DNA of 63,213 nucleotides, counting the filler. It is 4 parts of 4 records of this genome, joined end to end, with 100 filler letters (N's around TTAATTAATTAA, not from the genome) between each part and the next. Parts side by side here need not be neighbours in the genome. Positions count along the whole stretch, not along the records: positions 43,063 to 63,213 come from SRR2962707_4369; 3 more parts are not named here. One strand, written 5' to 3'. Shown here piece after piece: positions 1 through 63,213 of the stretch. The notes beneath the pieces are model-generated. The model saw nothing but the letters and a program-made list of their open reading frames with translations, did not search any database and was not told the DNA's origin. Every line of letters begins with the position of its first letter. Positions within the stretch are counted from its first letter, which is position 1. The position numbers were made by a program, and so were the translations under genes.

Positions 1-837
1 GTTCATGAAGGCGCCAAAGATCGCGGCGTTGACTGCGCCATCAATGTTTGCGTCCGACAACACCACCAGCGGCGCCTTGCCGCCCAGTTCCAGCAGTGCC
101 GGCTTGAGGTTCTCGCCCGCAAGACGTCCGATGATGCGACCTACCGCGGAGGAACCGGTAAAGTTGACATGCTTGACCTCGGGCGCCTCGATCAGCGCCT
201 TGACCACTTCGGCGGCATCTTCAGGCGCGTTGGAGATGTAAGTCAGAACACCTTCCGGCAGCCCGGCCTCGACGAAACAGTCTACGATCATGCGATGAAC
301 CAGAGGGCAGAGTTCAGAGCCCTTGAAAATCACCGTATTGCCGCAGGCCAGCGGTGTGGCGATGGCGCGGGTGCCGAGAATAACCGGCGCGTTCCACGGT
401 GCAATGCCAAGGCAGACCCCCTTGGGGCGGGCGATACCCATGGCCAGCGTTCCGGGCTTGTTGGCCGGAATAACCTCGCCGCCGACCTGGGTGGTCAGCG
501 CCGCGGCCTCGCGGATGATGCCTGCCGCCAGCATGACGTTGAAGCCAGCCCAGGGACCGGTCGCCCCGGTTTCGGTGATCATGGCGGCGATGAATGCGTC
601 GCGCTTGCTGTCCATCACGTCGGCAGCCTTGTTGAGCACCGCGCGGCGTTCGCCCGGCCCCATTGCGGCCCACGCCGGAAAAGCAGCACCGGCCATCCGC
701 GCGGCCATCCGCGCGTCATCGACGGTGGCGGCAGCAGCAGTGGTGGCGATTTCGCCGGTCACCGGGTCGTGGCGGTCAAATGTGGCGCCGCCGGTCGCGT
801 CGGTGTTCTTGTTGTTGATGACGAATTGTACGGTCAT
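1..837 (-). CDS. Aromatic aldehyde dehydrogenase, vanillin dehydrogenase-like (3' end truncated by window start)
   Basis: Not in the ORF track because there is no stop in the window. Manual translation from ATG 837: MTVQFVINNKNTDATGGATFDRHDPVTGE...GVCLGIAPWNAPVILGTRAIA...KGSELCP...VNFTGSSAVG...LLELGGKAP...FGAFMN, typical ALDH motifs of the vanillin/salicylaldehyde dehydrogenase group. Confidence 0.85.
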   Translation of the reverse strand, partial: MTVQFVINNKNTDATGGATFDRHDPVTGEIATTAAAATVDDARMAARMAGAAFPAWAAMGPGERRAVLNKAADVMDSKRDAFIAAMITETGATGPWAGFNVMLAAGIIREAAALTTQVGGEVIPANKPGTLAMGIARPKGVCLGIAPWNAPVILGTRAIATPLACGNTVIFKGSELCPLVHRMIVDCFVEAGLPEGVLTYISNAPEDAAEVVKALIEAPEVKHVNFTGSSAVGRIIGRLAGENLKPALLELGGKAPLVVLSDANIDGAVNAAIFGAFMN

Positions 838-851
838 GTTGGTTCTCTCTG

Positions 852-1637
852 TCAGAACTTCTGGGTGTCGGCGATGATCGCGGCTTCAAGTCCGCCATCG
901 GTTGCCAGATTGTGGCCATTGATCCAGCGCGCGGCATCCGAACACAGGAACAGGATTGCCGGCGCGATATCTCCCGGCGTGCCTGCACGCCCGACGCGGT
1001 TCACATCCGAATTGACGCGGGCATCACCCAGCACTTCGCGGAACTGGGTGAGAATCGGCGTCTCGACCGGACCGGGAGAGACCGCATTGACTCGGACACC
1101 GCGGGCCCGGAATTGATCCTGGTGAGCCGCCAGCATGGTCCAGACCAGCAGGATTTCCTTGGAAACAGGATAACCGGCTTCATCCGGAATCTGATGTTCG
1201 GCGACGATCTGCGCAGCATCGGGAAATCCGCTGGTTCTGGCGATGGCCGCCGCCCTGCCGGGGTTCTCGCGCCAACCGAAGCCGGCGATGGATGCCACAT
1301 TGACCACGGATCCGCCTTCGCGAATTTTCGGAAGCAAAGCTTCCGTGAGCGCGCGAAGGCCAAAGAAATTGATGGCCAGCGTGTTGGCGGCGCCAGTGTT
1401 GCCCGACACGCCTGCGACATTGCAAAGACCGTCGAGCTGCCCGGGCAAAACATCAACCAGAGCCTGCACGCCGTCCTGCGTGGACAGGTCGCCCTCGACA
1501 AATGTGCCGAAGGTTTGGGCAGGCTTGCTCCGGTCGATACCAATCACTTCGGCGCCGAGTTGGCCAGCCAGTTCCGCGGTGCGACGACCGATGCCGCTGG
1601 CAACGCCGGTGACTACAATTGTCTTTCCGAAAAGCAT
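852..1637 (-). CDS. SDR family oxidoreductase, coniferyl-alcohol dehydrogenase-like
   Basis: TGVASGIG Rossmann motif, NVAG, YPVSK catalytic YxxxK, VNAVSPGPVETPIL; AGGAGA RBS upstream; sits in an aromatic aldehyde cluster. Confidence 0.8.
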   Translation of the reverse strand: MLFGKTIVVTGVASGIGRRTAELAGQLGAEVIGIDRSKPAQTFGTFVEGDLSTQDGVQALVDVLPGQLDGLCNVAGVSGNTGAANTLAINFFGLRALTEALLPKIREGGSVVNVASIAGFGWRENPGRAAAIARTSGFPDAAQIVAEHQIPDEAGYPVSKEILLVWTMLAAHQDQFRARGVRVNAVSPGPVETPILTQFREVLGDARVNSDVNRVGRAGTPGDIAPAILFLCSDAARWINGHNLATDGGLEAAIIADTQKF

Positions 1638-1650
1638 GGTATTTCTCCTT

Positions 1651-2670
1651 TTATGATGGTGACCGGGATGTATCTCGTGGAGAGGTGGGATCCTGGTTTG
1701 TCTGGACGCGGTATCCGAGCGGCATCAGGCTGACGCCAGTGCGGGAGACAATGGCACCCCAGAGGCCCTTGGGCAGAAACAGCGAAAACAGCATGGCTGT
1801 TGCGCCAAGTCCGATCAGGTACCAGACGCCGGTATCTGCGAACCAGGTTTCTACCGCGAAGAAAATGATGGCCCCCATGATGGCTCCTTCGAACCGGCCC
1901 AGACCGCCGACAAGCACCATGAAGATCATGTAAGCCGTCCACTGCACCGAGAAATAGGTCTTGGGCTGAAATGACTGCACCTGCGCCAGCCAGAGAGCGC
2001 CGGCGATGGCCGTTCCAAAACCTGCCAACACAAAGAACAGCCGCTTGTTGCGCATCGGATTGACGCCGATAGATTCCGCCGCTTCCTCGTCGTCGCGGAT
2101 TGCCTGCATGGCCAGCCCCGTCGGGGTGCGCAGCACTGCAAACAGCAGGCCAAGCAGCACGACCATCGCCGCCAGGGCTGCCCAATAGATGTAGTATCGG
2201 CGCAGCTCCATATCGTAGGCGTTGAGTGAAATCAGCGAGGTTCCGGTTTCGCCCTGGATCAACGGATCGAGATTGACGCAAAGATGGGCAATGGAGGCGA
2301 GCACCCACATGCCGATAGCGAACTCTCCACCCTTCAGGTGCAGCATGAACAACGACAGCAACCATGAAAGCCCCGCCACCAGTATGGCGGCGGCGATCAG
2401 CGCCACGAACGGGTCAATTCCCGCATTGGCCACGCGGATCGTCAGATAGGCGCCAAGGCCAAAAAACAGTTGATTGCCGATGGACACAAGTCCGCCATAA
2501 CCGGCAAGCGCGTTCCACATCGCCGCCATGATGATGTAGATGAACAGCACCGTAAGCCGTTGCATAGCGCCCACTGAAGCGAACAAGGGCGTGGCGGCTA
2601 AAAGGACGAGGAGAAGAGCTGCAATGACGAAGGAGGTCCGCGCCAATGGGGTCCAGCGTTGGATGGTCAT
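1651..2670 (-). CDS. Branched-chain amino acid-type ABC transporter permease (LivM-like)
   Basis: Hydrophobic; WNALAGYGGLVSIG, AIRDDEEAAESIG, VGGLGRFEG motifs. Start moved to ATG 2670, which overlaps the upstream stop (ATGA). Confidence 0.88.
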   Translation of the reverse strand: MTIQRWTPLARTSFVIAALLLVLLAATPLFASVGAMQRLTVLFIYIIMAAMWNALAGYGGLVSIGNQLFFGLGAYLTIRVANAGIDPFVALIAAAILVAGLSWLLSLFMLHLKGGEFAIGMWVLASIAHLCVNLDPLIQGETGTSLISLNAYDMELRRYYIYWAALAAMVVLLGLLFAVLRTPTGLAMQAIRDDEEAAESIGVNPMRNKRLFFVLAGFGTAIAGALWLAQVQSFQPKTYFSVQWTAYMIFMVLVGGLGRFEGAIMGAIIFFAVETWFADTGVWYLIGLGATAMLFSLFLPKGLWGAIVSRTGVSLMPLGYRVQTNQDPTSPRDTSRSPS

Positions 2671-3575
2671 CGTGCCGCCCCCTTTGGTGTAACGACAGAG
2701 ATCAGTCCGGCCAACGACAGCGGCCTGCCCTGCCTTGCAAGACGCAGAAACAGCACCGCCAGGAATGCCAGATGCCCGCCGAGCAAAAATCCCTGCGGAT
2801 GGATTTGGGCGCCCAGCGATTGCGCGAGCGCCAGCACGATGGCTCCGGCAAGCACGCCCCACAAAGAGTGGGTGCCGCCGATGATTGTCGCTTCAAAGGC
2901 GAACAGCAGTTGCGGGCTGCCCGCATAAGCATCGAAAGTGCCGCGCAGCCCCAGCGCCGCGCCGGAAACCGCGACTGTCATTGTGGCGATAGCCGCGGCA
3001 ATTCCTGCCGCCCGACGGGCATCGATCCCAACCAGTCCGGCAGTCACCGGATCGGCAGCCGTGGCGCGGATGCGGCGGCCAAGCGCGGTGCGCTTGAGCA
3101 TCAGGTCAAGAGCGCCAATGATAGCGATTGCCACAAGCAGAATGTAGACCGGCAGCTTGCCGACATAGATGTTGCCCGGCAGCTCGAAAGCCTCCCAGCT
3201 CAGATCCCCGACATAGGGCGCCAGTGACCTGGTGTTGGCGCCGAATTGCTGGAACATGAGATTATCAAGCACAATTGCCAAGCCGAAGGTGGTTAGCACC
3301 GGCAGCAGTTCGCCGCCGCGCACCGCGCGTTCAAGCATCGCGCGTTGCATCAGCCAACCTGCGAAACCCATTACCGGGATCACGGCCAACAGCGTTATGA
3401 AGGGCGACAACCCGGTGGTTTCTGCAAGCGCCCAAACTAGATAGGCGCTGACAACGGCGAGTGAACCGTGGGCAAGATTGATGATCTTCATCACCTGGAA
3501 CATGAAAGCCAGACCGCAGGCGATCAGGGCATAGTAGCCGCCAAGCAGCACTGACTGGAGCAGGATATTGATCAT
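2667..3575 (-). CDS. Branched-chain amino acid-type ABC transporter permease (LivH-like)
   Basis: INLAHG motif, multiple TM segments, GRRIRA..D...A.LVGID; ATGA overlaps on both sides. Confidence 0.9.
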   Translation of the reverse strand: MINILLQSVLLGGYYALIACGLAFMFQVMKIINLAHGSLAVVSAYLVWALAETTGLSPFITLLAVIPVMGFAGWLMQRAMLERAVRGGELLPVLTTFGLAIVLDNLMFQQFGANTRSLAPYVGDLSWEAFELPGNIYVGKLPVYILLVAIAIIGALDLMLKRTALGRRIRATAADPVTAGLVGIDARRAAGIAAAIATMTVAVSGAALGLRGTFDAYAGSPQLLFAFEATIIGGTHSLWGVLAGAIVLALAQSLGAQIHPQGFLLGGHLAFLAVLFLRLARQGRPLSLAGLISVVTPKGAAR

Positions 3576-4297
3576 GCGGATTGCTCCTCCATCCGGTTAG
3601 AGTTGCCGAAATAGGCCTCGGTAATGGCCTCGCGGCTGGTGTCTTTCATCGCACTGTCCAGCAGGATCCGGCCTTCAAGCATGCAGATGACACGGTCTGC
3701 CACGGCCATGGCCCGGGTCAGATCCTGTTCGACCAGAATGATGGTGGTGCCGGTTTTCAGAAGCCCGTCCAGAGAGGCGTAGACCTGATCAACCACCAGC
3801 GGTGACAGGCCGAGACTGACTTCATCGAGGATCAGGATATCGGGATTGGACATCAATGCGCGGCCAATGGCGGTCGCCTGCTGTTCACCACCGGACATGG
3901 TTCCGGTCAGGGCGTGGCGGCGTTTGACCAGATTGGGGAACGTCTCGAACACCCGGTCTATGGTCCATTCGCCTTTGCGATCGACGGTCCGCCCCAGCGC
4001 CAGATTTTCCTCAATGCTCATGTCGAGAAAAAGCCGGCGCCCCTCAGGTACAAGTGCAAGCCCTGCCGCGACACGCTGGTGGGACGGCATGTGTGTGATG
4101 TCGAAACCGTTGAGGTGGACAGAGCCGGCGTGTACGGGATTGGCCCCTGCGAGCGCGCGCAGCAAGGTGGTCTTGCCTGCCCCATTGGCCCCGACAAGGG
4201 CCAGGATTTCACCTTTTGCAATATCGAAACTGACGCCGCGTACAGCCCGGAACTGACCATAACGGACATCAAGATCCTTGACGGAGAGAATGTTCAT
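3572..4297 (-). CDS. ABC transporter ATP-binding protein (LivF-like)
   Basis: Walker A GANGAGKT, VPEGRRLF, signature MSGGEQQ, Walker B ILDE. Confidence 0.92.
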   Translation of the reverse strand: MNILSVKDLDVRYGQFRAVRGVSFDIAKGEILALVGANGAGKTTLLRALAGANPVHAGSVHLNGFDITHMPSHQRVAAGLALVPEGRRLFLDMSIEENLALGRTVDRKGEWTIDRVFETFPNLVKRRHALTGTMSGGEQQATAIGRALMSNPDILILDEVSLGLSPLVVDQVYASLDGLLKTGTTIILVEQDLTRAMAVADRVICMLEGRILLDSAMKDTSREAITEAYFGNSNRMEEQSA

Positions 4298-5025
4298 GCC
4301 GGTGCCCCTCCAAGATAGGCCCTGACCACTTCATCGTGGCTCATGACTTCATCTGGCGCGCCTTCGGCAATGATGCGGCCCGCGTCCATGCAGACCAGCC
4401 GCTCGGCGACCTGCACCAGAATATGGACGATATGTTCGATCCAGACGATGCCGATGCCGCGCGCCCGAAGGTTGAGAATTGTCGCGACCAGTTCTGACGC
4501 TTCGGCGTCGGTCAATCCGCCGCCGATTTCATCGAGCAGCAATAGCTTGGGGCGGGCCGCCAGCGCTCTGGCCAGTTCAAGCCGCTTGCGGTCGAGCAAT
4601 CCGACACTTTCAGCGGCGCGGTTGGCGACCGGCATCATGCCGCAGATCTCGAGGGCCTCGAGCGCCAGTTCGTATGCTTCAGACTTGTGCGCACCGCCGG
4701 CATGGGTGGCGGCGACGAGCACATTTTCAAACACGGTGATCCCCGAGAAGGGTTTTGGGATCTGGTGCGTACGCACCAGACCCCGTTTTGCACGTTCCCG
4801 CGCCGGCAGCGAGCCAATGTCGACGTCGTTGAGGCTGACGCTGCCACCGGTTGCCGGCAATGCTCCGGAGAGCACTGCCAGCAGGGTTGATTTGCCGGCG
4901 CCGTTCGGGCCCACGATGCCCACTGCTTCGCCCGAGTGCACCGAGAAATCGATGCCGTTCAGGACCGCGACGGCCCCAAAGGACTTGTGAATGCCGGTCG
5001 CGCGGAGATGGGCGTCATGGGCCAT
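4294..5025 (-). CDS. ABC transporter ATP-binding protein (LivG-like)
   Basis: Walker A GPNGAGKS, KRLELARAL, LLLDE, IEH, C-terminal V..AYLG. Confidence 0.92.
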   Translation of the reverse strand: MAHDAHLRATGIHKSFGAVAVLNGIDFSVHSGEAVGIVGPNGAGKSTLLAVLSGALPATGGSVSLNDVDIGSLPARERAKRGLVRTHQIPKPFSGITVFENVLVAATHAGGAHKSEAYELALEALEICGMMPVANRAAESVGLLDRKRLELARALAARPKLLLLDEIGGGLTDAEASELVATILNLRARGIGIVWIEHIVHILVQVAERLVCMDAGRIIAEGAPDEVMSHDEVVRAYLGGAPA

Positions 5026-5040
5026 ACAGCTCGCCTCTTC

Positions 5041-6339
5041 CTACTTGTTGTAGGGCAGCAGCGTGGCTGCGACCGGAACGTTGGGATCGGTGGCGTTTTC
5101 GGTGACCACGTAGTCGAGCGGATATTTTCCGTCCGCTGATGCAATCCACTGAGTGCCAATGATGGGCCCCGGCGACACATTGGGTACCGGACCTGACGTG
5201 AAGTCGACCTTGCCGGCGATGGTTTCCACATTCAGGACCGCGATCGCATCTCGGATCGCTTCGCGGGAGTTGGGGTCCGACGATGCCTTGAGCGCCTCGA
5301 CACCTGCATCCAGCAGCGCCAGGGTCGCACCCAGCTGCTGCGTCCACTGCTCGCCGCTCTCAGCTTCCCAACCATCGCTCAGCGCCGGCCCGTTCAAACC
5401 GGTCAGCGGAGAGGTGTAGGGGAAATCCCGGTGCCAATAGGCGGCCGAGGAGATATTGAGCCCAAGCGAGCCGAGCGCCTCGATATCGGAGGGAAACAGC
5501 CCGGTCTTGGCGGTCTGGATGATCTTGATCTGCCGGGTCAGGCCCTGCTGTGCCGCCTGACGCCAGAAGGCTGCGAAATCCGGCGGGATCGGGAAGGTGT
5601 TGATAATCTCGACACCCTCGGCCTTGAACAGCGCGATCTGTGTGGAATAGTCGGTGGTGCCGGTCTCATAGGCACCTGGATCAATGATGGTGTAGCCACC
5701 CGCTTCCAGCTGGGGGGCGAGAACGGCACGGATGGCGTTGCCGTCAGCATCATTGGGATACATCACGCCAACCTTCTTGTTGGTCTCGATCAGTGCCCAT
5801 TGCGACAGATAAGTCTTGAGGAACTCGCCCACGCCGAAGCCGAAGTGATAGGTCCACTTGAATGGCGAAGGCTCGCCTGGCTTGGCGCCGCGGCCGAAAT
5901 ACCAGGCTTCCCACGGCATAACAGTGGAAAGGCATGGCACACCAGCTGCTTCGCAGGCGTCGGCCACCGGGTTGATGACCTCCGGCGTGGAGATGGCGAG
6001 CATCAGATCGATGTTCTCGTTGATCAGGTCCTTGGCCAGCTGTGCTGCGCGCGCCGGATCGGACTGGGTGTCGCGATCGAGGATTTCCACGGCATAGGTC
6101 TTGCCGCCAATCTCGATCCCGTCTGCCAGTGCCTCGCGGGCACGGTCCAGCACATAGCCATCGGTCTTGCCGAAGCCGGCAAGCGGCCCGGTGCGCGGGC
6201 TGACGAAGCCGACGCGGATTGTACCGGCATCCTGTGCCAGCGCGCCGCGGCCTCCGGCCAGCGCAAATGCGCCTGCCGCTACAGAGGTCGCAACGAACCT
6301 CCGACGGTTCAGAATGGCCTTGGATAGAATGTTACTCAT
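5041..6339 (-). CDS. ABC transporter substrate-binding protein (periplasmic binding protein type 1), Tat-exported
   Basis: Start MSNILS at 6339 after GGGAGAGAGAG; twin-arginine signal LNRRRFVAT...ALA; IRVGFVSPRTGPLAGFG, DTQSDP. Confidence 0.88.
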   Translation of the reverse strand: MSNILSKAILNRRRFVATSVAAGAFALAGGRGALAQDAGTIRVGFVSPRTGPLAGFGKTDGYVLDRAREALADGIEIGGKTYAVEILDRDTQSDPARAAQLAKDLINENIDLMLAISTPEVINPVADACEAAGVPCLSTVMPWEAWYFGRGAKPGEPSPFKWTYHFGFGVGEFLKTYLSQWALIETNKKVGVMYPNDADGNAIRAVLAPQLEAGGYTIIDPGAYETGTTDYSTQIALFKAEGVEIINTFPIPPDFAAFWRQAAQQGLTRQIKIIQTAKTGLFPSDIEALGSLGLNISSAAYWHRDFPYTSPLTGLNGPALSDGWEAESGEQWTQQLGATLALLDAGVEALKASSDPNSREAIRDAIAVLNVETIAGKVDFTSGPVPNVSPGPIIGTQWIASADGKYPLDYVVTENATDPNVPVAATLLPYNK

Positions 6340-7880
6340 GCTCTCTCTCCCTTGTGGTGCAGTTTTCGACTTGGTCGTTCCCCAACTGAGCGACCTGCCG
6401 TGGTGATCCACCGGATTTCGGTGAATTCATCCAGGCAGGCGTCTCCTCCAAAACGGCCGTAACCGCTGGATTTCATGCCGCCGAATGGCATCGACGGATC
6501 GTCGGCCACAGTCGGGCCGTTGATGTGGCAAATCCCGGTTTCAAGCTGCGCAGCTATCGCGGCGGCAGCCTCGAGGTCAGTGCTGAACACTGCTGATGAC
6601 AGGCCATATTCACAATCATTGGCGACTGTGACGGCCTCATCAGCAGAGCCAACGCGGTAAATGCCGACCATTGGCCCAAAGCACTCTTCCGAGTAGAGCC
6701 GCATCATCGGCGAGACATGATCGATTATTGTGGCGTCCATGAACGGTCCATGGGCCGGACCGCCGGTCACCAGTTTCGCGCCTTTTTCCAGCGCGTCTGA
6801 AATGAGTGCTGACAGGCGGCTGGCAATTCCCGGCGTGCCCAGCGGGCCGAGCCTGATCCCTGGTTGGCGCGGATCACCGGCAACAAGCGACCGTGTCCGA
6901 TCTGCAAGGGCCGCAACGAAGGCGTCCGCCGCCGCATCTTCGACAATGATCCGGTCGGTCGCCATGCAGATCTGGCCATTGTTGAGATACGCCCCAAAGA
7001 GCGTTGCCTCGACCGCCGCATCCAGATCCGCGTCGGCCAGCACGATAAACGGGGACTTGCCGCCCAGCTCCAGCAGGCAACGCTTGAGATGCCGTGCCGC
7101 CAATCCGGCCACGATCCGGCCAACCCGGGTGGAACCGGTAAAATTGATCCGGCGAACCGCCGCCTGTGCGATCAGGGTCTCAACCACTTCTTCGGAATGC
7201 TCGGGCGCATTGGTCATGACGCTGAGCACACCGGATGGCACGCCTGCCTCGTGCAGAAGCTCGGCCAGCAGAACATGTGTCGCGGGACACAGTTCGGAAG
7301 CCTTGAAGATGACAGCGTTGCCAAAGGCGAGCGGAAAGGCGATCGAGCGCATGCCAAGCGCAATCGGCGCATTCCACGGGGCAATGGCCAGGCAGACCCC
7401 GACGGGCTGCCGCACCGATACCGAGGCCGCATCACCAAGCGGCGGCATTACAGAATTGAAGTTTTCCGCAAGCTCGGCGGTCGCTGTCAGGACGTCGGCG
7501 GCTACGGTCAGGTTGAATTCGATCCAGTCGGCCGTGGCTCCCATTTCCGCCGTCATGCGCGAAGCAAACCGGCTGGCATAAGTTGGCAGCAGGGCTCTGG
7601 CCCGCAACAGGACTGCGGCACGCTCGGCACCCGACAAGACTGCCCAGCCTGAAAAACTCGCAGCGGCGATCGCGGCCATATGTTCTGCATCTGCAGCGCG
7701 GCCACCGGCGGCGCGGGATGCAACCAGACTGGTCGTCGGATCCAGTCGCTCAAAGCTGCCGCGCGCTTCGGAGGGCACCTGAACGCCATTGATGAAAAGC
7801 CCAACCATGACCGGGTTGACCTGCACATCATCTGTTATCGGAACCTGCTCCTTACGAGCCTGAATCGGCGTGTTGTCCAA
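6336..7880 (-). CDS. Aromatic aldehyde dehydrogenase (second vanillin/salicylaldehyde DH-like paralog)
   Basis: APWNAP, FTGSTRVG, LELGGKSP, catalytic Cys in GQICM, EECFGP, PFGGMKSSGYGRFGG; TTG start preceded by GGAGG. Confidence 0.88.
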   Translation of the reverse strand: MDNTPIQARKEQVPITDDVQVNPVMVGLFINGVQVPSEARGSFERLDPTTSLVASRAAGGRAADAEHMAAIAAASFSGWAVLSGAERAAVLLRARALLPTYASRFASRMTAEMGATADWIEFNLTVAADVLTATAELAENFNSVMPPLGDAASVSVRQPVGVCLAIAPWNAPIALGMRSIAFPLAFGNAVIFKASELCPATHVLLAELLHEAGVPSGVLSVMTNAPEHSEEVVETLIAQAAVRRINFTGSTRVGRIVAGLAARHLKRCLLELGGKSPFIVLADADLDAAVEATLFGAYLNNGQICMATDRIIVEDAAADAFVAALADRTRSLVAGDPRQPGIRLGPLGTPGIASRLSALISDALEKGAKLVTGGPAHGPFMDATIIDHVSPMMRLYSEECFGPMVGIYRVGSADEAVTVANDCEYGLSSAVFSTDLEAAAAIAAQLETGICHINGPTVADDPSMPFGGMKSSGYGRFGGDACLDEFTEIRWITTAGRSVGERPSRKLHHKGERA

Positions 7881-7974
7881 GGTATCCTCCCAACGCCTTC
7901 CTCAAGGCGCAAGGCAACCTCCCACGTTTTAACTGGACTTAACATGACGTAAAATGGATAAATAATGTTGTTTA

Positions 7975-8886
7975 ATGGGAAGATTTGAGAATATGGGAAC
8001 TCAAGACAGCGCACTGGTTTCCCTGATCCGGTTCGAAAGCGTCCAATCCGGGCTTCGGCCCCGCACCTTCTCGGCCGGCACCGGTAGTTTTGCTGATTTC
8101 AATCTGTTTGCCATCGTGACGCGCGGGCGCGCCGCTGTTGTGATTGAAGATGACGAGATCGACATAGACAGCTATGCGGTCCTTATCCTGCCACATGGCC
8201 AGCCCGCCCGGCTGCGCATTCCGGCGGGCACCCGCGCATGGCTGATCGGCTTCGCCCGGCCATTGCAACCATTGATCGTCGGGAGTGGGCCGGAGAGCCT
8301 GACGCTTGATATGGTGTTGGGCCGGATGACGCTCACGCCTGGCAGCCGGGAGGGGATCGAGCAGGGGATATTGCCACTTCTGCCGCTTCTGGCCGATGAA
8401 CTGGCGGCCCCGGAAAAACGCTCCCAGGCAGCGGCGACAGCGCTGTTGCGGTTGTTGCTGATTGCAGCAAGCCGGATGCTGATCCGCGACGAGCTGAGCG
8501 AGGGCACCAACGACATCCATATCCTGCACCGTTTCCGGCAATTGGTCGAACTTGGCTACCGGTCCCGCAAGAAGGTGAACGACTACTGCGCGGACCTGCA
8601 TCTGACCTACGACCGGCTGCACGACATCTGCCAGCGCAACCTGAACCGCACGCCGCTGTCGCTGGTACATCAACGGATCCTGCTTGACGCCACCACCCGG
8701 CTTCAGCAATCGGACGAGAGCATACATTCGATCTCGCAGCAGTTGGGGTTCAACGACCCGACCCGCTTTTCCCACTTCTTCAAACGGGCAATGCAGGTCT
8801 CGCCACACCGGTTCCGCAAGCTCTCACAGGCCGAGAGAAGCAGTCAGCGCGACACCACATTGCGAGAATTTGCCGACTGGCCATGA
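7975..8886 (+). CDS. AraC family transcriptional regulator, divergent from the catabolic operon
   Basis: C-terminal double HTH (YCADLHLT...; SIHSISQQLGFNDPTRFSHFFKRAMQVSPHRFR); N-terminal cupin-like region. Confidence 0.88.
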   Translation: MGRFENMGTQDSALVSLIRFESVQSGLRPRTFSAGTGSFADFNLFAIVTRGRAAVVIEDDEIDIDSYAVLILPHGQPARLRIPAGTRAWLIGFARPLQPLIVGSGPESLTLDMVLGRMTLTPGSREGIEQGILPLLPLLADELAAPEKRSQAAATALLRLLLIAASRMLIRDELSEGTNDIHILHRFRQLVELGYRSRKKVNDYCADLHLTYDRLHDICQRNLNRTPLSLVHQRILLDATTRLQQSDESIHSISQQLGFNDPTRFSHFFKRAMQVSPHRFRKLSQAERSSQRDTTLREFADWP

Positions 8887-8971
8887 AACGCGGTGTCTAT
8901 CAAAATGCTGTCTGTGAATGGCGGTGCCGGCAGACATATAGCGAGGGTGTGTTCGAGCGATCCCGGAAAGC

Positions 8972-9647
8972 TCAGAATGCTGCGGTGTAAATTGCCAGAG
9001 CATCGGCTTCGTTCACTGGGCGTGGATTGTTGACCAGCAGCCGTGTCTGGTTCATCGCGTCTTTTGCGAGTTTCGGCAACCAATCCTCGGTGATCTTCAT
9101 GTCGCGCAGGGTCTGCGGCAACCCACAGTCTGCGGAGAGAGCGGCGAGCCTGTCGCAGAAGGCAGCGACCCGTTCCTGCCCTTCAAGCGAGGCCAGATCA
9201 GGGAACAGATGCGGCGCCAGATCGACATAGGCCTGATGCGCGGTCACCGCATTGAAGCGCAACACATGCGGCAGCACCAGCGCGTTGGAAAGCCCGTGCG
9301 GGATGTGAAAATGCCCGCCCAGCGGATAGGCCAGCGCATGAACGGCCGCCACCGGCGAATTGGCAAATGCCTGCCCGGCCAGCATGGAACCGAGCAACAT
9401 GTCGGCACGTGCCTCTGCGTCATGTCCGTTCTGGACAGCCTTGAGCAAGGCCGGCCCCATCAGTTCCAGCGCTTGCGTTGCCAGTGTGCGCGACACAGGA
9501 TTGTTGTTGGCGCTGGCAGACGCATAGGCTTCGATTGCATGCACCATGGCATCGATGCCCGTGGCAGCCGTGACATGTGCAGGCAGACCGTAAGTCAATT
9601 CCGGATCGAGAAGCGCAATATCGGGCAGCAGCACTGGCGAGACAACA
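8972..9647 (-). CDS. Iron-containing alcohol dehydrogenase (5' part missing at contig end)
   Basis: DPELT, ATGIDAMVHAIE, AVHALAYPLGGHFHIPHGLSNA, NNPR motifs. Confidence 0.9.
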
Positions 9648-9747
9648 NNNNNNNNNNNNNNNNNNNNNNNNNNNNNNNNNNNNNNNNNNNNTTAATTAAT
9701 TAANNNNNNNNNNNNNNNNNNNNNNNNNNNNNNNNNNNNNNNNNNNN
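9648..9747. other. Artificial contig spacer (N44-TTAATTAATTAA-N44)
   Basis: 100-bp linker with stop codons in all six frames; genes on both sides are truncated. Confidence 0.98.
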
Positions 9748-10057
9748 CGAACAGCGGGCGGATCGGACGGTCGATCAAACGGGCTGTCAGTGTTTCTTTC
9801 TCGGTGGGGCGGGCCTCACGTTTGAAAAAGCCACCCGGTACTTTACCGGCGGCATAGTATTTCTCTTGGTAGTGAACGGTCAGCGGGAAGAAGTCCTGAC
9901 CGGGCTTTTGCTGACGTGCAAAAGTGACGTTGGCCATGACGCTGGTTTCGCCCAGTGTCGCGATAACCGAACCGTCTGCCTGACGGGCCACTTTGCCTGT
10001 TTCCAGTGTCAGCGTTTCTTCGCCCCACTGCATGGATTTTGTCGTTACATTAAACAT
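9748..10057 (-). CDS. pnp: Polyribonucleotide nucleotidyltransferase (PNPase), 5' part only
   Basis: [52 protein letters not shown]. Confidence 0.97.
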
Positions 10058-10315
10058 CTACGTTTCCTGTTTCGGCCCGCGTTGGGCCATTTGCGTAGGG
10101 GGCATATTCCCCCTGACTCCGGTATCTTCTTTGTCGGGCGCTGGAGTCCGGGCGCCGGCTTTCAGATTGTGCGGCCATACAGGAGTTTGCATGCGATGGG
10201 AAGAGAAGCGTTGATCTGGCGTTTATCTGCGCTGAAAGGCAGCGTTTGCGCCGCACCCCTGAATTCTATGGGCAAGCGGGCGTAATTGTTTTGCAGGGTG
10301 CGAACGGAAAGGCGT

Positions 10316-10795
10316 TTACGACAGCGCCTTGGACATTTTGTAATTTGTCAGCGTCACTCCGCCCTTTTCAACAGTTTGGGCACAATCGACCGACCAGCCC
10401 ATGCGTTCAAAAAACGGTCTCGCCTTTTTGCTGGCTTGAGTGGTCGCGTGCTTTACGCCAAACGCGCGTGCGCGGTCTTCCACTGCATCGTATAGTTTAC
10501 GGCCGATGCCCTGACCCATTGCATCGGGGCTGACAAAAGCCAGATCGATGTAACCCGTTTCATCAATTGTCATGAACCCCACCAATTGACCGGCGGTTTC
10601 CGCCGCAAACCCCTGCACACCGACAAACCTGTTCCGCCACCCGTCTGTGTCGGGGCTGGTACCCGCCCAGGCTTGGCGTTGTTCCGCTGAATACACATCT
10701 GCCGTTCCACGGTGAATGGCATCGAAAAATACCTGCACGGCTTGGGCGCCGTCTGTTGGTTCCAATGGCCTGATCTTGATGATGTTCCGGGTCAT
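10316..10795 (-). CDS. GNAT family N-acetyltransferase
   Basis: YIDLAFVSPDAMGQGIG acetyl-CoA motif, ARPFFERMGW. Confidence 0.85.
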   Translation of the reverse strand: MTRNIIKIRPLEPTDGAQAVQVFFDAIHRGTADVYSAEQRQAWAGTSPDTDGWRNRFVGVQGFAAETAGQLVGFMTIDETGYIDLAFVSPDAMGQGIGRKLYDAVEDRARAFGVKHATTQASKKARPFFERMGWSVDCAQTVEKGGVTLTNYKMSKALS

Positions 10796-10860
10796 TTTAG
10801 CCTAATGCACATGCTGGTGATTGAAGGCTGAACGGATTGTTCAGCAGACCGACTTTAACG

Positions 10861-10892
10861 AAAAAACCGCCCCTTGTCTCCAAGGTGCGGTT
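10861..10892 (-). terminator. Probable intrinsic terminator after rpsO
   Basis: On the minus strand an imperfect stem AACCGC..CCTTG/CAAGG..GCGGTT is followed by a T6 tract, ~30 nt after the rpsO stop. Confidence 0.6.
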
Positions 10893-10920
10893 CAATTCGT
10901 AATAGGAATGCAGTGCTAAA

Positions 10921-11190
10921 TTAGCGGCGCAGGCCCAGACGTTTGATCAGGTCTTGATAACGGGCGTCATCTTTACCTTTGACGTAATCCAAAAGCTTCC
11001 GGCGCGTCGCAACCATTTTCAACAGACCACGGCGACCGTGGTTGTCTTTCTTGTGGGTTTTGAAGTGCTCGGTCAGCGTTGCAATGCGCGAGGACAGAAT
11101 GGCAACCTGTACTTCGGGCGAACCTGTGTCGCCTTCTTTGGTGCCAAATTCTTTCATGACGCGTGCTTTTTCTTCTAGCGTAATCGACAT
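10921..11190 (-). CDS. rpsO: 30S ribosomal protein S15
   Basis: [40 protein letters not shown]. Confidence 0.98.
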
Positions 11191-11217
11191 CGGGGTCTCC
11201 TTTTCAAAAGGTTAAGG

Positions 11218-11260
11218 TAATGGCGCAGGCCGGGATGTCGTCCAGCACTGGCCCATGGAG
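11218..11260 (-). promoter_or_regulatory. Putative alphaproteobacterial S15 autoregulatory leader RNA
   Basis: Minus strand ATGGGCCAGTGCTGGACGACATCCCGGCCTGCGCCAT forms a hairpin just upstream of the rpsO RBS. It resembles, from memory, the conserved alphaproteobacterial rpsO leader. Confidence 0.6.
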
Positions 11261-11391
11261 TATCCCCACCGTTTTGAATCAGCGGGCGATGGGCGCGTAT
11301 AGGAAAGTTTTGGATGCTTGGCAAAGACTTTATTGCGATGCCGCTTTCGACAATGGTTGAAATCAGATTTACGCCAGCCAAGCGCGTCAGA

Positions 11392-12345
11392 TCAGCTCAA
11401 GGCGAGCCCGGCTGCAATGGCGGAGGTCAGCGGGACAATCGAAACATCTGCGGCGGTCAAAATGTCCGCGCTTTTCACAGACGCTACAATTACCCCGTTC
11501 ATGCGCACCAGCGTTTGATCCAGATAGTCTGGGTCAGGATCAACTGAAACCTCGGGCTCGTCATAGTCTGCGCTGCGGTCATCCCAAACCAGCAACAGGC
11601 TGTCATCCTCGGGCTCGAAATCCTCTATCACGGGGGCATTTCCGTCGGTGATCCAATCACCAATGACAATGTTATCCGCACCGTCCCCGGCTGTGACAAT
11701 GTCATTTTGGCCCGCAACAATGGTATCGTCGCCGCCGCCGCCATTCAGAAAATCGCCCGCATCGTCGTCGGTAATGCCATCAACATCCGGATCATCCTCG
11801 ACCCCGATGATCAGATCATTACCCCAGCCGCCAAACAGCGCATCCGCACCTTGCCCACCGATAAGGGTATCATCGTCCAAACCACCAAGCAGCGTGTCGT
11901 CGCCGTCATCGCCAAACAGCACGTCCTCGCCTGCGGATCCCACGAGCGAATCATTTCCTGTACCACCGTACAAAACATCATTGCCGTTATGGCCAAACAG
12001 GCTGTCATCGTCGCTGCCGCCCTCGATCAGGTCATCACCATCATTGCCATGCAGATCGTCATTTCCCGCGTCGCCAGTGACGGTATCATTGCCCGCGTCG
12101 CCACGTGCATAATCGTCGCCGCTTTGACCCGCGATCAGATCGTCACCCGCGTTCCCACCGATTTGGTCATCACCGGCATCGCCGCTCAACAGGTCTGCCC
12201 CGCTCCCTCCCGAGAGTACCATCCCGTTTGTATCATTCGTATCTTCGGATAAGGATTCCTCGTCCTGATCACCATCGGGGCTAATATCGACAAAGGCCGC
12301 CGCCCCCACTGCCACCAAACCCATCAAACCGGCCAAGAACAACAT
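11392..12345 (-). CDS. Calcium-binding protein with RTX/hemolysin-type GGxGxD repeats and N-terminal membrane anchor
   Basis: Many nonapeptide repeats (GGSGADLLS, GNAGDDLIA, GGTGNDSLV, GGQGADALF); very acidic. Confidence 0.85.
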   Translation of the reverse strand: MLFLAGLMGLVAVGAAAFVDISPDGDQDEESLSEDTNDTNGMVLSGGSGADLLSGDAGDDQIGGNAGDDLIAGQSGDDYARGDAGNDTVTGDAGNDDLHGNDGDDLIEGGSDDDSLFGHNGNDVLYGGTGNDSLVGSAGEDVLFGDDGDDTLLGGLDDDTLIGGQGADALFGGWGNDLIIGVEDDPDVDGITDDDAGDFLNGGGGDDTIVAGQNDIVTAGDGADNIVIGDWITDGNAPVIEDFEPEDDSLLLVWDDRSADYDEPEVSVDPDPDYLDQTLVRMNGVIVASVKSADILTAADVSIVPLTSAIAAGLALS

Positions 12346-12454
12346 TGCAGAATTCCAATTTCATTGACCCGCGCAAGACGCATCACCCCAAGAAGAAATG
12401 CCCATATTCCCGGCCTCAGGTCAAAATCAAAACTACTTTATGGTTAAGGCCGTC

Positions 12455-12964
12455 CTAATCCAGCCACGCAACCGGTTGCTGCGCATAGGAAATATATAAG
12501 GGGTGTTTTGGATGGCCGTCTTTGGACAGCCCCAGATGGAACATGGGTATGCCCTGATTTCTGAGCAAACCCTTAACGGCAGGGCCACGACCCAGATGCG
12601 CGCCATGTGTGCCCCAGGCTGCAATCACGGTATCTGCCCACGCCGCAGCTTGCAGCAATATGGTGTCATTATCCGCGCCCACCGGCGCTTGTGCCTTGCG
12701 CATCAAATGCGGGCTGGTTTCACGCCACGCAAAAATATTCGTCACCTGAAATGCACCAAACCCCAAAGCACGCGCTCGGCGTTCACATCTTTCGACGGTG
12801 GGATCATTTGCCGCCTCGGTCGCCTTTGACGGGTTCAGCATCACGAACAAAACCTTGGACCCTGCCGAATCCCAAACCCGGCTGAGGCTGTAACGGTATC
12901 TTTCACAGTCGGAATAAACCGCGACCGATGGCGCGTCGCCTTTGATATGGCGGCGGGTAATCAC
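12455..12964 (-). CDS. DUF1643 family protein
   Basis: [40 protein letters not shown] start overlaps the truB stop (GTGA). Confidence 0.8.
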
Positions 12965-13878
12965 GGGTCCTGGGGATGGTTGAACACACGAGACGGGTGC
13001 AGCTCGCCCGCTTTGAAACGGCCAACAGCCACCGCGCGCCCCTCGAAGGACGCCCAAACCTCGTCGCCATATTCCACGTTATGGGCGATCACCATGCCGG
13101 GGTTGCCGTTGCGCAGGCGCACGGCCCCTTCCGCAGTTGCTTTTACCTCGGGCAAATCTTGCAACCCTTTCTCCAGCGGTAAAAGATGCGCATCCAATGC
13201 ATCCGTGCGGGCCATCTCTTCGATCTGTTCCATGGTCAGCCCGTCACTGGCATCGAAGGGTCCAGACCATATGCGGCGCAGTTCACGGACATGACCCAGA
13301 CATCCCAAGGCTTGCCCCAAATCACGTGCGATAGACCGGACATAGCCGCCTTTGCCGCAGACCATTTCCAACGTCACATGATCGGCGTCAGGCCGGTCGA
13401 TCAACAAAAGGCTTTCCACCCAAAGGGGGCGTGCCGCAAGGTCCATGGCCTCACCCTCGCGGGCAAGCTTATAGGCGCGTTGCCCGTCCACTTTTACGGC
13501 TGAAAACTGGGGTGGGACTTGCTCGATATCACCGATGAAACCCGCCAATGCCGCCTTGATTGTCTCGTCATCCGGGCGCAGGTCGCTGGTTTCCAGCACT
13601 TCGCCTTCCGCATCATCGGTATTGGTCGACACACCTAGGCGCACAGTAAATTCGTATGCTTTCAACGCGTCCGTGATGAAGGGAACGGTTTTCGTCGCTT
13701 CACCCAGCGCAATCGCCAAAACACCTGTCGCATCAGGGTCCAGCGTGCCCGCATGCCCGGCTTTGTTGGCGTTCAGCGCCCACCGCACCTTGTTCACCAC
13801 AGTGGTCGATGTCGGTCCGGCAGGTTTGTCCACCACCAACCAACCTGAAATATCCCGTCCCTTGCGTCTGCGCGCCAT
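12961..13878 (-). CDS. truB: tRNA pseudouridine(55) synthase
   Basis: [47 protein letters not shown]. Confidence 0.97.
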
Positions 13879-13940
13879 GTTTTAACCCTATCTGATTTGG
13901 CTGCGTCCTATCAAAGTGCTGCCATATTTGCCCAGACCGA

Positions 13941-13977
13941 CTTCATTCCAAATGGAAAAAAATCCTCGCCGAAGGCA
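13941..13977 (+). repeat. Short intergenic repeat, copy 1
   Basis: ATCCTCGCCGAAGGCA (13962-13977) is the exact reverse complement of 25166-25181; both are preceded by a CTTC..A-rich segment. Confidence 0.6.
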
Positions 13978-13999
13978 TAAAAGTTCTTGTTTCGCGACC

Positions 14000-14740
14000 C
14001 TACTGACCGGTTATCACGCCAATAATCGGCCCCAGCGGGCTAAACCCAATGTCGTTGCGCCCCAGTTCGGGCGCGCGCATCCGCGAGATGTTGCCGTCAA
14101 AATACAGTGCGTTGGGCAGCTTTAGCCGGTCGCGGAAGAACACACCGAAATCATAAAAGTTCACCACCCCGTTCGAGATCGCGAAGTATGCTTTCTTTCC
14201 ATCGGCGCTGGTCCCGACACCATTGCGCACATAGCGCGAGGTTCCGTCTTTCAGAAACTTTGGATGCAATTTGCCGTCGATCACCAGCATCGGGCCGGAT
14301 TGGGTGGCGCTTGTGCACTTGGGGGCCTGGCGCATGAACCGTTCGGTCTCAAACACATCAGCGCGGCCTGCTCGCAGGCATAAAACGCCATTGGGAACCA
14401 AGCCGAAATTGCCCGGCCCTGCGCTGCTGATCACCCGCTGCACTTGTTCGCCGTTTTCTAGGTAATAGCCAACCGGCGCGCGATTGTCGTGATACATGCC
14501 GGCATTCATCGCAAAGCCAAGCCGTTTGCCCTGTTCTTTCAGGGCTTTGTCCAATGTGCTGAAATACCCGTAGGGACTGCCATCGGCAGCATATAAAAAC
14601 AGCCCCAGCTTATCGCTGTTCAGGTCGACCTCGCAGACACTGTACTTGTTGCCTTCATAGATCTCGTTGCGGCAGGTTTCCGCGCCAGCTTGGCATGCCG
14701 TCCACCCTAGCAGCACAGCAATGGCCAGCAGGCGTGTCAT
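14000..14740 (-). CDS. Phosphodiester glycosidase family (YigE/DUF2233-like) exported protein
   Basis: Signal peptide; [36 protein letters not shown]. Confidence 0.82.
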
Positions 14741-15171
14741 GACGCGTCTGGGTTCGTATCGTCTGAATCCGAATCAGGGGCATCTGCATCGCGGCGGACC
14801 ACGTCTTGTGCCAACATGCGCCGCGTGTCGTCCATCCGGTCAAAGGTCTCGTCCAGTTGAAAACGCAGATCGGGCGCGAATTTCAGGACCAGTTTCTTCG
14901 AGAGCAGCCGCCGCAGTTCACCCTTGTTGCGGGCCAGCAGCTTTAGAACGTCCTCGCGGCCTTCGCCGCCCAAAGGCAAGACAAAGGCGGTGGCGATCTT
15001 GAGGTCCGAGGACGCGCGGACCTCGCCTACTGTGATCGACAGCCGGTTGAGTTCTGGGTCGTGGACATCGCCGCGCGCCAATACATCAGACAAGGCGCGG
15101 CGAATGGTTTCGCCGACGCGGAGTTGCCGTTGAGTGGGGCCCGAGCCCTCATGAGTCTTGTTCTTTGCCAT
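14737..15171 (-). CDS. rbfA: Ribosome-binding factor A
   Basis: [36 protein letters not shown]. Confidence 0.95.
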
Positions 15172-15250
15172 ATGCTTCATCTAAGGGGTCGCTGAGGTTT
15201 TGCCAAGCAGGTCGCCACGCGCTAAACCAAGCATGAAAGAGGAGCACAGC

Positions 15251-16066
15251 ATGAGCAATACACCCGGCATCACGATTACAGGCGCTTCGGGCCGGATGGG
15301 CCAGATGTTGATTGGGCAGGTTTCTGCCAATGACCGTGTGCATTTGGTGGGCGCGCTTGAACGTGCGGGGCATCCTTGGGTGGGTCAGGACGTTGGCGTG
15401 GCCATGGGCGGTGCGGCTTTGGGTGTGATCGTGACGGATGATCCGCAGGCGGCGATTGCCCCTGCGCAGGCTGTCATCGACTTTACCGCGCCCGAGGCCA
15501 CGCTGGCATTTGCGGCGATTGCTGCACAGGCGGGCACGGTTCATGTGATCGGCACGACGGGCATGACCGATGCGCAGATCGCCCAGCTTGAACCCGCATC
15601 GCATCAGGCAGTGATCGTTCGTGCGGGCAATATGAGTCTTGGCGTTAATTTGCTGACGCAACTTACAAAACGTGTCGCAGCCGCGTTGGACGAAGATTTC
15701 GATATCGAAATCATAGAGGCACATCACAACCAGAAAGTTGATGCCCCTTCCGGCACTGCCCTGATGTTGGGCGAAGCCGCGGCCGAGGGGCGCGGCGTTG
15801 CATTGGCGGATGTCTCTGATCGAGGCCGCGACGGCATCACGGGCGCGCGCAAACGGGGTGATATCGGATTTACCGCGATTCGCGGCGGTGACATCGTCGG
15901 TGAACACGACGTGTTATTTGCTGCGGCAGGTGAGCGGATCATATTGCGGCACATCGCATCTGATCGCGCGGTTTTCGCGCGCGGCGCGATAAAGGCGGCG
16001 CTTTGGGGGCAGGGCAAATCACCTGGCCAATATGATATGCTGGATGTCTTGGGCCTGAACGATTGA
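15251..16066 (+). CDS. dapB: 4-hydroxy-tetrahydrodipicolinate reductase
   Basis: [52 protein letters not shown] before ATG 15251. Confidence 0.97.
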
Positions 16067-16132
16067 AATATCTTTTAGGTTCAAAGCAACCCTAAACGCT
16101 TTGCACCTTTGCTTTGCTAGAATCGCTGTTGG

Positions 16133-16414
16133 TCAAAAATCGACAGCGATTCCCTTTTTCTCCCAATCGCCATAGCGCACGGGCTCTGGTCCGTCTCTGC
16201 CGCCCAGCTCGGGGGGCAGTTCCATCTCTTGCGCTTTTTTGCGGCGCTCTGCGGCCTCGGCCAACGCGCGTTGCGCAGCCGGGGGCAGGTCTTGTGTGAT
16301 CATGGGCAGCGGCCCCGGTGTTGGCGATGGCGGTAAATCCGGGCCGGGTTCCGGCATCGGCTGGGGATCATGGGGCGGGCGCGGCATCGGTTTTTGGCCA
16401 GCTGTGGTCATCAT
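16133..16414 (-). CDS. DUF1674 / SdhAF4-like small protein
   Basis: C-terminal ELGGRDGPEPVRYGDWEKKGIAVDF; the Pro-rich N-terminus makes the start uncertain. Confidence 0.85.
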   Translation of the reverse strand: MMTTAGQKPMPRPPHDPQPMPEPGPDLPPSPTPGPLPMITQDLPPAAQRALAEAAERRKKAQEMELPPELGGRDGPEPVRYGDWEKKGIAVDF

Positions 16415-16501
16415 CTCATCCTCTTGAGGCTACGGCCCCCTTGATATACGCCGTACATGCGCTCAGACAACCCGGGCGGTCCAAGCAAAAAGGCGTTTCG
16501 C

Positions 16502-17773
16502 ATGTCAGATACCGGCGTTCAGGCCCGCAGAAGTGCGGTTTATCTTCTGGATATGATTTTAGGAGAAGAAAGCCTGATGTCCGAGCTGTTGGCCGCAGGG
16601 GCCTTGGACAAGCTGCCCCCCGATGATCGCGCCCGCGCACAGCGGCTGGCGCTGGATACCTTGCGCGGGATGGAACGCGCGGATCGGTTGTTGCAAAAAC
16701 ATCTGTCGAAATACCCGCCGCTGACCGTACGCAATGCGTTGCGGGTCGGAACGGTTGAACTATGCCAAGGCGGTGCGGCGCATGGTGTTGTGAATGCGAT
16801 GGTCGAACTGGTCGCCAGCCACAAAAAGCTGGGTCACCTCAAGGGGCTGACCAACGCCGTATTGCGCAAGATCGCAACAGAAGGGCCCGAGGCGTGGGAG
16901 GCATTGCGCTCCCCCCGTTTGCCCAAGTGGTTGCGCGGCCCGCTGGTCGAAGCCTGGGGAGCCGAGGCCATGACAGGGATCGAAGCCGCCCATTTCGCGG
17001 GTGCGCCGCTTGATCTGACGGCCAAAAAAGACCCCGCAGCCTTGGCCGAGGCTGTTGGTGGTGTGGTGTTGCCCACCGGATCGGTGCGCGTGACGGATGC
17101 GGGCCAAGTGACCGCGATGCCCGGATTTGCCGAAGGTGACTGGTGGGTTCAAGACGCCGCCGCTGCCTTGCCCGTCAAAATACTGGCCCCGCAAAAAGGC
17201 GAGGCCGTGCTGGATCTGTGCGCCGCACCCGGCGGTAAAACGATGCAACTGGCCGCTGCAGGGGCGCAGGTCACTGCCGTTGATAGTTCAAAGCCGCGGA
17301 TGCAGCGCGTGCGTGAAAACCTTGCCCGTGTGCATTTGCCCGCTAAGGTCGTCGTCGTTGATGCGCGCCAGTTCGAGGGGCAGTTTGATGCGATCTTGCT
17401 GGATGCGCCTTGTTCCGCGACCGGAACGATCCGCCGCCACCCCGACCTGCCGCATGCCAAAGACGGTTCCGAATTCGCAGAGCTGATCGAGCTGCAATCC
17501 GAGATGATCGATCACGCGTGGTCGTTACTGAACCCCGGTGGACGCTTGGTATTTTGTACCTGTTCGCTGTTGCCGGACGAGGGCGAAGTACAAGTCGACG
17601 AGGCGCTAGAGCGGCATCCTGATATGTCGGTTGATCGCACAGCACTGGATATCGAAGGCGTTGATCCTGCGTGGATCAGCTCCGAAGGGGGGCTAAGGTT
17701 GCGGCCTGATTATTGGGCTGACCGTGGCGGCATGGACGGCTTTTATATTGCGTGTTTGCGCAAAGCGGGCTGA
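16502..17773 (+). CDS. RsmB/NOL1/NOP2/Sun family RNA m5C methyltransferase with NusB-like N-terminus
   Basis: WWVQDAAA, LDLCAAPGGKT, LLDAPCSATGTIRRHPD, FCTCSL, DGFYIA. Confidence 0.92.
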   Translation: MSDTGVQARRSAVYLLDMILGEESLMSELLAAGALDKLPPDDRARAQRLALDTLRGMERADRLLQKHLSKYPPLTVRNALRVGTVELCQGGAAHGVVNAMVELVASHKKLGHLKGLTNAVLRKIATEGPEAWEALRSPRLPKWLRGPLVEAWGAEAMTGIEAAHFAGAPLDLTAKKDPAALAEAVGGVVLPTGSVRVTDAGQVTAMPGFAEGDWWVQDAAAALPVKILAPQKGEAVLDLCAAPGGKTMQLAAAGAQVTAVDSSKPRMQRVRENLARVHLPAKVVVVDARQFEGQFDAILLDAPCSATGTIRRHPDLPHAKDGSEFAELIELQSEMIDHAWSLLNPGGRLVFCTCSLLPDEGEVQVDEALERHPDMSVDRTALDIEGVDPAWISSEGGLRLRPDYWADRGGMDGFYIACLRKAG

Positions 17774-17887
17774 CGGTTTTGCCTGAAATGGCAGGGCTGC
17801 AAAAACTGTTGGTCAAAATGCGGTGACTTGGGGGGAATCTGCGCGTATGGTTTCCCAAACGCCACCAGAGCGTACAGGGACAGCAGT

Positions 17888-19636
17888 ATGATGAGTACCA
17901 GTTTTCAGGCACGAAAAACACGCTTTTTAAATCGTTGGCACGCGCGCTCTGCGTCTAAAATGCGTGTGCAGGCCAAAGGTTTCGTGTCATCGCCCGAACC
18001 GCGCACGATTGGATCCTTTGCCCGTGGCAGGCAGCTTATTGCAGGAAACCTGCTGTTTTCAGGCACGCTGATCCAGGCACCCGATGGGGTGTCACTTTGG
18101 GACGTTGCCATCCCGGATCACGATTTTGCCGAGGAATTGCACGGATTTGCATGGCTGGATGATCTGGCCGCTGTCGGTGATCACAAAGCCCGCGAAACGG
18201 CCCAGAAATGGCTTTGGGGCTGGATTGACCAGTTCGGCAACGGGCGCGGGATCGGCTGGACGCCTGATCTGACCGGGCGGCGGTTGATCCGCTGGATCAA
18301 CCATGCCCTGTTTGTGTTGCGCGGTACCGAGCAAGACGAAAGTGACGCCTTCTATCGGTCTTTGGCCAGCCAGACCTATTTTCTGTCGCGCCGCTGGCAG
18401 GCTGCGGCCCCCGGATTGCCGCGGTTCGAAGCGTTGACCGGGTTGATTTATGCGGCGCTTTCATTGGAAGGGCTGGAAAATCTGGCCGATCCGGCGATCA
18501 AGGCGTTGGCACGTGAATGCGATGCCCGGATCGACGAACAGGGCGGGCTGCCAACCCGCAACCCCGAAGAGTTGTTACAGGTGTTTACCTTGCTAAGTTG
18601 GGCCGCAGCCGCGCTGAGCGATGCAGGGCGTGGCACCCCCAAGGCGCATATGGCCGCGATCGAGCGTATCGCGCCGACCTTGCGGACCTTGCGCCATTCG
18701 GATGGCAGTCTGGCACGGTTTCACGGTGGTGGGCGCGGGGCAGAGGGCTGGCTGGATCATGCGCTATCAACGGCCAAGATCAAAACGCGGCAGCCTGATG
18801 GGCTGTCGATGGGCTATGCGCGGCTTTCTGCGGGGCGCACCAGTGTGATCATTGACGCAAGCACGCCGCCCACTGGGGAAGAATCGGTTAATGCCCATGC
18901 CTCTGCCCTCGCGTTCGAGCTGACATCGGGGCGCAGGCCGTTGATCGTAAACTGTGGTTCGGGCGCGTCGTTTGGTGCTGAATGGCGCAGGGCCGGGCGC
19001 GCGACACCATCGCATTCTGCGCTGTCGTTGGGGGGATATTCCAGCGCGCGACTGGCCGGTCCGGATCGCCACACCGGCCAAGAGGCATTGATCGAAGGCC
19101 CGACATATGTCCCCGTTGAAATCGAGGCTATGGGCGATGGCACAAAGTTTCAGGGCGCACATAATGGGTATGTCGCGGGCTTTGGGCTGACCCACGCCCG
19201 CACGATCGAACTGACCTATGATGGCCGTGCCGTCGCGGGCGAAGATATGCTGCTGGCCCTCAAAGATTCCGAAAAGCGCCAGTTTGACCGTGAAATGGAC
19301 GCGGTAAAGCTGAAGGGTATCCCGTTCGAGATTCGTTTCCATCTGCATCCCGACGTTGATGCGACGCTTGATCTGGGCGGGGCTGCAATTTCGATGGCGC
19401 AGAAAAGCGGGGAGATTTGGGTGTTCCGTCACGATGGCACCCATAAACTGTCTTTGGAACCAAGCGTTTACCTTGAACGCAATCGCCTAAGACCGCGCGC
19501 ATCTTTGCAAATTGTGCTTGCCGGGCGCGCCACAACATATGCAACGCGGGTCAGGTGGTCCTTGTCCAAAGCGCAGGAAACTGCGATTGGCGTGCGAGAT
19601 CTGTCACTAGACGATCCCTATGATGACCAAGACTGA
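17888..19636 (+). CDS. Heparinase II/III family protein
   Basis: LHGFAWLDDL, RHSDGSLARFHGG, NAHASALAFE, LIVNCG, IRFHLHP; usual position upstream of purH in alphaproteobacteria. Confidence 0.82.
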   Translation: MMSTSFQARKTRFLNRWHARSASKMRVQAKGFVSSPEPRTIGSFARGRQLIAGNLLFSGTLIQAPDGVSLWDVAIPDHDFAEELHGFAWLDDLAAVGDHKARETAQKWLWGWIDQFGNGRGIGWTPDLTGRRLIRWINHALFVLRGTEQDESDAFYRSLASQTYFLSRRWQAAAPGLPRFEALTGLIYAALSLEGLENLADPAIKALARECDARIDEQGGLPTRNPEELLQVFTLLSWAAAALSDAGRGTPKAHMAAIERIAPTLRTLRHSDGSLARFHGGGRGAEGWLDHALSTAKIKTRQPDGLSMGYARLSAGRTSVIIDASTPPTGEESVNAHASALAFELTSGRRPLIVNCGSGASFGAEWRRAGRATPSHSALSLGGYSSARLAGPDRHTGQEALIEGPTYVPVEIEAMGDGTKFQGAHNGYVAGFGLTHARTIELTYDGRAVAGEDMLLALKDSEKRQFDREMDAVKLKGIPFEIRFHLHPDVDATLDLGGAAISMAQKSGEIWVFRHDGTHKLSLEPSVYLERNRLRPRASLQIVLAGRATTYATRVRWSLSKAQETAIGVRDLSLDDPYDDQD

Positions 19637-19651
19637 CCCAAGGAACCCCTT

Positions 19652-21238
19652 ATGCCCGATTTGTACCCCGTATCCCGCGCGCTTCTTTCTGTTTCTGACA
19701 AGACCGGATTGGTCGAACTAGGTCAGGCGTTGGCATCCCACGGGGTCGAATTGCTAAGCACCGGCGGCACCGCCAAAGCATTGCGCGACGCCGGGCTGGC
19801 CGTAAAGGACGTATCCGAGGTTACAGGATTTCCCGAAATGATGGACGGTCGGGTCAAGACCCTGCACCCAGTGGTGCATGGCGGTTTGCTGGCGTTGCGC
19901 GACAATGACGAACATGTCGCGGCGATGGATAAGCACGGGATCGGCGCAATCGATCTGGTGGTCGTCAATCTGTATCCTTTCGAGGAAACAGTCGCCAAAG
20001 GTGCCGAATACGATGAAGTGATCGAGAACATCGACATCGGTGGCCCCGCGATGATCCGTTCTGCCGCGAAGAACCACGGCTTTGTTAACGTGATCGTCGA
20101 TGTCGAAGATTACGCGGTGGTGATCAAGGAACTGGGCGAGAACAACGGCCAGACATCTTACGCCCTGCGTCAGCGGTTGGCGCAGACGGCCTATGCCCGC
20201 ACAGCGGCCTATGACACAGCCGTTAGCACATGGATGGCAGCACAGGTTGGCGGCACGCCGCGGCGTCGCACTGTTGGTGGCACATTGGCGCAGACCTTGC
20301 GCTATGGCGAAAACCCGCACCAGTCGGCGGCCTTTTACACAGACGGCTCGAACCGCCCCGGCGTTGCCACAGCAACCCAGCATCAGGGCAAAGAACTGTC
20401 CTATAATAACATCAACGACACGGATGCAGCTTACGAACTGGTCAGCGAATTTGACCCGGCCCAAGGGCCTGCCTGCGCGATCATCAAGCACGCAAACCCT
20501 TGCGGTGTGGCGCGTGGTACGTCGATGGTGGATGCCTATTCCCGTGCATTCGATTGCGACCGCACGTCGGCCTTTGGGGGGATTATCGCGCTGAACCAGA
20601 CGCTGGACGGTGAAACCGCCGAAGCGATCAGCGAAATCTTTACCGAAGTTGTGATTGCCCCCGGTGCGACCGACGACGCCAAGGCGATCTTTGCCAAGAA
20701 AAAGAACCTGCGTTTGCTGACCACCAACGGTCTGGCGGACCCGACAGTGGCTGCGCTGGCGTTCCGTCAGGTTTCCGGCGGCTATCTGGTGCAGGACAAG
20801 GACGTTGGCCGGATCACCATGGACGATCTGAAGATCGTGACCAAGCGCCAGCCGTCGGATCAGGAGCTGGCCGATATGATGTTTGCATGGACCGTTGCCA
20901 AACACGTCAAATCCAACGCGATCATCTATGTCAAAGACGGTGCGACCGTTGGCGTTGGTGCCGGCCAGATGAGCCGCGTTGACAGCACGCGCATCGCGGC
21001 ACGCAAGGCGCAAGACATGGCCGAAGTCATGGGCCTGCCTGCGCCATTGACCCAAGGGTCGGTTGTGGCGTCGGACGCGTTCTTCCCCTTTGCGGACGGT
21101 CTGATCACTGCAGCCGAGGCCGGTGCGACAGCACTGATCCAGCCCGGTGGTTCCATGCGCGATGACGAGGTAATTGCAGCGGCAGACGAGGCAGGGCTTG
21201 CCATGGTCTTTACCGGCATGCGCCATTTCCGGCACTAA
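19652..21238 (+). CDS. purH: Bifunctional AICAR formyltransferase/IMP cyclohydrolase
   Basis: [55 protein letters not shown]. Confidence 0.98.
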
Positions 21239-21267
21239 CGGTCAAAGTACAGGTTACAAGGGTCGGT

Positions 21268-21765
21268 ATGCGTATCATTTTCTGGGCTGGTTTCACGGCC
21301 TTTATTCTGGATCAGCTTAGCAAATACATCGTGATCCACGCGATGGAGCTAAGCCGTATCCGCACGATTGATGTGCTGCCGCCCTTGATCAATTTCCGCT
21401 ACGGGGAAAACCGGGGCATCAACTTTGGCTTGTTTGGCGACGGTTCGGACGCAAGCCGTTGGATTTTGATCGCGCTGGCCTGCGCGATATGTCTGGGTAT
21501 TCTGGTTTGGGCCTACCGGCACGCCATGGGCTATTGGGCCAAGGTTAGCGCGGGCTTGCTGATCGGTGGCGCATTGGCGAATGTCGTGGACCGGCTGCTA
21601 TATGGCTATGTTCTTGATTTTCTGAACATGTCCTGCTGCGGGATCAACAACCCGTTCGTCTTTAACATCGCGGATGTGTTTATCTTTGCGGGCGCTTTCG
21701 GATTGATATTCTTTACGTCCGATTCCAAGACTGCGTCCAATAAACCCCTTAAAAAAGGCCAGTGA
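21268..21765 (+). CDS. lspA: Signal peptidase II
   Basis: DQLSK, NRGINFG, GGALANVVDR, V.DF, FNIAD. Confidence 0.95.
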   Translation: MRIIFWAGFTAFILDQLSKYIVIHAMELSRIRTIDVLPPLINFRYGENRGINFGLFGDGSDASRWILIALACAICLGILVWAYRHAMGYWAKVSAGLLIGGALANVVDRLLYGYVLDFLNMSCCGINNPFVFNIADVFIFAGAFGLIFFTSDSKTASNKPLKKGQ

Positions 21766-21816
21766 CATTTGCCGCCTGCCTGCGGTAGGTATGTGCAGAC
21801 CTCAAGGAGACCCGTC

Positions 21817-22320
21817 ATGCGCATTGTCGCCGCTCTTGTTTTGATATCGCTTGCGCTTGCTGGCTGCGCCAACGATGGCTTGCGTGAAATTCGTGGATCG
21901 GCCATGGGGCCTGATGAATTCATGGTTCAACCTGTGAAACCCTTGGTGGAGCCTGCCAATTATACCGATCTGCCGACACCGACACCCGGACAGGCAAACC
22001 TGACGGATCGCAATGCCATTGCCGAAGGTATCGCAGCCTTTGGGGGCCGACCCGAGGCGACAGCGGGCGGTATTCCGGCCAGCGATGGTGCCTTGGTCCA
22101 GCAGGCCAGCCGCTTTGGCGTGACACCTGAAATCCGTCAAGAGCTGGCTGAATCGGACGCGGCATTCCGTAAACGCAAGGCGCGGTTCACGCAGTTCAAG
22201 ATCGTCCCGACGGATCGCTACAATCAGGCCTACCGCGGGCAGTCTCTTGATGCCGAGGCCGAGGCCGCGCGCTGGCGCAGTGCAGGCGCACGCACACCTT
22301 CTGCACCACCGGCTGATTGA
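21817..22320 (+). CDS. DUF3035-like lipoprotein
   Basis: Lipobox LAGC; GPDEF.V.P.KPL..P, LPTPTPG; AGGAG RBS before ATG 21817. Confidence 0.78.
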   Translation: MRIVAALVLISLALAGCANDGLREIRGSAMGPDEFMVQPVKPLVEPANYTDLPTPTPGQANLTDRNAIAEGIAAFGGRPEATAGGIPASDGALVQQASRFGVTPEIRQELAESDAAFRKRKARFTQFKIVPTDRYNQAYRGQSLDAEAEAARWRSAGARTPSAPPAD

Positions 22321-22444
22321 TCAAACACGCGCGTTATGCCGCCGTCTGGCGGGGGCGGCGAAATTACAAATCTGTTAGGTCTCTTGATTGCCCGGTGGGG
22401 TGGCGTAAGTAGGGTCACATAGGACCCTGCTCAAAGGACCAACC

Positions 22445-23788
22445 ATGATCAGATTTCCGGCTTTGGCCGCGTTCGTTTCATTTTTGCTGCCCGCTTCGTT
22501 CGTTGTTGCGGCCCAGAATGAAGCCGTAACGCATTTCACCTTGGACAACGGGATGGAGGTCGTGGTCATCGAGGACCACCGATCCCCTTCGGTTCAGCAA
22601 ATGGTCTGGTATCGGGCAGGATCTGCGGACGAACCCAAGGGATCATCAGGTGTCGCGCATTTCCTTGAGCATCTATTGTTCAAAGCGACCGATAAAATGG
22701 CGTCGGGTGAATTTTCAGCGACGGTCGCCAAGAACGGTGGCCGTGACAACGCATTTACCAGCTACGATTACACGGCATATTTCCAGCGTGTCGCGGCGGA
22801 CCGTCTGGAACTGATGATGCAAATGGAATCGGACCGGATGAAAAACATCCGCCTGACGCCTGATAACATCGCAACTGAACGCGATGTCATCATCGAAGAA
22901 CGTAACCAACGTACCGAGAATGACCCCGGTGCACTGTTCCAAGAGCAGATGAACGCGGCGCAATACCTGAACCATCGCTATGGCACGCCCGTGATTGGCT
23001 GGATGCACGAAATGCAGGCGCTTGATCTGGAAGACGCGCTTGGCTTTTACGAGCTGTATTATTCGCCAAACAACGCGATTTTGGTGGTGTCCGGTGATGT
23101 CGAACCAAAAGAGGTTCACCGCCTGGCCGAACAATATTACGGCGTGATCCCTGCCAACCCGCACCTTCCAGAGCGGCTGCGCACCCAAGAGCCGCCGCAA
23201 ACTGCTGAACGGCGGGTCATCTTTCGTGATCCGCGCGTTGCGCAGGAATATGTCAGCAGGTCCTATTTGGCACAGGAACGCGATCCGGGGGACCAAAAAA
23301 CAGCAGCCGCGTTGACGATATTGGCCGAAATTCTGGGGGGTGGGACAACATCCTATCTGGCGGAAAAACTGCAGTTTGATGCGCAGATCGTTACATATTC
23401 TTCGGCTTATTACCAAGGTCGGTCGTTGGATGACACAACCTTTGATCTGGTCGTTGTACCGCGCCCCGATGTGACGCTGGAGGCCGCCGAAAACGCGATG
23501 GATGCCGCCATTTCGACCTTTATGAAAGAGGGCGTTGATCCCGAGCAGTTGAAGCGGATCAAAGCGCAAATGCGTGCCGAACAGGTTTATTCCCGCGACA
23601 ACGCAGAAAGAGTCGCCAACCGCTATGGCGGTGCATTGGCAATCGGGTTGAGCGTACAGGATGTGCAGGATTGGCCGGACGTTCTTGAGGCGGTCACCGC
23701 CGAAGACATCATGCAAGCAGCCCGCGATGTTTTTAACCCCGAGGCATCTGTCACGGGATGGTTGATGCGCGAAGAGGTGACCCAATGA
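22445..23788 (+). CDS. M16 family zinc peptidase (catalytic subunit)
   Basis: Signal peptide; HFLEH inverted zinc motif, NAFTSYDYT, ERDVIIEER. Confidence 0.92.
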   Translation: MIRFPALAAFVSFLLPASFVVAAQNEAVTHFTLDNGMEVVVIEDHRSPSVQQMVWYRAGSADEPKGSSGVAHFLEHLLFKATDKMASGEFSATVAKNGGRDNAFTSYDYTAYFQRVAADRLELMMQMESDRMKNIRLTPDNIATERDVIIEERNQRTENDPGALFQEQMNAAQYLNHRYGTPVIGWMHEMQALDLEDALGFYELYYSPNNAILVVSGDVEPKEVHRLAEQYYGVIPANPHLPERLRTQEPPQTAERRVIFRDPRVAQEYVSRSYLAQERDPGDQKTAAALTILAEILGGGTTSYLAEKLQFDAQIVTYSSAYYQGRSLDDTTFDLVVVPRPDVTLEAAENAMDAAISTFMKEGVDPEQLKRIKAQMRAEQVYSRDNAERVANRYGGALAIGLSVQDVQDWPDVLEAVTAEDIMQAARDVFNPEASVTGWLMREEVTQ

Positions 23789-25101
23789 GACTGATTTACG
23801 CATTTATTCTGACCGTGCTGGTGGCCGTGCCCGCCCGGGCCGAGGTGAATATTCAGGAGGTCACATCCCCCGGCGGCCTGAAGGCGTGGCTGGTAGAAGA
23901 ACCGTCGATCCCCTTTGTGGCGCTGGATATATCGTTTCGCGGCGGTGCCTCCCTTGAAGCTGCGGGCAAACGCGGCGCGATCAACTTGATGACTGCCCTG
24001 CTGGAAGAAGGCGCGGGCAGCATGGATGCGCGCGAATTCGCACGGGCGTCGGAGGGGCTGGCATCCAGTTTTAGGTTCAGCGTCGATGATGATGAGCTGA
24101 ATGTGTCGGCGCGGTTTCTGACCGAAAATCAGGACGCATCGGTGGCCCTGTTAAAAGAGGCCCTGCAAAACCCCAGCTTTGATGCCGATGCGATTGAACG
24201 GGTGCGGGATCAAGTGCTGTTGAGCATCCGGTCGAGCGCAAAAGACCCCGGCGATATTGCCCGTAAAACCATGGATGGGTTGCTTTATGGGGGTCATCCT
24301 TACGGCTCTTCGTTAAGTGGTTCGGTGAATACAGTGTCAGCTTTGACGCGCGATGATCTGGTCGCGGCGCATCGCGATGTTCTGACCCGTGATCGCATTT
24401 TTATCGGGGTTGCGGGCGATATTACGCCTCAGGCACTGGGCTTGTTACTGGATGATTTGCTGGGCGGGTTGCCTGAAACAGGCGCGCCGCTGCCAGCGCC
24501 TGCGGATGTGAACATACCATCCGGTGTTACGGTCGTTGATTTCCCGACGCCGCAATCGGTGGCGTTGTTTGCGCAAAAGGGGATCGCGCATAAAGACGAG
24601 GATTGGTTCGCGGCCACCGTGATGAACCACATTTTGGGCGGGGGATCGTTTGAAAGCCGTCTGATGGCTGAGGTGCGTGAAAAACGCGGACTGACCTATG
24701 GTGTCTATTCCTATCTGGCACCGATGGATTTGGCCGCAACCTATCAAGGGTCGGTCAGTTCGGCCAACGACCGCATTGCAGAAGCGATCAGTGTGATCCG
24801 CGACGAATGGAAAGAGATGGCTGAAAACGGCGCGACTGCCCAAGAGTTGGACGATGCCAAAACCTATATTACCGGGTCATATCCGTTGCGGTTTGACGGG
24901 AACCAACAGATCGCTGGCATTCTTGTTGGGATGCAGTTGCTGGGCCTGCCGATCGATTACATCGCGACGCGGAATGACAAAGTTGACGCGGTCACCCTAG
25001 AAGATGTGCGCCGTGTCTCGGCCGAGTTGCTGGACCCCGAGGGGTTGGCGTTTGTCGTTGTCGGCCAGCCCGAGGGCCTTGAGACAACTGCTGGCAACTA
25101 G
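23785..25101 (+). CDS. M16 family peptidase (non-catalytic partner subunit)
   Basis: No HxxEH; SRLMAEVREKRGLTYG; ATGA overlap with the upstream gene. Confidence 0.9.
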   Translation: MRLIYAFILTVLVAVPARAEVNIQEVTSPGGLKAWLVEEPSIPFVALDISFRGGASLEAAGKRGAINLMTALLEEGAGSMDAREFARASEGLASSFRFSVDDDELNVSARFLTENQDASVALLKEALQNPSFDADAIERVRDQVLLSIRSSAKDPGDIARKTMDGLLYGGHPYGSSLSGSVNTVSALTRDDLVAAHRDVLTRDRIFIGVAGDITPQALGLLLDDLLGGLPETGAPLPAPADVNIPSGVTVVDFPTPQSVALFAQKGIAHKDEDWFAATVMNHILGGGSFESRLMAEVREKRGLTYGVYSYLAPMDLAATYQGSVSSANDRIAEAISVIRDEWKEMAENGATAQELDDAKTYITGSYPLRFDGNQQIAGILVGMQLLGLPIDYIATRNDKVDAVTLEDVRRVSAELLDPEGLAFVVVGQPEGLETTAGN

Positions 25102-25143
25102 GCCGTGACCGAATTGAGGCGCTGACGCGCCGCATGATGTTTT

Positions 25144-25200
25144 GCCGGACCTTGGCGGTCCGGCGTGCCTTCGGCGAGGATATTTATAAGCCAGAGAAGA
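25144..25200 (-). repeat. Hairpin (GCCGGAC/GTCCGGC) plus short intergenic repeat, copy 2, between convergent genes
   Basis: 7-bp stem at 25144-25164; TGCCTTCGGCGAGGAT at 25166-25181 matches 13962-13977. Confidence 0.55.
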
Positions 25201-25209
25201 TGATCGGAG

Positions 25210-27549
25210 TTATTCGCCGTAGGGGATCCAGATGTTTTTAACTTCGGTGGATGCTTGCAGGAAGATGTGCCCTTCGCCGGACGCGCTGGACCAGTCGCGG
25301 GCTTTACCGTTGTTGACCCATGTTCGCTTGAGGTTTTGGGCAGATGTGTTTTCAATCAATTGGCTGAGCGGTTCGGCACCAAAGCTCCAGACTGCATCGA
25401 TGTCCATGTGGCGCGCCATCGTTTCGGCAAGGTCCGTGTGGGGGCCGGTCAGGATGTTGACCACGCCCGCGGGGACGTCCGACGTTTCAAGCACTTGCAC
25501 GAAATCTGTCGCTGACAACGGGAAGGGCGTGCTGGCGGCCAGAACAATGCGGTTACCCATCGCGATGGCGGGTGCCATGCAGGATATCAGGCCAAGCAAC
25601 GGGGCCTCATCCGGGCAGATTGCGCCGATGACGCCCACGGGTTCTTTCATAGCAAGTGAGGCACCCCGAATGGGAACGCCGTGCACTTGGCCATCATATT
25701 TGTCGGCCCATGCTGCATAGGTAAACAGACGGCTGATTGATGCGGCGACCTCTTTTGCGCCCGATTTTCCGCCTTGCATGGCATCAAGCCTATTGGCGAA
25801 CTCGTCGCTTCGTGCAGCCAGGTTTTCCGCGATATAATACAGGATTTGTGCCCGCAGGTGGCCGGTTGTTTTGCTCCAGCCTTTTGCGGCATGGGCGGCT
25901 TCGACTGCGTTGCGGACATCTTTTCGCCCGGCCAAAGATATATGGCCCAAAAGCCCACCCGATTTGGCCCAGATCGGGGCGGATTGCCCGCCGTCAGGGC
26001 GCGCTTGTTTGCCGCCGATATACAGCTTTGCTGTGCGGTCTATCCCACCTTCTGGGCTGCCTTTGCCCTGCATCGGCGCGGGTGCCTTAAGGGGCTTTGG
26101 GTCGTCTTTAGGCTTTGTATAGGCGGTCAGACCTTCCCACCCGCCTTCGCGGCCAAAGCCGCTTTCGCGCAGGCCGCCAAACCCCGCTGCCGCATCAAGC
26201 ATATTGGTACCGTTGATCCAGACCACGCCGGCCACCAGCTTGGGCGCGATATCAAGGGCAAGATTGATGTTCTCGGACCAGATCGTCGCGGCAAGACCAT
26301 AGCGGGTATTGTTTGCGACTGCCACGGCCTCTTCCGGGGTGCGGAAGGTCGTGGACACCAGAACGGGGCCAAAGATTTCCTCTTGCATCAAGGTGTCGGC
26401 GGGGCTGAGACCGGTGATAAGGGTTGGTGGATAGAAACAACCGCTTTTGGGAATATCGCCCGCGGTAAACACGTCACCAGCACTATTAGATGTGACCAAA
26501 TCAGTGACACGTTGCACCTGCACAGGATCGACCAGCGCGCCGACATCGATGGATTTGTCCAAGGGGTTGCCAACGCGCAGTTTCGCCATCCGGGTACGCA
26601 ATTTGGCATAGAACCGATCGGCAACGGGTTCGTGGACCAACAGCCGCGAGCCGGCACAGCACACCTGTCCTTGATTAAACCAAATCGCATCCACCAACCC
26701 CTCGACTGCGGAATCCAGATCGGCGTCATCAAACACGATATAGGGGGATTTTCCGCCCAGCTCGAGGGTCAGCGCCTTGCCGCTGCCTGCGGTTTCTTCG
26801 CGGATGCGGCGGCCCACGGCTGTCGATCCGGTAAACGCTATTTTGTCTACATCGGCGTTCACGATCATCTGACCAACCGCGCCATCGCCAGTCACGATAT
26901 TCACAACACCTTTGGGCAATCCGGCTTGTTGGCAGATATCGGCAAACATCATAGCCGTAAGCGATGTGTATTCGGCAGGCTTCAGGACCACAGTGTTCCC
27001 CATGGCAAGGGCGGGTGCCACTTTCCACGCCAACATCAGCAAAGGGAAGTTCCACGGAATAATCTGGCCGCACACACCTAGCGCCTGCGCGTCGGGCAGT
27101 TCGCTTTCCATCAGCTGTGCCATCCCGGCGTGGTAATAGAAATGGCGTTGCGCCAACGGGATATCGACATCGCGGGCTTCGCGGATCGGCTTGCCGTTGT
27201 CCAATGTCTCAAGCACTGCAAACAGGCGGCTGTGCTTTTGCAGCAGCCGCGCGATCGCATAAAGGTATTTCGCGCGCTCATGGCCAGACAGCTTTGCCCA
27301 TTTGGGCTGTGCTTTGCGTGCGGCGGTAACGGCGGTGTCGACCTCGGCTTGGGTGGCTTGCGTCAGGTTTGCCAGCACATTGCCATTCGCAGGGTTGCGG
27401 CTTTCAAAGTCGTCCCGTGGCGCTGTAAATGCGCCGTCGATGAAATGGCCAAACCGGCTGCCCTGATCAACCAACCATGCCAAGGCGTCAGCGGCGGATT
27501 CCGGGGCAACCCCATAGTCCATGGTCTCATAGATTTCGGAAACGCTCAT
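25210..27549 (-). CDS. Long two-domain aldehyde dehydrogenase (ALDH16-like) linked to deoC
   Basis: Complete N-terminal ALDH (PWNFP, FTGS, LELGGKSP, GQVCCAG, EEIFGP) plus a second truncated ALDH NAD-binding-like domain. Confidence 0.9.
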   Translation of the reverse strand: MSVSEIYETMDYGVAPESAADALAWLVDQGSRFGHFIDGAFTAPRDDFESRNPANGNVLANLTQATQAEVDTAVTAARKAQPKWAKLSGHERAKYLYAIARLLQKHSRLFAVLETLDNGKPIREARDVDIPLAQRHFYYHAGMAQLMESELPDAQALGVCGQIIPWNFPLLMLAWKVAPALAMGNTVVLKPAEYTSLTAMMFADICQQAGLPKGVVNIVTGDGAVGQMIVNADVDKIAFTGSTAVGRRIREETAGSGKALTLELGGKSPYIVFDDADLDSAVEGLVDAIWFNQGQVCCAGSRLLVHEPVADRFYAKLRTRMAKLRVGNPLDKSIDVGALVDPVQVQRVTDLVTSNSAGDVFTAGDIPKSGCFYPPTLITGLSPADTLMQEEIFGPVLVSTTFRTPEEAVAVANNTRYGLAATIWSENINLALDIAPKLVAGVVWINGTNMLDAAAGFGGLRESGFGREGGWEGLTAYTKPKDDPKPLKAPAPMQGKGSPEGGIDRTAKLYIGGKQARPDGGQSAPIWAKSGGLLGHISLAGRKDVRNAVEAAHAAKGWSKTTGHLRAQILYYIAENLAARSDEFANRLDAMQGGKSGAKEVAASISRLFTYAAWADKYDGQVHGVPIRGASLAMKEPVGVIGAICPDEAPLLGLISCMAPAIAMGNRIVLAASTPFPLSATDFVQVLETSDVPAGVVNILTGPHTDLAETMARHMDIDAVWSFGAEPLSQLIENTSAQNLKRTWVNNGKARDWSSASGEGHIFLQASTEVKNIWIPYGE

Positions 27550-27598
27550 GGCTTCACCCTTTTATAAATACTCAAATCCAACGCCCAATGCATTCGGT

Positions 27599-28600
27599 TT
27601 AGCTGATGGCGTGGCGATAGCTTGCGGAATAGCTGCCGGTCACATGATGCTCTAGCTGGCGTTCAATATCCCCCAGCAGGGATGACGCGCCAAAGCGGAA
27701 CAGATCGGGCCGCAGCCAGCGGTCGCCCAGCTCTTCCTTGATCAAGGCAAGATAGGTAATCGCGTCTTTCGCCTTTGATATGCCGCCCGCAGGTTTATAG
27801 CCGATGCGAATACCGGTCCGGTCGAAATAGTCGCGAATGGCGCGGATCATCACCAATGTGACGGGCAATGTGGCGTTCACGCTTTCCTTGCCGGTCGAGG
27901 TTTTGATGAAATCGGCCCCTGCCATCATGCAAACGAGCGATGCGCGCGCAACATTGCGCAGGCTACCCAATTCGCCGGTTGCCAGAATTGCTTTCACATG
28001 CGCGTCGCCGCAAGCGGCCCGAAAGGCGCGCATCTCGTCATACAATGCCTGCCAGTCCCCTGACAAAACATGGCGGCGTGAAATGACGATGTCGATTTCT
28101 GCTGCCCCTTCGGCCACGCTCATCTCGATCTCTTTGATGCGCAGTTCTAGCGGGGATAATCCGGCTGGAAACCCGGTTGAAACAGCGGCGATGGGGATAT
28201 TCGTTCCCTCAAGGGCGGCCTTCGCGGGGGCGATCATTTCATGATAGACACAGACGGCACCAACGGTGATCGGCTCCATGCCTAGGGCTTTCATCAAATG
28301 TGGGGACACAGGTTGCCGGGCTTTTGCACACAGCCGCTGCACCCTGCGCGCGGTGTCATCGCCGGACAATGTCGTTAGATCGATGCACGTGATGGCGCGC
28401 AGCAGCCATGCGGCCTGATGATCCTTTTTGACAGACCTGCGCGCGGCGATGCTGCTGGCACGCCGTTCCACGGCAGATGTGTTGACCTGAACGGATCGGA
28501 CCCAATCCATGTCCAGGGGCATGCCCGGATTGCGCGGCTCTGTCACTTGGGGCAGATGGCTTTGCGCGATGTCAGTCGGGGTTGTCACATGTGTGGACAT
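27599..28600 (-). CDS. deoC: Deoxyribose-phosphate aldolase
   Basis: IDLTTLSGDDT, STGFPAG, EIDIVI, KAILATGEL, FIKTSTGK, KPAGGI, RFGASSLL. Confidence 0.95.
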   Translation of the reverse strand: MSTHVTTPTDIAQSHLPQVTEPRNPGMPLDMDWVRSVQVNTSAVERRASSIAARRSVKKDHQAAWLLRAITCIDLTTLSGDDTARRVQRLCAKARQPVSPHLMKALGMEPITVGAVCVYHEMIAPAKAALEGTNIPIAAVSTGFPAGLSPLELRIKEIEMSVAEGAAEIDIVISRRHVLSGDWQALYDEMRAFRAACGDAHVKAILATGELGSLRNVARASLVCMMAGADFIKTSTGKESVNATLPVTLVMIRAIRDYFDRTGIRIGYKPAGGISKAKDAITYLALIKEELGDRWLRPDLFRFGASSLLGDIERQLEHHVTGSYSASYRHAIS

Positions 28601-28686
28601 GGGCGTTTTCCTGTTTGATCAGAAGTGCAAAATGACACGGGTACTGCTTGTTTTGCAACCGCAACGCCCCCGACGTCACGCTGCCG

Positions 28687-29046
28687 TTAGCTGCCGCGAT
28701 AGGTGGAATAGCCGAACGGAGAAAGCAAAAGCGGCACGTGGTAATGCGCGTCCGGGTCCGAAATGCCAAAGCGCAGGGGTATTTGATCCAGAAACCGTGG
28801 TGTTTCTGGCGGGGTGCCAATCGCATCCAGATAATCGCCCGCTTCGAACACCAGCTCGTAAGTGCCGGGGGCAAATTGACCTTTTGGCAGGATCGGCGTG
28901 TCGGTGCGGCCATCTGCATTGGTCACCATATGGGCAAGGTGCACGCGTTTATCCCCGTCAATCCGGTACAACGTGATCGCAAGCCCGCTGGCTGGCATCC
29001 CGCGCGCAGTATCAAGGACATGGGTCGTGAGATAGCCATCTGCCAT
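28687..29046 (-). CDS. uraH: 5-hydroxyisourate hydrolase
   Basis: [34 protein letters not shown]; start at ATG 29046. Confidence 0.95.
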
Positions 29047-29588
29047 GGTGTCGGTCTTTCGTTGGTTGTTTCGGTGCAGGATAGGGGCGGCACTTACCGC
29101 GTCAATGGCTGTCATGCGCGGCGGCCGCGGTCTTTTATCAAGGAAAATGCCAGACCGATTCGTTTTTGTTTTGACCCGCGAATCATCCTTGGCTTATATG
29201 GATGTCACAAGTGACCAGATGCGCCGCCTGCCAGCGGGGGAAAATAAGTCTGAGGCTTGTACGCTGGGGAACAGAATTTCGATATTCGAGCACGCCATAG
29301 TAAAATGGTGACTTTAGGACAGGGACCGGCAGGACTGAACGTACCATGCGTATTGTCAGCGGTCCCTGTCCAACTTTAACGCCGCAGCCGCCGCCAAATT
29401 TGAAGAGTATCAGATCGGCCAGCGCCCGAGAACTCTCGGATAACAAGCGAGCAGGGCCAATACGCGCAGATCTGGCAACGGGCTGACCTTTTGAACAGGT
29501 CGGCCTGTTGTACTTTTTGCAGGTTGGATTCTTGCAATTGGTCTGCTTGGCAAGGCACTGTTGATAGTGTTGAACAAAGGACAGGACA

Positions 29589-31001
29589 ATGAACCGCTAC
29601 CCTCGTGATTTTCAGGGCTATGGCCCGACACCGCCCGATGCACAATGGCCCGGCGGTGCCCGCATCGCAGTTCAGTTCGTGGTGAATTACGAAGAGGGCG
29701 GCGAGAATAACATCCTGCACGGCGATGCCGCATCCGAGGCATTCCTGTCCGAGATCGTCGGGGCAGCACCTTGGCCGGGTCAACGTCATTGGAACATGGA
29801 ATCCATCTATGATTATGGCGCGCGGGCAGGGTTCTGGCGCCTGCACCGCTTGTTCACCGGCGCGGATATTCCGGTCACGGTCTATGGTGTCGCCAGTGCC
29901 TTGGCGCGGTCGCCGCAGCAGGTCGAGGCGATGAAAGACGCCGATTGGGAAATTGCCAGTCACGGCCTGAAATGGATCGACTACAAGGATCATAACGCCG
30001 AAACCGAAAGCGCGGACATCGCCGAAGCGATCCGACTGCATACCGAAGTCGTGGGCGAAGCCCCCCGTGGCTGGTACACTGGGCGCAGTTCGGTCAATAC
30101 GGTCGCCTTGGCCGCCGAAACAGGCGCGTTCGATTATATCTCAGACACCTATGACGACGATCTGCCCTATTGGATGCAAGTTGCGGGCGGGGATCAGTTG
30201 ATCATCCCCTACACGCTGGATTGCAATGATATGCGATTTGCCACGCCTCAAGGGTTCAATTCCGGCGACCAGTTTTACACATATCTGCGCGATACCTTTG
30301 ATGCGTTATATGCCGAAGGCTGCGATGGTGCGGCCAAGATGATGTCGGTTGGTTTGCATTGTCGCCTTGTTGGCCGTCCCGGCCGCGTTCAGGCGCTGAA
30401 ACGGTTCATCGACTATATCAAAGGGTTCGAAGGTGTCTGGACCCCGCGCCGCATCGACATTGCGGATCATTGGCGCGCGACCCACCCGCCAAAGCACCCC
30501 CTGCGGATCGACCAAATGTCCCGTGCGGACTTTGTTGAAAAGTTCGGTGGCGTGTTTGAACATTCTGCATGGATCGCCGAACGGGCCTTTGATCTGGAAC
30601 TGGGTCCGGCCCATAATTGTGTCGCAGGCATTCATAACGCATTGGCGCGCATGTTCAGATCGGCCAGCCACGGTGAACGCTTGGGCGTTCTGACCGCACA
30701 CCCCGATCTGGCGGGAAAGCTGGCTGCGGCCAAACGACTTACCGCCGAAAGCACAGCCGAACAGGGCAGCGCGGGCCTAGATGCGTTAACGGATGCAGAG
30801 CGTGCAAAATTCACTGAACTGAACGGGGCTTACGTGACCAAGCACGGCTTTCCTTTTATCATCGCGGTGAAAGATCACGACAAGGACGGTATCCTGCGCC
30901 ACTTTGAGGCGCGGATATCGAACGATACCCAAACCGAATTTGAAACCGCCTGTGCGCAGGTCGAACGTATCGCACGTTTGCGATTGGAAACCATGCTATG
31001 A
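29589..31001 (+). CDS. puuE: Allantoinase PuuE fused to C-terminal OHCU decarboxylase (UraD-like) domain
   Basis: YPRDF.GYG, VNYEEGGEN, ESIYDYGARAGFWR, GLHCRLVGRPGR; C-terminal FEHSAWIAE, AHPDLAGK, S.AEQ..AGL, GFPFIIAV. Confidence 0.93.
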   Translation: MNRYPRDFQGYGPTPPDAQWPGGARIAVQFVVNYEEGGENNILHGDAASEAFLSEIVGAAPWPGQRHWNMESIYDYGARAGFWRLHRLFTGADIPVTVYGVASALARSPQQVEAMKDADWEIASHGLKWIDYKDHNAETESADIAEAIRLHTEVVGEAPRGWYTGRSSVNTVALAAETGAFDYISDTYDDDLPYWMQVAGGDQLIIPYTLDCNDMRFATPQGFNSGDQFYTYLRDTFDALYAEGCDGAAKMMSVGLHCRLVGRPGRVQALKRFIDYIKGFEGVWTPRRIDIADHWRATHPPKHPLRIDQMSRADFVEKFGGVFEHSAWIAERAFDLELGPAHNCVAGIHNALARMFRSASHGERLGVLTAHPDLAGKLAAAKRLTAESTAEQGSAGLDALTDAERAKFTELNGAYVTKHGFPFIIAVKDHDKDGILRHFEARISNDTQTEFETACAQVERIARLRLETML

Positions 31002-31630
31002 CCTATGCCTTTCCCCCCGGCGGATTGCCGGACCAGTCACAATCTCCCGAAAGCACTGCGGTGTTTACAGACGCCTATGCGGTGATCCCCGCGTCGGTGC
31101 AGCGCGATATCGTCACCAGTTTTCTGCCCGGATGGTCGAACACCCGCGTCTGGGTCTTGGCGCGCCCACTTAGCGGGTTTGCCGAAACATTCGCGCAATA
31201 CGCGCTTGAACTGGCCCCCGGCGGAGGAAGCGACACCCCCGAACCTGATATCGATGCCCAAGCGGTGCTGTTGGTGGCCCATGGCACGGCACGTCTGACC
31301 ATCGGGCAAGACGCCTATGATCTGATCCCCGGCTCTTATGTCTATCTGCCGCCCGCGGCTGACTGGACCCTGTGGAATACCGCCGACGTGCCCTGCGGCA
31401 TCCATTGGATTCGCAAACGCTATGTCCCCGCCGAGGGTCTGCAACCGCCGCAAGCGTTGGTGACCCACGACGATGACGTGCCCAAAATGGCAATGCCAGA
31501 CACCGATGGCGCTTGGGCCACGCAGCGCTTTATCGATCCGCTCGATTTGCGCCACGACATGCATGTAAACATCGTGACGTTCCAGCCGGGCGGGGTGATT
31601 CCCTTTGCCGAAACCCATGTGATGGAACAC
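30998..31630 (+). CDS. (S)-ureidoglycine aminohydrolase (3' truncated)
   Basis: DIVTSFLP, LARPLSGFAETFAQY, HWIRKRY, DMHVNIVTFQPGGVIPFAETHVMEH cupin motif; follows puuE. Confidence 0.88.
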
Positions 31631-31730
31631 NNNNNNNNNNNNNNNNNNNNNNNNNNNNNNNNNNNNNNNNNNNNTTAATTAATTAANNNNNNNNNNNNNN
31701 NNNNNNNNNNNNNNNNNNNNNNNNNNNNNN
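31631..31730. other. Artificial contig spacer (N44-TTAATTAATTAA-N44)
   Basis: Same 100-bp linker; separates bacterial from eukaryotic sequence. Confidence 0.98.
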
Positions 31731-31757
31731 GTTGTTGTTGTTGTTGTTGTTGTTGTT
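31731..31757. repeat. (GTT)n microsatellite at contig end
   Basis: About nine GTT units, typical of an assembly break in a eukaryotic genome. Confidence 0.9.
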
Positions 31758-31939
31758 TCACAGCGGCAGTCTGGTTGACTGCCTAGCTTCCTGGGTGACT
31801 GACTGCAAGAAACTGTTCCATTGCATCGCGCCTCTGATCGTTTCGATCTGTTTCGATTGTGCTCGCTTCAGTTCACTTCACTTGACGCGGTTTTTGCTCG
31901 ATTGGTTCCACTCCACGTCACTTCCTTTAGTTTGTGGGG

Positions 31940-34900
31940 ATGGGCGACTACGGAGACAACAATGACATTGAAAACGACTTCGCAGACCTGCTAGGCAGTG
32001 AAAATGGAGATAAAGGAGGTGTGGATTCGAAAGTTCAGCAGCAGCAACAACAACAACGAGAGTCCAGCTCTGAATCCGAGGCAAAAAAGTCTCCGTCGTC
32101 GTCGACAAGGGGCCGGCGAGTGAGGACTCGCAGAGCCAGGTCTTCCAAAGGAGAGACAAAGGAAAGCAGCGGACTGCAACTACCCTTGCGGGCTCAAGCC
32201 TCTGATTCCACTAGCACCGCCACAACTACCCCTGTGCGCACGGCTCTGGTAGATGATGACGACGATCTGGATAGTGACGAAGGGGAGGAGGGGGAAGACG
32301 AGGAGGAGATGCAGCTGAGGGACGCAGTAGCAACTTTGGTGGAACTTCAGGAGGCTGTAGAGCAGCAGCGGCGCCGCAACGGTGAGCTGGAAGCCAAGCT
32401 GCGCGAGATGGGAGGTGGCGATGACAAGCACATTCTGGAGAAGATCCTTGCTGCAGAGCAGCTCAAGAAAGGGTTGGCAGCGGACCTCGACAAGCTGCAG
32501 CAGACAGTGGCGCATCTCAATCAAGAGTCGGAAAAAGCCAGTGCCGCACTACTCAGGCATGTTGCTGTTGGTAGCGGTGGTGTTGGTGGCGGGTGGCGAC
32601 GCACTCTGTGTGCCCTTCGTTGCCACGGTCCATTCAGTCCACCATTGTCCTTCTTCACTGTGTAGCTCAATGTGTGCTTGCTTGACTGTTTTGCTGCTCT
32701 CTGCTGCTGCTGCTGCTGCAGTGAGGAGGGTATGACGGTGGAATTCAAGCGAAATATTGAGAAATGGATCACAGACCTCAAAGACGAGGTGGCATCCTTG
32801 AAAGAGCAAGAACAAAAGTATGCCACGTGTATGGACGAACTCGTCGAGGAGGGGATGGCAAAGGCGCGGGCAAAGGCTGACGCTGATCGAGCTAAGTGCG
32901 TGTCGGGTGCCTCCGTGCTTGCCGCTGAAGCCACCTCTACTCTAGCATTTGTCGCTCGATTGTCTATTTTCTTGCACGCCTTTGAATCCACCCAAGATAT
33001 GGCGTGTGCAACTTTGTCTGACTGAGGCACTTCGTTTCACCACCGCAGGTACGAAGCCCAGCTCGAAGCAGCGGAAGGTAAAACCCGGGAGCTTCGCGAA
33101 AAGTATGAGTATGAAAGTGACGTGGTGGAAAACTTTGATCAGAAAGAGGCTGATCTGGCACGAAGCATTGAAAGCCACGTGGCTGAGACGCAACGAGCCC
33201 AAGACGAAATAAAGCAGCTAAAAAAAGACGTGATGAAGCATCGCAAACGTGGCAAGGATCTCGCGAACGAGCTGGGTCGCCTGCAAGGAGAAACGAGGTC
33301 CGCGTCACGCCTGTGGGTTCGGGTGTGCATGAAGTTGGGTTGGTGCGCACGACGGTTTGCGCGTGCCTAAGCACGATTGTGTCGCATCTGCCGTGCCGTG
33401 ACTGTTATTGTGCAGCAACACCGAGCTGGAGGCCTCTCATGAGCGACGGACGGCTGAGACCAAACTGGCAGAGGCAGAAGCGGACGCGCTTGGGCGGCAA
33501 GAAGCGCTGGAACAAGAGGTTGTTTCACAGCACGAGCTCGTTGCAGTGCTACGCGATGAGCTTGAGGCCGCGCAACAGCAGAACGCAGGTTTTCAGGCGC
33601 AGAAACAAAGACTCAATGCAGAGAATGCGGCTGTGGAAGAGACGGAAACTCGGTTGGCGGCCCTGCTTGTAGAAGTCGCCGCGGCCAGCCGTGAGACTGC
33701 TGAGACACAATCTCAGTTGAGCGAGGCACGCAAGTCGCAGCAGGCTGCCGAAGAGCACGAAGAACAGGCGGCTGCGCGTCGCAAAGCTTTGGAAGAAGAA
33801 CTCGTGGCTGCTGCGACAGAGGACGCCGCCATGGCTGCCAAACTGCAAGCCGAGCACCGGTCCGTGCTTGGGTTGCGTTTTCGAGTTGAGACACAGGACT
33901 GGCCTCTGGGTTTCTGCGCAACTGAGGCCAGTTTGGAGTGAGTGCCAGATGTGACTTTTACTTTCGTTCTGTTTGCCTGCAGCGTTTTAGGAAACGCAGA
34001 ATCTGCCCTTGCGACCGCTCGTGAACGGCTCCGTGATCAAGAAACAGCTGCTGCTGAAGCAGCCAGCCAAGAGGCAACCGAGCAGGAGAGGAAGTTGGTG
34101 GAATTGAAGGCTGCCCATGAACAAGATGTGGCTTCACTTGAGGCTGGGGCAAGCGGGCAATTGAAAAAGCTGCAGGCAGAGGAAGAGGCCGACCGCGAAG
34201 CGCACGAAGCACGCCTGGCCGCGGCACTCAAGAGTATGGCATCGCAACATGCAGAAGAGATGGCAGAGCAACTTCGGAAAAAGGAGGCACATCAATCAGC
34301 AATTGCGGATGCCAAAGCAAGACTCTTGGCGGTTTGTGCATCGTTTGCGTGCCTGCCCAGAAACCCGTTTGCTGCGCCGCAGCGGCTTGCTCGGCGTCGC
34401 ATTTTGCGTTGATGTTCGAGCACATGTGCGGGTTGAAACAGGCACACACGGAGAGGCAAGAAAATCTCGATAAACTGCAGTCCGACGCAAAAGATCTTGA
34501 GGCAAGCATTGCAACCGAAGAGCAGCTCGCCCATGACCTTGAGCACTCTGCTCATCAGGAAGCTGCGGCAGCCGAAACTGAACTCAAAATTTATCAAGAA
34601 AAACTTGAGCATGACCGGCTGCAATTCGAAGAGCAGGTCAGAGCCAGCACAAACATGTTCCACAGGCTGCTACCGGCTTAAACCTACTTGCTGACGTTTG
34701 CTCTCATGTGATCTTCCATGGAAACATTTGCGATTTGACTTTTTTAGGCCATCGAAGTCACGAACTTGGAAGCAAAACTAGCTGATCAGCAAAAGCAACG
34801 AGAAGAAGCCGAAAGTCAGCACACCCATCGGATGAGTGGTCTGGAGCAAGAGCGCGACAGCATCATGAGACGACTTGACGAGGCGCGGCAGCAGCACTCG

Positions 34901-37714
34901 GTTGCAGAGGGCGAGCTTACAGAACTAAATTCGTCGCGTGAGCAACTCGAGGTTCGATTACTCTTGCTTAAGTGCACATAGTCAGCGTCCCCACGCACAC
35001 GCAAAATGGAATGTGGAACTTCGTTACATTGGCTCATCGTCTTTGCCCGTCTTCCTGTGGTGTTGTTGTTCGCCGATTCCGTATCAATAATCCCTGCGAA
35101 TCCCTGCGAACAGGTGCGCCTTGCAGAATTGGAAGCTGAAAGAAAACTTGCTCGATCCGAGTTCCAGCAGCGCTCCAAAGCTGCCCAGCAACAGCATGCA
35201 GAGTCACAATCGAAAATGGAAGAAAAATTTCGCAAAGAGCTTGAGGAGTTGCAGAAAGCAGCTGCCGCCACTACTGACGGCACTGCTGAGCAACTTCTGT
35301 CTCTGCGCGAGCAACACAATAATTTGGTTACCGCATCCCAAAATGCACACGAGGAGAGACTTGGGAAACTACAAGCGGAAGCAGAAGCAGCCCGGCAACA
35401 AGCGCGAAGTGTTCTAAGCGAGTTGGAGAGCACAGAGGCAGAGGTTGCAAGTGTGCAGCAGCGCACGGAAGCGCTGAAAGTCGCGACCATAGCTGCTCGT
35501 GAAGCAGCCGGAAAAGTGCGCTCTGACATCACAAAGCACACCTTGGGGGCTGATGGGCCACATGTACAGATGTTACTACGTCTGTTAGAGACAGCTGCTA
35601 AGGATGTCGTCTTGATGGAGGAGGTTGGCAAAAAATCCAATTCTGGGCAACATGGTGCAGGTACCGACATCGACCAAAAGCTGGACGATACAACCTCAAT
35701 AGTGCATTTAGACGAGCAACTTGCCGTTTCGCGTCGGGTCTACGAGGATGTTCTGAAGGAACAAGAATCCGATGCAGCCCATTATGCGGCTCGCCGTCAG
35801 CGCCTGCTGGCCATCCGTGAGGCAACACGGGCCGCAAACCGAGCTCGCATGAAAGCTGACAAGGAAGAAGACCTCCGGCGCCAGGTGCGTGGGCGTGCCG
35901 TTTTTGTATCCATTCATTTGTAAATACTGCAAAAGTGATTTGGTATCTCACGGTGTGAACTGCCGAAAACTATCAAAGGAGTCCAGGAAAAAATCGGTTG
36001 CTGCTGCTCAGAAGAGCAACGAGGCGGCTAATGGCAGCGCAAAATCGAAGGTACGGGGGGCAGTGCCTGGTTTTATTGATTCCTTTCAGCGTCAGACATG
36101 TGTCTGTCACTGATACGAGTGTGGAGACCTGATTGTTTGCTTGTAAACGTGTGCGCTTTGTGCTATTCTGCCTGCTGCCTATCCGCTGGCCGAACATGAA
36201 GGGTATGGCTTCACGGGGGACTCCGGTCGCAGACAGCAAGGGAAGTCGGAACAGGGGACCTGCCAACAACACGGCGGACAAACAAGGCAAACCCAGCAAC
36301 TCGGCCCGTGAGGTACAATCAAGCGAACATGCGGCCGGGAAGTCGGCACCAAAGCAAGGACAGAAGCGAGGTATCTCAAAACTGAACGACAAGAACAAGG
36401 CAAAATTCATTGCCGATGTGAAAAAAATCCGAGCTGTGGCAGCGAGGCTCCTTCGTCCTGCTGAACGAATTGACTGCACCGAAAAAGCCGACGACGAAGG
36501 GCCGTCAGGTGTACTCATGGGACTGCATGACAAAGATTCGACTGAGCTCATTGATGCGGTAGAGGATGCCGACACTGAAGCTATTTACAACCTTGTGCTC
36601 AAAGGCTGCCCCGTGAACGGCTACGATGAGGACGGGTGCGAAAAGTTCCTGATATGCTCCACTTCAACGCCATTGCGGAAGCCGGAACCTGACCGTTGTT
36701 GCTCTTGATCTCCGCCGATAGGTATTCGCCACTCATAATGGCAGCGTGCTGCGGCCATGTTGGCATTGCGCACTTGTTGCTGGAAATGGGGGCACGCGTC
36801 AACATGGCAGGCATTAACCGAGCAACCCCACTGCACGTGGCAGTCCAGGTCAGACCCGGGGCAATATCTTGTGCTTGCACCAATGTGGTCTGCATTTTGA
36901 GGTTTTGGCGATCTGTCCGACATCCTTTATTCACTTGTTTTTTTTTGTTTTTGCGGCCATGTCACAGGCTAATTTTCCAGAAATAGCCGACCTTGTTCTT
37001 GACTGCCGGCCGAACCTATTCAAGACTATGGAGGGAGGCGGCTGTCCATTGTATATTGCAGCGCAAGAAGGTCATCGCTGGGCCATTCAAGACTTGTTGG
37101 AAAGCAAAGCAGATCCAAACCAGCGAAACGATGCAGGGCAAACGCCTCTGCACGCTGCAGTGCAAAATGGCCACGTTCGCGTCGTCAAAGCACTTCTTGA
37201 CGGAAAAGCAAACCCTAGCTGCGCAGACCGTCAAGGCACTACGCCGCTGGTGTGTGCAGTACATCAGCACGGGGAAGCCAGCAGCGTTCGCCCAGGAAGT
37301 GCCGGCGGTCCGACGCCGGAGGAACAGGGCTCCGGTAGTTCCTTAGTACACATGTTGTTGGAGAATGGTGCAGACCTGGACGTCGGGCCTGTGGTCGGCA
37401 ATATCCAGGCTGCCAGGTCCACAGGACAGGACCGGTTCTTGTCTCCGCTCCTTGTCGCTGCTGCCGAAGGAAAGGCTGATATTGCCACGCAGCTTCTTGA
37501 GGCCGGTGCGGATCCTAACGCATCAGTGCTTGGCATAACTCCGTTGCTACTCGCTTGTCATCCGCCAGCATCCGGTCAACCGGCTGAAACACAGCAAGCT
37601 GTAATGGCTGCGCTGCTTGCAGAAGGAAGCACAAAGCGCGCCAAAGCGTGGAGTGCTGCATGTGTGTATTTCACCCTCCATGGACAGGAGGATGAACGGC
37701 TGGAGGGGCTATGA
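31940..37714 (+). CDS. Eukaryotic spliced gene: long coiled-coil protein with C-terminal ankyrin repeats (~1460 aa, 11 predicted introns)
   Basis: Frame-consistent exons: 31940-32556, 32722-32895, 33049-33297, 33416-33859, 33983-34331, 34442-34636, 34748-34951, 35114-35884, 35979-36050, 36202-36635, 36722-36848, 36968-37714. Introns are 86-165 nt with GT (one GC) donors and AG acceptors. E/Q/A/K-rich heptads, then ankyrin motifs (GYSPLIMAA, TPLHVAV, PLYIAAQEG, GQTPLHAAVQNGH). First and last exon ends are less certain. Confidence 0.75.
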
Positions 37715-37802
37715 GAAAATCCAGGCTGAGGCCAATAAATTATTTATTTGAAACTTGAAGCACACGCACTTCTCACTGCATTGAAACATCTCGTGCCTTT
37801 TG

Positions 37803-40800
37803 TCACAAGTGCTGCGGGTCTCGGGCGACCGACAGGTGCAGGGTCCCAATGCACTTTGCACAAAAAACAAACGAAAGTTTCGTGTTCCCGACCCCAATAT
37901 CGCTCCCGGCTGGTGGTACCCACCTGTCCAGCACATTCACCCCAACAATTTTCGCATTGACGACAGCCAGGCCACTACTCTTCGAAACAAAAGAGCCAGC
38001 ATCAAAAACTACAGATGCACTGCTGTTCAAGTTGCGCAGTGTCACTCGAAATACTGCAAAGCTGCTGTCACCAAAGGAGACTGGCGCTTCAACAATGTCA
38101 ATGTTGAGTAACTCAAGAGCCTGTCCTGACATCGTTGATGAAAAAATATCCGAGGGCATAGGAGCTTCCAAGAAATTGGGTTCCCGCTCGGTATCAGCCC
38201 TGCGGTGGAGTTGAAACATTCGAAGTGGATTTGAAGCAGCCGCAGCAATCCCCAGCAAGGAAGTCTCGTGATGTTCACGGCACATCGTATGCTGCATACT
38301 TTTCGTCGACGAAACACATTGCGTTGTTTTCGCAAAAATCCGACTCCCAACTAAAGTGTGTCTCGCATCAGCGAGACCCTCACGAACACCCTTTTGATCA
38401 ATTTGGGCTGACTGTCGAGCAACCCGAAGCTCGATTGAGTCGTCAAACCATGAGACCCCCGCTGCGTGCAGCGGCGACACAACTCCAACATGCCCATGCG
38501 CAGCCTTGTCCAGGGAATCCAATGTTTTCGGGCCCATTACGGCAGCGGAAGCTGCGTCGTTCAACGGGAAAGAATTGCTTTCAACGTTTTTTGAAGGGTC
38601 CAGTGCCTACGCGTGTATTTGAAGGTCAATGGCCAACGAAGTTTTCAGCGGAGCAGAAGAGCATATTAGTCAATTGTCGTCAAAACAAATTCACTACTGA
38701 CCACGGACGAGAACACATGCCCATCGCTTAGCCTCGGCGAGCCGAGCCGAAATTTTGATGCAAATCCTGTTTGAACATTGCTCCAAGAAAATCGGAGTGC
38801 AAGGTCAACGCCGTCGTCGACGTCCAAAACATCCGTCACAATTTCCTTTCACATTCAAAAAAAAAGCAAAACGAATGACGAGCACGAGGGGTAGGCACCC
38901 TTGCAGTCCAACAGCGAACTAATTAGTACAGCTGACTCACCACAACGCCAGCACCTTGCCAGGCGTGGTCGCCATCAATGTTATAAATTCGAGCCCTTGA
39001 AACCATTTGACTGCCCGGACTTTCCAAACCGGCACCCGCAGATATTCCATGAGTCTTAGTGTAAGACACCAAGGTACCGCGAACCCAGGTTGAGTACGGT
39101 TCTGGAAAAGTCGAAGCTGTGAATGACATCGGAATCGCCTGCAGCTCCGGGTGGCAGTGAAGCCTCAACAAAATACCGCCCACGCAACCACCGAGAAAAG
39201 CTAGAAGTGTGCACACCACAAACACCATGTACCCACCCCATCGCAAGCAACACACACAAAATAGCCGCACAACTGATGGTGGCAACTCGCTCGGAGGGTG
39301 TTCCCTGTCCATTCCCTTCACAATTCGCAACAAAATCAAGCCGAGCGGCAGCCAGCAAACTACGCCAAACATAGCCAATGCAGCATCCACTGATTCGCAA
39401 TGCTACATTCGTGCACAAATCGCAAAACGCAGAAAAGTTAGCGTGCGTCGCGACACGGTCGCTATCACCGACATTTCTTGCTTCCAAAACAGAGCCGTAA
39501 AATCGACTTACGGGTCCAGAGCAAAAGTCTCCAGGAAAAAACGACCATCCAGCAAACAGTTTATGAAGTAACATGCGACTCAGCAGCTGCGGTGCCTCCA
39601 AAGTCGCGACGAGCATGTATCCTCCCACGACGCCACCAGCAAGGCTGGCCAGTGTAGTTGACCGAACAAACGCAACGCGAGCCCTTACTTTCGCTTCAGC
39701 TGAAGGCAGATGGAGCCGACCTTCGTCCTCTGTAAAAATGCCGTCGTCATCTGCTGCTGAGCCAGCGCCGTCGTCATCAGAATCGCAATAGTTTTCCGTA
39801 ACATTGTCAGTAATGCCGGTCAAACCAGGCAACAGTGCATACCGCTGGTTCGCTTTGGGACTCGTGGCGGCACATGCCAATCGCACAGCGCTAGCAGCAC
39901 AAAATGCACTCAGCATCGCCCAACCAGCAACCAGCAGCTCGGTCCGCACCAGACAATATTTGCCAAGCACTATCGCAGCAAGCGCGCTAAACAGCTCGAG
40001 ACTAAGAAATCGTGCGGAGGGCATGCCAAAGCAGCTGAGCGCAGTATGGAGAAGCCAGCCGTATGTGGGGGGGACCTGCACGCGAGGGCTCGCGCCGGAG
40101 GCAATTGGGCAGCCAAAAGGGCGGACCAATGCACCCACAGATTCAAGTACAAGAGCACCCGCTACGCCAGCCAAGCCACCCACAGAAAAAACAAACAGAA
40201 TGCGCATGGTTGGCCACTGCAGTGTTCGAAAGGTGTACAGGCCAGACCCCGTCCATGTCGAGTGCCCAGACAAGTACTCCAGAGCAGAATGTCTCAAAAC
40301 ATACGACAAATCTGGTGGTGGAACAAGCGCAGCTGGCACTTCCCATGCCCACGGAGTCTGCATGCTTTTGGCGTTTTGCGCAGTTCGGTCAGCGGCGCGC
40401 TGTTTGGGTGCATCGTGAAGCCGAGCATGCGGTGTCATCGCAGCTGCCGTGACGGTAATCTTGAATGAGCGAAACGACAACCCAACACTCCTATTCACTT
40501 TCATGCAGACTTCTCGGTCCACGTGATCGGCGGTTCGTCTAGACGATGAATCAGCAAGGAGCTGCGATTCCACGGGCACCTCGGATGGTAGTTCCACAAT
40601 TGATACACTTGTGGGAACAAGGCAGCCTTGCATCGGCGTTGGGTCCTCGAAATCCACCCTTGGCAATTCACGAGGTGCACCGGTGTTGGTATCCTTGGCG
40701 GAAGCATTCGCGGCGAACGGCGCCGCGTCTGTGACACAATCTGGCGCGTAGGCAGCGATTGCGTCATCATCAAACTCCAAGTTGAAGCAAAATATTTCTG

Positions 40801-42962
40801 TGCGCGTCATGATTGTGGGGTTGAAAAGTGAAAACACAGAAAAAAAAGCATTTGGCACAGGCCTGAGCTTGCTTTTAGAAGATAAGCGCTGAAGGTCAGC
40901 TGCAAGCTGCGGTTTTGAGCGACTGCCGTGTTGCGGCGACCGCAAGGGGGCGGAGAGAACAAGTGCGCGGGTCTTCCGCTGGTCATCGCCTGAGATTGTG
41001 CTTTCCGACACTTTACGACGCTGCTCCCACGCAGCCTCTTGTTGTGCAACCCACGCGGGCGGGCCATATAGCGGCTCCTGTGGTAACACACCTCGCCACT
41101 GATCTGAAGCAAGTGTTGCGCTACTTGTGGCAGAAATATTGTTCACAGCACTTACTGCGCATGCCTGCAGCACTCGTCGCGCGCCTTGAACCAAGCGCAA
41201 GTAGTCCTCTGCCACAGCAGCTGTGCAGGTGCCTGTGACGGCATCGTGGTGGGAGAGGGTTGCCAGCACGCGCACAGCAGGTCGAAGAGCAGCCCGATCG
41301 CACAATGGGGCAACGGGTTGAGGTGCCGTCCCGGCCCTGGCCTTGGCGTTGGCCATTGCGTTCATGGTGGCCACAGCCGTCAAGGTAGCTGCGGCGTCAA
41401 AGTCACTTTGCGCCAGACGCCTTTGCTGCTTCAGACGTGGACGGGTGGCAAGGAAGCCGGTCCACGCGTTCATCGAGTTTTGCAAGTACGGCATGAAGCT
41501 TCCCGTGTACTTGGTGAAGCTGCGAGAGGCATCCTCCAAGCGACGACTGCGTGATTGAGAACGCAGGGCCTTGCTCGACGAGGTGCTCAAACGTCCACGC
41601 GTTTGATTGCCGAACAACGGTCGCGGCGTCGTCGATTCATTGTTGAAAAGTTGATGCGACGAACCACCCTTTCCACCTCCGGCCGGCACGCTTGCGATAA
41701 ACGACCCCATCGATGGAAAATCCTCCAGGGCAATTTCCCTCGAGCCCGAGTAACGGCCCACTTGTGCAATGCTGTGACTGGTGTTGTGCCGACGACCAAC
41801 ACTCGCCTTTCGACGCCGCGTGGAGGTCCCATCCGCTCGGTCCTGAAGCCCACGGTGCTGCGCTTCGTGCTGCCTCACACTCTGAAAGTACCACTGCGGT
41901 GTGCTATATCCAGCACAAATGTCGCTGAAGTCGGTTGACCCGGTCTCTGAACCCGTCGAATTGGCGATCGTCGCCAACACCAGGTCAAGCCGGTCGAACA
42001 GCCGCCGGGCTGCGAGCGGCTCCTGCAGCACAACATCATCGCCGAACAGCACCAAAACATGCCCTCCACTGTGTCGGAAAGGGCCTTGCGCTTGTTTGCG
42101 AGCTAGCGACGCCAGAGAATTTGCCCATTTCGTCAGGGTGTTGCTTCCCATGCGTGGCAGCGGCAACGATGTGCTGGCGTGGATGTCGTGAAGCTCCGAG
42201 GGCGTCGCGTAGTGTTTGGGCAAAATGTGGGCAAGCAAGGCTGGGTGCGGTTCTTTGTTTCCAGTGGACGACGAGGCCAAAGAATCACGAGTCAAGCTTG
42301 CGCGTTCTCCGCCCCACCAAAAGTCGAGGCTTGCTGTTGCTGCCCGACGGTCTTTTTCGTGCTGATCAATGCGGTTCAGCACCGCGCTGTGATAGCCCAG
42401 CTCTTCCAATACCCGGGCCGTCAAGCTAGAATGCCCAAAGCTGTCAATTTGCCAGGCCGTTCGGACCGGCAGCAACGCCTCGCCCGCGCGTGGCGCAGAA
42501 GAGGGCGGCAACCGGGTGCCGTGGGGACGCAAGCTCTGCACGCGAGACAAACGGTCAAGACGTGCTTGCATTTCGGGGAAAAATGTATTCACAGCAGACT
42601 CGTTCCGGGAATCCCATTGCTCCTCCAGGCCCAAGTACTCGCCAGGCTGGGGGGCTTTCGTACTCTGTCCTAGTTCTGCAGTAGGTTCGCCGCCGCCCAT
42701 TTCACTTTGCCCAGCAATGCGCTTGTTTTCTTCGCGGTTCGGTACCACGCCACTCTGCGCGGACAAGGCCAGCAGCAACTCCTCTTGGCCAAGGTTCATT
42801 TGCAAAAGGCTCTCCCGTAGAGTAGTTGCTGCTTCGTCTTCCTGCACCCAGCCTCCGCTGACTAGCGCAAGATGACCAGCCCTCAGCGCCTGCACCGCAA
42901 CATCGCGCCAAGACGTGTTGTGCGCAACACCGCCGCCACCACCACCGCCACCACCAACAACA
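37803..42962 (-). CDS. Eukaryotic spliced GH38 (class II) alpha-mannosidase with multi-TM insertion (5' truncated)
   Basis: GGWVQEDEA, nucleophile motif WQIDSFGHS, acid/base FGDD, WTGFLATRPRLK, Zn-binding HHDAVTGT, FNP, SGLYTFR, C-terminal IELRVARQ...DQKGVREGL.D. Exons 42962-39512, 39402-38941, 38845-38702, 38606-37803; introns have GTAAGT/GTGAGT/GTCAGT donors and are all phase 0. Confidence 0.8.
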
Positions 42963-43062
42963 NNNNNNNNNNNNNNNNNNNNNNNNNNNNNNNNNNNNNN
43001 NNNNNNTTAATTAATTAANNNNNNNNNNNNNNNNNNNNNNNNNNNNNNNNNNNNNNNNNNNN
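42963..43062. other. Artificial contig spacer (N44-TTAATTAATTAA-N44)
   Basis: Same 100-bp linker. Confidence 0.98.
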
Positions 43063-43258
43063 GAGACTGGCGGACTAGTGCACCGTAAGTCAGGATCATC
43101 CTTTTATTTTTTTGCTTTGTTCGTGCGCGCATGTCGACTTTTCGAGCTGAGGTGACGGAAATTGAAAATGATGGCTATGAAAGATACCGGTAAACTAATT
43201 TTTAGCACAAGTGGACGTGAAGTTGCGCACCGGTTCGTCGACCGTTGTCTGCGCGACC

Positions 43259-44020
43259 TTAATCAGAGTCCATGAATTGGTGCAAATGTGCAGACAGCGC
43301 TGGCGTCAACGCTGGAACAGCATGCCCGCACTCGACTTTCATGTGCTGGATCCTGGCGAGTGGGCATCTCGATCGTAGCGCGTCACTCAGCTGCGAGATG
43401 GCAAGTTCGTCGCGACCATTCGTGCCGAGCGTGTCGTCACGTGTACCCAACAACAGAAGTACTTTGGGACTCGCAGTTGTGTCTATCACATGCGACGGTG
43501 CAAGATCGCTGGCGTCTGGCGGACAAATCATGATGACTTTAGTGGGACGTTTCACCTGCCCAAAGCAGGAGCTCGGCGCAATGGCCAGGAGAAACGCGGC
43601 CAAAGCGCCTTCGGATATCCCAGCAACTGCATCACACGCCCTGTGATGCGAACCAAGTGTTTTGACAAGATGGCTCAGCGAAACATCCCACCAACCGTCA
43701 CCGACATTCGGCGTCAACTTCCTCAGTAAACCCGGGCTTGCTGACCATGCGAAGTGTTTGGCTGAAGGGTCGTATGGCAGTCCCGGGCCAACTAGGCTGG
43801 AATATGCCTCTAGCATGGGCGGGACCTCGTGAGGCGCGGAGACGGTCACAATGCGCATGAAATCCGATTTTGTCCAGCCCATAAGACGTAGAATGGACTG
43901 CATCGTGTGCTCATCTCCAGACATACCATGAAGAAACAAAAGCGTGCGGCAGTCACGGATATCATCACCTGGGGCCCCGTTTTCGATGGCGAAGGCGGCA
44001 TCCTTGGTACCACCACGATC
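43259..44020 (-). CDS. FSH1/LovG-type serine hydrolase domain, predicted last exon (thioesterase) of the PKS-NRPS
   Basis: LFLHG, SAPH, nucleophile elbow GISEG, LGTRDD, ECGHAVP (Ser-Asp-His triad); preceded by branch point CACTAAC and acceptor TGTCAG. Confidence 0.75.
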   Translation of the reverse strand, partial: DRGGTKDAAFAIENGAPGDDIRDCRTLLFLHGMSGDEHTMQSILRLMGWTKSDFMRIVTVSAPHEVPPMLEAYSSLVGPGLPYDPSAKHFAWSASPGLLRKLTPNVGDGWWDVSLSHLVKTLGSHHRACDAVAGISEGALAAFLLAIAPSSCFGQVKRPTKVIMICPPDASDLAPSHVIDTTASPKVLLLLGTRDDTLGTNGRDELAISQLSDALRSRCPLARIQHMKVECGHAVPALTPALSAHLHQFMDSD

Positions 44021-44133
44021 CTGACAGCAAGGTGATTTCGTTAGTGCTACAGAAAGGACGAGGAAGCAACAAGCGAGCGAAACGGACCACATCGCTAGCA
44101 AACAATGCTACTTAGGCTGCTCAAATTACGTAC
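44021..44133 (-). other. Predicted 113-nt phase-0 spliceosomal intron joining PKS-NRPS to hydrolase
   Basis: Donor ACA|GTACGT at 44133, pyrimidine-rich body, branch CACTAAC at 44046-44040, acceptor TGTCAG|GAT at 44021; splicing removes the TAG at 44097 and joins both frames. Confidence 0.75.
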
Positions 44134-47100
44134 TGTTGCAATGCTGCGCTCCGATTCTGAATCGTCGTCCTCCTCTTGCCATCGTGCAAATAACTTCGTT
44201 AGCGTCTTTCCAGGCCCACATTCGTCGAACACAGTGCAAGCAACGGCGACGTGACGTTTCGCACATTCCACCATACTGCTGAAGTGGCATGGAGCGGCAA
44301 CGTTGAAGCTCGCCAATGTGGTCACAATGTCCGCCGGGTCAGAACCAGGTGGAAAGTATCGAGCCTCGTTCGCAGTATTCAGGACTAGCCCAATTTTATT
44401 TGGTTGGAAAAGAGCTGACGCGCGTCGAACAGCCTGGCCGTACTCGGCCGCTGCTTCCGCCACTGCCGGTGTATGGAAAGCCGCATGCACGGGCAGGAGC
44501 CGACAGCCAGCGCCTTGATTTTCCAGCACGCGGCGTGCTTCTTTAACCGCAGTCAACGTACCAGCAACGACGAAAGTGAGGCGCGTTAAGTGGTTGGCGA
44601 TTGAAACGCCACGGCAATGATCTCGCAACGTTGCCTCCAGCGTCGCACAATCAACGCCTCTGACAGCAAGCATAGCTCCAGGTTCAACGCGCTGAAGACA
44701 AGCACCACGTTCAATGACCAAGTCTAATCCGTCCTCGACAGACAAAGCACCGCTTGCAACGACCGCTGACATTTCTCCAAGGCTGAGTCCGAACACGACA
44801 CTTGATCCATCTATGGTCGTGGCGCTGCCGTCGCCAGTTCCATCGACGCAAAGCTCACTTTTCTTACACTCGCCGTAGACGTATCGGTCGAAAAACGCTA
44901 GGACACTGTCGACAAAGGTGAATACTTGGATTTCAGTCGTCGTGACAAATTTAATCAAGTCGGGGTCACAGCTTAGTTTTTGGGCGGCAACTTGCATCAG
45001 GCGACGGTTTGAATGGCGAATGTCTTCTTGTACACCCTGCCCAGGGAACATCACAACAACTGTACGTGGTGCGATATCCGCTGGAAGCATTGTTGTAGCA
45101 GGAGCAGTCGTATTGGAGTTGCAGTGGATCTTGCTCGCAATGAACGCTACTAGGCTGTCTATAGAAGTCCGTGAGTAGAGGTCCACGATTTCCAGTGCTT
45201 GGCCGGTAGCTTGTTTAATCATGGCCAACATGCGCACGTCCAGCAGACTCTCCCCACCGAGTTCGTGGAACCCGATTGTCGTCGGTATCGGTCCGTCATC
45301 AGTCTCGTCCCAGTGAAGCAAATGTGTCCAGATCGAGACAATGGCCTGCCGCACACGGAGTTCAAGCTGCGCATCGAGGTGTTGCGTGTCTATCGGCTCG
45401 CATTGCAGCGCCGCGTGCATGTCCGCTGAGGCAGCCTGGACCTTGAACGTGCTGCCCGCCTCCCACCACTCACGGTGGATCGGTTTTCGCAAAATAATAC
45501 TGTTGCGCTTGCCGTTGCTGCTGCTGCTGCTGCCGCTGCTTTTGATGGTGTTCCGTGTAACTGAGGTTGTGCAGGCAAACATGAACTTCTCTACAAATTC
45601 GCGCTCTTCCGGGTGCGTTGGACAGACAACGACCGACTCAAATCCTCGAGCAGCCAGCAGCGCTTCCCACTTTTCGGGTTCCAGCATCGGATTGTGAGGT
45701 CGCAATTCATAATCGGAGAAGTACCACCAGCCGTCAAGGATCCCCCATGCAAGAGTAGCCCACGTTTCATTGCGGCACGATTCTATGATAAACAGCGTCC
45801 CACCCGGACACAGCGTGTGTTGCAGGTTTTCAACGGAAAGCTCGATGCTCTGTGTGGTGTGAATGACATTGTATGATATAATAACGTCTAACTCACCGAG
45901 GATCCCTTGCGAAGCCGCATTTTTCGTTATGTCCATAACCGAAAACGTCATGAACGAGTACGTGGCACTGAACTGATCTCTGGCGTTTTCAACAAATGCC
46001 TTCCCCAAGTCAGTAAAAATGTATTCGATGTTTTTGTCACCCAAATCTGCCAATTTTGGGAGGAGCTCTCGCGTCACCAGCCCCATTCCTGCCCCGCACT
46101 CCAAGATCCGCACTCGCCGGCTAGGATTGCGCTTTACCAATTCGTGCACGTGGCTGCAGATGAACGAGCAGTACATGCCGTAATACACATTGCCCAACAA
46201 GTCTCCCAATTTCGTGAACTCTTCTTCAACGAAAAAAAGGCGTCCTTCGGGGTATAGTACGGTCAGAGGACTCGTTTTCGGCGGGTTTGCAAGAACGTTC
46301 TTGTACTGCTCGGACACAGTCAGTGGAAATCGAAATTGGTCTTCGAATCCGGGGTATCTCGCGGCAAGTTCCGCGCATTGGGATTGTAGCTGTGAACGCG
46401 TGGGGGGGTCGTCCACAACGAACGATATAGTGGGCGATGTCACTGTTGACGATGTCGCGTGAGTGACGCCTGGCCGAGTAGCTTCCCCACCTTCAACTAG
46501 AGAAGCACACATAATATGCAGAAGCTTGCCGTACTTCGATTGAAGCCCAAGACAGCCCAACAGTTCAAGCTCTGTTCCGATAAACTCGCGCACTCCCATG
46601 TCAGTGGCGAAAAATCGGCGGATAATCCCGTTCACAAATTCCAGCTGGCGACTGCCAAAATCAGGCGCAGGGCGCAGGTTCAAACTGTGGACGAGTCCAC
46701 GCACCATCCGGTGTTGTTCCTGAAACGCTGTGGCCAAGTCGTATGGCCCGAGCGGTGTTGCGCTCGCAGTCAGGCGCAATGTTGACACGCCTGGCCAAAA
46801 TCGTTTCGGGTTGAACAGGCATTGCGGAACGGACACACAGTGTTTCAAGGGCAACGAAGTGTTGTCACCGACATGCTGCGTCTTTGCGAGCCACCGACGC
46901 AGAACAGCCAGCCTTTCCTGTGGTACAGAACCGGCAACGCGCACAAACTCTGCAAGATCTTCGTCGCTGTGCACACTCCCGAGTCCGGGCAGGCGAGATG
47001 CCGTTGTTGACAATCGACGCAGCCACGTGTCAAGCATGGTGTCAGATTGCGGAAGAGTGTCCAGCATTCGCTGCAAGCTGCGCAGGTTTTTTGCCAACAC

Positions 47101-50100
47101 AGCAATGACTGCCTCCGTGCGATGCAGCGTGACAACACTTGTAGTGTAGCACACGTCACGAAAAGTGCATACATCATCACATCCGACAGTGCGTAGTCGC
47201 TTGACCAGCGAACGCAAAGCGCCCAATAAACGATGCTGAGACGGCGCGCTGACAATCAGCGGACACAATACCTCAACGTGCATGTTAGTAGTGGCATGTT
47301 TATTTGCGTTTTTACGGCTGGCAGCTAAAACTGCGTGCACAGCAGTGCCATTAAGGCCGAGCGAGGATACGCCTGCGATTCTAGGTTCAAATTGCTGGCT
47401 CCAAATGAGCTTCGACGCAGAAAGCCGAAGACGCGACGACGTTGACTGAAACCATGAATGCGGCGACGTCATGTTAACGAGTGGGGGAATTTCATTGTTC
47501 TGCAGCACGGCCAAAGTCTTGACAACACCCAACAGACCGGAGACGCTGTCCAAGTGTCCGAACCTCGCTTTAGAGCTCCCAATATAAACGGGGGAAGCGC
47601 CAGGAGAAGATTGTCCATATACTTCGTGCAGTGCCTGCAGTTCAATTCTATCCCCTAGCGACGTTCCCGTGCCATGTGCTTCGATATAGCTGACATCCTC
47701 TGGGTTTCGAGCTGCTTGGGCCAGCGCGCGCTGCATCGCGGTGACTTGTGACGATTTTGAGGGTGCAGTGATCGACGCACCACGACCTACACTGCACGAC
47801 GCTATCCCCGCCACCGTACCGTAAACACCAAAGCCATCACTGCGTACATCTTCGCCGCGACGGAGAACCAGTGCAATCACTCCTTCTCCCAGAATTGTAC
47901 CGTCCGAACCGTCCGTAAAAGGGCGGCAATGACCGTCGCGGCTCAGTACACCCATGCCTTCATACTCCCTGTCGTGCATGGGGATGCAGTGAATGTTTGC
48001 TCCAGCTACAACTGCCGAGTTACACTCTCCCCGCCGCAAGGACTCACAAGCAGCTTTCAGTGCAGCCAAACCAGATGCGCAGGTCTGGTTCACAACGAGT
48101 GAAGATCCGCGTAAGTTGAACACAGAAGCAACGTGTGTTTGCACAAACGCCGGGTCTAATCCCGGGACACTAGACGGGGAGTCTTTGGGCAGAACACTCC
48201 CGTAAGAAATGTTGGATTGGGCAATAAACACTCCGCACGTCTCTGCACCCCGGACAGCAAGGGGCATGTCTGCCGTACAGTAATGAAGGAGTCCGCAATC
48301 GTTGAAGGCTTCGGCAACCACTTGCAACACTAGCCGCTGTTCCGGCGCCATGTTGACGACTTTCTCGTGCGAAGCCAACCCGAAAAACGCATTATCAAAA
48401 TCAGCCACATTTTCCAAAAACGCACCATCGAAAAGCGGCGGCGGTTGCCCGTCAGCTCCCTTTTGAACGTCGGCAGCACGTTCTGCCGGGAACGCTGAGA
48501 CAAAGTCATGCATGCAGCTTGAATCGGAAAGTACGGTTCGGAGATCTGCGATGGACGCTATCGATCCGGGTAGACGGAGTCCAACGCCAACAATTGCGAC
48601 ATCAGACTGCGACAACGGGTCCACGCGTGCATTAATGTCAACGTGGGCACGTTGTTGCGTGCCAACTGGTTCACGCAATTGGGATGGACGGTTCAATCGC
48701 TGCGCGAGACGGCGCAGGGTCGATATCTCGAACATGTCCACAATATCAACGTCACTCGCCCCTGGAACTGTCCGAATCAGCTTGTTGTGGAACAGCATCA
48801 ATTGGAGGCTTGAGCCCACACTCAGAAGTGGGGTGTTCTCGACGTCCAAGTTCGTCGTGGATGGCAGCTGAATGCACTCCGACCACAGTTTCACAAGCAA
48901 CTGCAGCTGGTCACCGCTATAGCCGTCTTTGGACGAGTCGTTTGTGTGGGCCGGAATGTGCTCAGTGGAGGCTGTTGGATGGGCTGCAGCCACACGCTGT
49001 ACCTCCGAAAACGGGGGCAGGAGGCGCCTGGATACCTTGCCGTGTGCTGTGAGCGGAATGCGCTTCATTGGGTACACAAAAGTGGGGTACATGTACGACG
49101 GAACCACGTTTCGGAGACGTTTTTGCAAATCAATTGCTGAGAGCGTGGTGTCTTCTGTTTCAATGAACACCACAAGCGAGTCACCCTCCACCGATACCAC
49201 AGCTTTGTGCACCTCACTGCATACCGTCGTGATCTGGTCTTCGACAAATCCTGTGTTCACACGGAAGCCACGCACCTTGCGGATACCGTCAGCGCGGCCA
49301 ATAAATTCAATGTTCCCGGCGTGGTTGACACGAACCAAATCGCCAGTGCGCATGAATCGGCCGACAAATTCCCCATTCGAACGACCAGCGGTATCATCAC
49401 GAATACAAAGCTCTCCCGCTGCGAACTGCCCTACAGTTTGAGCCAAGTTGCGTGGGTCAACCAACTTCAAAACCACATTCTGCATCGCGCGGCCTATCGG
49501 AACAGTTCCGCTGGCTGTGTGAATTGGAAGAAAATTATTGGCCTCGTAAAAAGTGCTGTCGACAGTAGCTTCGCTCATTCCGTACGAATTGAGCACACGA
49601 GTAGACTCCGGAAGTGCGAGGCGGATGGAGTTAAAAGTGTGTGTGTGCAGAACATCCGACCCACAGACCAGAATTCGGAGGCAGGCCAGTTGTTCACTTT
49701 CCCACTTCACCAGCTCTGAGGCAAAGCCAGGTGTGACCTCCATGACACTGACGCTGTAGCGCCGCACCAAACTCGCCACAGCCCGAACATCGATGCGACT
49801 TTTGGCGGGGCAGATCACCAAGTGACCAGCGCAGGCCACCTGCGACCGCAATATATCTCCCATACAAACATCGAACGAAAACGGTGCCCATTGAAGCATG
49901 GTGTCGCGGTTAGTCAAAGCGTACTCGGCTTGCCACGATGACGCCATGCAGTTGGCGTTGGCGTGTGTTATTGAGCACGCCTTGGGTTTACCAGTTGAGC
50001 CACTGGTGAATATTGTGTAGGCAACGCTGTCTTTGGTAATAGAACGACTGTAGAGACCGTCGTTGGCTTGTTGCTGCAGACGCGGAGCTGCCAACTTCAT

Positions 50101-53100
50101 GAGCTCGGCGACAGCAACGATTTGAACAGATGAAGGTGCTGGTATCGGCAGCGGAGCTTCTGAGTCTGTCACGACTACTTTTGTGTTGCACTGCGCAACA
50201 ATCTCTCCAAGCATCTCCAAGGTGCCCGCTACGAGGGGCGTGAAGCTACCGCCCGCCACCCACACGGCGAGTGGAAGGATCACAATATTTGGGGTTCGTG
50301 AGAGCACGAGCACAACTGCGGGATTCTGACGAAAATGTTCCAACGCTTGCAAACCGGTGGCCAGTTGCGTAACTGTAGCCCACAGTTCGTCACGCCGAAT
50401 AAGCGTGTCATTAAATGACACGGCCGGAAGGTGCGGGTTGCCCATACAGTGCGCCCGGATACGCGTGCACAGGTTGCCTGAACAACGAGGTGCACCCATC
50501 CTTATCCTTGTTGGCGCCTTGCTCTTACCGGTACGCGTGGTGGTGGTGGCCATAAGTTCGGTTGCCACGCCGTGCGCCCATGCCCCAGGAATGGCATCAC
50601 GGAATGTGATGTTTGGCTGGGCAGCTGCCCGACCTAGACAATCCTGGGTCAAACCAATGACGGCATCCACGAAAGAGGGCGCAAAAAGAGACTGGTCGTA
50701 CTCGACCACGATCTGGAGCACGCCGCCAGTTTCGATAAAGTCTACGCTAAGAGGCGTTTTGGCAGCAATGACAAACAGGTGTCGCGGGAGACCACTGCGA
50801 GGCCGTGGTCGTACCTCGTAGTTGAACATATTGTCGATGAGAGGGGCAACGTGCCCACTGGCCCGAATCGCAGCAACAATTTGGTCGAATGGTAACTGAC
50901 TTTCCGTATCTTCAAAAACAGTTGAAGCAACTTTGTCGACAAAACTAGCGAACGAAGCGCGCGGTTGGTCCAAGAAGGGCTGAAGGCAAAATCTGCAAGG
51001 CAGCGTCGCAAGAAACATTCCCATTTGGTCACTTCTGTGTGGAAGCGTGTGTCGAGAACTGATTGGCATGGGCACAACAATGTCGGTGGAGCCAGATAAC
51101 CGATGGAGCGTCAAAAGATAACTCCCCAGGAACACAGCAAACAGTTGCCCTGGGCTGAACTGACGCCGAAGTTCGTGGCGTACATGCGCGGGTACAGTTG
51201 CGCAGGTACAGCCAGCGGTGCCTCGCGTGTCAGGGTGGTCAGCAGCTCCAGCCCAATTGCACAAGTTAAGGGGAGACAGCACATCTTCGTAACGGTGCAC
51301 CCAATGCTGACGCGCTTTCGTGGCGTCTTCACTTTCTAAAAACGCCAGTTCAGCGTAGTGAGCCTCAACCATTGAGGAAAAGAAGTCACGCAAAGGAGGA
51401 GGGGTTATCTGCACAGGCCTCTGCTGAACAACAAGTGCCTCTAAATCCGATTGCAAGCATTGCAGCGAAAATGCGTCAACGAGCAGATGATGGAGGCTGA
51501 TGCACAGCAAACCACGGGATCTGCATGAATCAGTGATTCCAACAGCGTACGCCAGACCAGTCTTAACGTTGATAGGGCGAATGCACGCCTTTGCCACGGA
51601 AATTGCCTCTCGCATGTCGGTAAAGGAGCAGTCGTGGAAGATCAATGGAATCGCAATTGACTCTTTTGTTTTGGGTTGCAGCATCAGACCTGCACTCGTC
51701 ATGGCGACGACCATGTTTAAGAAAGGGTGCATTGAACATAAACCCCTGACGACGCGCCTGATGTGCTGTTCGTTGGGCTGTGCCAACACAACTGAAATTG
51801 TTTCGACATACCCAACTCCGTCTGGATTCAACGAGTCCGCCAACACCAATTGATTTTGGCATGCACGCAACGGTGAGTGCATTGCGTGGATACTCTCTTC
51901 CACCATTTGACTGCTGGGTTCCTGCAACGGGATGCGCGACACTGCTGCTGCAACTGCACCAAACTTACGGGCTTGCAGAAAAACGGCTGCTTCAATGCGC
52001 AGCCCCTGCTCTCTCATTTTGGACTGCAATATCTTGGCCAATAGCGAGTGACCGCCGTGATCGAAAAAGTCGGAATCGGGTGCAACGGAGTCAACATGTA
52101 GAAGTTGCTTCCACAGAGATTCAAGAACCGCGGTCGCCACTGGTTCAGCAGCGGAGCCCCTCGCTGAGGCGGGCTTGGCTGACTCGCTGGAGCCATCTCC
52201 GAGGGCACTGAACGTGCAATCACGAATTGCAGTGAGCAAGCCCAGACCGTCATGAACAACTTCAGTGTCAAATAACAACCCCAACGAGAGCACACCGTTT
52301 TCAGCCCAAATAAAGAGCTCAAGCGGAGCAAGACGAGCTTCCGTCACCGGTCGATAAAAGCGTCCATGTTGCAACTCATGTACCATGACAATTGGCCACT
52401 GCACAACATCTGACCGGCGTGTGTCAAGCGCAGATAGATCTGACACGAGCCACATCGGTTTTCGACTGCTGGCTTCTAGATCTACCTCCGCCCAGATGTG
52501 TTTATTGTGTAAGTAGTCCTTCAACAATGCGTCAATGCTCTCCACGTCACTGTTCTTGGACAATTGAACGGGAACGCGCAGTGAGGCATTCACGACTGAT
52601 AGTTGATGTTTAGGGGGGAGTTTTTGACGCAGGCTCATATCAGCCAAGCCGAACAACGGGTCGAACGTGCCGCCGAGCGACAGCCCGGACGTCACCTGTG
52701 CTAACGCCAGCATGCACATTGCTGCCACAGAACGGCCGCTAACACGCGCTGACGTCGAAACACGCACAAATTTTGCGGTGTTGTATGTGCACCCACTCGA
52801 AATTGCAGCTCGAATTGTCTTCGTCAAAGCAGGAAAACAATGATAGGTTGCCATTGCAGACGGTAACCGTGGCACAGGTGAAGGAGCCTGGCCTTTCCAC
52901 AACATTTGCAACTCCTGGGCAAGAATCCACCACGCAGAAACGTCGACTGCAAGATGGTGCACGACAACAAAAACAGTTGTGCGATCACCATGCCAGACTA
53001 TTGTTGCGCCAACAAGCCTTCCAGTTTTGAGATCCAATGACTCTGTGATTTGTTTCAAACTGTCACGCACAATTGAACTGCTGTTAAGTAAATCCCACAC

Positions 53101-56100
53101 ATGTCCTGGCGCAACACCGTCTAGTTCCACAGTACGAACGCTCAACCGTTCAACAGCGTCACCAAATTGCACAGGTCGCATGGTTACCCCGGCTGCATTC
53201 TCATCATGTCGCTGAAATGACAGTCGCAAACCATCGTGGCGCTCTATTGCAACCGACAAGCCCTGTCGCACCGCCGATTCATCCAAGCGACCTGAGCTCC
53301 GAAGCGCGCAAGGGAATACGTACTGATTCGGAAAGAGTGGGTTGAGCGCAAAAAAATCTTGAGCAGCCGGACTTCCATTGTTTAGAGTGCCACTGTCGTC
53401 AGCACCAAGTCCGCTACCCGTGCCAGTCGCTCCGAGCGTTTGCCCAGCGTCCAAGCCATCGGAGTCCACGGAGTTCTGGGCAATCGCTTCTGACAAAATA
53501 CCCAAGATTGGAGTTGCCATGACGTCGGTCACAGACACGGTCAACCCTTGCCCCCTCAAGCTCAACATCAACGATACTATCGCAATTGAGTGGCCCCCAA
53601 GTTCAAAAAAATTGTCATCTTTCGATGGCTGAGTGTTGAGCCCCAATACTTTCATGACTGAGCCGCTCAAAACGTCCCAAACTTTGCGGCGCTGCTTTCC
53701 ACTGGCTCCATCGTTGTTGCTGTGCCCGTGGGAGCAACCTGTTGACGATTCAATCGCCAACGCACGCGCAGCTTCAGGCAAGTCCCCAAGTCTAAGCTTG
53801 CGTGCAACAATGTCCGCACCGTTGCGCGATGCCAATAAATCTTTGGTAGAGTCAGAGGCCACTGCAAGAGCAACAATCCTGTCTGGCATCGCGGCGGCGG
53901 GAAGTGCATCGCCAAGAATAGTCCTAACGTGCTGTGCAGCACCAACAAGCAGGGCATCGTGGGTTGTGCGCGTCATTGTTGTGGAAGCGGCCAGCAGCGC
54001 AAGTCGATCCACTTTGAATGTTTTGGTCGTGGGAATTGAAGGGATGCGCTCGATTGCAGACGGAACCATGAACTTTGGCAATTTTGCTGCTAATGTCTCA
54101 CGCAGTTTCTGCGTCGTTGGGATCACCCCACCAACATCTGACCCCGTGACTACGAATGCGACGAGTGAGTCGGCTCGAACCCCAACTGCAGCCTGCTTTA
54201 CGCCATCGATGCTCTGCAATGCAGCCTCAATCTGACCCACCTCAATACGGCGTCCATGCACCTTGACCTGCGAGTCGTTGCGTCCCAGGAAGTGAAGATC
54301 ACAGGAAATTGCCGACACCACAACCACATCGCCGGTTCTGTACTCATGTCCGACGAAACGCTGCCGCGTGAGTTCAGCGCGATTCCGGTACCCGCGACTA
54401 ACCGCCGCACCACCGACCCAGAGCTCTCCTGCGACACCTAACGGCAATGGTTGTCCGTGTTGATCTCGTACAACGCCGGTAACGCGTGGAAGAAAGGATC
54501 CTATGGCAATGTTGTCTTGACTTTTCGTGTTTTGCACGTGATGGAACGTGGTGAACAAAGTGCACTCGCTCGGACCGTACCCGTTCCAAAGCCGCACGCT
54601 GCGTTCGAGTAGCGCGCTCGCAGTGACCGCGTCTAACGGCTCGCCAGCTGCAATTACTGCATCGATCTTGTGGGTCCCAACGACCCAGTGGGACGATAGA
54701 AGCATTTTAAACATGGTTGGCGTCGCCTGTAAAAAATGTGGTGAGTATTCTGTAATGCGACTCCACAGCAAATCAGGGTCCACTTGTTCGGCTTCTGAGC
54801 AAATGTGCACATGCATGCCAAACTGCAATGGGCACAGAAGCTCGACAGCTGAAATGTCAAAGCAAGCTGCGGACACAGCAAGGCCGCGCTTGCCAGGCGA
54901 CAACTGTGCCATTTCACCGATCGTGCTGAACACATTTTGTACACTGCAATGGTAGACCTCGGCGGCCTTTGGTTGCCCAGTGCTCCCACTTGAATACACC
55001 AAAAAGCAAATGTCTTGAGGGCTGCACTCGTACACGTAGCCTTCTGACAATACTTGATCGTCGCGTGCGTGTCCAATGTTCAGCAACGTCGCCACGCTGA
55101 TGTTGAGGGCACGACTTCTGTGTGCATCGTCAAACAAAACAGCCTCAGCCTCACAATCCTTGGCCATCCATTCAATCATTTCAGTAGGGTACGCGTCATC
55201 CAAATGCACAAAAGCTGCGCCAACTTGTAAACATGCCAGCATAGCCACTAGCAGCTTGCAACTCCGCCGGAGGAGTAAAGCAACGGTTTGTCCATGGCGC
55301 ACTCCGTTCTTACACAGCAACGCAGCCACAGCAGCTGACGATTGCATGAGCGCCATGTTAGTTAGACTGGAGCCGAAAGAATCGGACACGCCAATTTCGT
55401 TCGGAATTTCTTGCAACGATCGCAAAATGCGCGAAAACACCGAAGCCAGCGCTTCAGAATCTGGAATCTCCGTTTTCATAGTTTTCGCCCCACATGGCCG
55501 CTCTGTGAGGGCCCCCGTCAATCCAACGTCAGATACACAAGTCAGCTTTGTGCAGTTTAAAACATGCGACAGAACGTTCGAAAACGAAGTGGCCATCGTT
55601 GGTGCAGTTTGAAAGTTGGACAGAGCGCATCGCAACACATATTGTCCGTGAATCAGCTGCAGCTCTGCCTCTGGCGCTGAAAAGGTTGAAACCTTGGCAA
55701 GCGCCGAGTATTGACACTGCACAACTAGCGACAAGATGGTGTCGGCTGGATTCAGCGAAACCCTGTGTTCCGCTGTGCCAGAATCCGTCTTCAAAATGAA
55801 CTGATCCGAGTGCAATAAACGCGACGTCCACAGCTGGAACGCAACGACGAGCTCTGCTGAGGTGCACGTCAATTGTTCAACAATCAACTCGGTGAGCATA
55901 GAATCCGCAGTTTTTGCAGCCAATGTTGCCTGCGCTTTGTCCGCGTAGTTTGCAGCCACTTGAACCTCCACGTCGTCAACTCCAACGATTAGCGTTCGGA
56001 TCCCACCCACCGTAGTTGCACGGCCTACTTCCACTCCGGGAATCCTCAGTGCAGCTTCGACGAAAAGAGGCTGTTGTTCCAAGTGTGGGAATATCTCGAT

Positions 56101-59100
56101 TCCACCATGGCAGAGTTGGCGACCGTAAAGAGAGGTCTGCACTCCAGTGGATGCATCGACGACTTTCCCAACTGCGCCATGCACGCCTTCAATTTGAACG
56201 CTGTGCTCCGGGCAGTTGAACGTCAGCGGTGAGCCGTCTGCGAGCGGGAAATGGCTTGCGTCTATTCTGTGAGCTGCAAGTGGTCGCGATGCGTGTTCTG
56301 TGACCAGAAGCACGGTGATGGAAGCCAAGGGACAGATCACATGCCAGGCGTTCAGCAGCAGAGGATTGAACGCCACATAACTAATGACGATATGCTGCCA
56401 TTTTGGCCGCTGAGTAAACTCTGCACCACACAAGCGCACAGTTTCTGGGGCCAGCACAGCAACTGTCGCTTCAGGGGAGCGCTTGTCGTCGAGTGATAGG
56501 ACGGTGCCTCCGACTTCCCACGTTGCCAATGCAATGGCGACGCCGTGTTCCGCCGGCGCGAGTCCGGGGTCAATTGCAACCTTTGCTGTTGCATCGTGCC
56601 GCAACAAGTGGCGATACCAACAGGCAGCTTGCGCGAGCCGTTCCGCCGAAACAGCCGCCCACTGGCAATCCACAACGCCATGGAGTCGGTCACTACATCT
56701 CGGTCGAAGGCACGTTGCAGGACGGCCGGTATAGCTGGCTGTGTGAACAGGAGGGAGTGTCACCGCGTCGTCACGGCGTACAACACGAAACCATGGCGCG
56801 GTTGCCGTGGCAAGATTCCCTGTGTCTTGCGTTGATGCGGCGTCATTGGTGGCGACAAATTTCACGTCGTATCGCCAGCCAAGCTCCGACTGGTGTTCAA
56901 ACAACTTCTTAGAAATCGAGACCGAGCGAATTCCAGGACACGTGGCAGCAACGTTGTCAAAAAACGCCGGAGGGAGGAACAGGTCATCGTCAAGGCTCAC
57001 GCGAACGCGTCTCGCCGGACAACAACGACGATGCCGCCTCAACTGGTCCAGCAACTCGTACTTGGTCAGCAAATTAGGTACATCGCCAACCCAGAGAATC
57101 CCCCCTGGGCAAAGCCTTTTGGCCAGCGTGACGAGAACTCGATGCGTGTATGCCGGCCCGGGAAAGTACTGAACCACACTGTTCAAAATTATGACGTCGT
57201 ACTGTGCATCTGCTGGAATTGTCGCGGGCAAGTCCACACCAACATGGAATCTGGCATTGTGCCATCCATTCTTGTTCGCCAGGTTCTGCGCCCGCTCAAT
57301 CATGCGCGCGGAAATGTCTGTGCCGACATAACTTTCGACAGAAAAGTTAGCCAGTACAGCCTGCATCGTCAGGCAAGTTGCTACGCCCACCTCAAGCACT
57401 GCAGCGCCACGTAAATGCGGTGCCAGCTTTTCGACTGTATTTGCCACAAAAGCGTCAATTTCCGCGTCTGCCATGACGCGCGTGGCGTCAAACGCGGAAT
57501 ACCACCCACCAACATCAGCATCGTCGTCCTCTGCTGCTTTGGTGGACAAATGATCCCACAGGGCGGAGTACGTTTGCGCGTTGCTCGGCTCAACGAAGTC
57601 CTCACTTTCTGGTCCAACGCAAAACACAACGAGAGGTTTCGTCCCGCGCGACCACGCCAAACGAGTACATGTATGAACCGAAGCCGGATCTGTGATGAGC
57701 GCGCCAATTTGCGAAAACCTCACTTGACTGCTGAGTTGAGAGATCGAAGTTTTTGGGCTCATCAGAACGAACGTGCGTCCATGCCGCAGGCATGCGCGCA
57801 CAGCTGCAACCCACGCAGTAGATCCCGCTCCAGCAAACACCGCAATGTGACTAGCGGCTGATTCGAGACTCTCCAACTGCTTCGACAGTGCAGCCTCGTA
57901 ACCCCCGACACCAGCAGGAAACAGCAGTTTCGTGATAGACATGCCCCGATCGTGGTCTTGAATGCTTGCTGCTGGCGTTGATGAAGAACGAGCCGCATTG
58001 GGCTGCTTCTCTTTAGCGAGCATGCGGCAGACGGGAGTTTGCAACGGTTGTGATGCGGCACACGAGAGCACCCGCTCGAAAGTGTCAAGAATTAACGCGA
58101 CAAACGGGCGAGAGTAAAGATCTGCGTAATATTCAACGCGAAGAACACACGTCTCGTTTGCGCTGTGCTCGGAAGCAGCCTCGAGCACGAAATCAAAGTA
58201 TAGATCCCACTTGCATGTTTCGTCTCGCGCAGTCAATCGCTCAAGGCCTAATTCATTGTGCGCAGCAGACCCACGTGCTTGAGCGCCGCTCTCACGACTG
58301 CCGGTTTCGTTGTGCAGTACAACTTCTACGCCGTACTGTGGTGATGTGATTCCAGGATCTGTTGTAGATTTCACCGACTGATCAAATTCAGATGGAAAAT
58401 GTGTGTTTCCCTGGCATTCGCGTGACCGTGCAGCCAGCTCTGCAAGCACGTCTCCAAATGTCGAAGCAGATGAGAACTTCACGCGCAGAGGAAACGACTT
58501 TGCAAAGCACCCAATGGTGGACTGCTCATCAACGCCTCTGCTCGCGACTGGTGTCCCAATGGCCAGGTCGTCTTCGCCAGAGAACAAGTGCACAAGAATT
58601 ACCACGCACGTTGCCAAGCACTCAAAAAGCGTTACGCCAGAACCTGCCGCAACGGCTCGCAGGCCGTCGATTAATTTTCTCGGCAAAAGTCGCACCGCTT
58701 TGGATCCCTTGAACGTGAACACCTTTGGACGCGGCTTATCGCCCGGAATAGTCACAGGTTGCAGACCTTTACATTCACGTATCCAGTACTGTCGTGACGA
58801 ACGTACTGCTGCTGAAATTGCGCCGTTTCGCAGTGCACACTTGACCAAACTCGCATCCATGTGTGGTGACAATGCAGCTTTCGGGGCACCACAGAAATGA
58901 TCGTATGCGTCCCAAAGTTCTTTGAAGAACAGAAAGTGAGAAGTGCCGTCGAATACGACATGGTGCACTGCTGAGCCGAAAAAATACCGACCGTCCGTCA
59001 TAGGCCACAGTACACACTTGACAGGGGCAGAGTTGGCGAGATCCATTGGCGTCTGCGCAAGGTCTTTCAACAAATCATGACACAGCGCGTTTACACCATT

Positions 59101-62100
59101 CTTCCAGTTGCCATCGTCTAGCTTAGAAATGTCCTGCACCACCCAATACGATGGCAAAAGCGACGTGGCTGTCGACGTCCGTTCGGTGTCGATGGGTCCC
59201 ATGTCCAGAAACACAGTACCAGCGGGCACACCAGACATAGTGGCAGAAAAGTCAAGCTGCTGACACAAAATGCTGTCAACAAACGAGGGCAGCATTTGCT
59301 CGGAGCTTGGGAAAAGTTCCCGCGCACTGGCAACGGCCATGCCCATGATACCCGTTACTGCTTCACGCGCGGCAGGTTTCAACATGGCGCTGTGAAAGGG
59401 GGCTGTGATGCTCAGTGACGTGAACCGGCAACCGGAAGTTGGAGAAGACGGCATTTGCATCGCCGTTCGAACCGCAGCTAACGAGGCCGGATGTCCACAC
59501 AACGTTAGCGTGTCCGGCGTCACAACAGCGATGGCAATGCCTCGTCCGCCCTCAACGCTTGAAGTAGCTGCATCCACATCTGCCCCATTCGCTCCGCGCA
59601 CTTGCAGCATCCACGAGTCGTTTCGGTAATCTGCAAAGGTCCGAGTGTACCGATCCACGCTGTGGCCCATGTGGACCAAGATGCGAAGCATATGCAGCGA
59701 CAAGGGCACAAGTTGCTCGTGGCGCTCAGCCCGGTTCAGGACGTGAACAGTCGCGGCACCTTGACTGAAGCCGATAGGTGGCCGCGTCGCCAGCATAAAT
59801 TGTTCATGGCGCATATTGACCCGGTGCAACAACTCCATGTACCCAACCATCTGCCATAGAAATAATTGAGGCATTTCATGCGCCATTTTTCCGATGCTGT
59901 TGGTCCCATCGACGCCCTCCGCAACGCGAAAAGCGGTGTAACTTCGGGTAATTTCTGACTTCACAACCATATCAGCGTCGCGTACGAATTGAGCCGTTGC
60001 CGGCAGCGATGCGGGTGCATCGCCAATTTGAACGCCATGCCCGCCAAAGAAAAGGCGAGTGTCTGCATCTGCCACCATTTTTCGAAAAGCTGCGGGGATC
60101 GGCAATGCACTCGGAACAGATGTCTTTGGCGCAGTCCTTGGAACTTGTTGTATGATCTGCAGCCTCGGTGGGGCCTCGAGCATCCGCTGAACAGGCAGTC
60201 TGTTGGGCGAAGTCTCAAATATCAATCGAAAAGCAACGTGCTTGGCCAACACGTGATTGACGGCCTTCTCAAACTCGGGCACTCGCAGCGGCCCGCGTAT
60301 CAGCAGTCCATTCGAAGTGTTGTAGGCGGTGGGATTGACCAGGTGTGCAGCGTAAACTGGTAGTTGGGAATCAAGGAGGGGGAATTCGGCACCTATCCGA
60401 CCAATGTCATGCGGGGAGACCGTTCGGCTGGAGTAATCGTTGCGGTCGGCCTCAATGCCACCATTCTCGCTCTCATCCGTTTCCAGAGAAGCAGCACTTG
60501 TCACCAATCGAACAAGCTCGTCAAGGCTGGCATTGAGACCAAACATTGCCGGCGCCTCAATTTGCACCCCAAATTCTTGGCGGCAAAAGGTTCCGACCGC
60601 TGTCGATAACAGCGAATCTACTCCCAGCCGCACAAGTTCAGTGGAATGCTCGTGCTCCCATTTCACTTTTCCTGCTCCAAGCCCGCATTTGTGTTCCAGA
60701 AACCAGCAGAGTCTTTGGCGGACAATGTTTGGGGACCTGGCTCGTGGCTGAGGTCGAACATAGGTTCCACCAACACGCGACCGTTCCGCAACGGCTGTGG
60801 CTATTGTGGGCGAAATATCATTGCCGATCGAGCGCGGCCAGAAACGCTGACGCAGAGCAAACAGTGGAGGTGGCAACAGTGGGAGCATGCGCGTGTCAGA
60901 GTAGAGCGCGGGCCAATCGACTGCTTCGCCATTCATGTAGGCACGGCTGGCCCCATCGAAGCTGAGAGGTTTCGGGCAGTTGCGTGCCTGCCGCTTCGGG
61001 ACGACCAGCGACGGGGCCACACCGCGCAACGCACTGGCGAGTTGATGCAAATTTTGCCCGCGAGCCACTGCACGATATCTGAAGTACGATTTGCGCGTCA
61101 CTCCGGCAGCAGTGGCTGAACGGCCCGCGTTGATGGAGAAGCAAAAAGAATTCAGCTGCCACTCTTGAATACTCCCACTCTCGATAGAGGCAGCGAACAT
61201 TTCAGCCTCCTGCCGCAAAGCCGCTTCAGTGGCACCGCGTAGAGTAATGAGATGATGACAGCTACGACTATCCCTCAGTGCAGATTCTGGCGGTGCCACT
61301 GGCTCGGCCTCGACAACCGCGTGCACGTTTGTCCCCAATAGTCCGAATGCGCTCACAGCGGCAAGTCGCAAGCCAGTGCGACTTGTTTTCGGATAAGCTT
61401 GCTTTTCGCGACAAACCGTGAACGGGAGATGTGCCCAATCGATGCTCTTGTTAAGAGTGTCGACGTGAAGGCTTGCCGGAATCAAGTTGTGCTCGAGAGA
61501 CAACAGGACCTTGATCAACCCTAAAACACCAGCGACACCGTCCGCGGTGTGCCCAAAGTTCGATTTGCAAGAGCCGATCTTGCAGTTTCCGGCCATGCGC
61601 CCCAATACATGGTCGTCCTCGAACGCCAACCACGCGTCCCGCAGCCCAGCGAGCTCGATTGGGTCACCTTTCCGTGTTCCGGTGCCATGCGCCTCGATGT
61701 AGCCTAGCTCGCTCGGGTGAATGCCGCACGCGTCCCAAGCGCGCTTGTACAGCTGGGCCTGTGCGACGGGGTTTGGGGCGGTGATGCCGCTCGAGCGGCC
61801 GTCATGGTTGGCCGCCGTCGCCAGTAGAGTTCCGTAGATGTGATTGCCGTCCCGAACAGCGTGCTTCCTCAGCTTCAGCATCACAGCCGCGGCACCTTCG
61901 CCCTTGGCAATGCCGTTGGCGCCGTCGTCGAAGGGCTTGCACTTGACACCGTCGCCGGTGATGCCGAGCTGGTTCCAGATGTGATTCGGCGTGTTCAGGG
62001 GCAGCAGATCCAGCGTGACGCCCCCGGCCACCGCCGCGGTGCACTCCCCAGCCCGCAATGCTTGTGCGGCCAGGTGCACAGCGAGCAACGAAGACGAGCA

Positions 62101-62709
62101 CCCGGTCGCGACCATCATGCCAGGTCCGTGGAGGTCGAACTGGAACGACACACGGCCGCCGATGAACGGCGCGTGGTTACCGTGGGAGCTGCTGGGCATT
62201 CTGGGCTCGGGCAGCAAGCCCTTGTACTTGTTGATTGAGTTGCCCACAAACACCGCCGTGTCGGACCCCACCACCGACGTCTGCATCCCGCAGTCTGCCA
62301 GTAGCTGCCACGTCACCTCGAGGAAGAGCCGCTGCTCCGGGGACAAGTTCAGCGCTGTCTGCTCGTCGATGCCGAACAGGTGGTTGTCGAACTCGTCGAC
62401 GCGCTCGAAGTACGACCCGAACAGGAACGGTTTCGTCTTGTCCACGGCGCTCCCCTGCCGCCGCAAAACGTTGGCAATGTCGGTCGCGCGGCGTTTCGGG
62501 AACCGGCCTTCGCCGACGATGTCGCTGCCGTCGCACAGCGCCTGCCACACCTCGGCGACGTTGTCGAGACCAGGCAGCCTCGCGGCGACGCCAACGACGA
62601 CAACATCATCATCGCCGCGTTCACAGACTGGAGCTCGTGATGGTGCCAGGGGCCGACTCTCGGCTTGTCCTGCCCCCCCGACGCCGGCACTGCCGGCTTG
62701 CTGTTCCAT
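44095..62709 (-). CDS. Hybrid PKS-NRPS megasynthase: KS-ACP-C[AT insert]C-A*[MT]-C*-A-PCP-E-PCP-C-A-PCP-KS-cMT-ACP-AT(-TE by splicing)
   Basis: 18.6-kb open frame, first ATG at 62709. KS1 ATGCSSS/HGTGT/KSNFGH (~62610-61305). ACP GVDS (~60615). C1 HHVVFDG (~58955). A2 YSSGSTGQPK/YGPSE/YRTGD (~55440-53995). PCP GGHS (~53590). E-like HHLAVD (~52950). PCP GGHS (~52050). C2 HHLLVD (~51485). A3 FTSGSTGKPK (~50470-49010). PCP VGSSL (~48810). KS2 NQTCASG/HGTGT/KARFGH (~48605-47320). cMT LECGAGMG (~46090). ACP GGES (~45250). AT FPGQG/GLSLGE/AFHT (~45065-44185). Asterisks mark degenerate domains. Confidence 0.92.
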   Translation of the reverse strand: MEQQAGSAGVGGAGQAESRPLAPSRAPVCERGDDDVVVVGVAARLPGLDNVAEVWQALCDGSDIVGEGRFPKRRATDIANVLRRQGSAVDKTKPFLFGSYFERVDEFDNHLFGIDEQTALNLSPEQRLFLEVTWQLLADCGMQTSVVGSDTAVFVGNSINKYKGLLPEPRMPSSSHGNHAPFIGGRVSFQFDLHGPGMMVATGCSSSLLAVHLAAQALRAGECTAAVAGGVTLDLLPLNTPNHIWNQLGITGDGVKCKPFDDGANGIAKGEGAAAVMLKLRKHAVRDGNHIYGTLLATAANHDGRSSGITAPNPVAQAQLYKRAWDACGIHPSELGYIEAHGTGTRKGDPIELAGLRDAWLAFEDDHVLGRMAGNCKIGSCKSNFGHTADGVAGVLGLIKVLLSLEHNLIPASLHVDTLNKSIDWAHLPFTVCREKQAYPKTSRTGLRLAAVSAFGLLGTNVHAVVEAEPVAPPESALRDSRSCHHLITLRGATEAALRQEAEMFAASIESGSIQEWQLNSFCFSINAGRSATAAGVTRKSYFRYRAVARGQNLHQLASALRGVAPSLVVPKRQARNCPKPLSFDGASRAYMNGEAVDWPALYSDTRMLPLLPPPLFALRQRFWPRSIGNDISPTIATAVAERSRVGGTYVRPQPRARSPNIVRQRLCWFLEHKCGLGAGKVKWEHEHSTELVRLGVDSLLSTAVGTFCRQEFGVQIEAPAMFGLNASLDELVRLVTSAASLETDESENGGIEADRNDYSSRTVSPHDIGRIGAEFPLLDSQLPVYAAHLVNPTAYNTSNGLLIRGPLRVPEFEKAVNHVLAKHVAFRLIFETSPNRLPVQRMLEAPPRLQIIQQVPRTAPKTSVPSALPIPAAFRKMVADADTRLFFGGHGVQIGDAPASLPATAQFVRDADMVVKSEITRSYTAFRVAEGVDGTNSIGKMAHEMPQLFLWQMVGYMELLHRVNMRHEQFMLATRPPIGFSQGAATVHVLNRAERHEQLVPLSLHMLRILVHMGHSVDRYTRTFADYRNDSWMLQVRGANGADVDAATSSVEGGRGIAIAVVTPDTLTLCGHPASLAAVRTAMQMPSSPTSGCRFTSLSITAPFHSAMLKPAAREAVTGIMGMAVASARELFPSSEQMLPSFVDSILCQQLDFSATMSGVPAGTVFLDMGPIDTERTSTATSLLPSYWVVQDISKLDDGNWKNGVNALCHDLLKDLAQTPMDLANSAPVKCVLWPMTDGRYFFGSAVHHVVFDGTSHFLFFKELWDAYDHFCGAPKAALSPHMDASLVKCALRNGAISAAVRSSRQYWIRECKGLQPVTIPGDKPRPKVFTFKGSKAVRLLPRKLIDGLRAVAAGSGVTLFECLATCVVILVHLFSGEDDLAIGTPVASRGVDEQSTIGCFAKSFPLRVKFSSASTFGDVLAELAARSRECQGNTHFPSEFDQSVKSTTDPGITSPQYGVEVVLHNETGSRESGAQARGSAAHNELGLERLTARDETCKWDLYFDFVLEAASEHSANETCVLRVEYYADLYSRPFVALILDTFERVLSCAASQPLQTPVCRMLAKEKQPNAARSSSTPAASIQDHDRGMSITKLLFPAGVGGYEAALSKQLESLESAASHIAVFAGAGSTAWVAAVRACLRHGRTFVLMSPKTSISQLSSQVRFSQIGALITDPASVHTCTRLAWSRGTKPLVVFCVGPESEDFVEPSNAQTYSALWDHLSTKAAEDDDADVGGWYSAFDATRVMADAEIDAFVANTVEKLAPHLRGAAVLEVGVATCLTMQAVLANFSVESYVGTDISARMIERAQNLANKNGWHNARFHVGVDLPATIPADAQYDVIILNSVVQYFPGPAYTHRVLVTLAKRLCPGGILWVGDVPNLLTKYELLDQLRRHRRCCPARRVRVSLDDDLFLPPAFFDNVAATCPGIRSVSISKKLFEHQSELGWRYDVKFVATNDAASTQDTGNLATATAPWFRVVRRDDAVTLPPVHTASYTGRPATCLRPRCSDRLHGVVDCQWAAVSAERLAQAACWYRHLLRHDATAKVAIDPGLAPAEHGVAIALATWEVGGTVLSLDDKRSPEATVAVLAPETVRLCGAEFTQRPKWQHIVISYVAFNPLLLNAWHVICPLASITVLLVTEHASRPLAAHRIDASHFPLADGSPLTFNCPEHSVQIEGVHGAVGKVVDASTGVQTSLYGRQLCHGGIEIFPHLEQQPLFVEAALRIPGVEVGRATTVGGIRTLIVGVDDVEVQVAANYADKAQATLAAKTADSMLTELIVEQLTCTSAELVVAFQLWTSRLLHSDQFILKTDSGTAEHRVSLNPADTILSLVVQCQYSALAKVSTFSAPEAELQLIHGQYVLRCALSNFQTAPTMATSFSNVLSHVLNCTKLTCVSDVGLTGALTERPCGAKTMKTEIPDSEALASVFSRILRSLQEIPNEIGVSDSFGSSLTNMALMQSSAAVAALLCKNGVRHGQTVALLLRRSCKLLVAMLACLQVGAAFVHLDDAYPTEMIEWMAKDCEAEAVLFDDAHRSRALNISVATLLNIGHARDDQVLSEGYVYECSPQDICFLVYSSGSTGQPKAAEVYHCSVQNVFSTIGEMAQLSPGKRGLAVSAACFDISAVELLCPLQFGMHVHICSEAEQVDPDLLWSRITEYSPHFLQATPTMFKMLLSSHWVVGTHKIDAVIAAGEPLDAVTASALLERSVRLWNGYGPSECTLFTTFHHVQNTKSQDNIAIGSFLPRVTGVVRDQHGQPLPLGVAGELWVGGAAVSRGYRNRAELTRQRFVGHEYRTGDVVVVSAISCDLHFLGRNDSQVKVHGRRIEVGQIEAALQSIDGVKQAAVGVRADSLVAFVVTGSDVGGVIPTTQKLRETLAAKLPKFMVPSAIERIPSIPTTKTFKVDRLALLAASTTMTRTTHDALLVGAAQHVRTILGDALPAAAMPDRIVALAVASDSTKDLLASRNGADIVARKLRLGDLPEAARALAIESSTGCSHGHSNNDGASGKQRRKVWDVLSGSVMKVLGLNTQPSKDDNFFELGGHSIAIVSLMLSLRGQGLTVSVTDVMATPILGILSEAIAQNSVDSDGLDAGQTLGATGTGSGLGADDSGTLNNGSPAAQDFFALNPLFPNQYVFPCALRSSGRLDESAVRQGLSVAIERHDGLRLSFQRHDENAAGVTMRPVQFGDAVERLSVRTVELDGVAPGHVWDLLNSSSIVRDSLKQITESLDLKTGRLVGATIVWHGDRTTVFVVVHHLAVDVSAWWILAQELQMLWKGQAPSPVPRLPSAMATYHCFPALTKTIRAAISSGCTYNTAKFVRVSTSARVSGRSVAAMCMLALAQVTSGLSLGGTFDPLFGLADMSLRQKLPPKHQLSVVNASLRVPVQLSKNSDVESIDALLKDYLHNKHIWAEVDLEASSRKPMWLVSDLSALDTRRSDVVQWPIVMVHELQHGRFYRPVTEARLAPLELFIWAENGVLSLGLLFDTEVVHDGLGLLTAIRDCTFSALGDGSSESAKPASARGSAAEPVATAVLESLWKQLLHVDSVAPDSDFFDHGGHSLLAKILQSKMREQGLRIEAAVFLQARKFGAVAAAVSRIPLQEPSSQMVEESIHAMHSPLRACQNQLVLADSLNPDGVGYVETISVVLAQPNEQHIRRVVRGLCSMHPFLNMVVAMTSAGLMLQPKTKESIAIPLIFHDCSFTDMREAISVAKACIRPINVKTGLAYAVGITDSCRSRGLLCISLHHLLVDAFSLQCLQSDLEALVVQQRPVQITPPPLRDFFSSMVEAHYAELAFLESEDATKARQHWVHRYEDVLSPLNLCNWAGAADHPDTRGTAGCTCATVPAHVRHELRRQFSPGQLFAVFLGSYLLTLHRLSGSTDIVVPMPISSRHTLPHRSDQMGMFLATLPCRFCLQPFLDQPRASFASFVDKVASTVFEDTESQLPFDQIVAAIRASGHVAPLIDNMFNYEVRPRPRSGLPRHLFVIAAKTPLSVDFIETGGVLQIVVEYDQSLFAPSFVDAVIGLTQDCLGRAAAQPNITFRDAIPGAWAHGVATELMATTTTRTGKSKAPTRIRMGAPRCSGNLCTRIRAHCMGNPHLPAVSFNDTLIRRDELWATVTQLATGLQALEHFRQNPAVVLVLSRTPNIVILPLAVWVAGGSFTPLVAGTLEMLGEIVAQCNTKVVVTDSEAPLPIPAPSSVQIVAVAELMKLAAPRLQQQANDGLYSRSITKDSVAYTIFTSGSTGKPKACSITHANANCMASSWQAEYALTNRDTMLQWAPFSFDVCMGDILRSQVACAGHLVICPAKSRIDVRAVASLVRRYSVSVMEVTPGFASELVKWESEQLACLRILVCGSDVLHTHTFNSIRLALPESTRVLNSYGMSEATVDSTFYEANNFLPIHTASGTVPIGRAMQNVVLKLVDPRNLAQTVGQFAAGELCIRDDTAGRSNGEFVGRFMRTGDLVRVNHAGNIEFIGRADGIRKVRGFRVNTGFVEDQITTVCSEVHKAVVSVEGDSLVVFIETEDTTLSAIDLQKRLRNVVPSYMYPTFVYPMKRIPLTAHGKVSRRLLPPFSEVQRVAAAHPTASTEHIPAHTNDSSKDGYSGDQLQLLVKLWSECIQLPSTTNLDVENTPLLSVGSSLQLMLFHNKLIRTVPGASDVDIVDMFEISTLRRLAQRLNRPSQLREPVGTQQRAHVDINARVDPLSQSDVAIVGVGLRLPGSIASIADLRTVLSDSSCMHDFVSAFPAERAADVQKGADGQPPPLFDGAFLENVADFDNAFFGLASHEKVVNMAPEQRLVLQVVAEAFNDCGLLHYCTADMPLAVRGAETCGVFIAQSNISYGSVLPKDSPSSVPGLDPAFVQTHVASVFNLRGSSLVVNQTCASGLAALKAACESLRRGECNSAVVAGANIHCIPMHDREYEGMGVLSRDGHCRPFTDGSDGTILGEGVIALVLRRGEDVRSDGFGVYGTVAGIASCSVGRGASITAPSKSSQVTAMQRALAQAARNPEDVSYIEAHGTGTSLGDRIELQALHEVYGQSSPGASPVYIGSSKARFGHLDSVSGLLGVVKTLAVLQNNEIPPLVNMTSPHSWFQSTSSRLRLSASKLIWSQQFEPRIAGVSSLGLNGTAVHAVLAASRKNANKHATTNMHVEVLCPLIVSAPSQHRLLGALRSLVKRLRTVGCDDVCTFRDVCYTTSVVTLHRTEAVIAVLAKNLRSLQRMLDTLPQSDTMLDTWLRRLSTTASRLPGLGSVHSDEDLAEFVRVAGSVPQERLAVLRRWLAKTQHVGDNTSLPLKHCVSVPQCLFNPKRFWPGVSTLRLTASATPLGPYDLATAFQEQHRMVRGLVHSLNLRPAPDFGSRQLEFVNGIIRRFFATDMGVREFIGTELELLGCLGLQSKYGKLLHIMCASLVEGGEATRPGVTHATSSTVTSPTISFVVDDPPTRSQLQSQCAELAARYPGFEDQFRFPLTVSEQYKNVLANPPKTSPLTVLYPEGRLFFVEEEFTKLGDLLGNVYYGMYCSFICSHVHELVKRNPSRRVRILECGAGMGLVTRELLPKLADLGDKNIEYIFTDLGKAFVENARDQFSATYSFMTFSVMDITKNAASQGILGELDVIISYNVIHTTQSIELSVENLQHTLCPGGTLFIIESCRNETWATLAWGILDGWWYFSDYELRPHNPMLEPEKWEALLAARGFESVVVCPTHPEEREFVEKFMFACTTSVTRNTIKSSGSSSSSNGKRNSIILRKPIHREWWEAGSTFKVQAASADMHAALQCEPIDTQHLDAQLELRVRQAIVSIWTHLLHWDETDDGPIPTTIGFHELGGESLLDVRMLAMIKQATGQALEIVDLYSRTSIDSLVAFIASKIHCNSNTTAPATTMLPADIAPRTVVVMFPGQGVQEDIRHSNRRLMQVAAQKLSCDPDLIKFVTTTEIQVFTFVDSVLAFFDRYVYGECKKSELCVDGTGDGSATTIDGSSVVFGLSLGEMSAVVASGALSVEDGLDLVIERGACLQRVEPGAMLAVRGVDCATLEATLRDHCRGVSIANHLTRLTFVVAGTLTAVKEARRVLENQGAGCRLLPVHAAFHTPAVAEAAAEYGQAVRRASALFQPNKIGLVLNTANEARYFPPGSDPADIVTTLASFNVAAPCHFSSMVECAKRHVAVACTVFDECGPGKTLTKLFARWQEEDDDSESERSIATVRNLSSLSSIVC

Positions 62710-62862
62710 TCCTCCAGCCGCCGGCGTAGAATCGTCTTTCACAGTTTGGTGCGACGGCACGACGCAATGGTTAACGCACTACTCGATTGCATCAGGCAAC
62801 ACAACGTGTGCAGTCACGCGAACAGCCGGAGGCGAACGCAGACAACAAAAAAAACACGGAAA

Positions 62863-63213
62863 ATGAACCCAATGACAAGTGAGTGAGCGCGCACGCAAAA
62901 CGTACGCTCAATCTCGCTGCCTGCGTCGCGCACCCTCGCACTGACAGTGTTTCGAGGCTGCTCGGCGGCGCTGTTGTTCGAAGAATCCCGAAACGAAGCA
63001 CAGACACGACAAGACAACCTGTGCGATCTCGCGCTCGGCTCTCTTTTGTTTTGTCCTTCACGGCGTCTGACGCTGTTGCACTTGCACACCTACAGCAACA
63101 GCGCACGACACCGCCCTCCGCCGCCCCCTCCACCTCTGCCTCCACCTTCATCGCCATCGACGATGCCCCCTCCACCTGCACCTCCACCGCCCCCTCCAAC
63201 TCCACCCCCATCG
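62863..63213 (+). CDS. Possible 5' end of a divergent spliced gene encoding a polyproline-rich protein
   Basis: ATG 62863, donor GTGAGC 62883, CTGAC branch and TACAG acceptor at 63095 give MNPMTSDNSARHRPPPPPPPLPPP...; runs off the window. Confidence 0.4.

Follow-up and report, generated by a model that had tools for sequence, protein, structure and literature searches.

The window analyzed here, a 63,213-nt stretch (filler included) of four records whose joins are N runs (9648-9747, 31631-31730, and 42963-43062) and TTAATTAATTAA spacers, most probably carries a transcribed and spliced nuclear gene, from a poorly sampled microbial eukaryote, that encodes a single PKS-NRPS-PKS assembly line of 6445 aa with no AT of its own in either KS module. 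What is new is an AT fold lodged inside the first condensation domain (C1), and no homologue of comparable architecture was found in the large protein searches. To our knowledge, modular synthases of eukaryotes abound in sequence data, yet almost none is linked to chemistry. Being compact, expressed, and apparently complete, this gene is a tractable candidate for heterologous expression, and, with an AT present in the same chain, it lends itself naturally to testing how modules without one are supplied.

The gene lies on contig 4 (43063-63213), on the minus strand like all the features described below, and runs from an ATG at 62709 to a stop at 43259. It starts within an open frame of 6221 codons (62760..44095), of which the ATG at 62709 is the first in frame. 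Coding exon 1 (44134..62709; 6192 codons) ends at a 113-nt spliceosomal-type intron (44021..44133) that starts with GTACGT, has CACTAAC 20 nt upstream of its 3' end, and ends with CAG. Its removal links the long frame to 253 codons (44020..43262, with the stop at 43259-43261), which form coding exon 2 (43259..44020), and the spliced product is therefore 6192 + 253 = 6445 aa long. Another intron, of 127 nt (62779..62905; GTACGT...TAG), is located in the 5' leader. With one coding intron, the gene spans about 19 kb. A 923,923-bp contig on record carries the identical product in unspliced form. Residue numbers follow P0001, and are 17 lower when counted from the ATG. Rfam and tRNA scans of the window returned no matches.

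Contigs of run X2, presumed to be RNA (the kind of run was guessed), match the window along the full length of the gene, and are identical to it throughout exon 1. One of them lacks precisely the 113 nt of the coding intron. In another, 62778 and 62906 are directly adjacent, the shorter side of the junction being 30 nt long, and the 127-nt leader intron is thus missing. On the coding strand, each of the missing stretches is bounded by GT and AG, and both are retained in the DNA run X1, which is contiguous across the coding intron. An intron-less DNA allele could also yield such X2 contigs, which is unlikely considering two exact GT..AG losses. The original prediction, which described one nearly intronless gene of about 6445 aa and staked its reading on splicing at 44133-44021, agrees with both the open frame and the X2 contig that skips exactly these nucleotides.

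The domain order of the product is KS-flank-ACP-C(AT-fold insert)-A-like fragment-MT-(480 aa, no family)-A-T-C/E-like-T-C-A-T?-KS-flank-cMT-ACP-AT-(intron)-FSH1 hydrolase. Pfam places AT-fold domains at two positions only, within C1 (SAT, residues 958-1123) and at the C terminus (5988-6204). It also detects AMP-binding domains and methyltransferases, two of each, and, at E ≤ 0.01 over the whole product, no KR, DH, ER, TE, or reductase family. Two A domains, two methyltransferases, and the lack of KR/DH/ER had been predicted, and stand with the qualification that the SAM motif of the first methyltransferase is atypical. Both KS, both A domains, and both AT folds retain their catalytic motifs, as do three C-family domains, four carriers, the second methyltransferase, and the hydrolase. 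The architecture had been reported as unmatched to any characterized pathway, and the large protein searches extend this to all proteins covered, characterized or not.

The KS modules are AT-less and have trans-AT-type flanking subdomains, as anticipated. KS1 (61462..62610; Pfam ketoacyl-synt N and C domains, motifs) and KS2 (47440..48624; Pfam, motifs) keep the Cys-His-His triad, at C221/H358/H404 and C4894/H5029/H5069, respectively. Each is followed directly by a flanking subdomain that extends to an RFWP motif (60835..61461 and 46792..47439). Because only 205 (KS1) and 223 (KS2) residues separate the KS core from RFWP, there is no room for an AT after either KS. Indeed, an AT HMM run over the product detected none there, its sole match being the C-terminal AT. 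KS2 with its flank is colinear with the trans-AT KS 5erb (query residues 18-622). Among 80 bacterial KS loci, 29 are colinear through the flank, of which 26 are AT-less, one is cis-AT, and two are undetermined. The structural comparison covers KS1 alone. An AlphaFold model of KS1 and its flank (pLDDT 86.1, pTM 0.89) was compared with solved structures using Foldseek, and the top 16 ranks (14 listed rows) were all trans-AT KS, with TM scores of 0.75-0.79 on the query and 0.79-0.87 on the target, as against only 0.45-0.55 on the target for cis KS-AT didomains. The best structural matches were KS of the bacillaene, oxazolomycin, and isomigrastatin synthases.

Phylogenetic trees, built without eukaryotic references, place the two KS only tentatively. 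In an 82-row tree, a starred (98) split groups KS1 and KS2 with 18 AT-less KS, and both are outside a 100-supported clade containing 31 of the 33 cis-AT KS. A 411-row tree gave the same result. The branches are long (1.28 and 2.58), and the pairing of KS1 with KS2 may reflect long-branch attraction. Recent duplication of the two was considered and rejected, since they are 35% identical. By sequence, KS2 scores slightly higher against cis-AT KS (228 bits) than against single trans-AT KS (204 bits). Identity to bacterial KS is 29-42%. As a single-protein query against prokaryote genomes, KS1 found no close relative; an alignment query then gave matches.

The malonyl-type AT expected at the far C terminus (44149..45018; residues 5915-6204) is recognized by Pfam as Acyl_transf_1 and displays GLSLGE, Arg, and AAFH motifs. 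Its best solved matches are FabD (3im8 and 3ezo, 58 and 55 bits), PksE, and DisD, ahead of the best cis AT (39 bits), and its Arg and AFH His align. It is the sole FabD/trans-AT-like AT in the product and is part of the same polypeptide. Strict trans-AT PKS use a free-standing AT; here the AT is fused, so that this assembly line would, by analogy, work like a trans-AT system without being one in the strict sense. Coding exon 2 encodes an FSH1-family serine hydrolase domain of 253 aa (PF03959; 27.2 bits for a cut-off of 21), with GISEG, RDD, and GH motifs, read by eye, that supply Ser, Asp, and His. Compared by sequence with solved structures, this exon had no match. FSH1-family hydrolases are linked to polyketide release in fungi, e.g. 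LovG.

The AT-fold domain that interrupts C1 is a new feature. C1 consists of an N-terminal piece (60169..60384; pLDDT 79-92), an AT-fold insert (59089..60168), and a remainder bearing HHVVFDG (58036..59088). Once the insert is removed, C1 is colinear and complete, both in Pfam (profile positions 5-77 and 101-440) and in our own C-domain HMM (positions 37-93, i-E 2.5e-7, and 112-448). In a MAFFT alignment, 28 bacterial C domains align with C1 across a 337-column gap; AT rows were dropped from this alignment, having been placed by MAFFT on C-domain columns. A model of insert-trimmed C1, which leans on that same alignment, superposes on whole C domains with a Z score of 34.1 and an rmsd of 2.5 over 423 residues. 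The insert itself, folded without alignment depth, was modeled with pLDDT < 50. It carries GFSQG and APFHS motifs, and both Pfam (SAT, E 1.9e-12) and Atlas (0.96 to SAT/MAT clusters) assign it best to the starter-unit transacylase family. It matches FabD weakly, around the APFHS (His) motif only, and was not detected with the C-terminal AT as a query. Relatives of the insert were found in none of 5 genomes with a protein query, and in 2 of 151 genomes with PF16073. A DNA-pattern search of metagenome contigs with the C1 region gave no close relative, and neither "interrupted condensation domain" nor "acyltransferase domain inserted" occurred in the papers listed by a literature search, itself weak.

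The remaining domains were delineated by Pfam, motifs, and our own HMMs. ACP1 (60502..60645; GVDS716L) follows the first flank (Pfam PP-binding). Downstream of C1 there is a weak A-like fragment (57592..57837) covering positions 51-136 of the AMP-binding profile, with a Pfam E value of 8.8e-4, below cut-off, and an i-E of 0.032 with our A HMM. It is followed by MT1 (57040..57456; Pfam Methyltransf_12), with the atypical SAM motif GVATC, whose best solved match is 5wmm "NRPS" (66 bits) and which is related to methyltransferases embedded in NRPS A domains. The next ~480 aa (55603..57039; residues 1908-2386) have no Pfam family, no BLAST similarity to A1 or C3, and no match with our A HMM; Atlas gives 0.86 to AMP-binding clusters, which is a lead only. 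Then come A1 (53965..55602; SGSTGQPK, RTGD, GRNDSQVKVHG, and FKVDR), T1 (53503..53670; GGHS3058I), C2 (52141..53382; HHLAVD), T2 (51940..52125; GGHS3572L), C3 (50590..51927; HHLLVD), and A2 (48991..50475; SGSTGKPK, RTGD, GRADGIRKVRG, and GKVSR). As expected of C-A-T elongation modules of NRPS, HHxxxD is present at 1266, 3268, and 3757, A1 and A2 each carry core motifs A3, A7, A8, and A10, and the carriers have their Ser, within GGHS in T1 and T2. C2 belongs to the C/E family: its N lobe alone is detectable, its C-terminal lobe has no family match, and its closest solved matches are epimerization domains. Between A2 and KS2, where a carrier is needed, there is a putative T3 (48691..48918; VGSS4651L) that is colinear with the other four carriers, has no Pfam match, and reaches an hhalign E of 0.013 with a probability of 3%. 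The second KS module ends with MT2 (45619..46275; LECGAGMG), a PKS-type C-methyltransferase by Pfam whose best solved matches are CurJ (138 bits), DisA, and citrinin PKS, and with ACP2 (45139..45345; GGES5838L; Pfam).

Domain order and motifs suggest the following biosynthesis. ACP1 and ACP2 would both be charged with malonyl by the C-terminal FabD-like AT, which would act inside its own chain or dimer, much as bacterial trans-AT systems use discrete ATs. KS1, which has no loading module ahead of it, would be primed with an acyl starter, maybe from the SAT-like fold in C1, and would condense this starter with malonyl-ACP1 to a β-ketoacyl thioester, with no KR, DH, or ER in the line. C1 would then join the acyl group to the amino acid loaded on T1 by A1. 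The C/E-like C2 might epimerize the T1 residue, or a second copy might be added on T2, before C3 adds the amino acid of A2. KS2 would extend the acyl-peptide with malonyl-ACP2, MT2 would methylate the α carbon, and the FSH1-type Ser-Asp-His hydrolase, joined to the AT through splicing, would release the chain. The predicted product is a small N-(β-ketoacyl) di- or tripeptide with a methylated β-keto acid end or a ring derived from that end.

Packing of a starter AT, an extender AT, and a thioesterase into one polypeptide had been proposed; fusion of the C-terminal AT and a serine hydrolase stands, and "starter AT" is only one reading of the insert. Retention of Ser999 and of the APFHS His is compatible with a catalytically active insert that would form with C1 a composite self-loading unit delivering the starter acyl to KS1/ACP1, an idea that we hold tentatively. 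If true, it would be an interrupted condensation domain, an arrangement not found elsewhere in the 1.84 billion representative proteins, and, with the fused malonyl-AT and hydrolase, it would leave a phosphopantetheinyl transferase as the only partner enzyme required by this eukaryotic AT-less line. The line may be "self-contained," except that at least this transferase must be supplied from elsewhere. A functional AT-in-C would be a new fusion of loading and condensation, of interest for assembly-line engineering.

The same enzyme might be wired differently, which is a sizable minority possibility: the AT fold in C1 could serve in proofreading as an acyl hydrolase, or be a mere structural remnant, KS1 could be primed from another protein (FAS or PKS) or act iteratively with ACP1 and the malonyl-AT, and FSH1 could edit rather than release. 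Consistent with this, the SAT match of the insert reaches no more than E about 1e-12 and its similarity to FabD is confined to the region of the His motif, the insert escapes detection with the C-terminal AT as a query, and the PksD "acyltransferase homolog" is among the matches of the C-terminal AT. In bacterial trans-AT systems, an AT is accompanied by an AT-like hydrolase. The starter-unit transacylase family remains, however, the best family for the insert, and Pfam detects no further release domain (TE, R, or terminal C) in the product. There is also a small chance that the gene is a decaying relic, still transcribed after loss of its product, or that the line works only in part, as the weak A-like fragment, the atypical SAM motif of one MT, the ~480 residues without a family, and the undetectable C2 C lobe and third carrier might suggest. 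Against decay, a stop-free frame of 6445 codons is kept across a spliced junction, and the catalytic motifs listed above, from both KS to the hydrolase, are all intact.

Among known systems, bacterial trans-AT PKS-NRPS, such as the bacillaene, oxazolomycin, and isomigrastatin synthases, share with our candidate Cys-His-His KS followed by a flank and no AT, a KS-cMT-ACP module with a DisA/CurJ-like C-methyltransferase, in-line NRPS modules, and an AT of the FabD/PksE/DisD type. They differ in that their AT is discrete, whereas here it is fused at the C terminus of the product of a spliced eukaryotic gene, whose KS are only 29-42% identical to theirs and on long branches. Furthermore, the present line has no KR/DH/ER or β-branching cassette, contains an AT fold in a C domain, and would be released by an FSH1-type hydrolase.

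Closer in architecture are lines described in dinoflagellates and algae. In the parts of the reports considered here, AT-less PKS are common in algae (PMC4661987), dinoflagellates have hybrid NRPS/PKS of the trans-AT type as well as a PKS of seven modules whose last module alone has an AT (PMC5725682), algae have long NRPS-PKS hybrids with no AT (PMC10794256), and an FSH1 domain occurs within a dinoflagellate hybrid (PMC8283056). The systems compared (Karenia brevis contigs 1930, 10563, and 34829, the Gambierdiscus polynesiensis 7-module PKS, algal NRPS-PKS, and a ZmaK-like transcript with FSH1) are, as far as those portions describe them, eukaryotic multimodule hybrids with AT-less KS modules, one with a single terminal in-line AT and one with an integral FSH1. 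By contrast, they carry KR, DH, and tandem ACPs, and no domain order reported in those portions equals the present one. Our candidate is eukaryotic and multimodular, with AT-less KS and in-line NRPS, and belongs with the protist AT-less NRPS/PKS hybrids by architecture only.

A fungal modular PKS, LasC/LasD (strasseriolide C), is likewise a eukaryotic line in which most modules are AT-less, apparently served by embedded ATs; in the sections covered here, its authors state that a trans-AT is not involved, so that extender units come via embedded ATs or ACP-to-ACP transfer (PMC13749307). As described there, it consists of PKS modules alone, with complete reductive loops, ATs in modules 2, 4, and 7, and a terminal TE, and has no NRPS, unlike the line reported here (PMC13749307). 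Therefore, the rarity implied by the original prediction was overstated, because AT-less hybrids, a single terminal AT, and a fused FSH1 are on record in dinoflagellates/algae (PMC4661987, PMC5725682, PMC10794256, and PMC8283056), and AT-less modules with embedded ATs in a fungus (PMC13749307), at least in the parts of these papers considered. Nor are current views overturned, since protist AT-less hybrids are among those already described there. Fungal iterative PKS-NRPS and NR-PKS SAT share with our candidate an AT fold of the SAT family and a C-methyltransferase related to those of citrinin PKS and LovB. The iterative hybrids are defined by a single KS-AT-DH-(MT)-(ER)-KR-ACP module followed by C-A-T-R, whereas here there are two KS with no AT after either, no DH/KR/R, no terminal reductase or Dieckmann domain, two or three NRPS units, and a SAT-like fold that is internal rather than N-terminal. 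Interrupted A domains (A-M-A of 5wmm) also have one catalytic fold within a loop of another, and the methyltransferase of 5wmm is the best match of MT1, but in our candidate it is an AT fold that is inserted, and a condensation domain that receives it.

The gene is eukaryotic and expressed, because X2 contigs are spliced, X1 keeps the introns, and the k-mer profile fits the intron-rich contig. Indeed, in line with the eukaryotic contig originally predicted, the tetranucleotide profile of contig 4 correlates at 0.87 with that of intron-rich contig 3, versus 0.64 and 0.58 with bacterial-looking contigs 1 and 2, respectively, and the GC3 of the gene (0.57) is similar to that of the mannosidase gene on contig 3, whereas values for contigs 1 and 2 are 0.64-0.70. 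It is highly improbable, and already largely refuted, that contig 4 is bacterial, originating from the culture, and that a hydrolase gene in its own right, starting at ATG 44092, lies downstream of a bacterial trans-AT hybrid gene of the usual kind: although contigs with bacterial-type genes are present in the same window, an in-frame ATG occurs 3 nt past the TAG of the long frame, and all domain relatives with names are bacterial, this is opposed by the exact absence from X2 contigs of two GT..AG stretches retained in X1, by the k-mer and GC3 values, and by an identity of only 42% to the closest bacterial KS. The bacterial-type genes on contigs 1 and 2 encode RsmB, PurH, an ABC binding protein, and an M16 pair. 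On contig 3, the GH38 gene has one relative at 45% identity, and its named matches, all of them animal, are 27-33% identical over 9-16% of the query.

The synthase gene occupies the minus strand of the fourth record, as an open frame of 6221 codons that runs from 62760 to a TAG at 44095-44097, with its first ATG at 62709. This in-frame stop is contained in a 113-nt coding intron (44133-44021), a length that is not a multiple of three, which starts with GTACGT, ends with CAG and displays CACTAAC 20 nt before its end. Once the intron is removed, ...SIAT is followed directly by DRGGTK... and the frame gains 253 codons, to a TAA at 43259-43261, giving the 6445 aa of the original prediction. Splicing was assessed on contigs containing the synthase stretch in two public runs, X1 (DNA) and X2 (whose kind, RNA, is guessed). 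A 2476-nt X1 contig runs unbroken through the coding intron, whereas a 3666-nt X2 contig joins 44020 to 44134 exactly, lacking precisely the 113 nt whose splicing had been proposed as the decisive test. In another X2 contig, 62778 is linked directly to 62906, with only 30 nt on the shorter side; this removes a 127-nt minus-strand intron in the 5' leader, upstream of the ATG (62779-62905, GTACGT...TAG). The X2 contigs span the whole synthase gene without differences from the window. An intron-less DNA allele would also yield these contigs and is formally possible, but splicing is by far the simpler reading, even with the RNA nature of X2 being guessed, because there are two exact GT..AG losses.

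X1 contigs are short of 1, 2, 1, and 1 bases compared with the window at 46232, 46402, 52613, and 62673 (the last a G run), where X2 agrees with the window; these deletions look like X1 contig errors, not alleles. X1 contigs are also broken at a short repeat (45500-45547), and at 47085 and 48062 single contigs diverge into sequence unlike the window, with 255 loose letters each. Possible explanations for the break and the divergence are a branch in the assembly graph, another haplotype or a paralogue.

The window is a composite in which three N runs with TTAATTAATTAA spacers separate four records (1-9647, 9748-31630, 31731-42962, and 43063-63213). Records 1 and 2 have tightly packed genes with overlapping stops and starts, from bacterial-type families (RsmB, PurH, heparinase II/III, a pair of M16 peptidases, aldehyde dehydrogenases, and an ABC binding protein), and their k-mer profiles are alike (0.80) and unlike those of records 3 and 4. 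The assembly is therefore a eukaryote mixed with at least one bacterium. Record 3 encodes coiled-coil and ankyrin proteins split across several frames, and it also carries a GH38 mannosidase-like frame. The k-mer check that had been suggested for the synthase contig sides with a eukaryotic origin, since the tetranucleotide correlation of record 4 is 0.87 with the intron-rich record 3, 0.64 with record 1 and 0.58 with record 2 (0.94-0.95 between halves of the same record). Similarly, GC3 is 0.57 in both the synthase and the record 3 mannosidase vs 0.64-0.70 in four genes of records 1 and 2, and a 6204-aa unspliced synthase product is on record, located on a 923,923-bp contig. Taken together, these findings show that record 4 bins with the eukaryote, and a bacterial synthase contig is essentially refuted.

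The GH38 α-mannosidase-like frame (39056-42962) encodes at least 1279 aa and extends past the end of record 3; a database entry gives this protein 1488 aa and places it on a contig of 712,656 bp. Its sole close relative is 45% identical across 27% of the query; the named relatives, animal enzymes, reach 27-33% identity across 9-16% of it. Such matches suggest a poorly sampled host lineage. The coiled-coil protein encoded by the plus strand in record 3 (31931-35923) takes up at least five consecutive frames, and these breaks would fit several short introns, as originally proposed.

Numbered along the long-frame translation (minus 17 for numbering from the ATG), the synthase starts with KS1 (51-433), a flank that extends to RFWP at 639, and ACP1 (706-753). 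These are followed by C1, in two pieces (793-864 and 1225-1575) around an AT-fold insert (865-1224), a weak A-like fragment (1642-1723), the methyltransferase MT1 (1769-1907), a stretch with no assigned family (1908-2386), A1 (2387-2932), the carrier T1 (3031-3086), C2 (from 3127, with the N lobe alone detectable), T2 (3546-3607), C3 (3612-4057), A2 (4096-4590), and a possible third carrier (around 4615-4690). The C-terminal part consists of KS2 (4713-5107) with a flank to RFWP at 5320, MT2 (about 5496-5714), ACP2 (5806-5874), an AT (5915-6204), and, after the intron, an FSH1 hydrolase. Catalytic motifs are kept in both KS, the three C-family domains (HHxxxD) and both A domains (four core motifs each), and carrier motifs are found in four carriers plus a fifth candidate. 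No KR, DH, ER, TE or reductase family is found in the synthase at E ≤ 0.01.

Both KS lack a downstream AT. A linker, AT and post-AT linker take about 430 residues, and the KS-to-RFWP spacing is 205 (KS1) and 223 (KS2) residues. When the synthase was searched using an HMM built from 50 AT domains of retrieved proteins, the C-terminal AT was the sole match. The best 80 bacterial KS loci comprise 33 cis-AT, 43 AT-less and 4 callable as neither; the 29 that are colinear with KS1 through the RFWP region include 26 with no downstream AT, 1 with an AT and 2 too short to tell. KS1 with its flank was modelled by AlphaFold (pLDDT 86.1, pTM 0.89, 69-row alignment) and compared with solved structures using Foldseek. 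Ranks 1-16 (14 rows listed) are occupied entirely by trans-AT PKS structures that comprise a KS and its flank, from bacillaene, oxazolomycin, isomigrastatin, and Brevibacillus sources. Their TM scores are 0.75-0.79 on the query and 0.79-0.87 on the target, vs 0.69-0.72 and 0.45-0.55 for cis KS-AT didomains. KS2 is colinear with the trans-AT KS 5erb across 605 residues, and by plain sequence score leans slightly to cis-AT KS. In a FastTree phylogeny of 411 KS domains (252 AT-less, 59 cis, and 100 too close to the protein end), KS1 and KS2 pair (0.98) inside a 12-tip AT-less group (0.88), outside the 96-tip group in which the cis KS lie. In an 82-row IQ-TREE mixture-model tree, they share a starred split (98) with 18 AT-less Bacillota KS, outside a 100-supported clade in which 31 of 34 rows are cis. 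Their branches are long (1.28 and 2.58), in trees that have no eukaryotic KS references, so any assignment to a trans-AT clade is tentative.

The megasynthase is as originally described, and its interpretation is supported in part: it holds for an AT-less eukaryotic hybrid, whereas the supposed rarity is unsupported. Treating such hybrids as essentially bacterial is no longer up to date, as the accessible portions of several reports describe algal, dinoflagellate, fungal, and haptophyte cases. In these portions, large AT-less PKS are plentiful in chlorophytes and other algae (PMC4661987), Karenia brevis NRPS/PKS contigs are classed as trans-AT and a Gambierdiscus 7-module PKS has an AT in the last module only (PMC5725682), 12 long algal NRPS-PKS hybrids have PKS modules without AT (PMC10794256), a dinoflagellate hybrid contains an FSH1 serine hydrolase domain (PMC8283056), a characterized fungal modular PKS carries an AT in just three of its modules and has no trans-AT (PMC13749307), and the PKZILLA preprint organizes 56 trans-AT modules in a haptophyte. 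Among the domain orders printed there, none is identical to that of the synthase, and protein searches detected no orthologue. By its architecture, the synthase belongs among the eukaryotic AT-less NRPS/PKS hybrids, an already known kind.

Its one unusual feature is a condensation domain that is split by an AT fold. The Pfam C profile matches C1 in two parts, positions 5-77 ahead of the insert and 101-440 beyond it, and our own HMM, built from 133 C domains chosen with C3 as query, matches at 37-93 (i-E 2.5e-7) and 112-448 (i-E 2.4e-49). In a MAFFT alignment, the first ∼100 residues of 28 bacterial C domains fall on the C1 N piece, followed by a 337-column gap over the insert. An AlphaFold model made with these C rows has pLDDT of 79-92 in the N piece, 80-94 in most of the remainder, and below 50 in the insert. 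With the insert trimmed, it superposes on entire C domains, for Txo2 over 423 residues (Z 34.1, rmsd 2.5 Å), and the remainder, of 350 residues, could not by itself account for so many. Because the model depends on its alignment, it shows compatibility with a split C1 rather than proof. In a full HMMER scan of residues 780-1580 against 1.84 billion representative proteins, none but the synthase itself spans the insert among the matches listed, the other 149 all starting at about query residue 403-486. No whole-protein relative of similar length goes beyond 26% identity over 21% coverage, and the papers listed by a literature search contain neither the phrase "interrupted condensation domain" nor "acyltransferase domain inserted", which is weak evidence of absence. 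This arrangement merits experimental follow-up.

The AT fold inside C1 matches Pfam SAT (E 1.9e-12) and, in a language-model search, SAT/MAT clusters (0.96); a weak FabD match spans APFHS, and the serine is that of GFSQG. The best solved matches of the C-terminal AT are the FabD proteins 3im8 (58 bits) and 3ezo (55 bits), and it also matches the discrete trans-ATs PksE, DisD, and PksC, all ahead of the best embedded AT (39 bits). Its alignment keeps the GLSLGE serine, the malonyl-pocket Arg, and the AFH histidine, and by these motifs and general rules it is predicted to be malonyl-specific.

MT2, with a canonical SAM motif, matches PKS C-methyltransferases (CurJ, 138 bits; DisA, citrinin PKS, PsoF, and LovB). 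MT1, which has an atypical SAM motif (GVATC instead of GxGxG), matches the methyltransferase embedded in the 5wmm A domain (66 bits), and the stretch after it (1908-2386) has an AMP-binding match that is a lead only. Together, the A-like fragment, MT1, and this stretch may be what is left of an interrupted A domain that A1 has displaced. They lie at 55603-57837, between C1 and the intact A1, and the stretch makes up about 480 residues of no assignable family. The best solved matches of C2 are epimerization domains (bacitracin synthase 3 E, TycB3 E, and PvdL E2; E 1e-7 to 2e-5), which rank ahead of C domains; its C lobe is not detected with our C-domain HMM, and a second good carrier, T2, follows. 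C2 could be an E domain or part of an A-less C-T unit. The FSH1 hydrolase scores above the family cut-off and keeps its Ser, Asp, and His motifs. We infer a mechanism from domain order and established assembly-line logic. Its least certain points are how KS1 is primed, what the internal AT fold and C2-T2 do, whether the third carrier is real, and how the product is released. The T1-C/E-like domain-T2 segment (51940-53670), with its two good carriers, is a misfit to the standard A-T-E-C order.

Follow-up and report, generated by a model that had tools for sequence, protein, structure and literature searches.

An acyltransferase of the FAS/SAT type nested in a condensation domain of a marine roseobacter PKS-NRPS

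The first condensation domain (C1) of a giant hybrid PKS-NRPS from a marine roseobacter is interrupted by an acyltransferase (AT), which is nested in an N-lobe loop that links strand 4 to helix 3. The gene lies in a window of 63,213 nucleotides (the whole stretch of DNA that was analysed, made of four parts joined with filler), on the part that comes from SRR2962707_4369 (positions 43,063 to 63,213), and all coordinates are counted along this window. By sequence comparison, the nested domain is assigned to the fungal-type-FAS acetyl-transferase/SAT family, and loading of a starter unit onto the first PKS module is its preferred role here, a reading to which we give about even confidence.

Host gene and domain order

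The megasynthase is encoded by one ORF that stays open over 6221 codons. In the Pfam domain order, the N-terminal part reads KS1 - ACP1 - C1 (N piece) - nested AT - C1 (C piece) - MT - A - T, followed by partial C - T - C - A - T - KS2 - MT - ACP - C-terminal AT, and no TE or R domain was detected by the Pfam scan of the 6221-aa protein. The features that surround the split domain are as follows.

44095..62760, (-) strand, megasynthase ORF, 6221 aa
61189..62610, (-) strand, KS1, aa 51-524 including the C-terminal extension; Cys221, His358 and His404 present
60502..60645, (-) strand, ACP1, aa 706-753; phosphopantetheine serine Ser716
44182..44799, (-) strand, C-terminal FabD-type AT, aa 5988-6193; Ser5993, Arg6018 and His6096
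43259..44101, (-) strand, FSH1-family serine hydrolase gene, overlapping the end of the synthase ORF

The synthase starts with KS1, which keeps its Cys-His-His triad; the Pfam scan of the ORF found neither a loading domain nor a cis AT for it, and the stretch from KS1 to ACP1 (aa 525-705) matched no Pfam family, with no AT domain detected there. ACP1 is located about 75 residues upstream of C1. The sole AT besides the nested one is the C-terminal FabD/MdcH-like AT, which matched FabD models of NCBIfam and is the likely malonyl loader of both AT-less KS modules. As well, the FSH1-family serine hydrolase is a candidate release enzyme. The window holds only 453 bases upstream of the ORF, so that a separate starter-loading enzyme may exist. 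Degenerate pieces occur elsewhere in the protein; for example, aa 1642-1726 match an A domain weakly and as a fragment, and aa 3143-3292 form a partial C domain.

The split condensation domain

C1 consists of two pieces, the first of which holds N-lobe strand 1, helix 1, strand 2, helix 2 and strands 3-4, while the second runs from helix 3 onward and includes the catalytic motif and the entire C lobe. A C domain is usually a continuous polypeptide of ~450 aa, and in C1 this chain is interrupted by ~342 aa.

60166..60384, (-) strand, C1 N-terminal piece, aa 793-865; pLDDT 81-92
58036..59148, (-) strand, C1 C-terminal piece, aa ~1205-1575
58945..58965, (-) strand, HHxxxDG catalytic motif of C1, aa 1266-1272

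Pfam Condensation (PF00668, curated cut-off 30.6 bits) matched aa 780-1600 in two stretches at 146.5 bits, with profile positions 5-77 at aa 793-863 and 101-440 at aa 1229-1575; scanned alone, the N piece reached 28.9 bits, slightly below the cut-off. An HMM built from 32 ordinary C domains matched at aa 809-865 and again at aa 1225-1574, leaving 17 profile positions in between. Ordinary C domains gave 144 paired N-piece/C-piece matches, and in the best pair from each of the top 40 proteins among them, the net insertion (query gap minus target gap) amounted to 337-350 aa with a median of 342. The insert described in the initial annotation is present, though larger than the ~300 aa given there. 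His1266, His1267 and Asp1271 occupy invariant columns of a 32-row alignment, in which C1 shares 23-27% identity with 31 LCL-type C domains.

In the AF2 model of C1 (pLDDT 81-92 at model residues 11-80 and mostly 74-96 from residue 441 on), both pieces fold together as a single complete two-lobe chloramphenicol-acetyltransferase-like domain, as the initial annotation had anticipated. The closest comparison quoted here, to the Txo2 C domain 6p1j_A, gave Z 37.1 and an rmsd of 2.7 Å over 426 residues across model range 6-803. Structure comparison returned Z of at least 8 for 359 of 998 chains, and by title the top 50 rows were C-type domains (C, starter C, X-domain) or NRPS constructs with one. 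C1 is a real and complete NRPS condensation domain, and probably an active one. LCL-type and starter C domains (Txo2, LgrA, SrfA-C, RzmA) resemble it in fold (Z 32-37 over 395-438 residues) and carry the same catalytic motif; they differ from C1 in lacking its interruption and in that the donor for C1 is a PKS acyl carrier protein.

The junctions of the insert with C1 are not an assembly artefact. The contig of run X1 covers 57900-60600 and that of run X2 (from another study, 2019) covers 58725-60600, each with 0 differences and free of joints and loose ends; both runs bear the same organism label and X1 is possibly the source itself. An assembly chimera or sequencing artefact, which the lack of a second example in the databases searched might suggest, is highly improbable in view of these contigs of two studies across both junctions, which bear out the arrangement first noticed in the letters alone, and both junctions are in frame within the 6221-codon ORF, whose composition is uniform.

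The search for a second C domain interrupted by an AT returned none among 1.84 billion representative proteins, in GTDB genomes and JGI metagenomes (close relatives only), or in 401 genomes of the host's family. PF16073, the SAT family of Pfam, was matched in one of these 401 genomes, and the host is an alphaproteobacterium. In the literature searched there was no report of an AT-interrupted C domain or of a C domain with any other nested catalytic domain, and the passages from reviews that were searched by word mention no such case, in line with the initial annotation, which knew of no described AT-interrupted C domain. The arrangement is thus unmatched elsewhere in the databases and literature searched.

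Family and active site of the inserted acyltransferase

The inserted domain and the residues discussed below are listed here; its boundaries are uncertain by ~20 aa on either side.

59149..60165, (-) strand, inserted acyltransferase, aa ~866-1204; core alignable to FAS-type ATs aa ~888-1202
59764..59766, (-) strand, Ser999, predicted nucleophile; invariant column, G-x-S/C-x-G elbow
59392..59394, (-) strand, His1123, predicted catalytic histidine; preceded by Phe1122 (xFHS motif), invariant column
60037..60039, (-) strand, His908, aligned with the oxyanion-hole Gln of ATs
59668..59670, (-) strand, Met1031, at the carboxylate-binding Arg position of malonyl-specific ATs

The insert matched PF16073 at 46.4-48.8 bits (E 5e-12 to 9e-13; cut-off 22.8 bits), a match that spans aa 958-1123 and covers the profile from position 72 to 239 of 239 only; for the N-terminal part of the insert, support comes from a MAFFT alignment with FAS-type ATs, which places Phe905 and Gly907 in invariant columns. 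When the insert was searched by phmmer against 1,835,955,588 representative proteins, the only match besides the protein itself was the N-terminal AT of a fungal-type FAS from Aphanomyces, an oomycete (E 2e-5). Moreover, an HMM of 120 FAS N-terminal regions matched aa 963-1191 (38.5 bits, E 3e-14), and the protein-language-model neighbours of the insert were SAT/FAS-AT/MAT clusters at 0.96. No Acyl_transf_1 (PF00698) match was found at E <= 10, where weak matches may be dropped by the HMMER filters, nor was any NCBIfam match. The claim of the initial annotation that C1 is split by an acetyl/starter-type AT of FAS is thereby upheld, with PF00668 stretches on either side of the PF16073 match, each family above its cut-off, and a FAS AT as the phmmer relative.

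In an alignment of 25 sequences, the insert keeps all nine columns that are invariant in 24 FAS-type ATs (Phe905, Gly907, Gln970, Gly997, Ser999, Gly1001, Met1051, His1123 and Gly1188) at an overall identity of 15-25%. The motif positions given in the initial annotation hold: the nucleophile motif lies exactly at 59772-59758 with Ser999 and His1123 as listed, the last AT motif at 59211-59194, and the catalytic motif of C1 at 58965-58945. Two residues depart from the family, since Phe998 and His908 take the place of a His and a Gln that occur in at least 90% of the 24 FAS-type ATs, and compared with the FAS ATs shown there are gaps of ~13-22 aligned columns at three places. Met1031 is the residue preceding a conserved Gly in the FAS-AT profile alignment, which we take to be the Arg-equivalent site in FAS ATs. 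Following the logic set out in passages of PMC11775670, Met in the Arg position would fit a non-carboxylated acyl group. According to the same passages, ATs conserve the pre-serine His strictly and acyl hydrolases vary at this site, and the oxyanion position in PksD-type enzymes is Gln or His (PMC11775670).

These departures also bear on whether the insert might be a catalytically dead relic or a structural spacer left by past recombination, tolerated as the C-domain loop varies in length. The exchange of the pre-serine His for Phe and of the oxyanion Gln for His, the gaps at three places, the other degenerate pieces in the protein (aa 1642-1726 and aa 3143-3292) and its being a singleton would agree with such a relic. 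However, nine of nine invariant columns, the Ser and His included, at 15-25% identity are unexpected for decaying sequence, the frame is open, and the composition of the insert is like that of the rest of the ORF (GC3 0.575 vs. an ORF mean of 0.569 ± 0.074), so that we consider a relic rather unlikely. In the C-domain AF2 model, the insert has pLDDT < 50, and a single-sequence model of it has a mean pLDDT of 31.2; neither model confirms the fold expected of the family, an alpha/beta large subdomain with a ferredoxin-like small subdomain.

Starter loading and other possible roles

With about even confidence, the nested AT is read as the starter acyl-CoA:ACP transacylase of the AT-less KS1-ACP1 module. 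In such a scheme, Ser999, activated by His1123, would accept acetyl or some other short, non-carboxylated acyl group from its CoA thioester and pass it to the phosphopantetheine arm of ACP1, from which it would be handed on to Cys221 of KS1 as the starter. The Arg-bearing C-terminal AT would then reload ACP1 with malonate, KS1 would condense starter and malonate, and C1 would couple the resulting beta-ketoacyl chain to the amino acid that is bound to the next carrier domain. In this scheme, the substrate and the acceptor carrier are inferred, as is the sequence of the steps. The first position of KS1 with its triad kept, the lack of a loading domain or cis AT beside it, and Arg6018 in the only other AT argue for starter loading; Phe998, His908, the three gap regions and the partial Pfam match (72-239 of 239) argue against it, as does the fact that the protein is a singleton in the searches.

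The main rival is that the nested domain acts as an acyl hydrolase, which clears acetyl or other short stalled acyl groups from the carriers (proofreading) instead of loading a starter, in the manner of the stand-alone acyl hydrolases that accompany trans-AT PKS. Phe998 and the absence of Arg may also fit such a hydrolase-like role, which the initial annotation did not consider. Both KS modules are without a cis AT and one malonyl-type AT serves the whole line, which is the setting of acyl hydrolases. Passages of PMC11775670 describe acyl hydrolases that lack the malonyl-binding Arg, usually with Gln and less often with other residues in its place, and often without the pre-serine His; in the insert, these sites are occupied by Met1031 and Phe998. 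On the other hand, the same source reports that PksD requires Gln124 for hydrolysis, Q124A being inactive (PMC11775670), and the insert has Met there. The Arg is also missing in FAS-type acetyl transferases, the insert falls in the FAS-AT/SAT family with no PF00698 match at E <= 10 and no NCBIfam match whereas it is the C-terminal AT that matches FabD, and with a hydrolase in this place the assembly line would be left without a starter loader. We therefore regard hydrolysis as unlikely, at perhaps one chance in a handful.

Known members of the SAT/FAS-AT family transfer acyl groups between CoA and carrier thiols. This speaks against another target for the nested AT, such as a downstream peptidyl carrier or, as in the second option of the initial annotation, the growing chain itself at a hydroxyl or amine (tailoring O/N-acylation), and no sequence feature indicates a different acceptor, while KS1 would still be without a starter loader. 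The intact catalytic dyad is compatible with such acylation, and from the architecture the AT would sit inside the very domain where donor and acceptor carriers meet; even so, a different target appears improbable.

If starter loading is the true role, a single rigid body beside ACP1 would both load the starter and pass the chain on to the peptide module, and C domains, like A domains, would tolerate and exploit nested catalytic domains, which would offer an insertion site for engineering. An active nested AT would represent a new route to prime an AT-less PKS-NRPS and a case in which a bacterial assembly line reuses part of a eukaryote-type FAS, and it would mark a permissive N-lobe loop of the C domain for the grafting of foreign domains. 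Domains nested in NRPS A domains have influenced both mechanistic thinking and engineering. Tentatively, and with a confidence just short of even, the present case may be the first natural 'interrupted condensation domain', that is, a bifunctional C/AT unit with a eukaryote-like (oomycete/fungal FAS-type) starter AT in a surface loop of the C domain, within a horizontally acquired megasynthase of a marine roseobacter.

Among known systems, interrupted NRPS A domains carry a nested methyltransferase, oxidase, ketoreductase or monooxygenase, and in the passages of PMC8949500 and PMC8341866 drawn on here they share with C1 a catalytic guest in a loop of the core domain, the retention of all host motifs and a bifunctional unit; they differ in that here the host is a C domain, the guest an acyltransferase and the site N-lobe strand 4/helix 3. 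The N-terminal AT of fungal- and CMN-type type I FAS and the SAT of fungal non-reducing PKS resemble the insert in PF16073, the Ser-His dyad and the lack of Arg. Those domains, however, stand at the N terminus of their synthases, whereas the insert is nested in a C domain of an alphaproteobacterium and has Phe before Ser, His for Gln and gaps at three places.

The trans-AT PKS that pair an AT with an acyl hydrolase (PksC/PksD, PedD/PedC) likewise have AT-less KS modules, one Arg-bearing malonyl-specific AT-like unit and a second, Arg-less one whose pre-serine residue is often not His, as described in passages of PMC11775670. In the roseobacter megasynthase, by contrast, the two AT-like units sit in cis on the synthase itself, and the unit without Arg, which belongs to the FAS/SAT and not to the FabD family, lies within a C domain.

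A condensation domain in two pieces

A single open reading frame of 6221 codons (44095-62760, minus strand), which encodes a PKS-NRPS megasynthase, holds the finding. Residue numbers (aa) are those of this protein.

Domains of the megasynthase as matched by Pfam
aa 51-524 (window 61189-62610), minus strand: KS1, with the catalytic residues Cys221, His358 and His404 present
aa 706-753, minus strand: ACP1, C-terminal end about 40 residues ahead of the C1 start
after ACP1, minus strand: C1, Condensation, interrupted
aa 1769-1907, minus strand: MT, after C1
aa 2463-2916, minus strand: A, full domain
between the first full A and the C at aa 3628-4051, minus strand: T, partial C, T
aa 3628-4051, minus strand: C
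after the C at aa 3628-4051, minus strand: A, T, KS2, MT and ACP, in this order
aa 5988-6193 (window 44182-44799), minus strand: C-terminal Acyl_transf_1 domain

When aa 780-1600 was scanned alone against Pfam, Condensation was matched with 146.5 bits in two stretches, profile positions 5-77 at aa 793-863 and positions 101-440 at aa 1229-1575; the N-terminal piece by itself scored 28.9 bits, slightly under the family cut-off. Between the two pieces lies a match to the starter-transferase family SAT (PF16073), which scores 46-49 bits where the cut-off is 22.8 (profile positions 72-239 of 239 at aa 958-1123). This is the arrangement that the initial annotation, which described a C domain split by an acyltransferase (AT) and named a profile scan as the check, had proposed, and every motif it listed was found in the numbered protein where it had been placed. 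In a phmmer search of both pieces against large NRPSs (proteins of 3421-10887 aa, among the matches listed), the two matches adjoined within one ordinary C domain in 144 cases. For the best pair per protein in the top 40 proteins, the pieces were 11-56 aa apart in the target versus 357-393 aa in the query, a net excess of 337-350 aa (median 342). Moreover, an HMM built from 32 ordinary C domains matched aa 809-865 with its positions 26-81 and aa 1225-1574 with its positions 99-435, leaving only 17 positions unmatched between the two stretches, and these split matches and the short profile gap indicate that C1 is whole except for the interruption.

The predicted structure is consistent with this reading. 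AlphaFold2, given aa 785-1590 aligned with 31 C-domain pieces from large NRPSs, returned pLDDT values of 81-92 for model residues 11-80 and mostly 74-96 from residue 441 on. The predicted N lobe runs through strand 1, helix 1, strand 2, helix 2 and strands 3 and 4, and model residue 76 (aa 860) is the last of strand 4. Past the insert the fold picks up with helix 3, whose first residue is number 435 in the model (aa 1219). The model was superposed on the Txo2 C domain (6p1j_A) with Z 37.1 and rmsd 2.7 A over 426 residues (model range 6-803), an alignment length possible only with the 75-residue N piece in its canonical place; the intact fold that had been anticipated is recovered in the model. 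By their titles, the top 50 structure matches are C domains, starter C domains, X-domains or NRPS constructs containing one. In addition, the catalytic His1266, His1267 and Asp1271 stand in invariant columns of the alignment used for modelling. A protein-language-model search with the whole 806-aa region returned plain Condensation clusters only (0.84-0.85). In ordinary C domains strand 4 is followed by a short strand, to which either aa 866-874 or aa 1205-1212 could correspond, and the C/AT boundary is approximate. We consider it very probable that C1 is split by a nested AT of the fatty acid synthase (FAS) type.

Family and possible role of the nested acyltransferase

When 1.84 billion representative proteins were searched by phmmer with aa 864-1228 (E <= 0.001), two were found. 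One is the megasynthase itself; the other, P0122 (E 2e-5, 29% identity), comes from the oomycete Aphanomyces stellatus and is a partial FAS of the fungal type, matched at its N-terminal acetyl-transferase. An HMM of 120 FAS N-terminal regions (oomycete, fungal and some bacterial) matched aa 963-1191 with 38.5 bits and scored the C-terminal AT of the megasynthase lower than the insert, and the protein-language-model neighbours of the insert, at 0.96 (recognition 3352), were clusters of the SAT, FAS-AT-central and MAT kinds. Against 24 FAS-type ATs, the insert could be aligned from the first glycine-rich motif through the last motif, although at three places it lacks about 13-22 aligned columns that the displayed FAS ATs have. 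It retains each of the nine invariant columns (Phe905, Gly907, Gln970, Gly997, Ser999, Gly1001, Met1051, His1123 and Gly1188) at an overall identity of only 15-25%. That these columns are kept despite such low identity makes a dead relic a less likely explanation. At two nearly invariant positions it departs, with Phe998 for the His just before the nucleophile and His908 for a Gln. Judged by its sequence, the insert is a member of the FAS-AT/SAT family that loads acetyl or other starter groups, and the SAT match, the P0122 N-terminal AT and the invariant columns agree with the FAS acetyl/starter-transferase type initially assigned to it. A PDB sequence search with the insert returned three FabD chains only, over the catalytic-His motif (E 0.043-1.4), and no NCBIfam family matched it; its pLDDT was below 50 in the C1 model, where it had no alignment cover, and averaged 31.2 in a single-sequence model.

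Met1031 was aligned with the residue preceding the conserved Gly in the FAS-AT profile, a position which we take to be that of the carboxylate-binding Arg in FabD-type malonyl transferases and of an Ile in yeast FAS AT. The main rival explanation is that the nested AT might be a proofreading acyl hydrolase like those of trans-AT synthases. In such hydrolases, according to the acyl-hydrolase paper (PMC11775670), the Arg is absent and mostly replaced by Gln, and the His that true ATs strictly conserve ahead of the serine is often absent; at these two positions the insert has Met1031 and Phe998. However, the insert falls outside the FabD family, to which trans-AT acyl hydrolases belong (Pfam, NCBIfam), the Arg is equally absent from FAS acetyl transferases, and PksD, in the same paper, requires Gln for hydrolysis where the insert has Met.

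The nested AT would, in the simplest scheme, be the starter loader for KS1 and ACP1, to which we give roughly an even chance. This reading follows from the position of KS1 as the first domain, with its catalytic triad present and neither a loading module nor a cis AT, as well as from a nested AT that has an intact dyad, lacks the Arg and falls in a starter-loading family. No AT was detected by Pfam beside KS1 or KS2 in the megasynthase, and aa 525-705, between KS1 and ACP1, had no Pfam match. The nested AT would transfer a non-carboxylated acyl group from CoA to ACP1, from which it would pass to KS1; malonate would then recharge ACP1, KS1 would condense both units, and C1 would hand the beta-ketoacyl chain to the first amino acid. 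The C-terminal AT, which resembles FabD and MdcH (NCBIfam search, E 1e-24 to 3e-27) and keeps Arg6018, is the obvious candidate for the malonyl loader of the line; this domain also has Leu5992 instead of the His before the serine and keeps His6096. The wider functional proposal of the initial annotation, either starter loading or O/N-acylation of the growing chain, is plausible.

Recurrence of the arrangement and integrity of the DNA

Among the matches listed, PF16073 was found in one of 120 proteins of 3421-10887 aa, which was the megasynthase itself, and in none of 14 proteins of 443-1411 aa. GTDB genome contigs gave no confirmed relative of the query, and JGI metagenome contigs gave one locus, covering only query residues 454-788 at 25%. 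The insert was present in none of three close genomes, and the one match among 401 family genomes was 46 aa long (E 8.7e-4) with a stop inside, leaving nothing convincing. The architecture is thus a singleton in all databases searched, by searches that detect relatives of this sequence and would miss an analogous case in which some other C domain had taken up an AT of different descent. Neither 'interrupted condensation domain' nor 'split condensation domain' was found in the literature searched, which lay largely outside subscription journals, and combined-term searches gave nothing relevant as judged by titles and the openings of abstracts. In two reviews, on C domains (2024) and on rule-breaking NRPSs (2022), the passages with the words interrupted, inserted or insertion have nested domains in A domains only. 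Both parts come from known families, and what is new, as far as the searched literature goes, is the arrangement.

Two public sequencing runs under one organism label, X1 and X2, contain the stretch; no RNA run was listed, and X2 is RNA by guess only. A contig of run X1, which may be the source of the window itself, covers 57900-60600, and a contig of run X2, from a separate study (2019), covers 58725-60600 and therefore both C1/AT junctions; neither shows any difference, joint or loose end relative to the window, which bears out the junctions on which the split domain depends. The GC3 of the insert (0.575) lies inside the range of the open reading frame (0.569 +/- 0.074), and nothing in it suggests that the insert recently entered the gene from elsewhere.

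Host, neighbourhood and further features of the synthase

The neighbouring genes are bacterial housekeeping genes (RsmB, PurH, M16 peptidases, aldehyde dehydrogenase), and PurH shares 86-88% identity with its counterparts in Sulfitobacter maritimus, Pseudosulfitobacter sp. and a Roseobacter MAG, which identifies the host as a marine roseobacter. PF16073 was matched, weakly, in one of 401 genomes of the class, with a Corynebacterium control positive, and this rarity, together with the lack of a convincing insert match in the family genomes, indicates that the gene is foreign to its lineage. The sole class match (L083, G526:C77:57157-57564; 21.8 bits, 326-aa open frame) is apparently a stand-alone AT-like gene. 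The synthase part of the window (about 32000-63213) has a G+C of 0.51-0.58, versus 0.57-0.62 at the window start, and looks like an acquired island; several open reading frames within it have no Pfam family.

Further genes of the low-G+C part and at the synthase end
low-G+C part of the window: GH38-like gene, 1279-aa protein
36869-37714, plus strand: ankyrin-repeat gene, low-G+C part
43259-44101, minus strand: FSH1-family serine hydrolase, 280 aa, overlapping the end of the synthase frame by 7 bases

Because no TE or R domain was detected by Pfam in the megasynthase, the FSH1-family hydrolase could be its release enzyme. The database protein for the megasynthase (P0002), at 6204 aa, is 17 residues shorter than the longest open reading frame, which begins with a GTG; the stretch concerned is 62710-62760 (minus strand), and the true start is uncertain. 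Between C1 and the full A domain (window 55381-57837, minus strand; aa 1642-2460), a weak A-domain N-terminal fragment (aa 1642-1726, E 7e-4, under the cut-off) is followed by the methyltransferase at aa 1769-1907 and about 550 aa without a Pfam family, and the region could represent an interrupted A domain that has degenerated. The second C domain (aa 3143-3292; window 52885-53334, minus strand) matches profile positions 22-165 of 456 only, so that its C lobe may be cut short or have diverged strongly. As well, GC3 is 0.76 in the KS1 region (61189-62610, minus strand) and 0.57 over the frame as a whole, with a peak of 0.89 among 150-codon windows of the frame, and the high KS1 value may reflect a separate origin or recombination.
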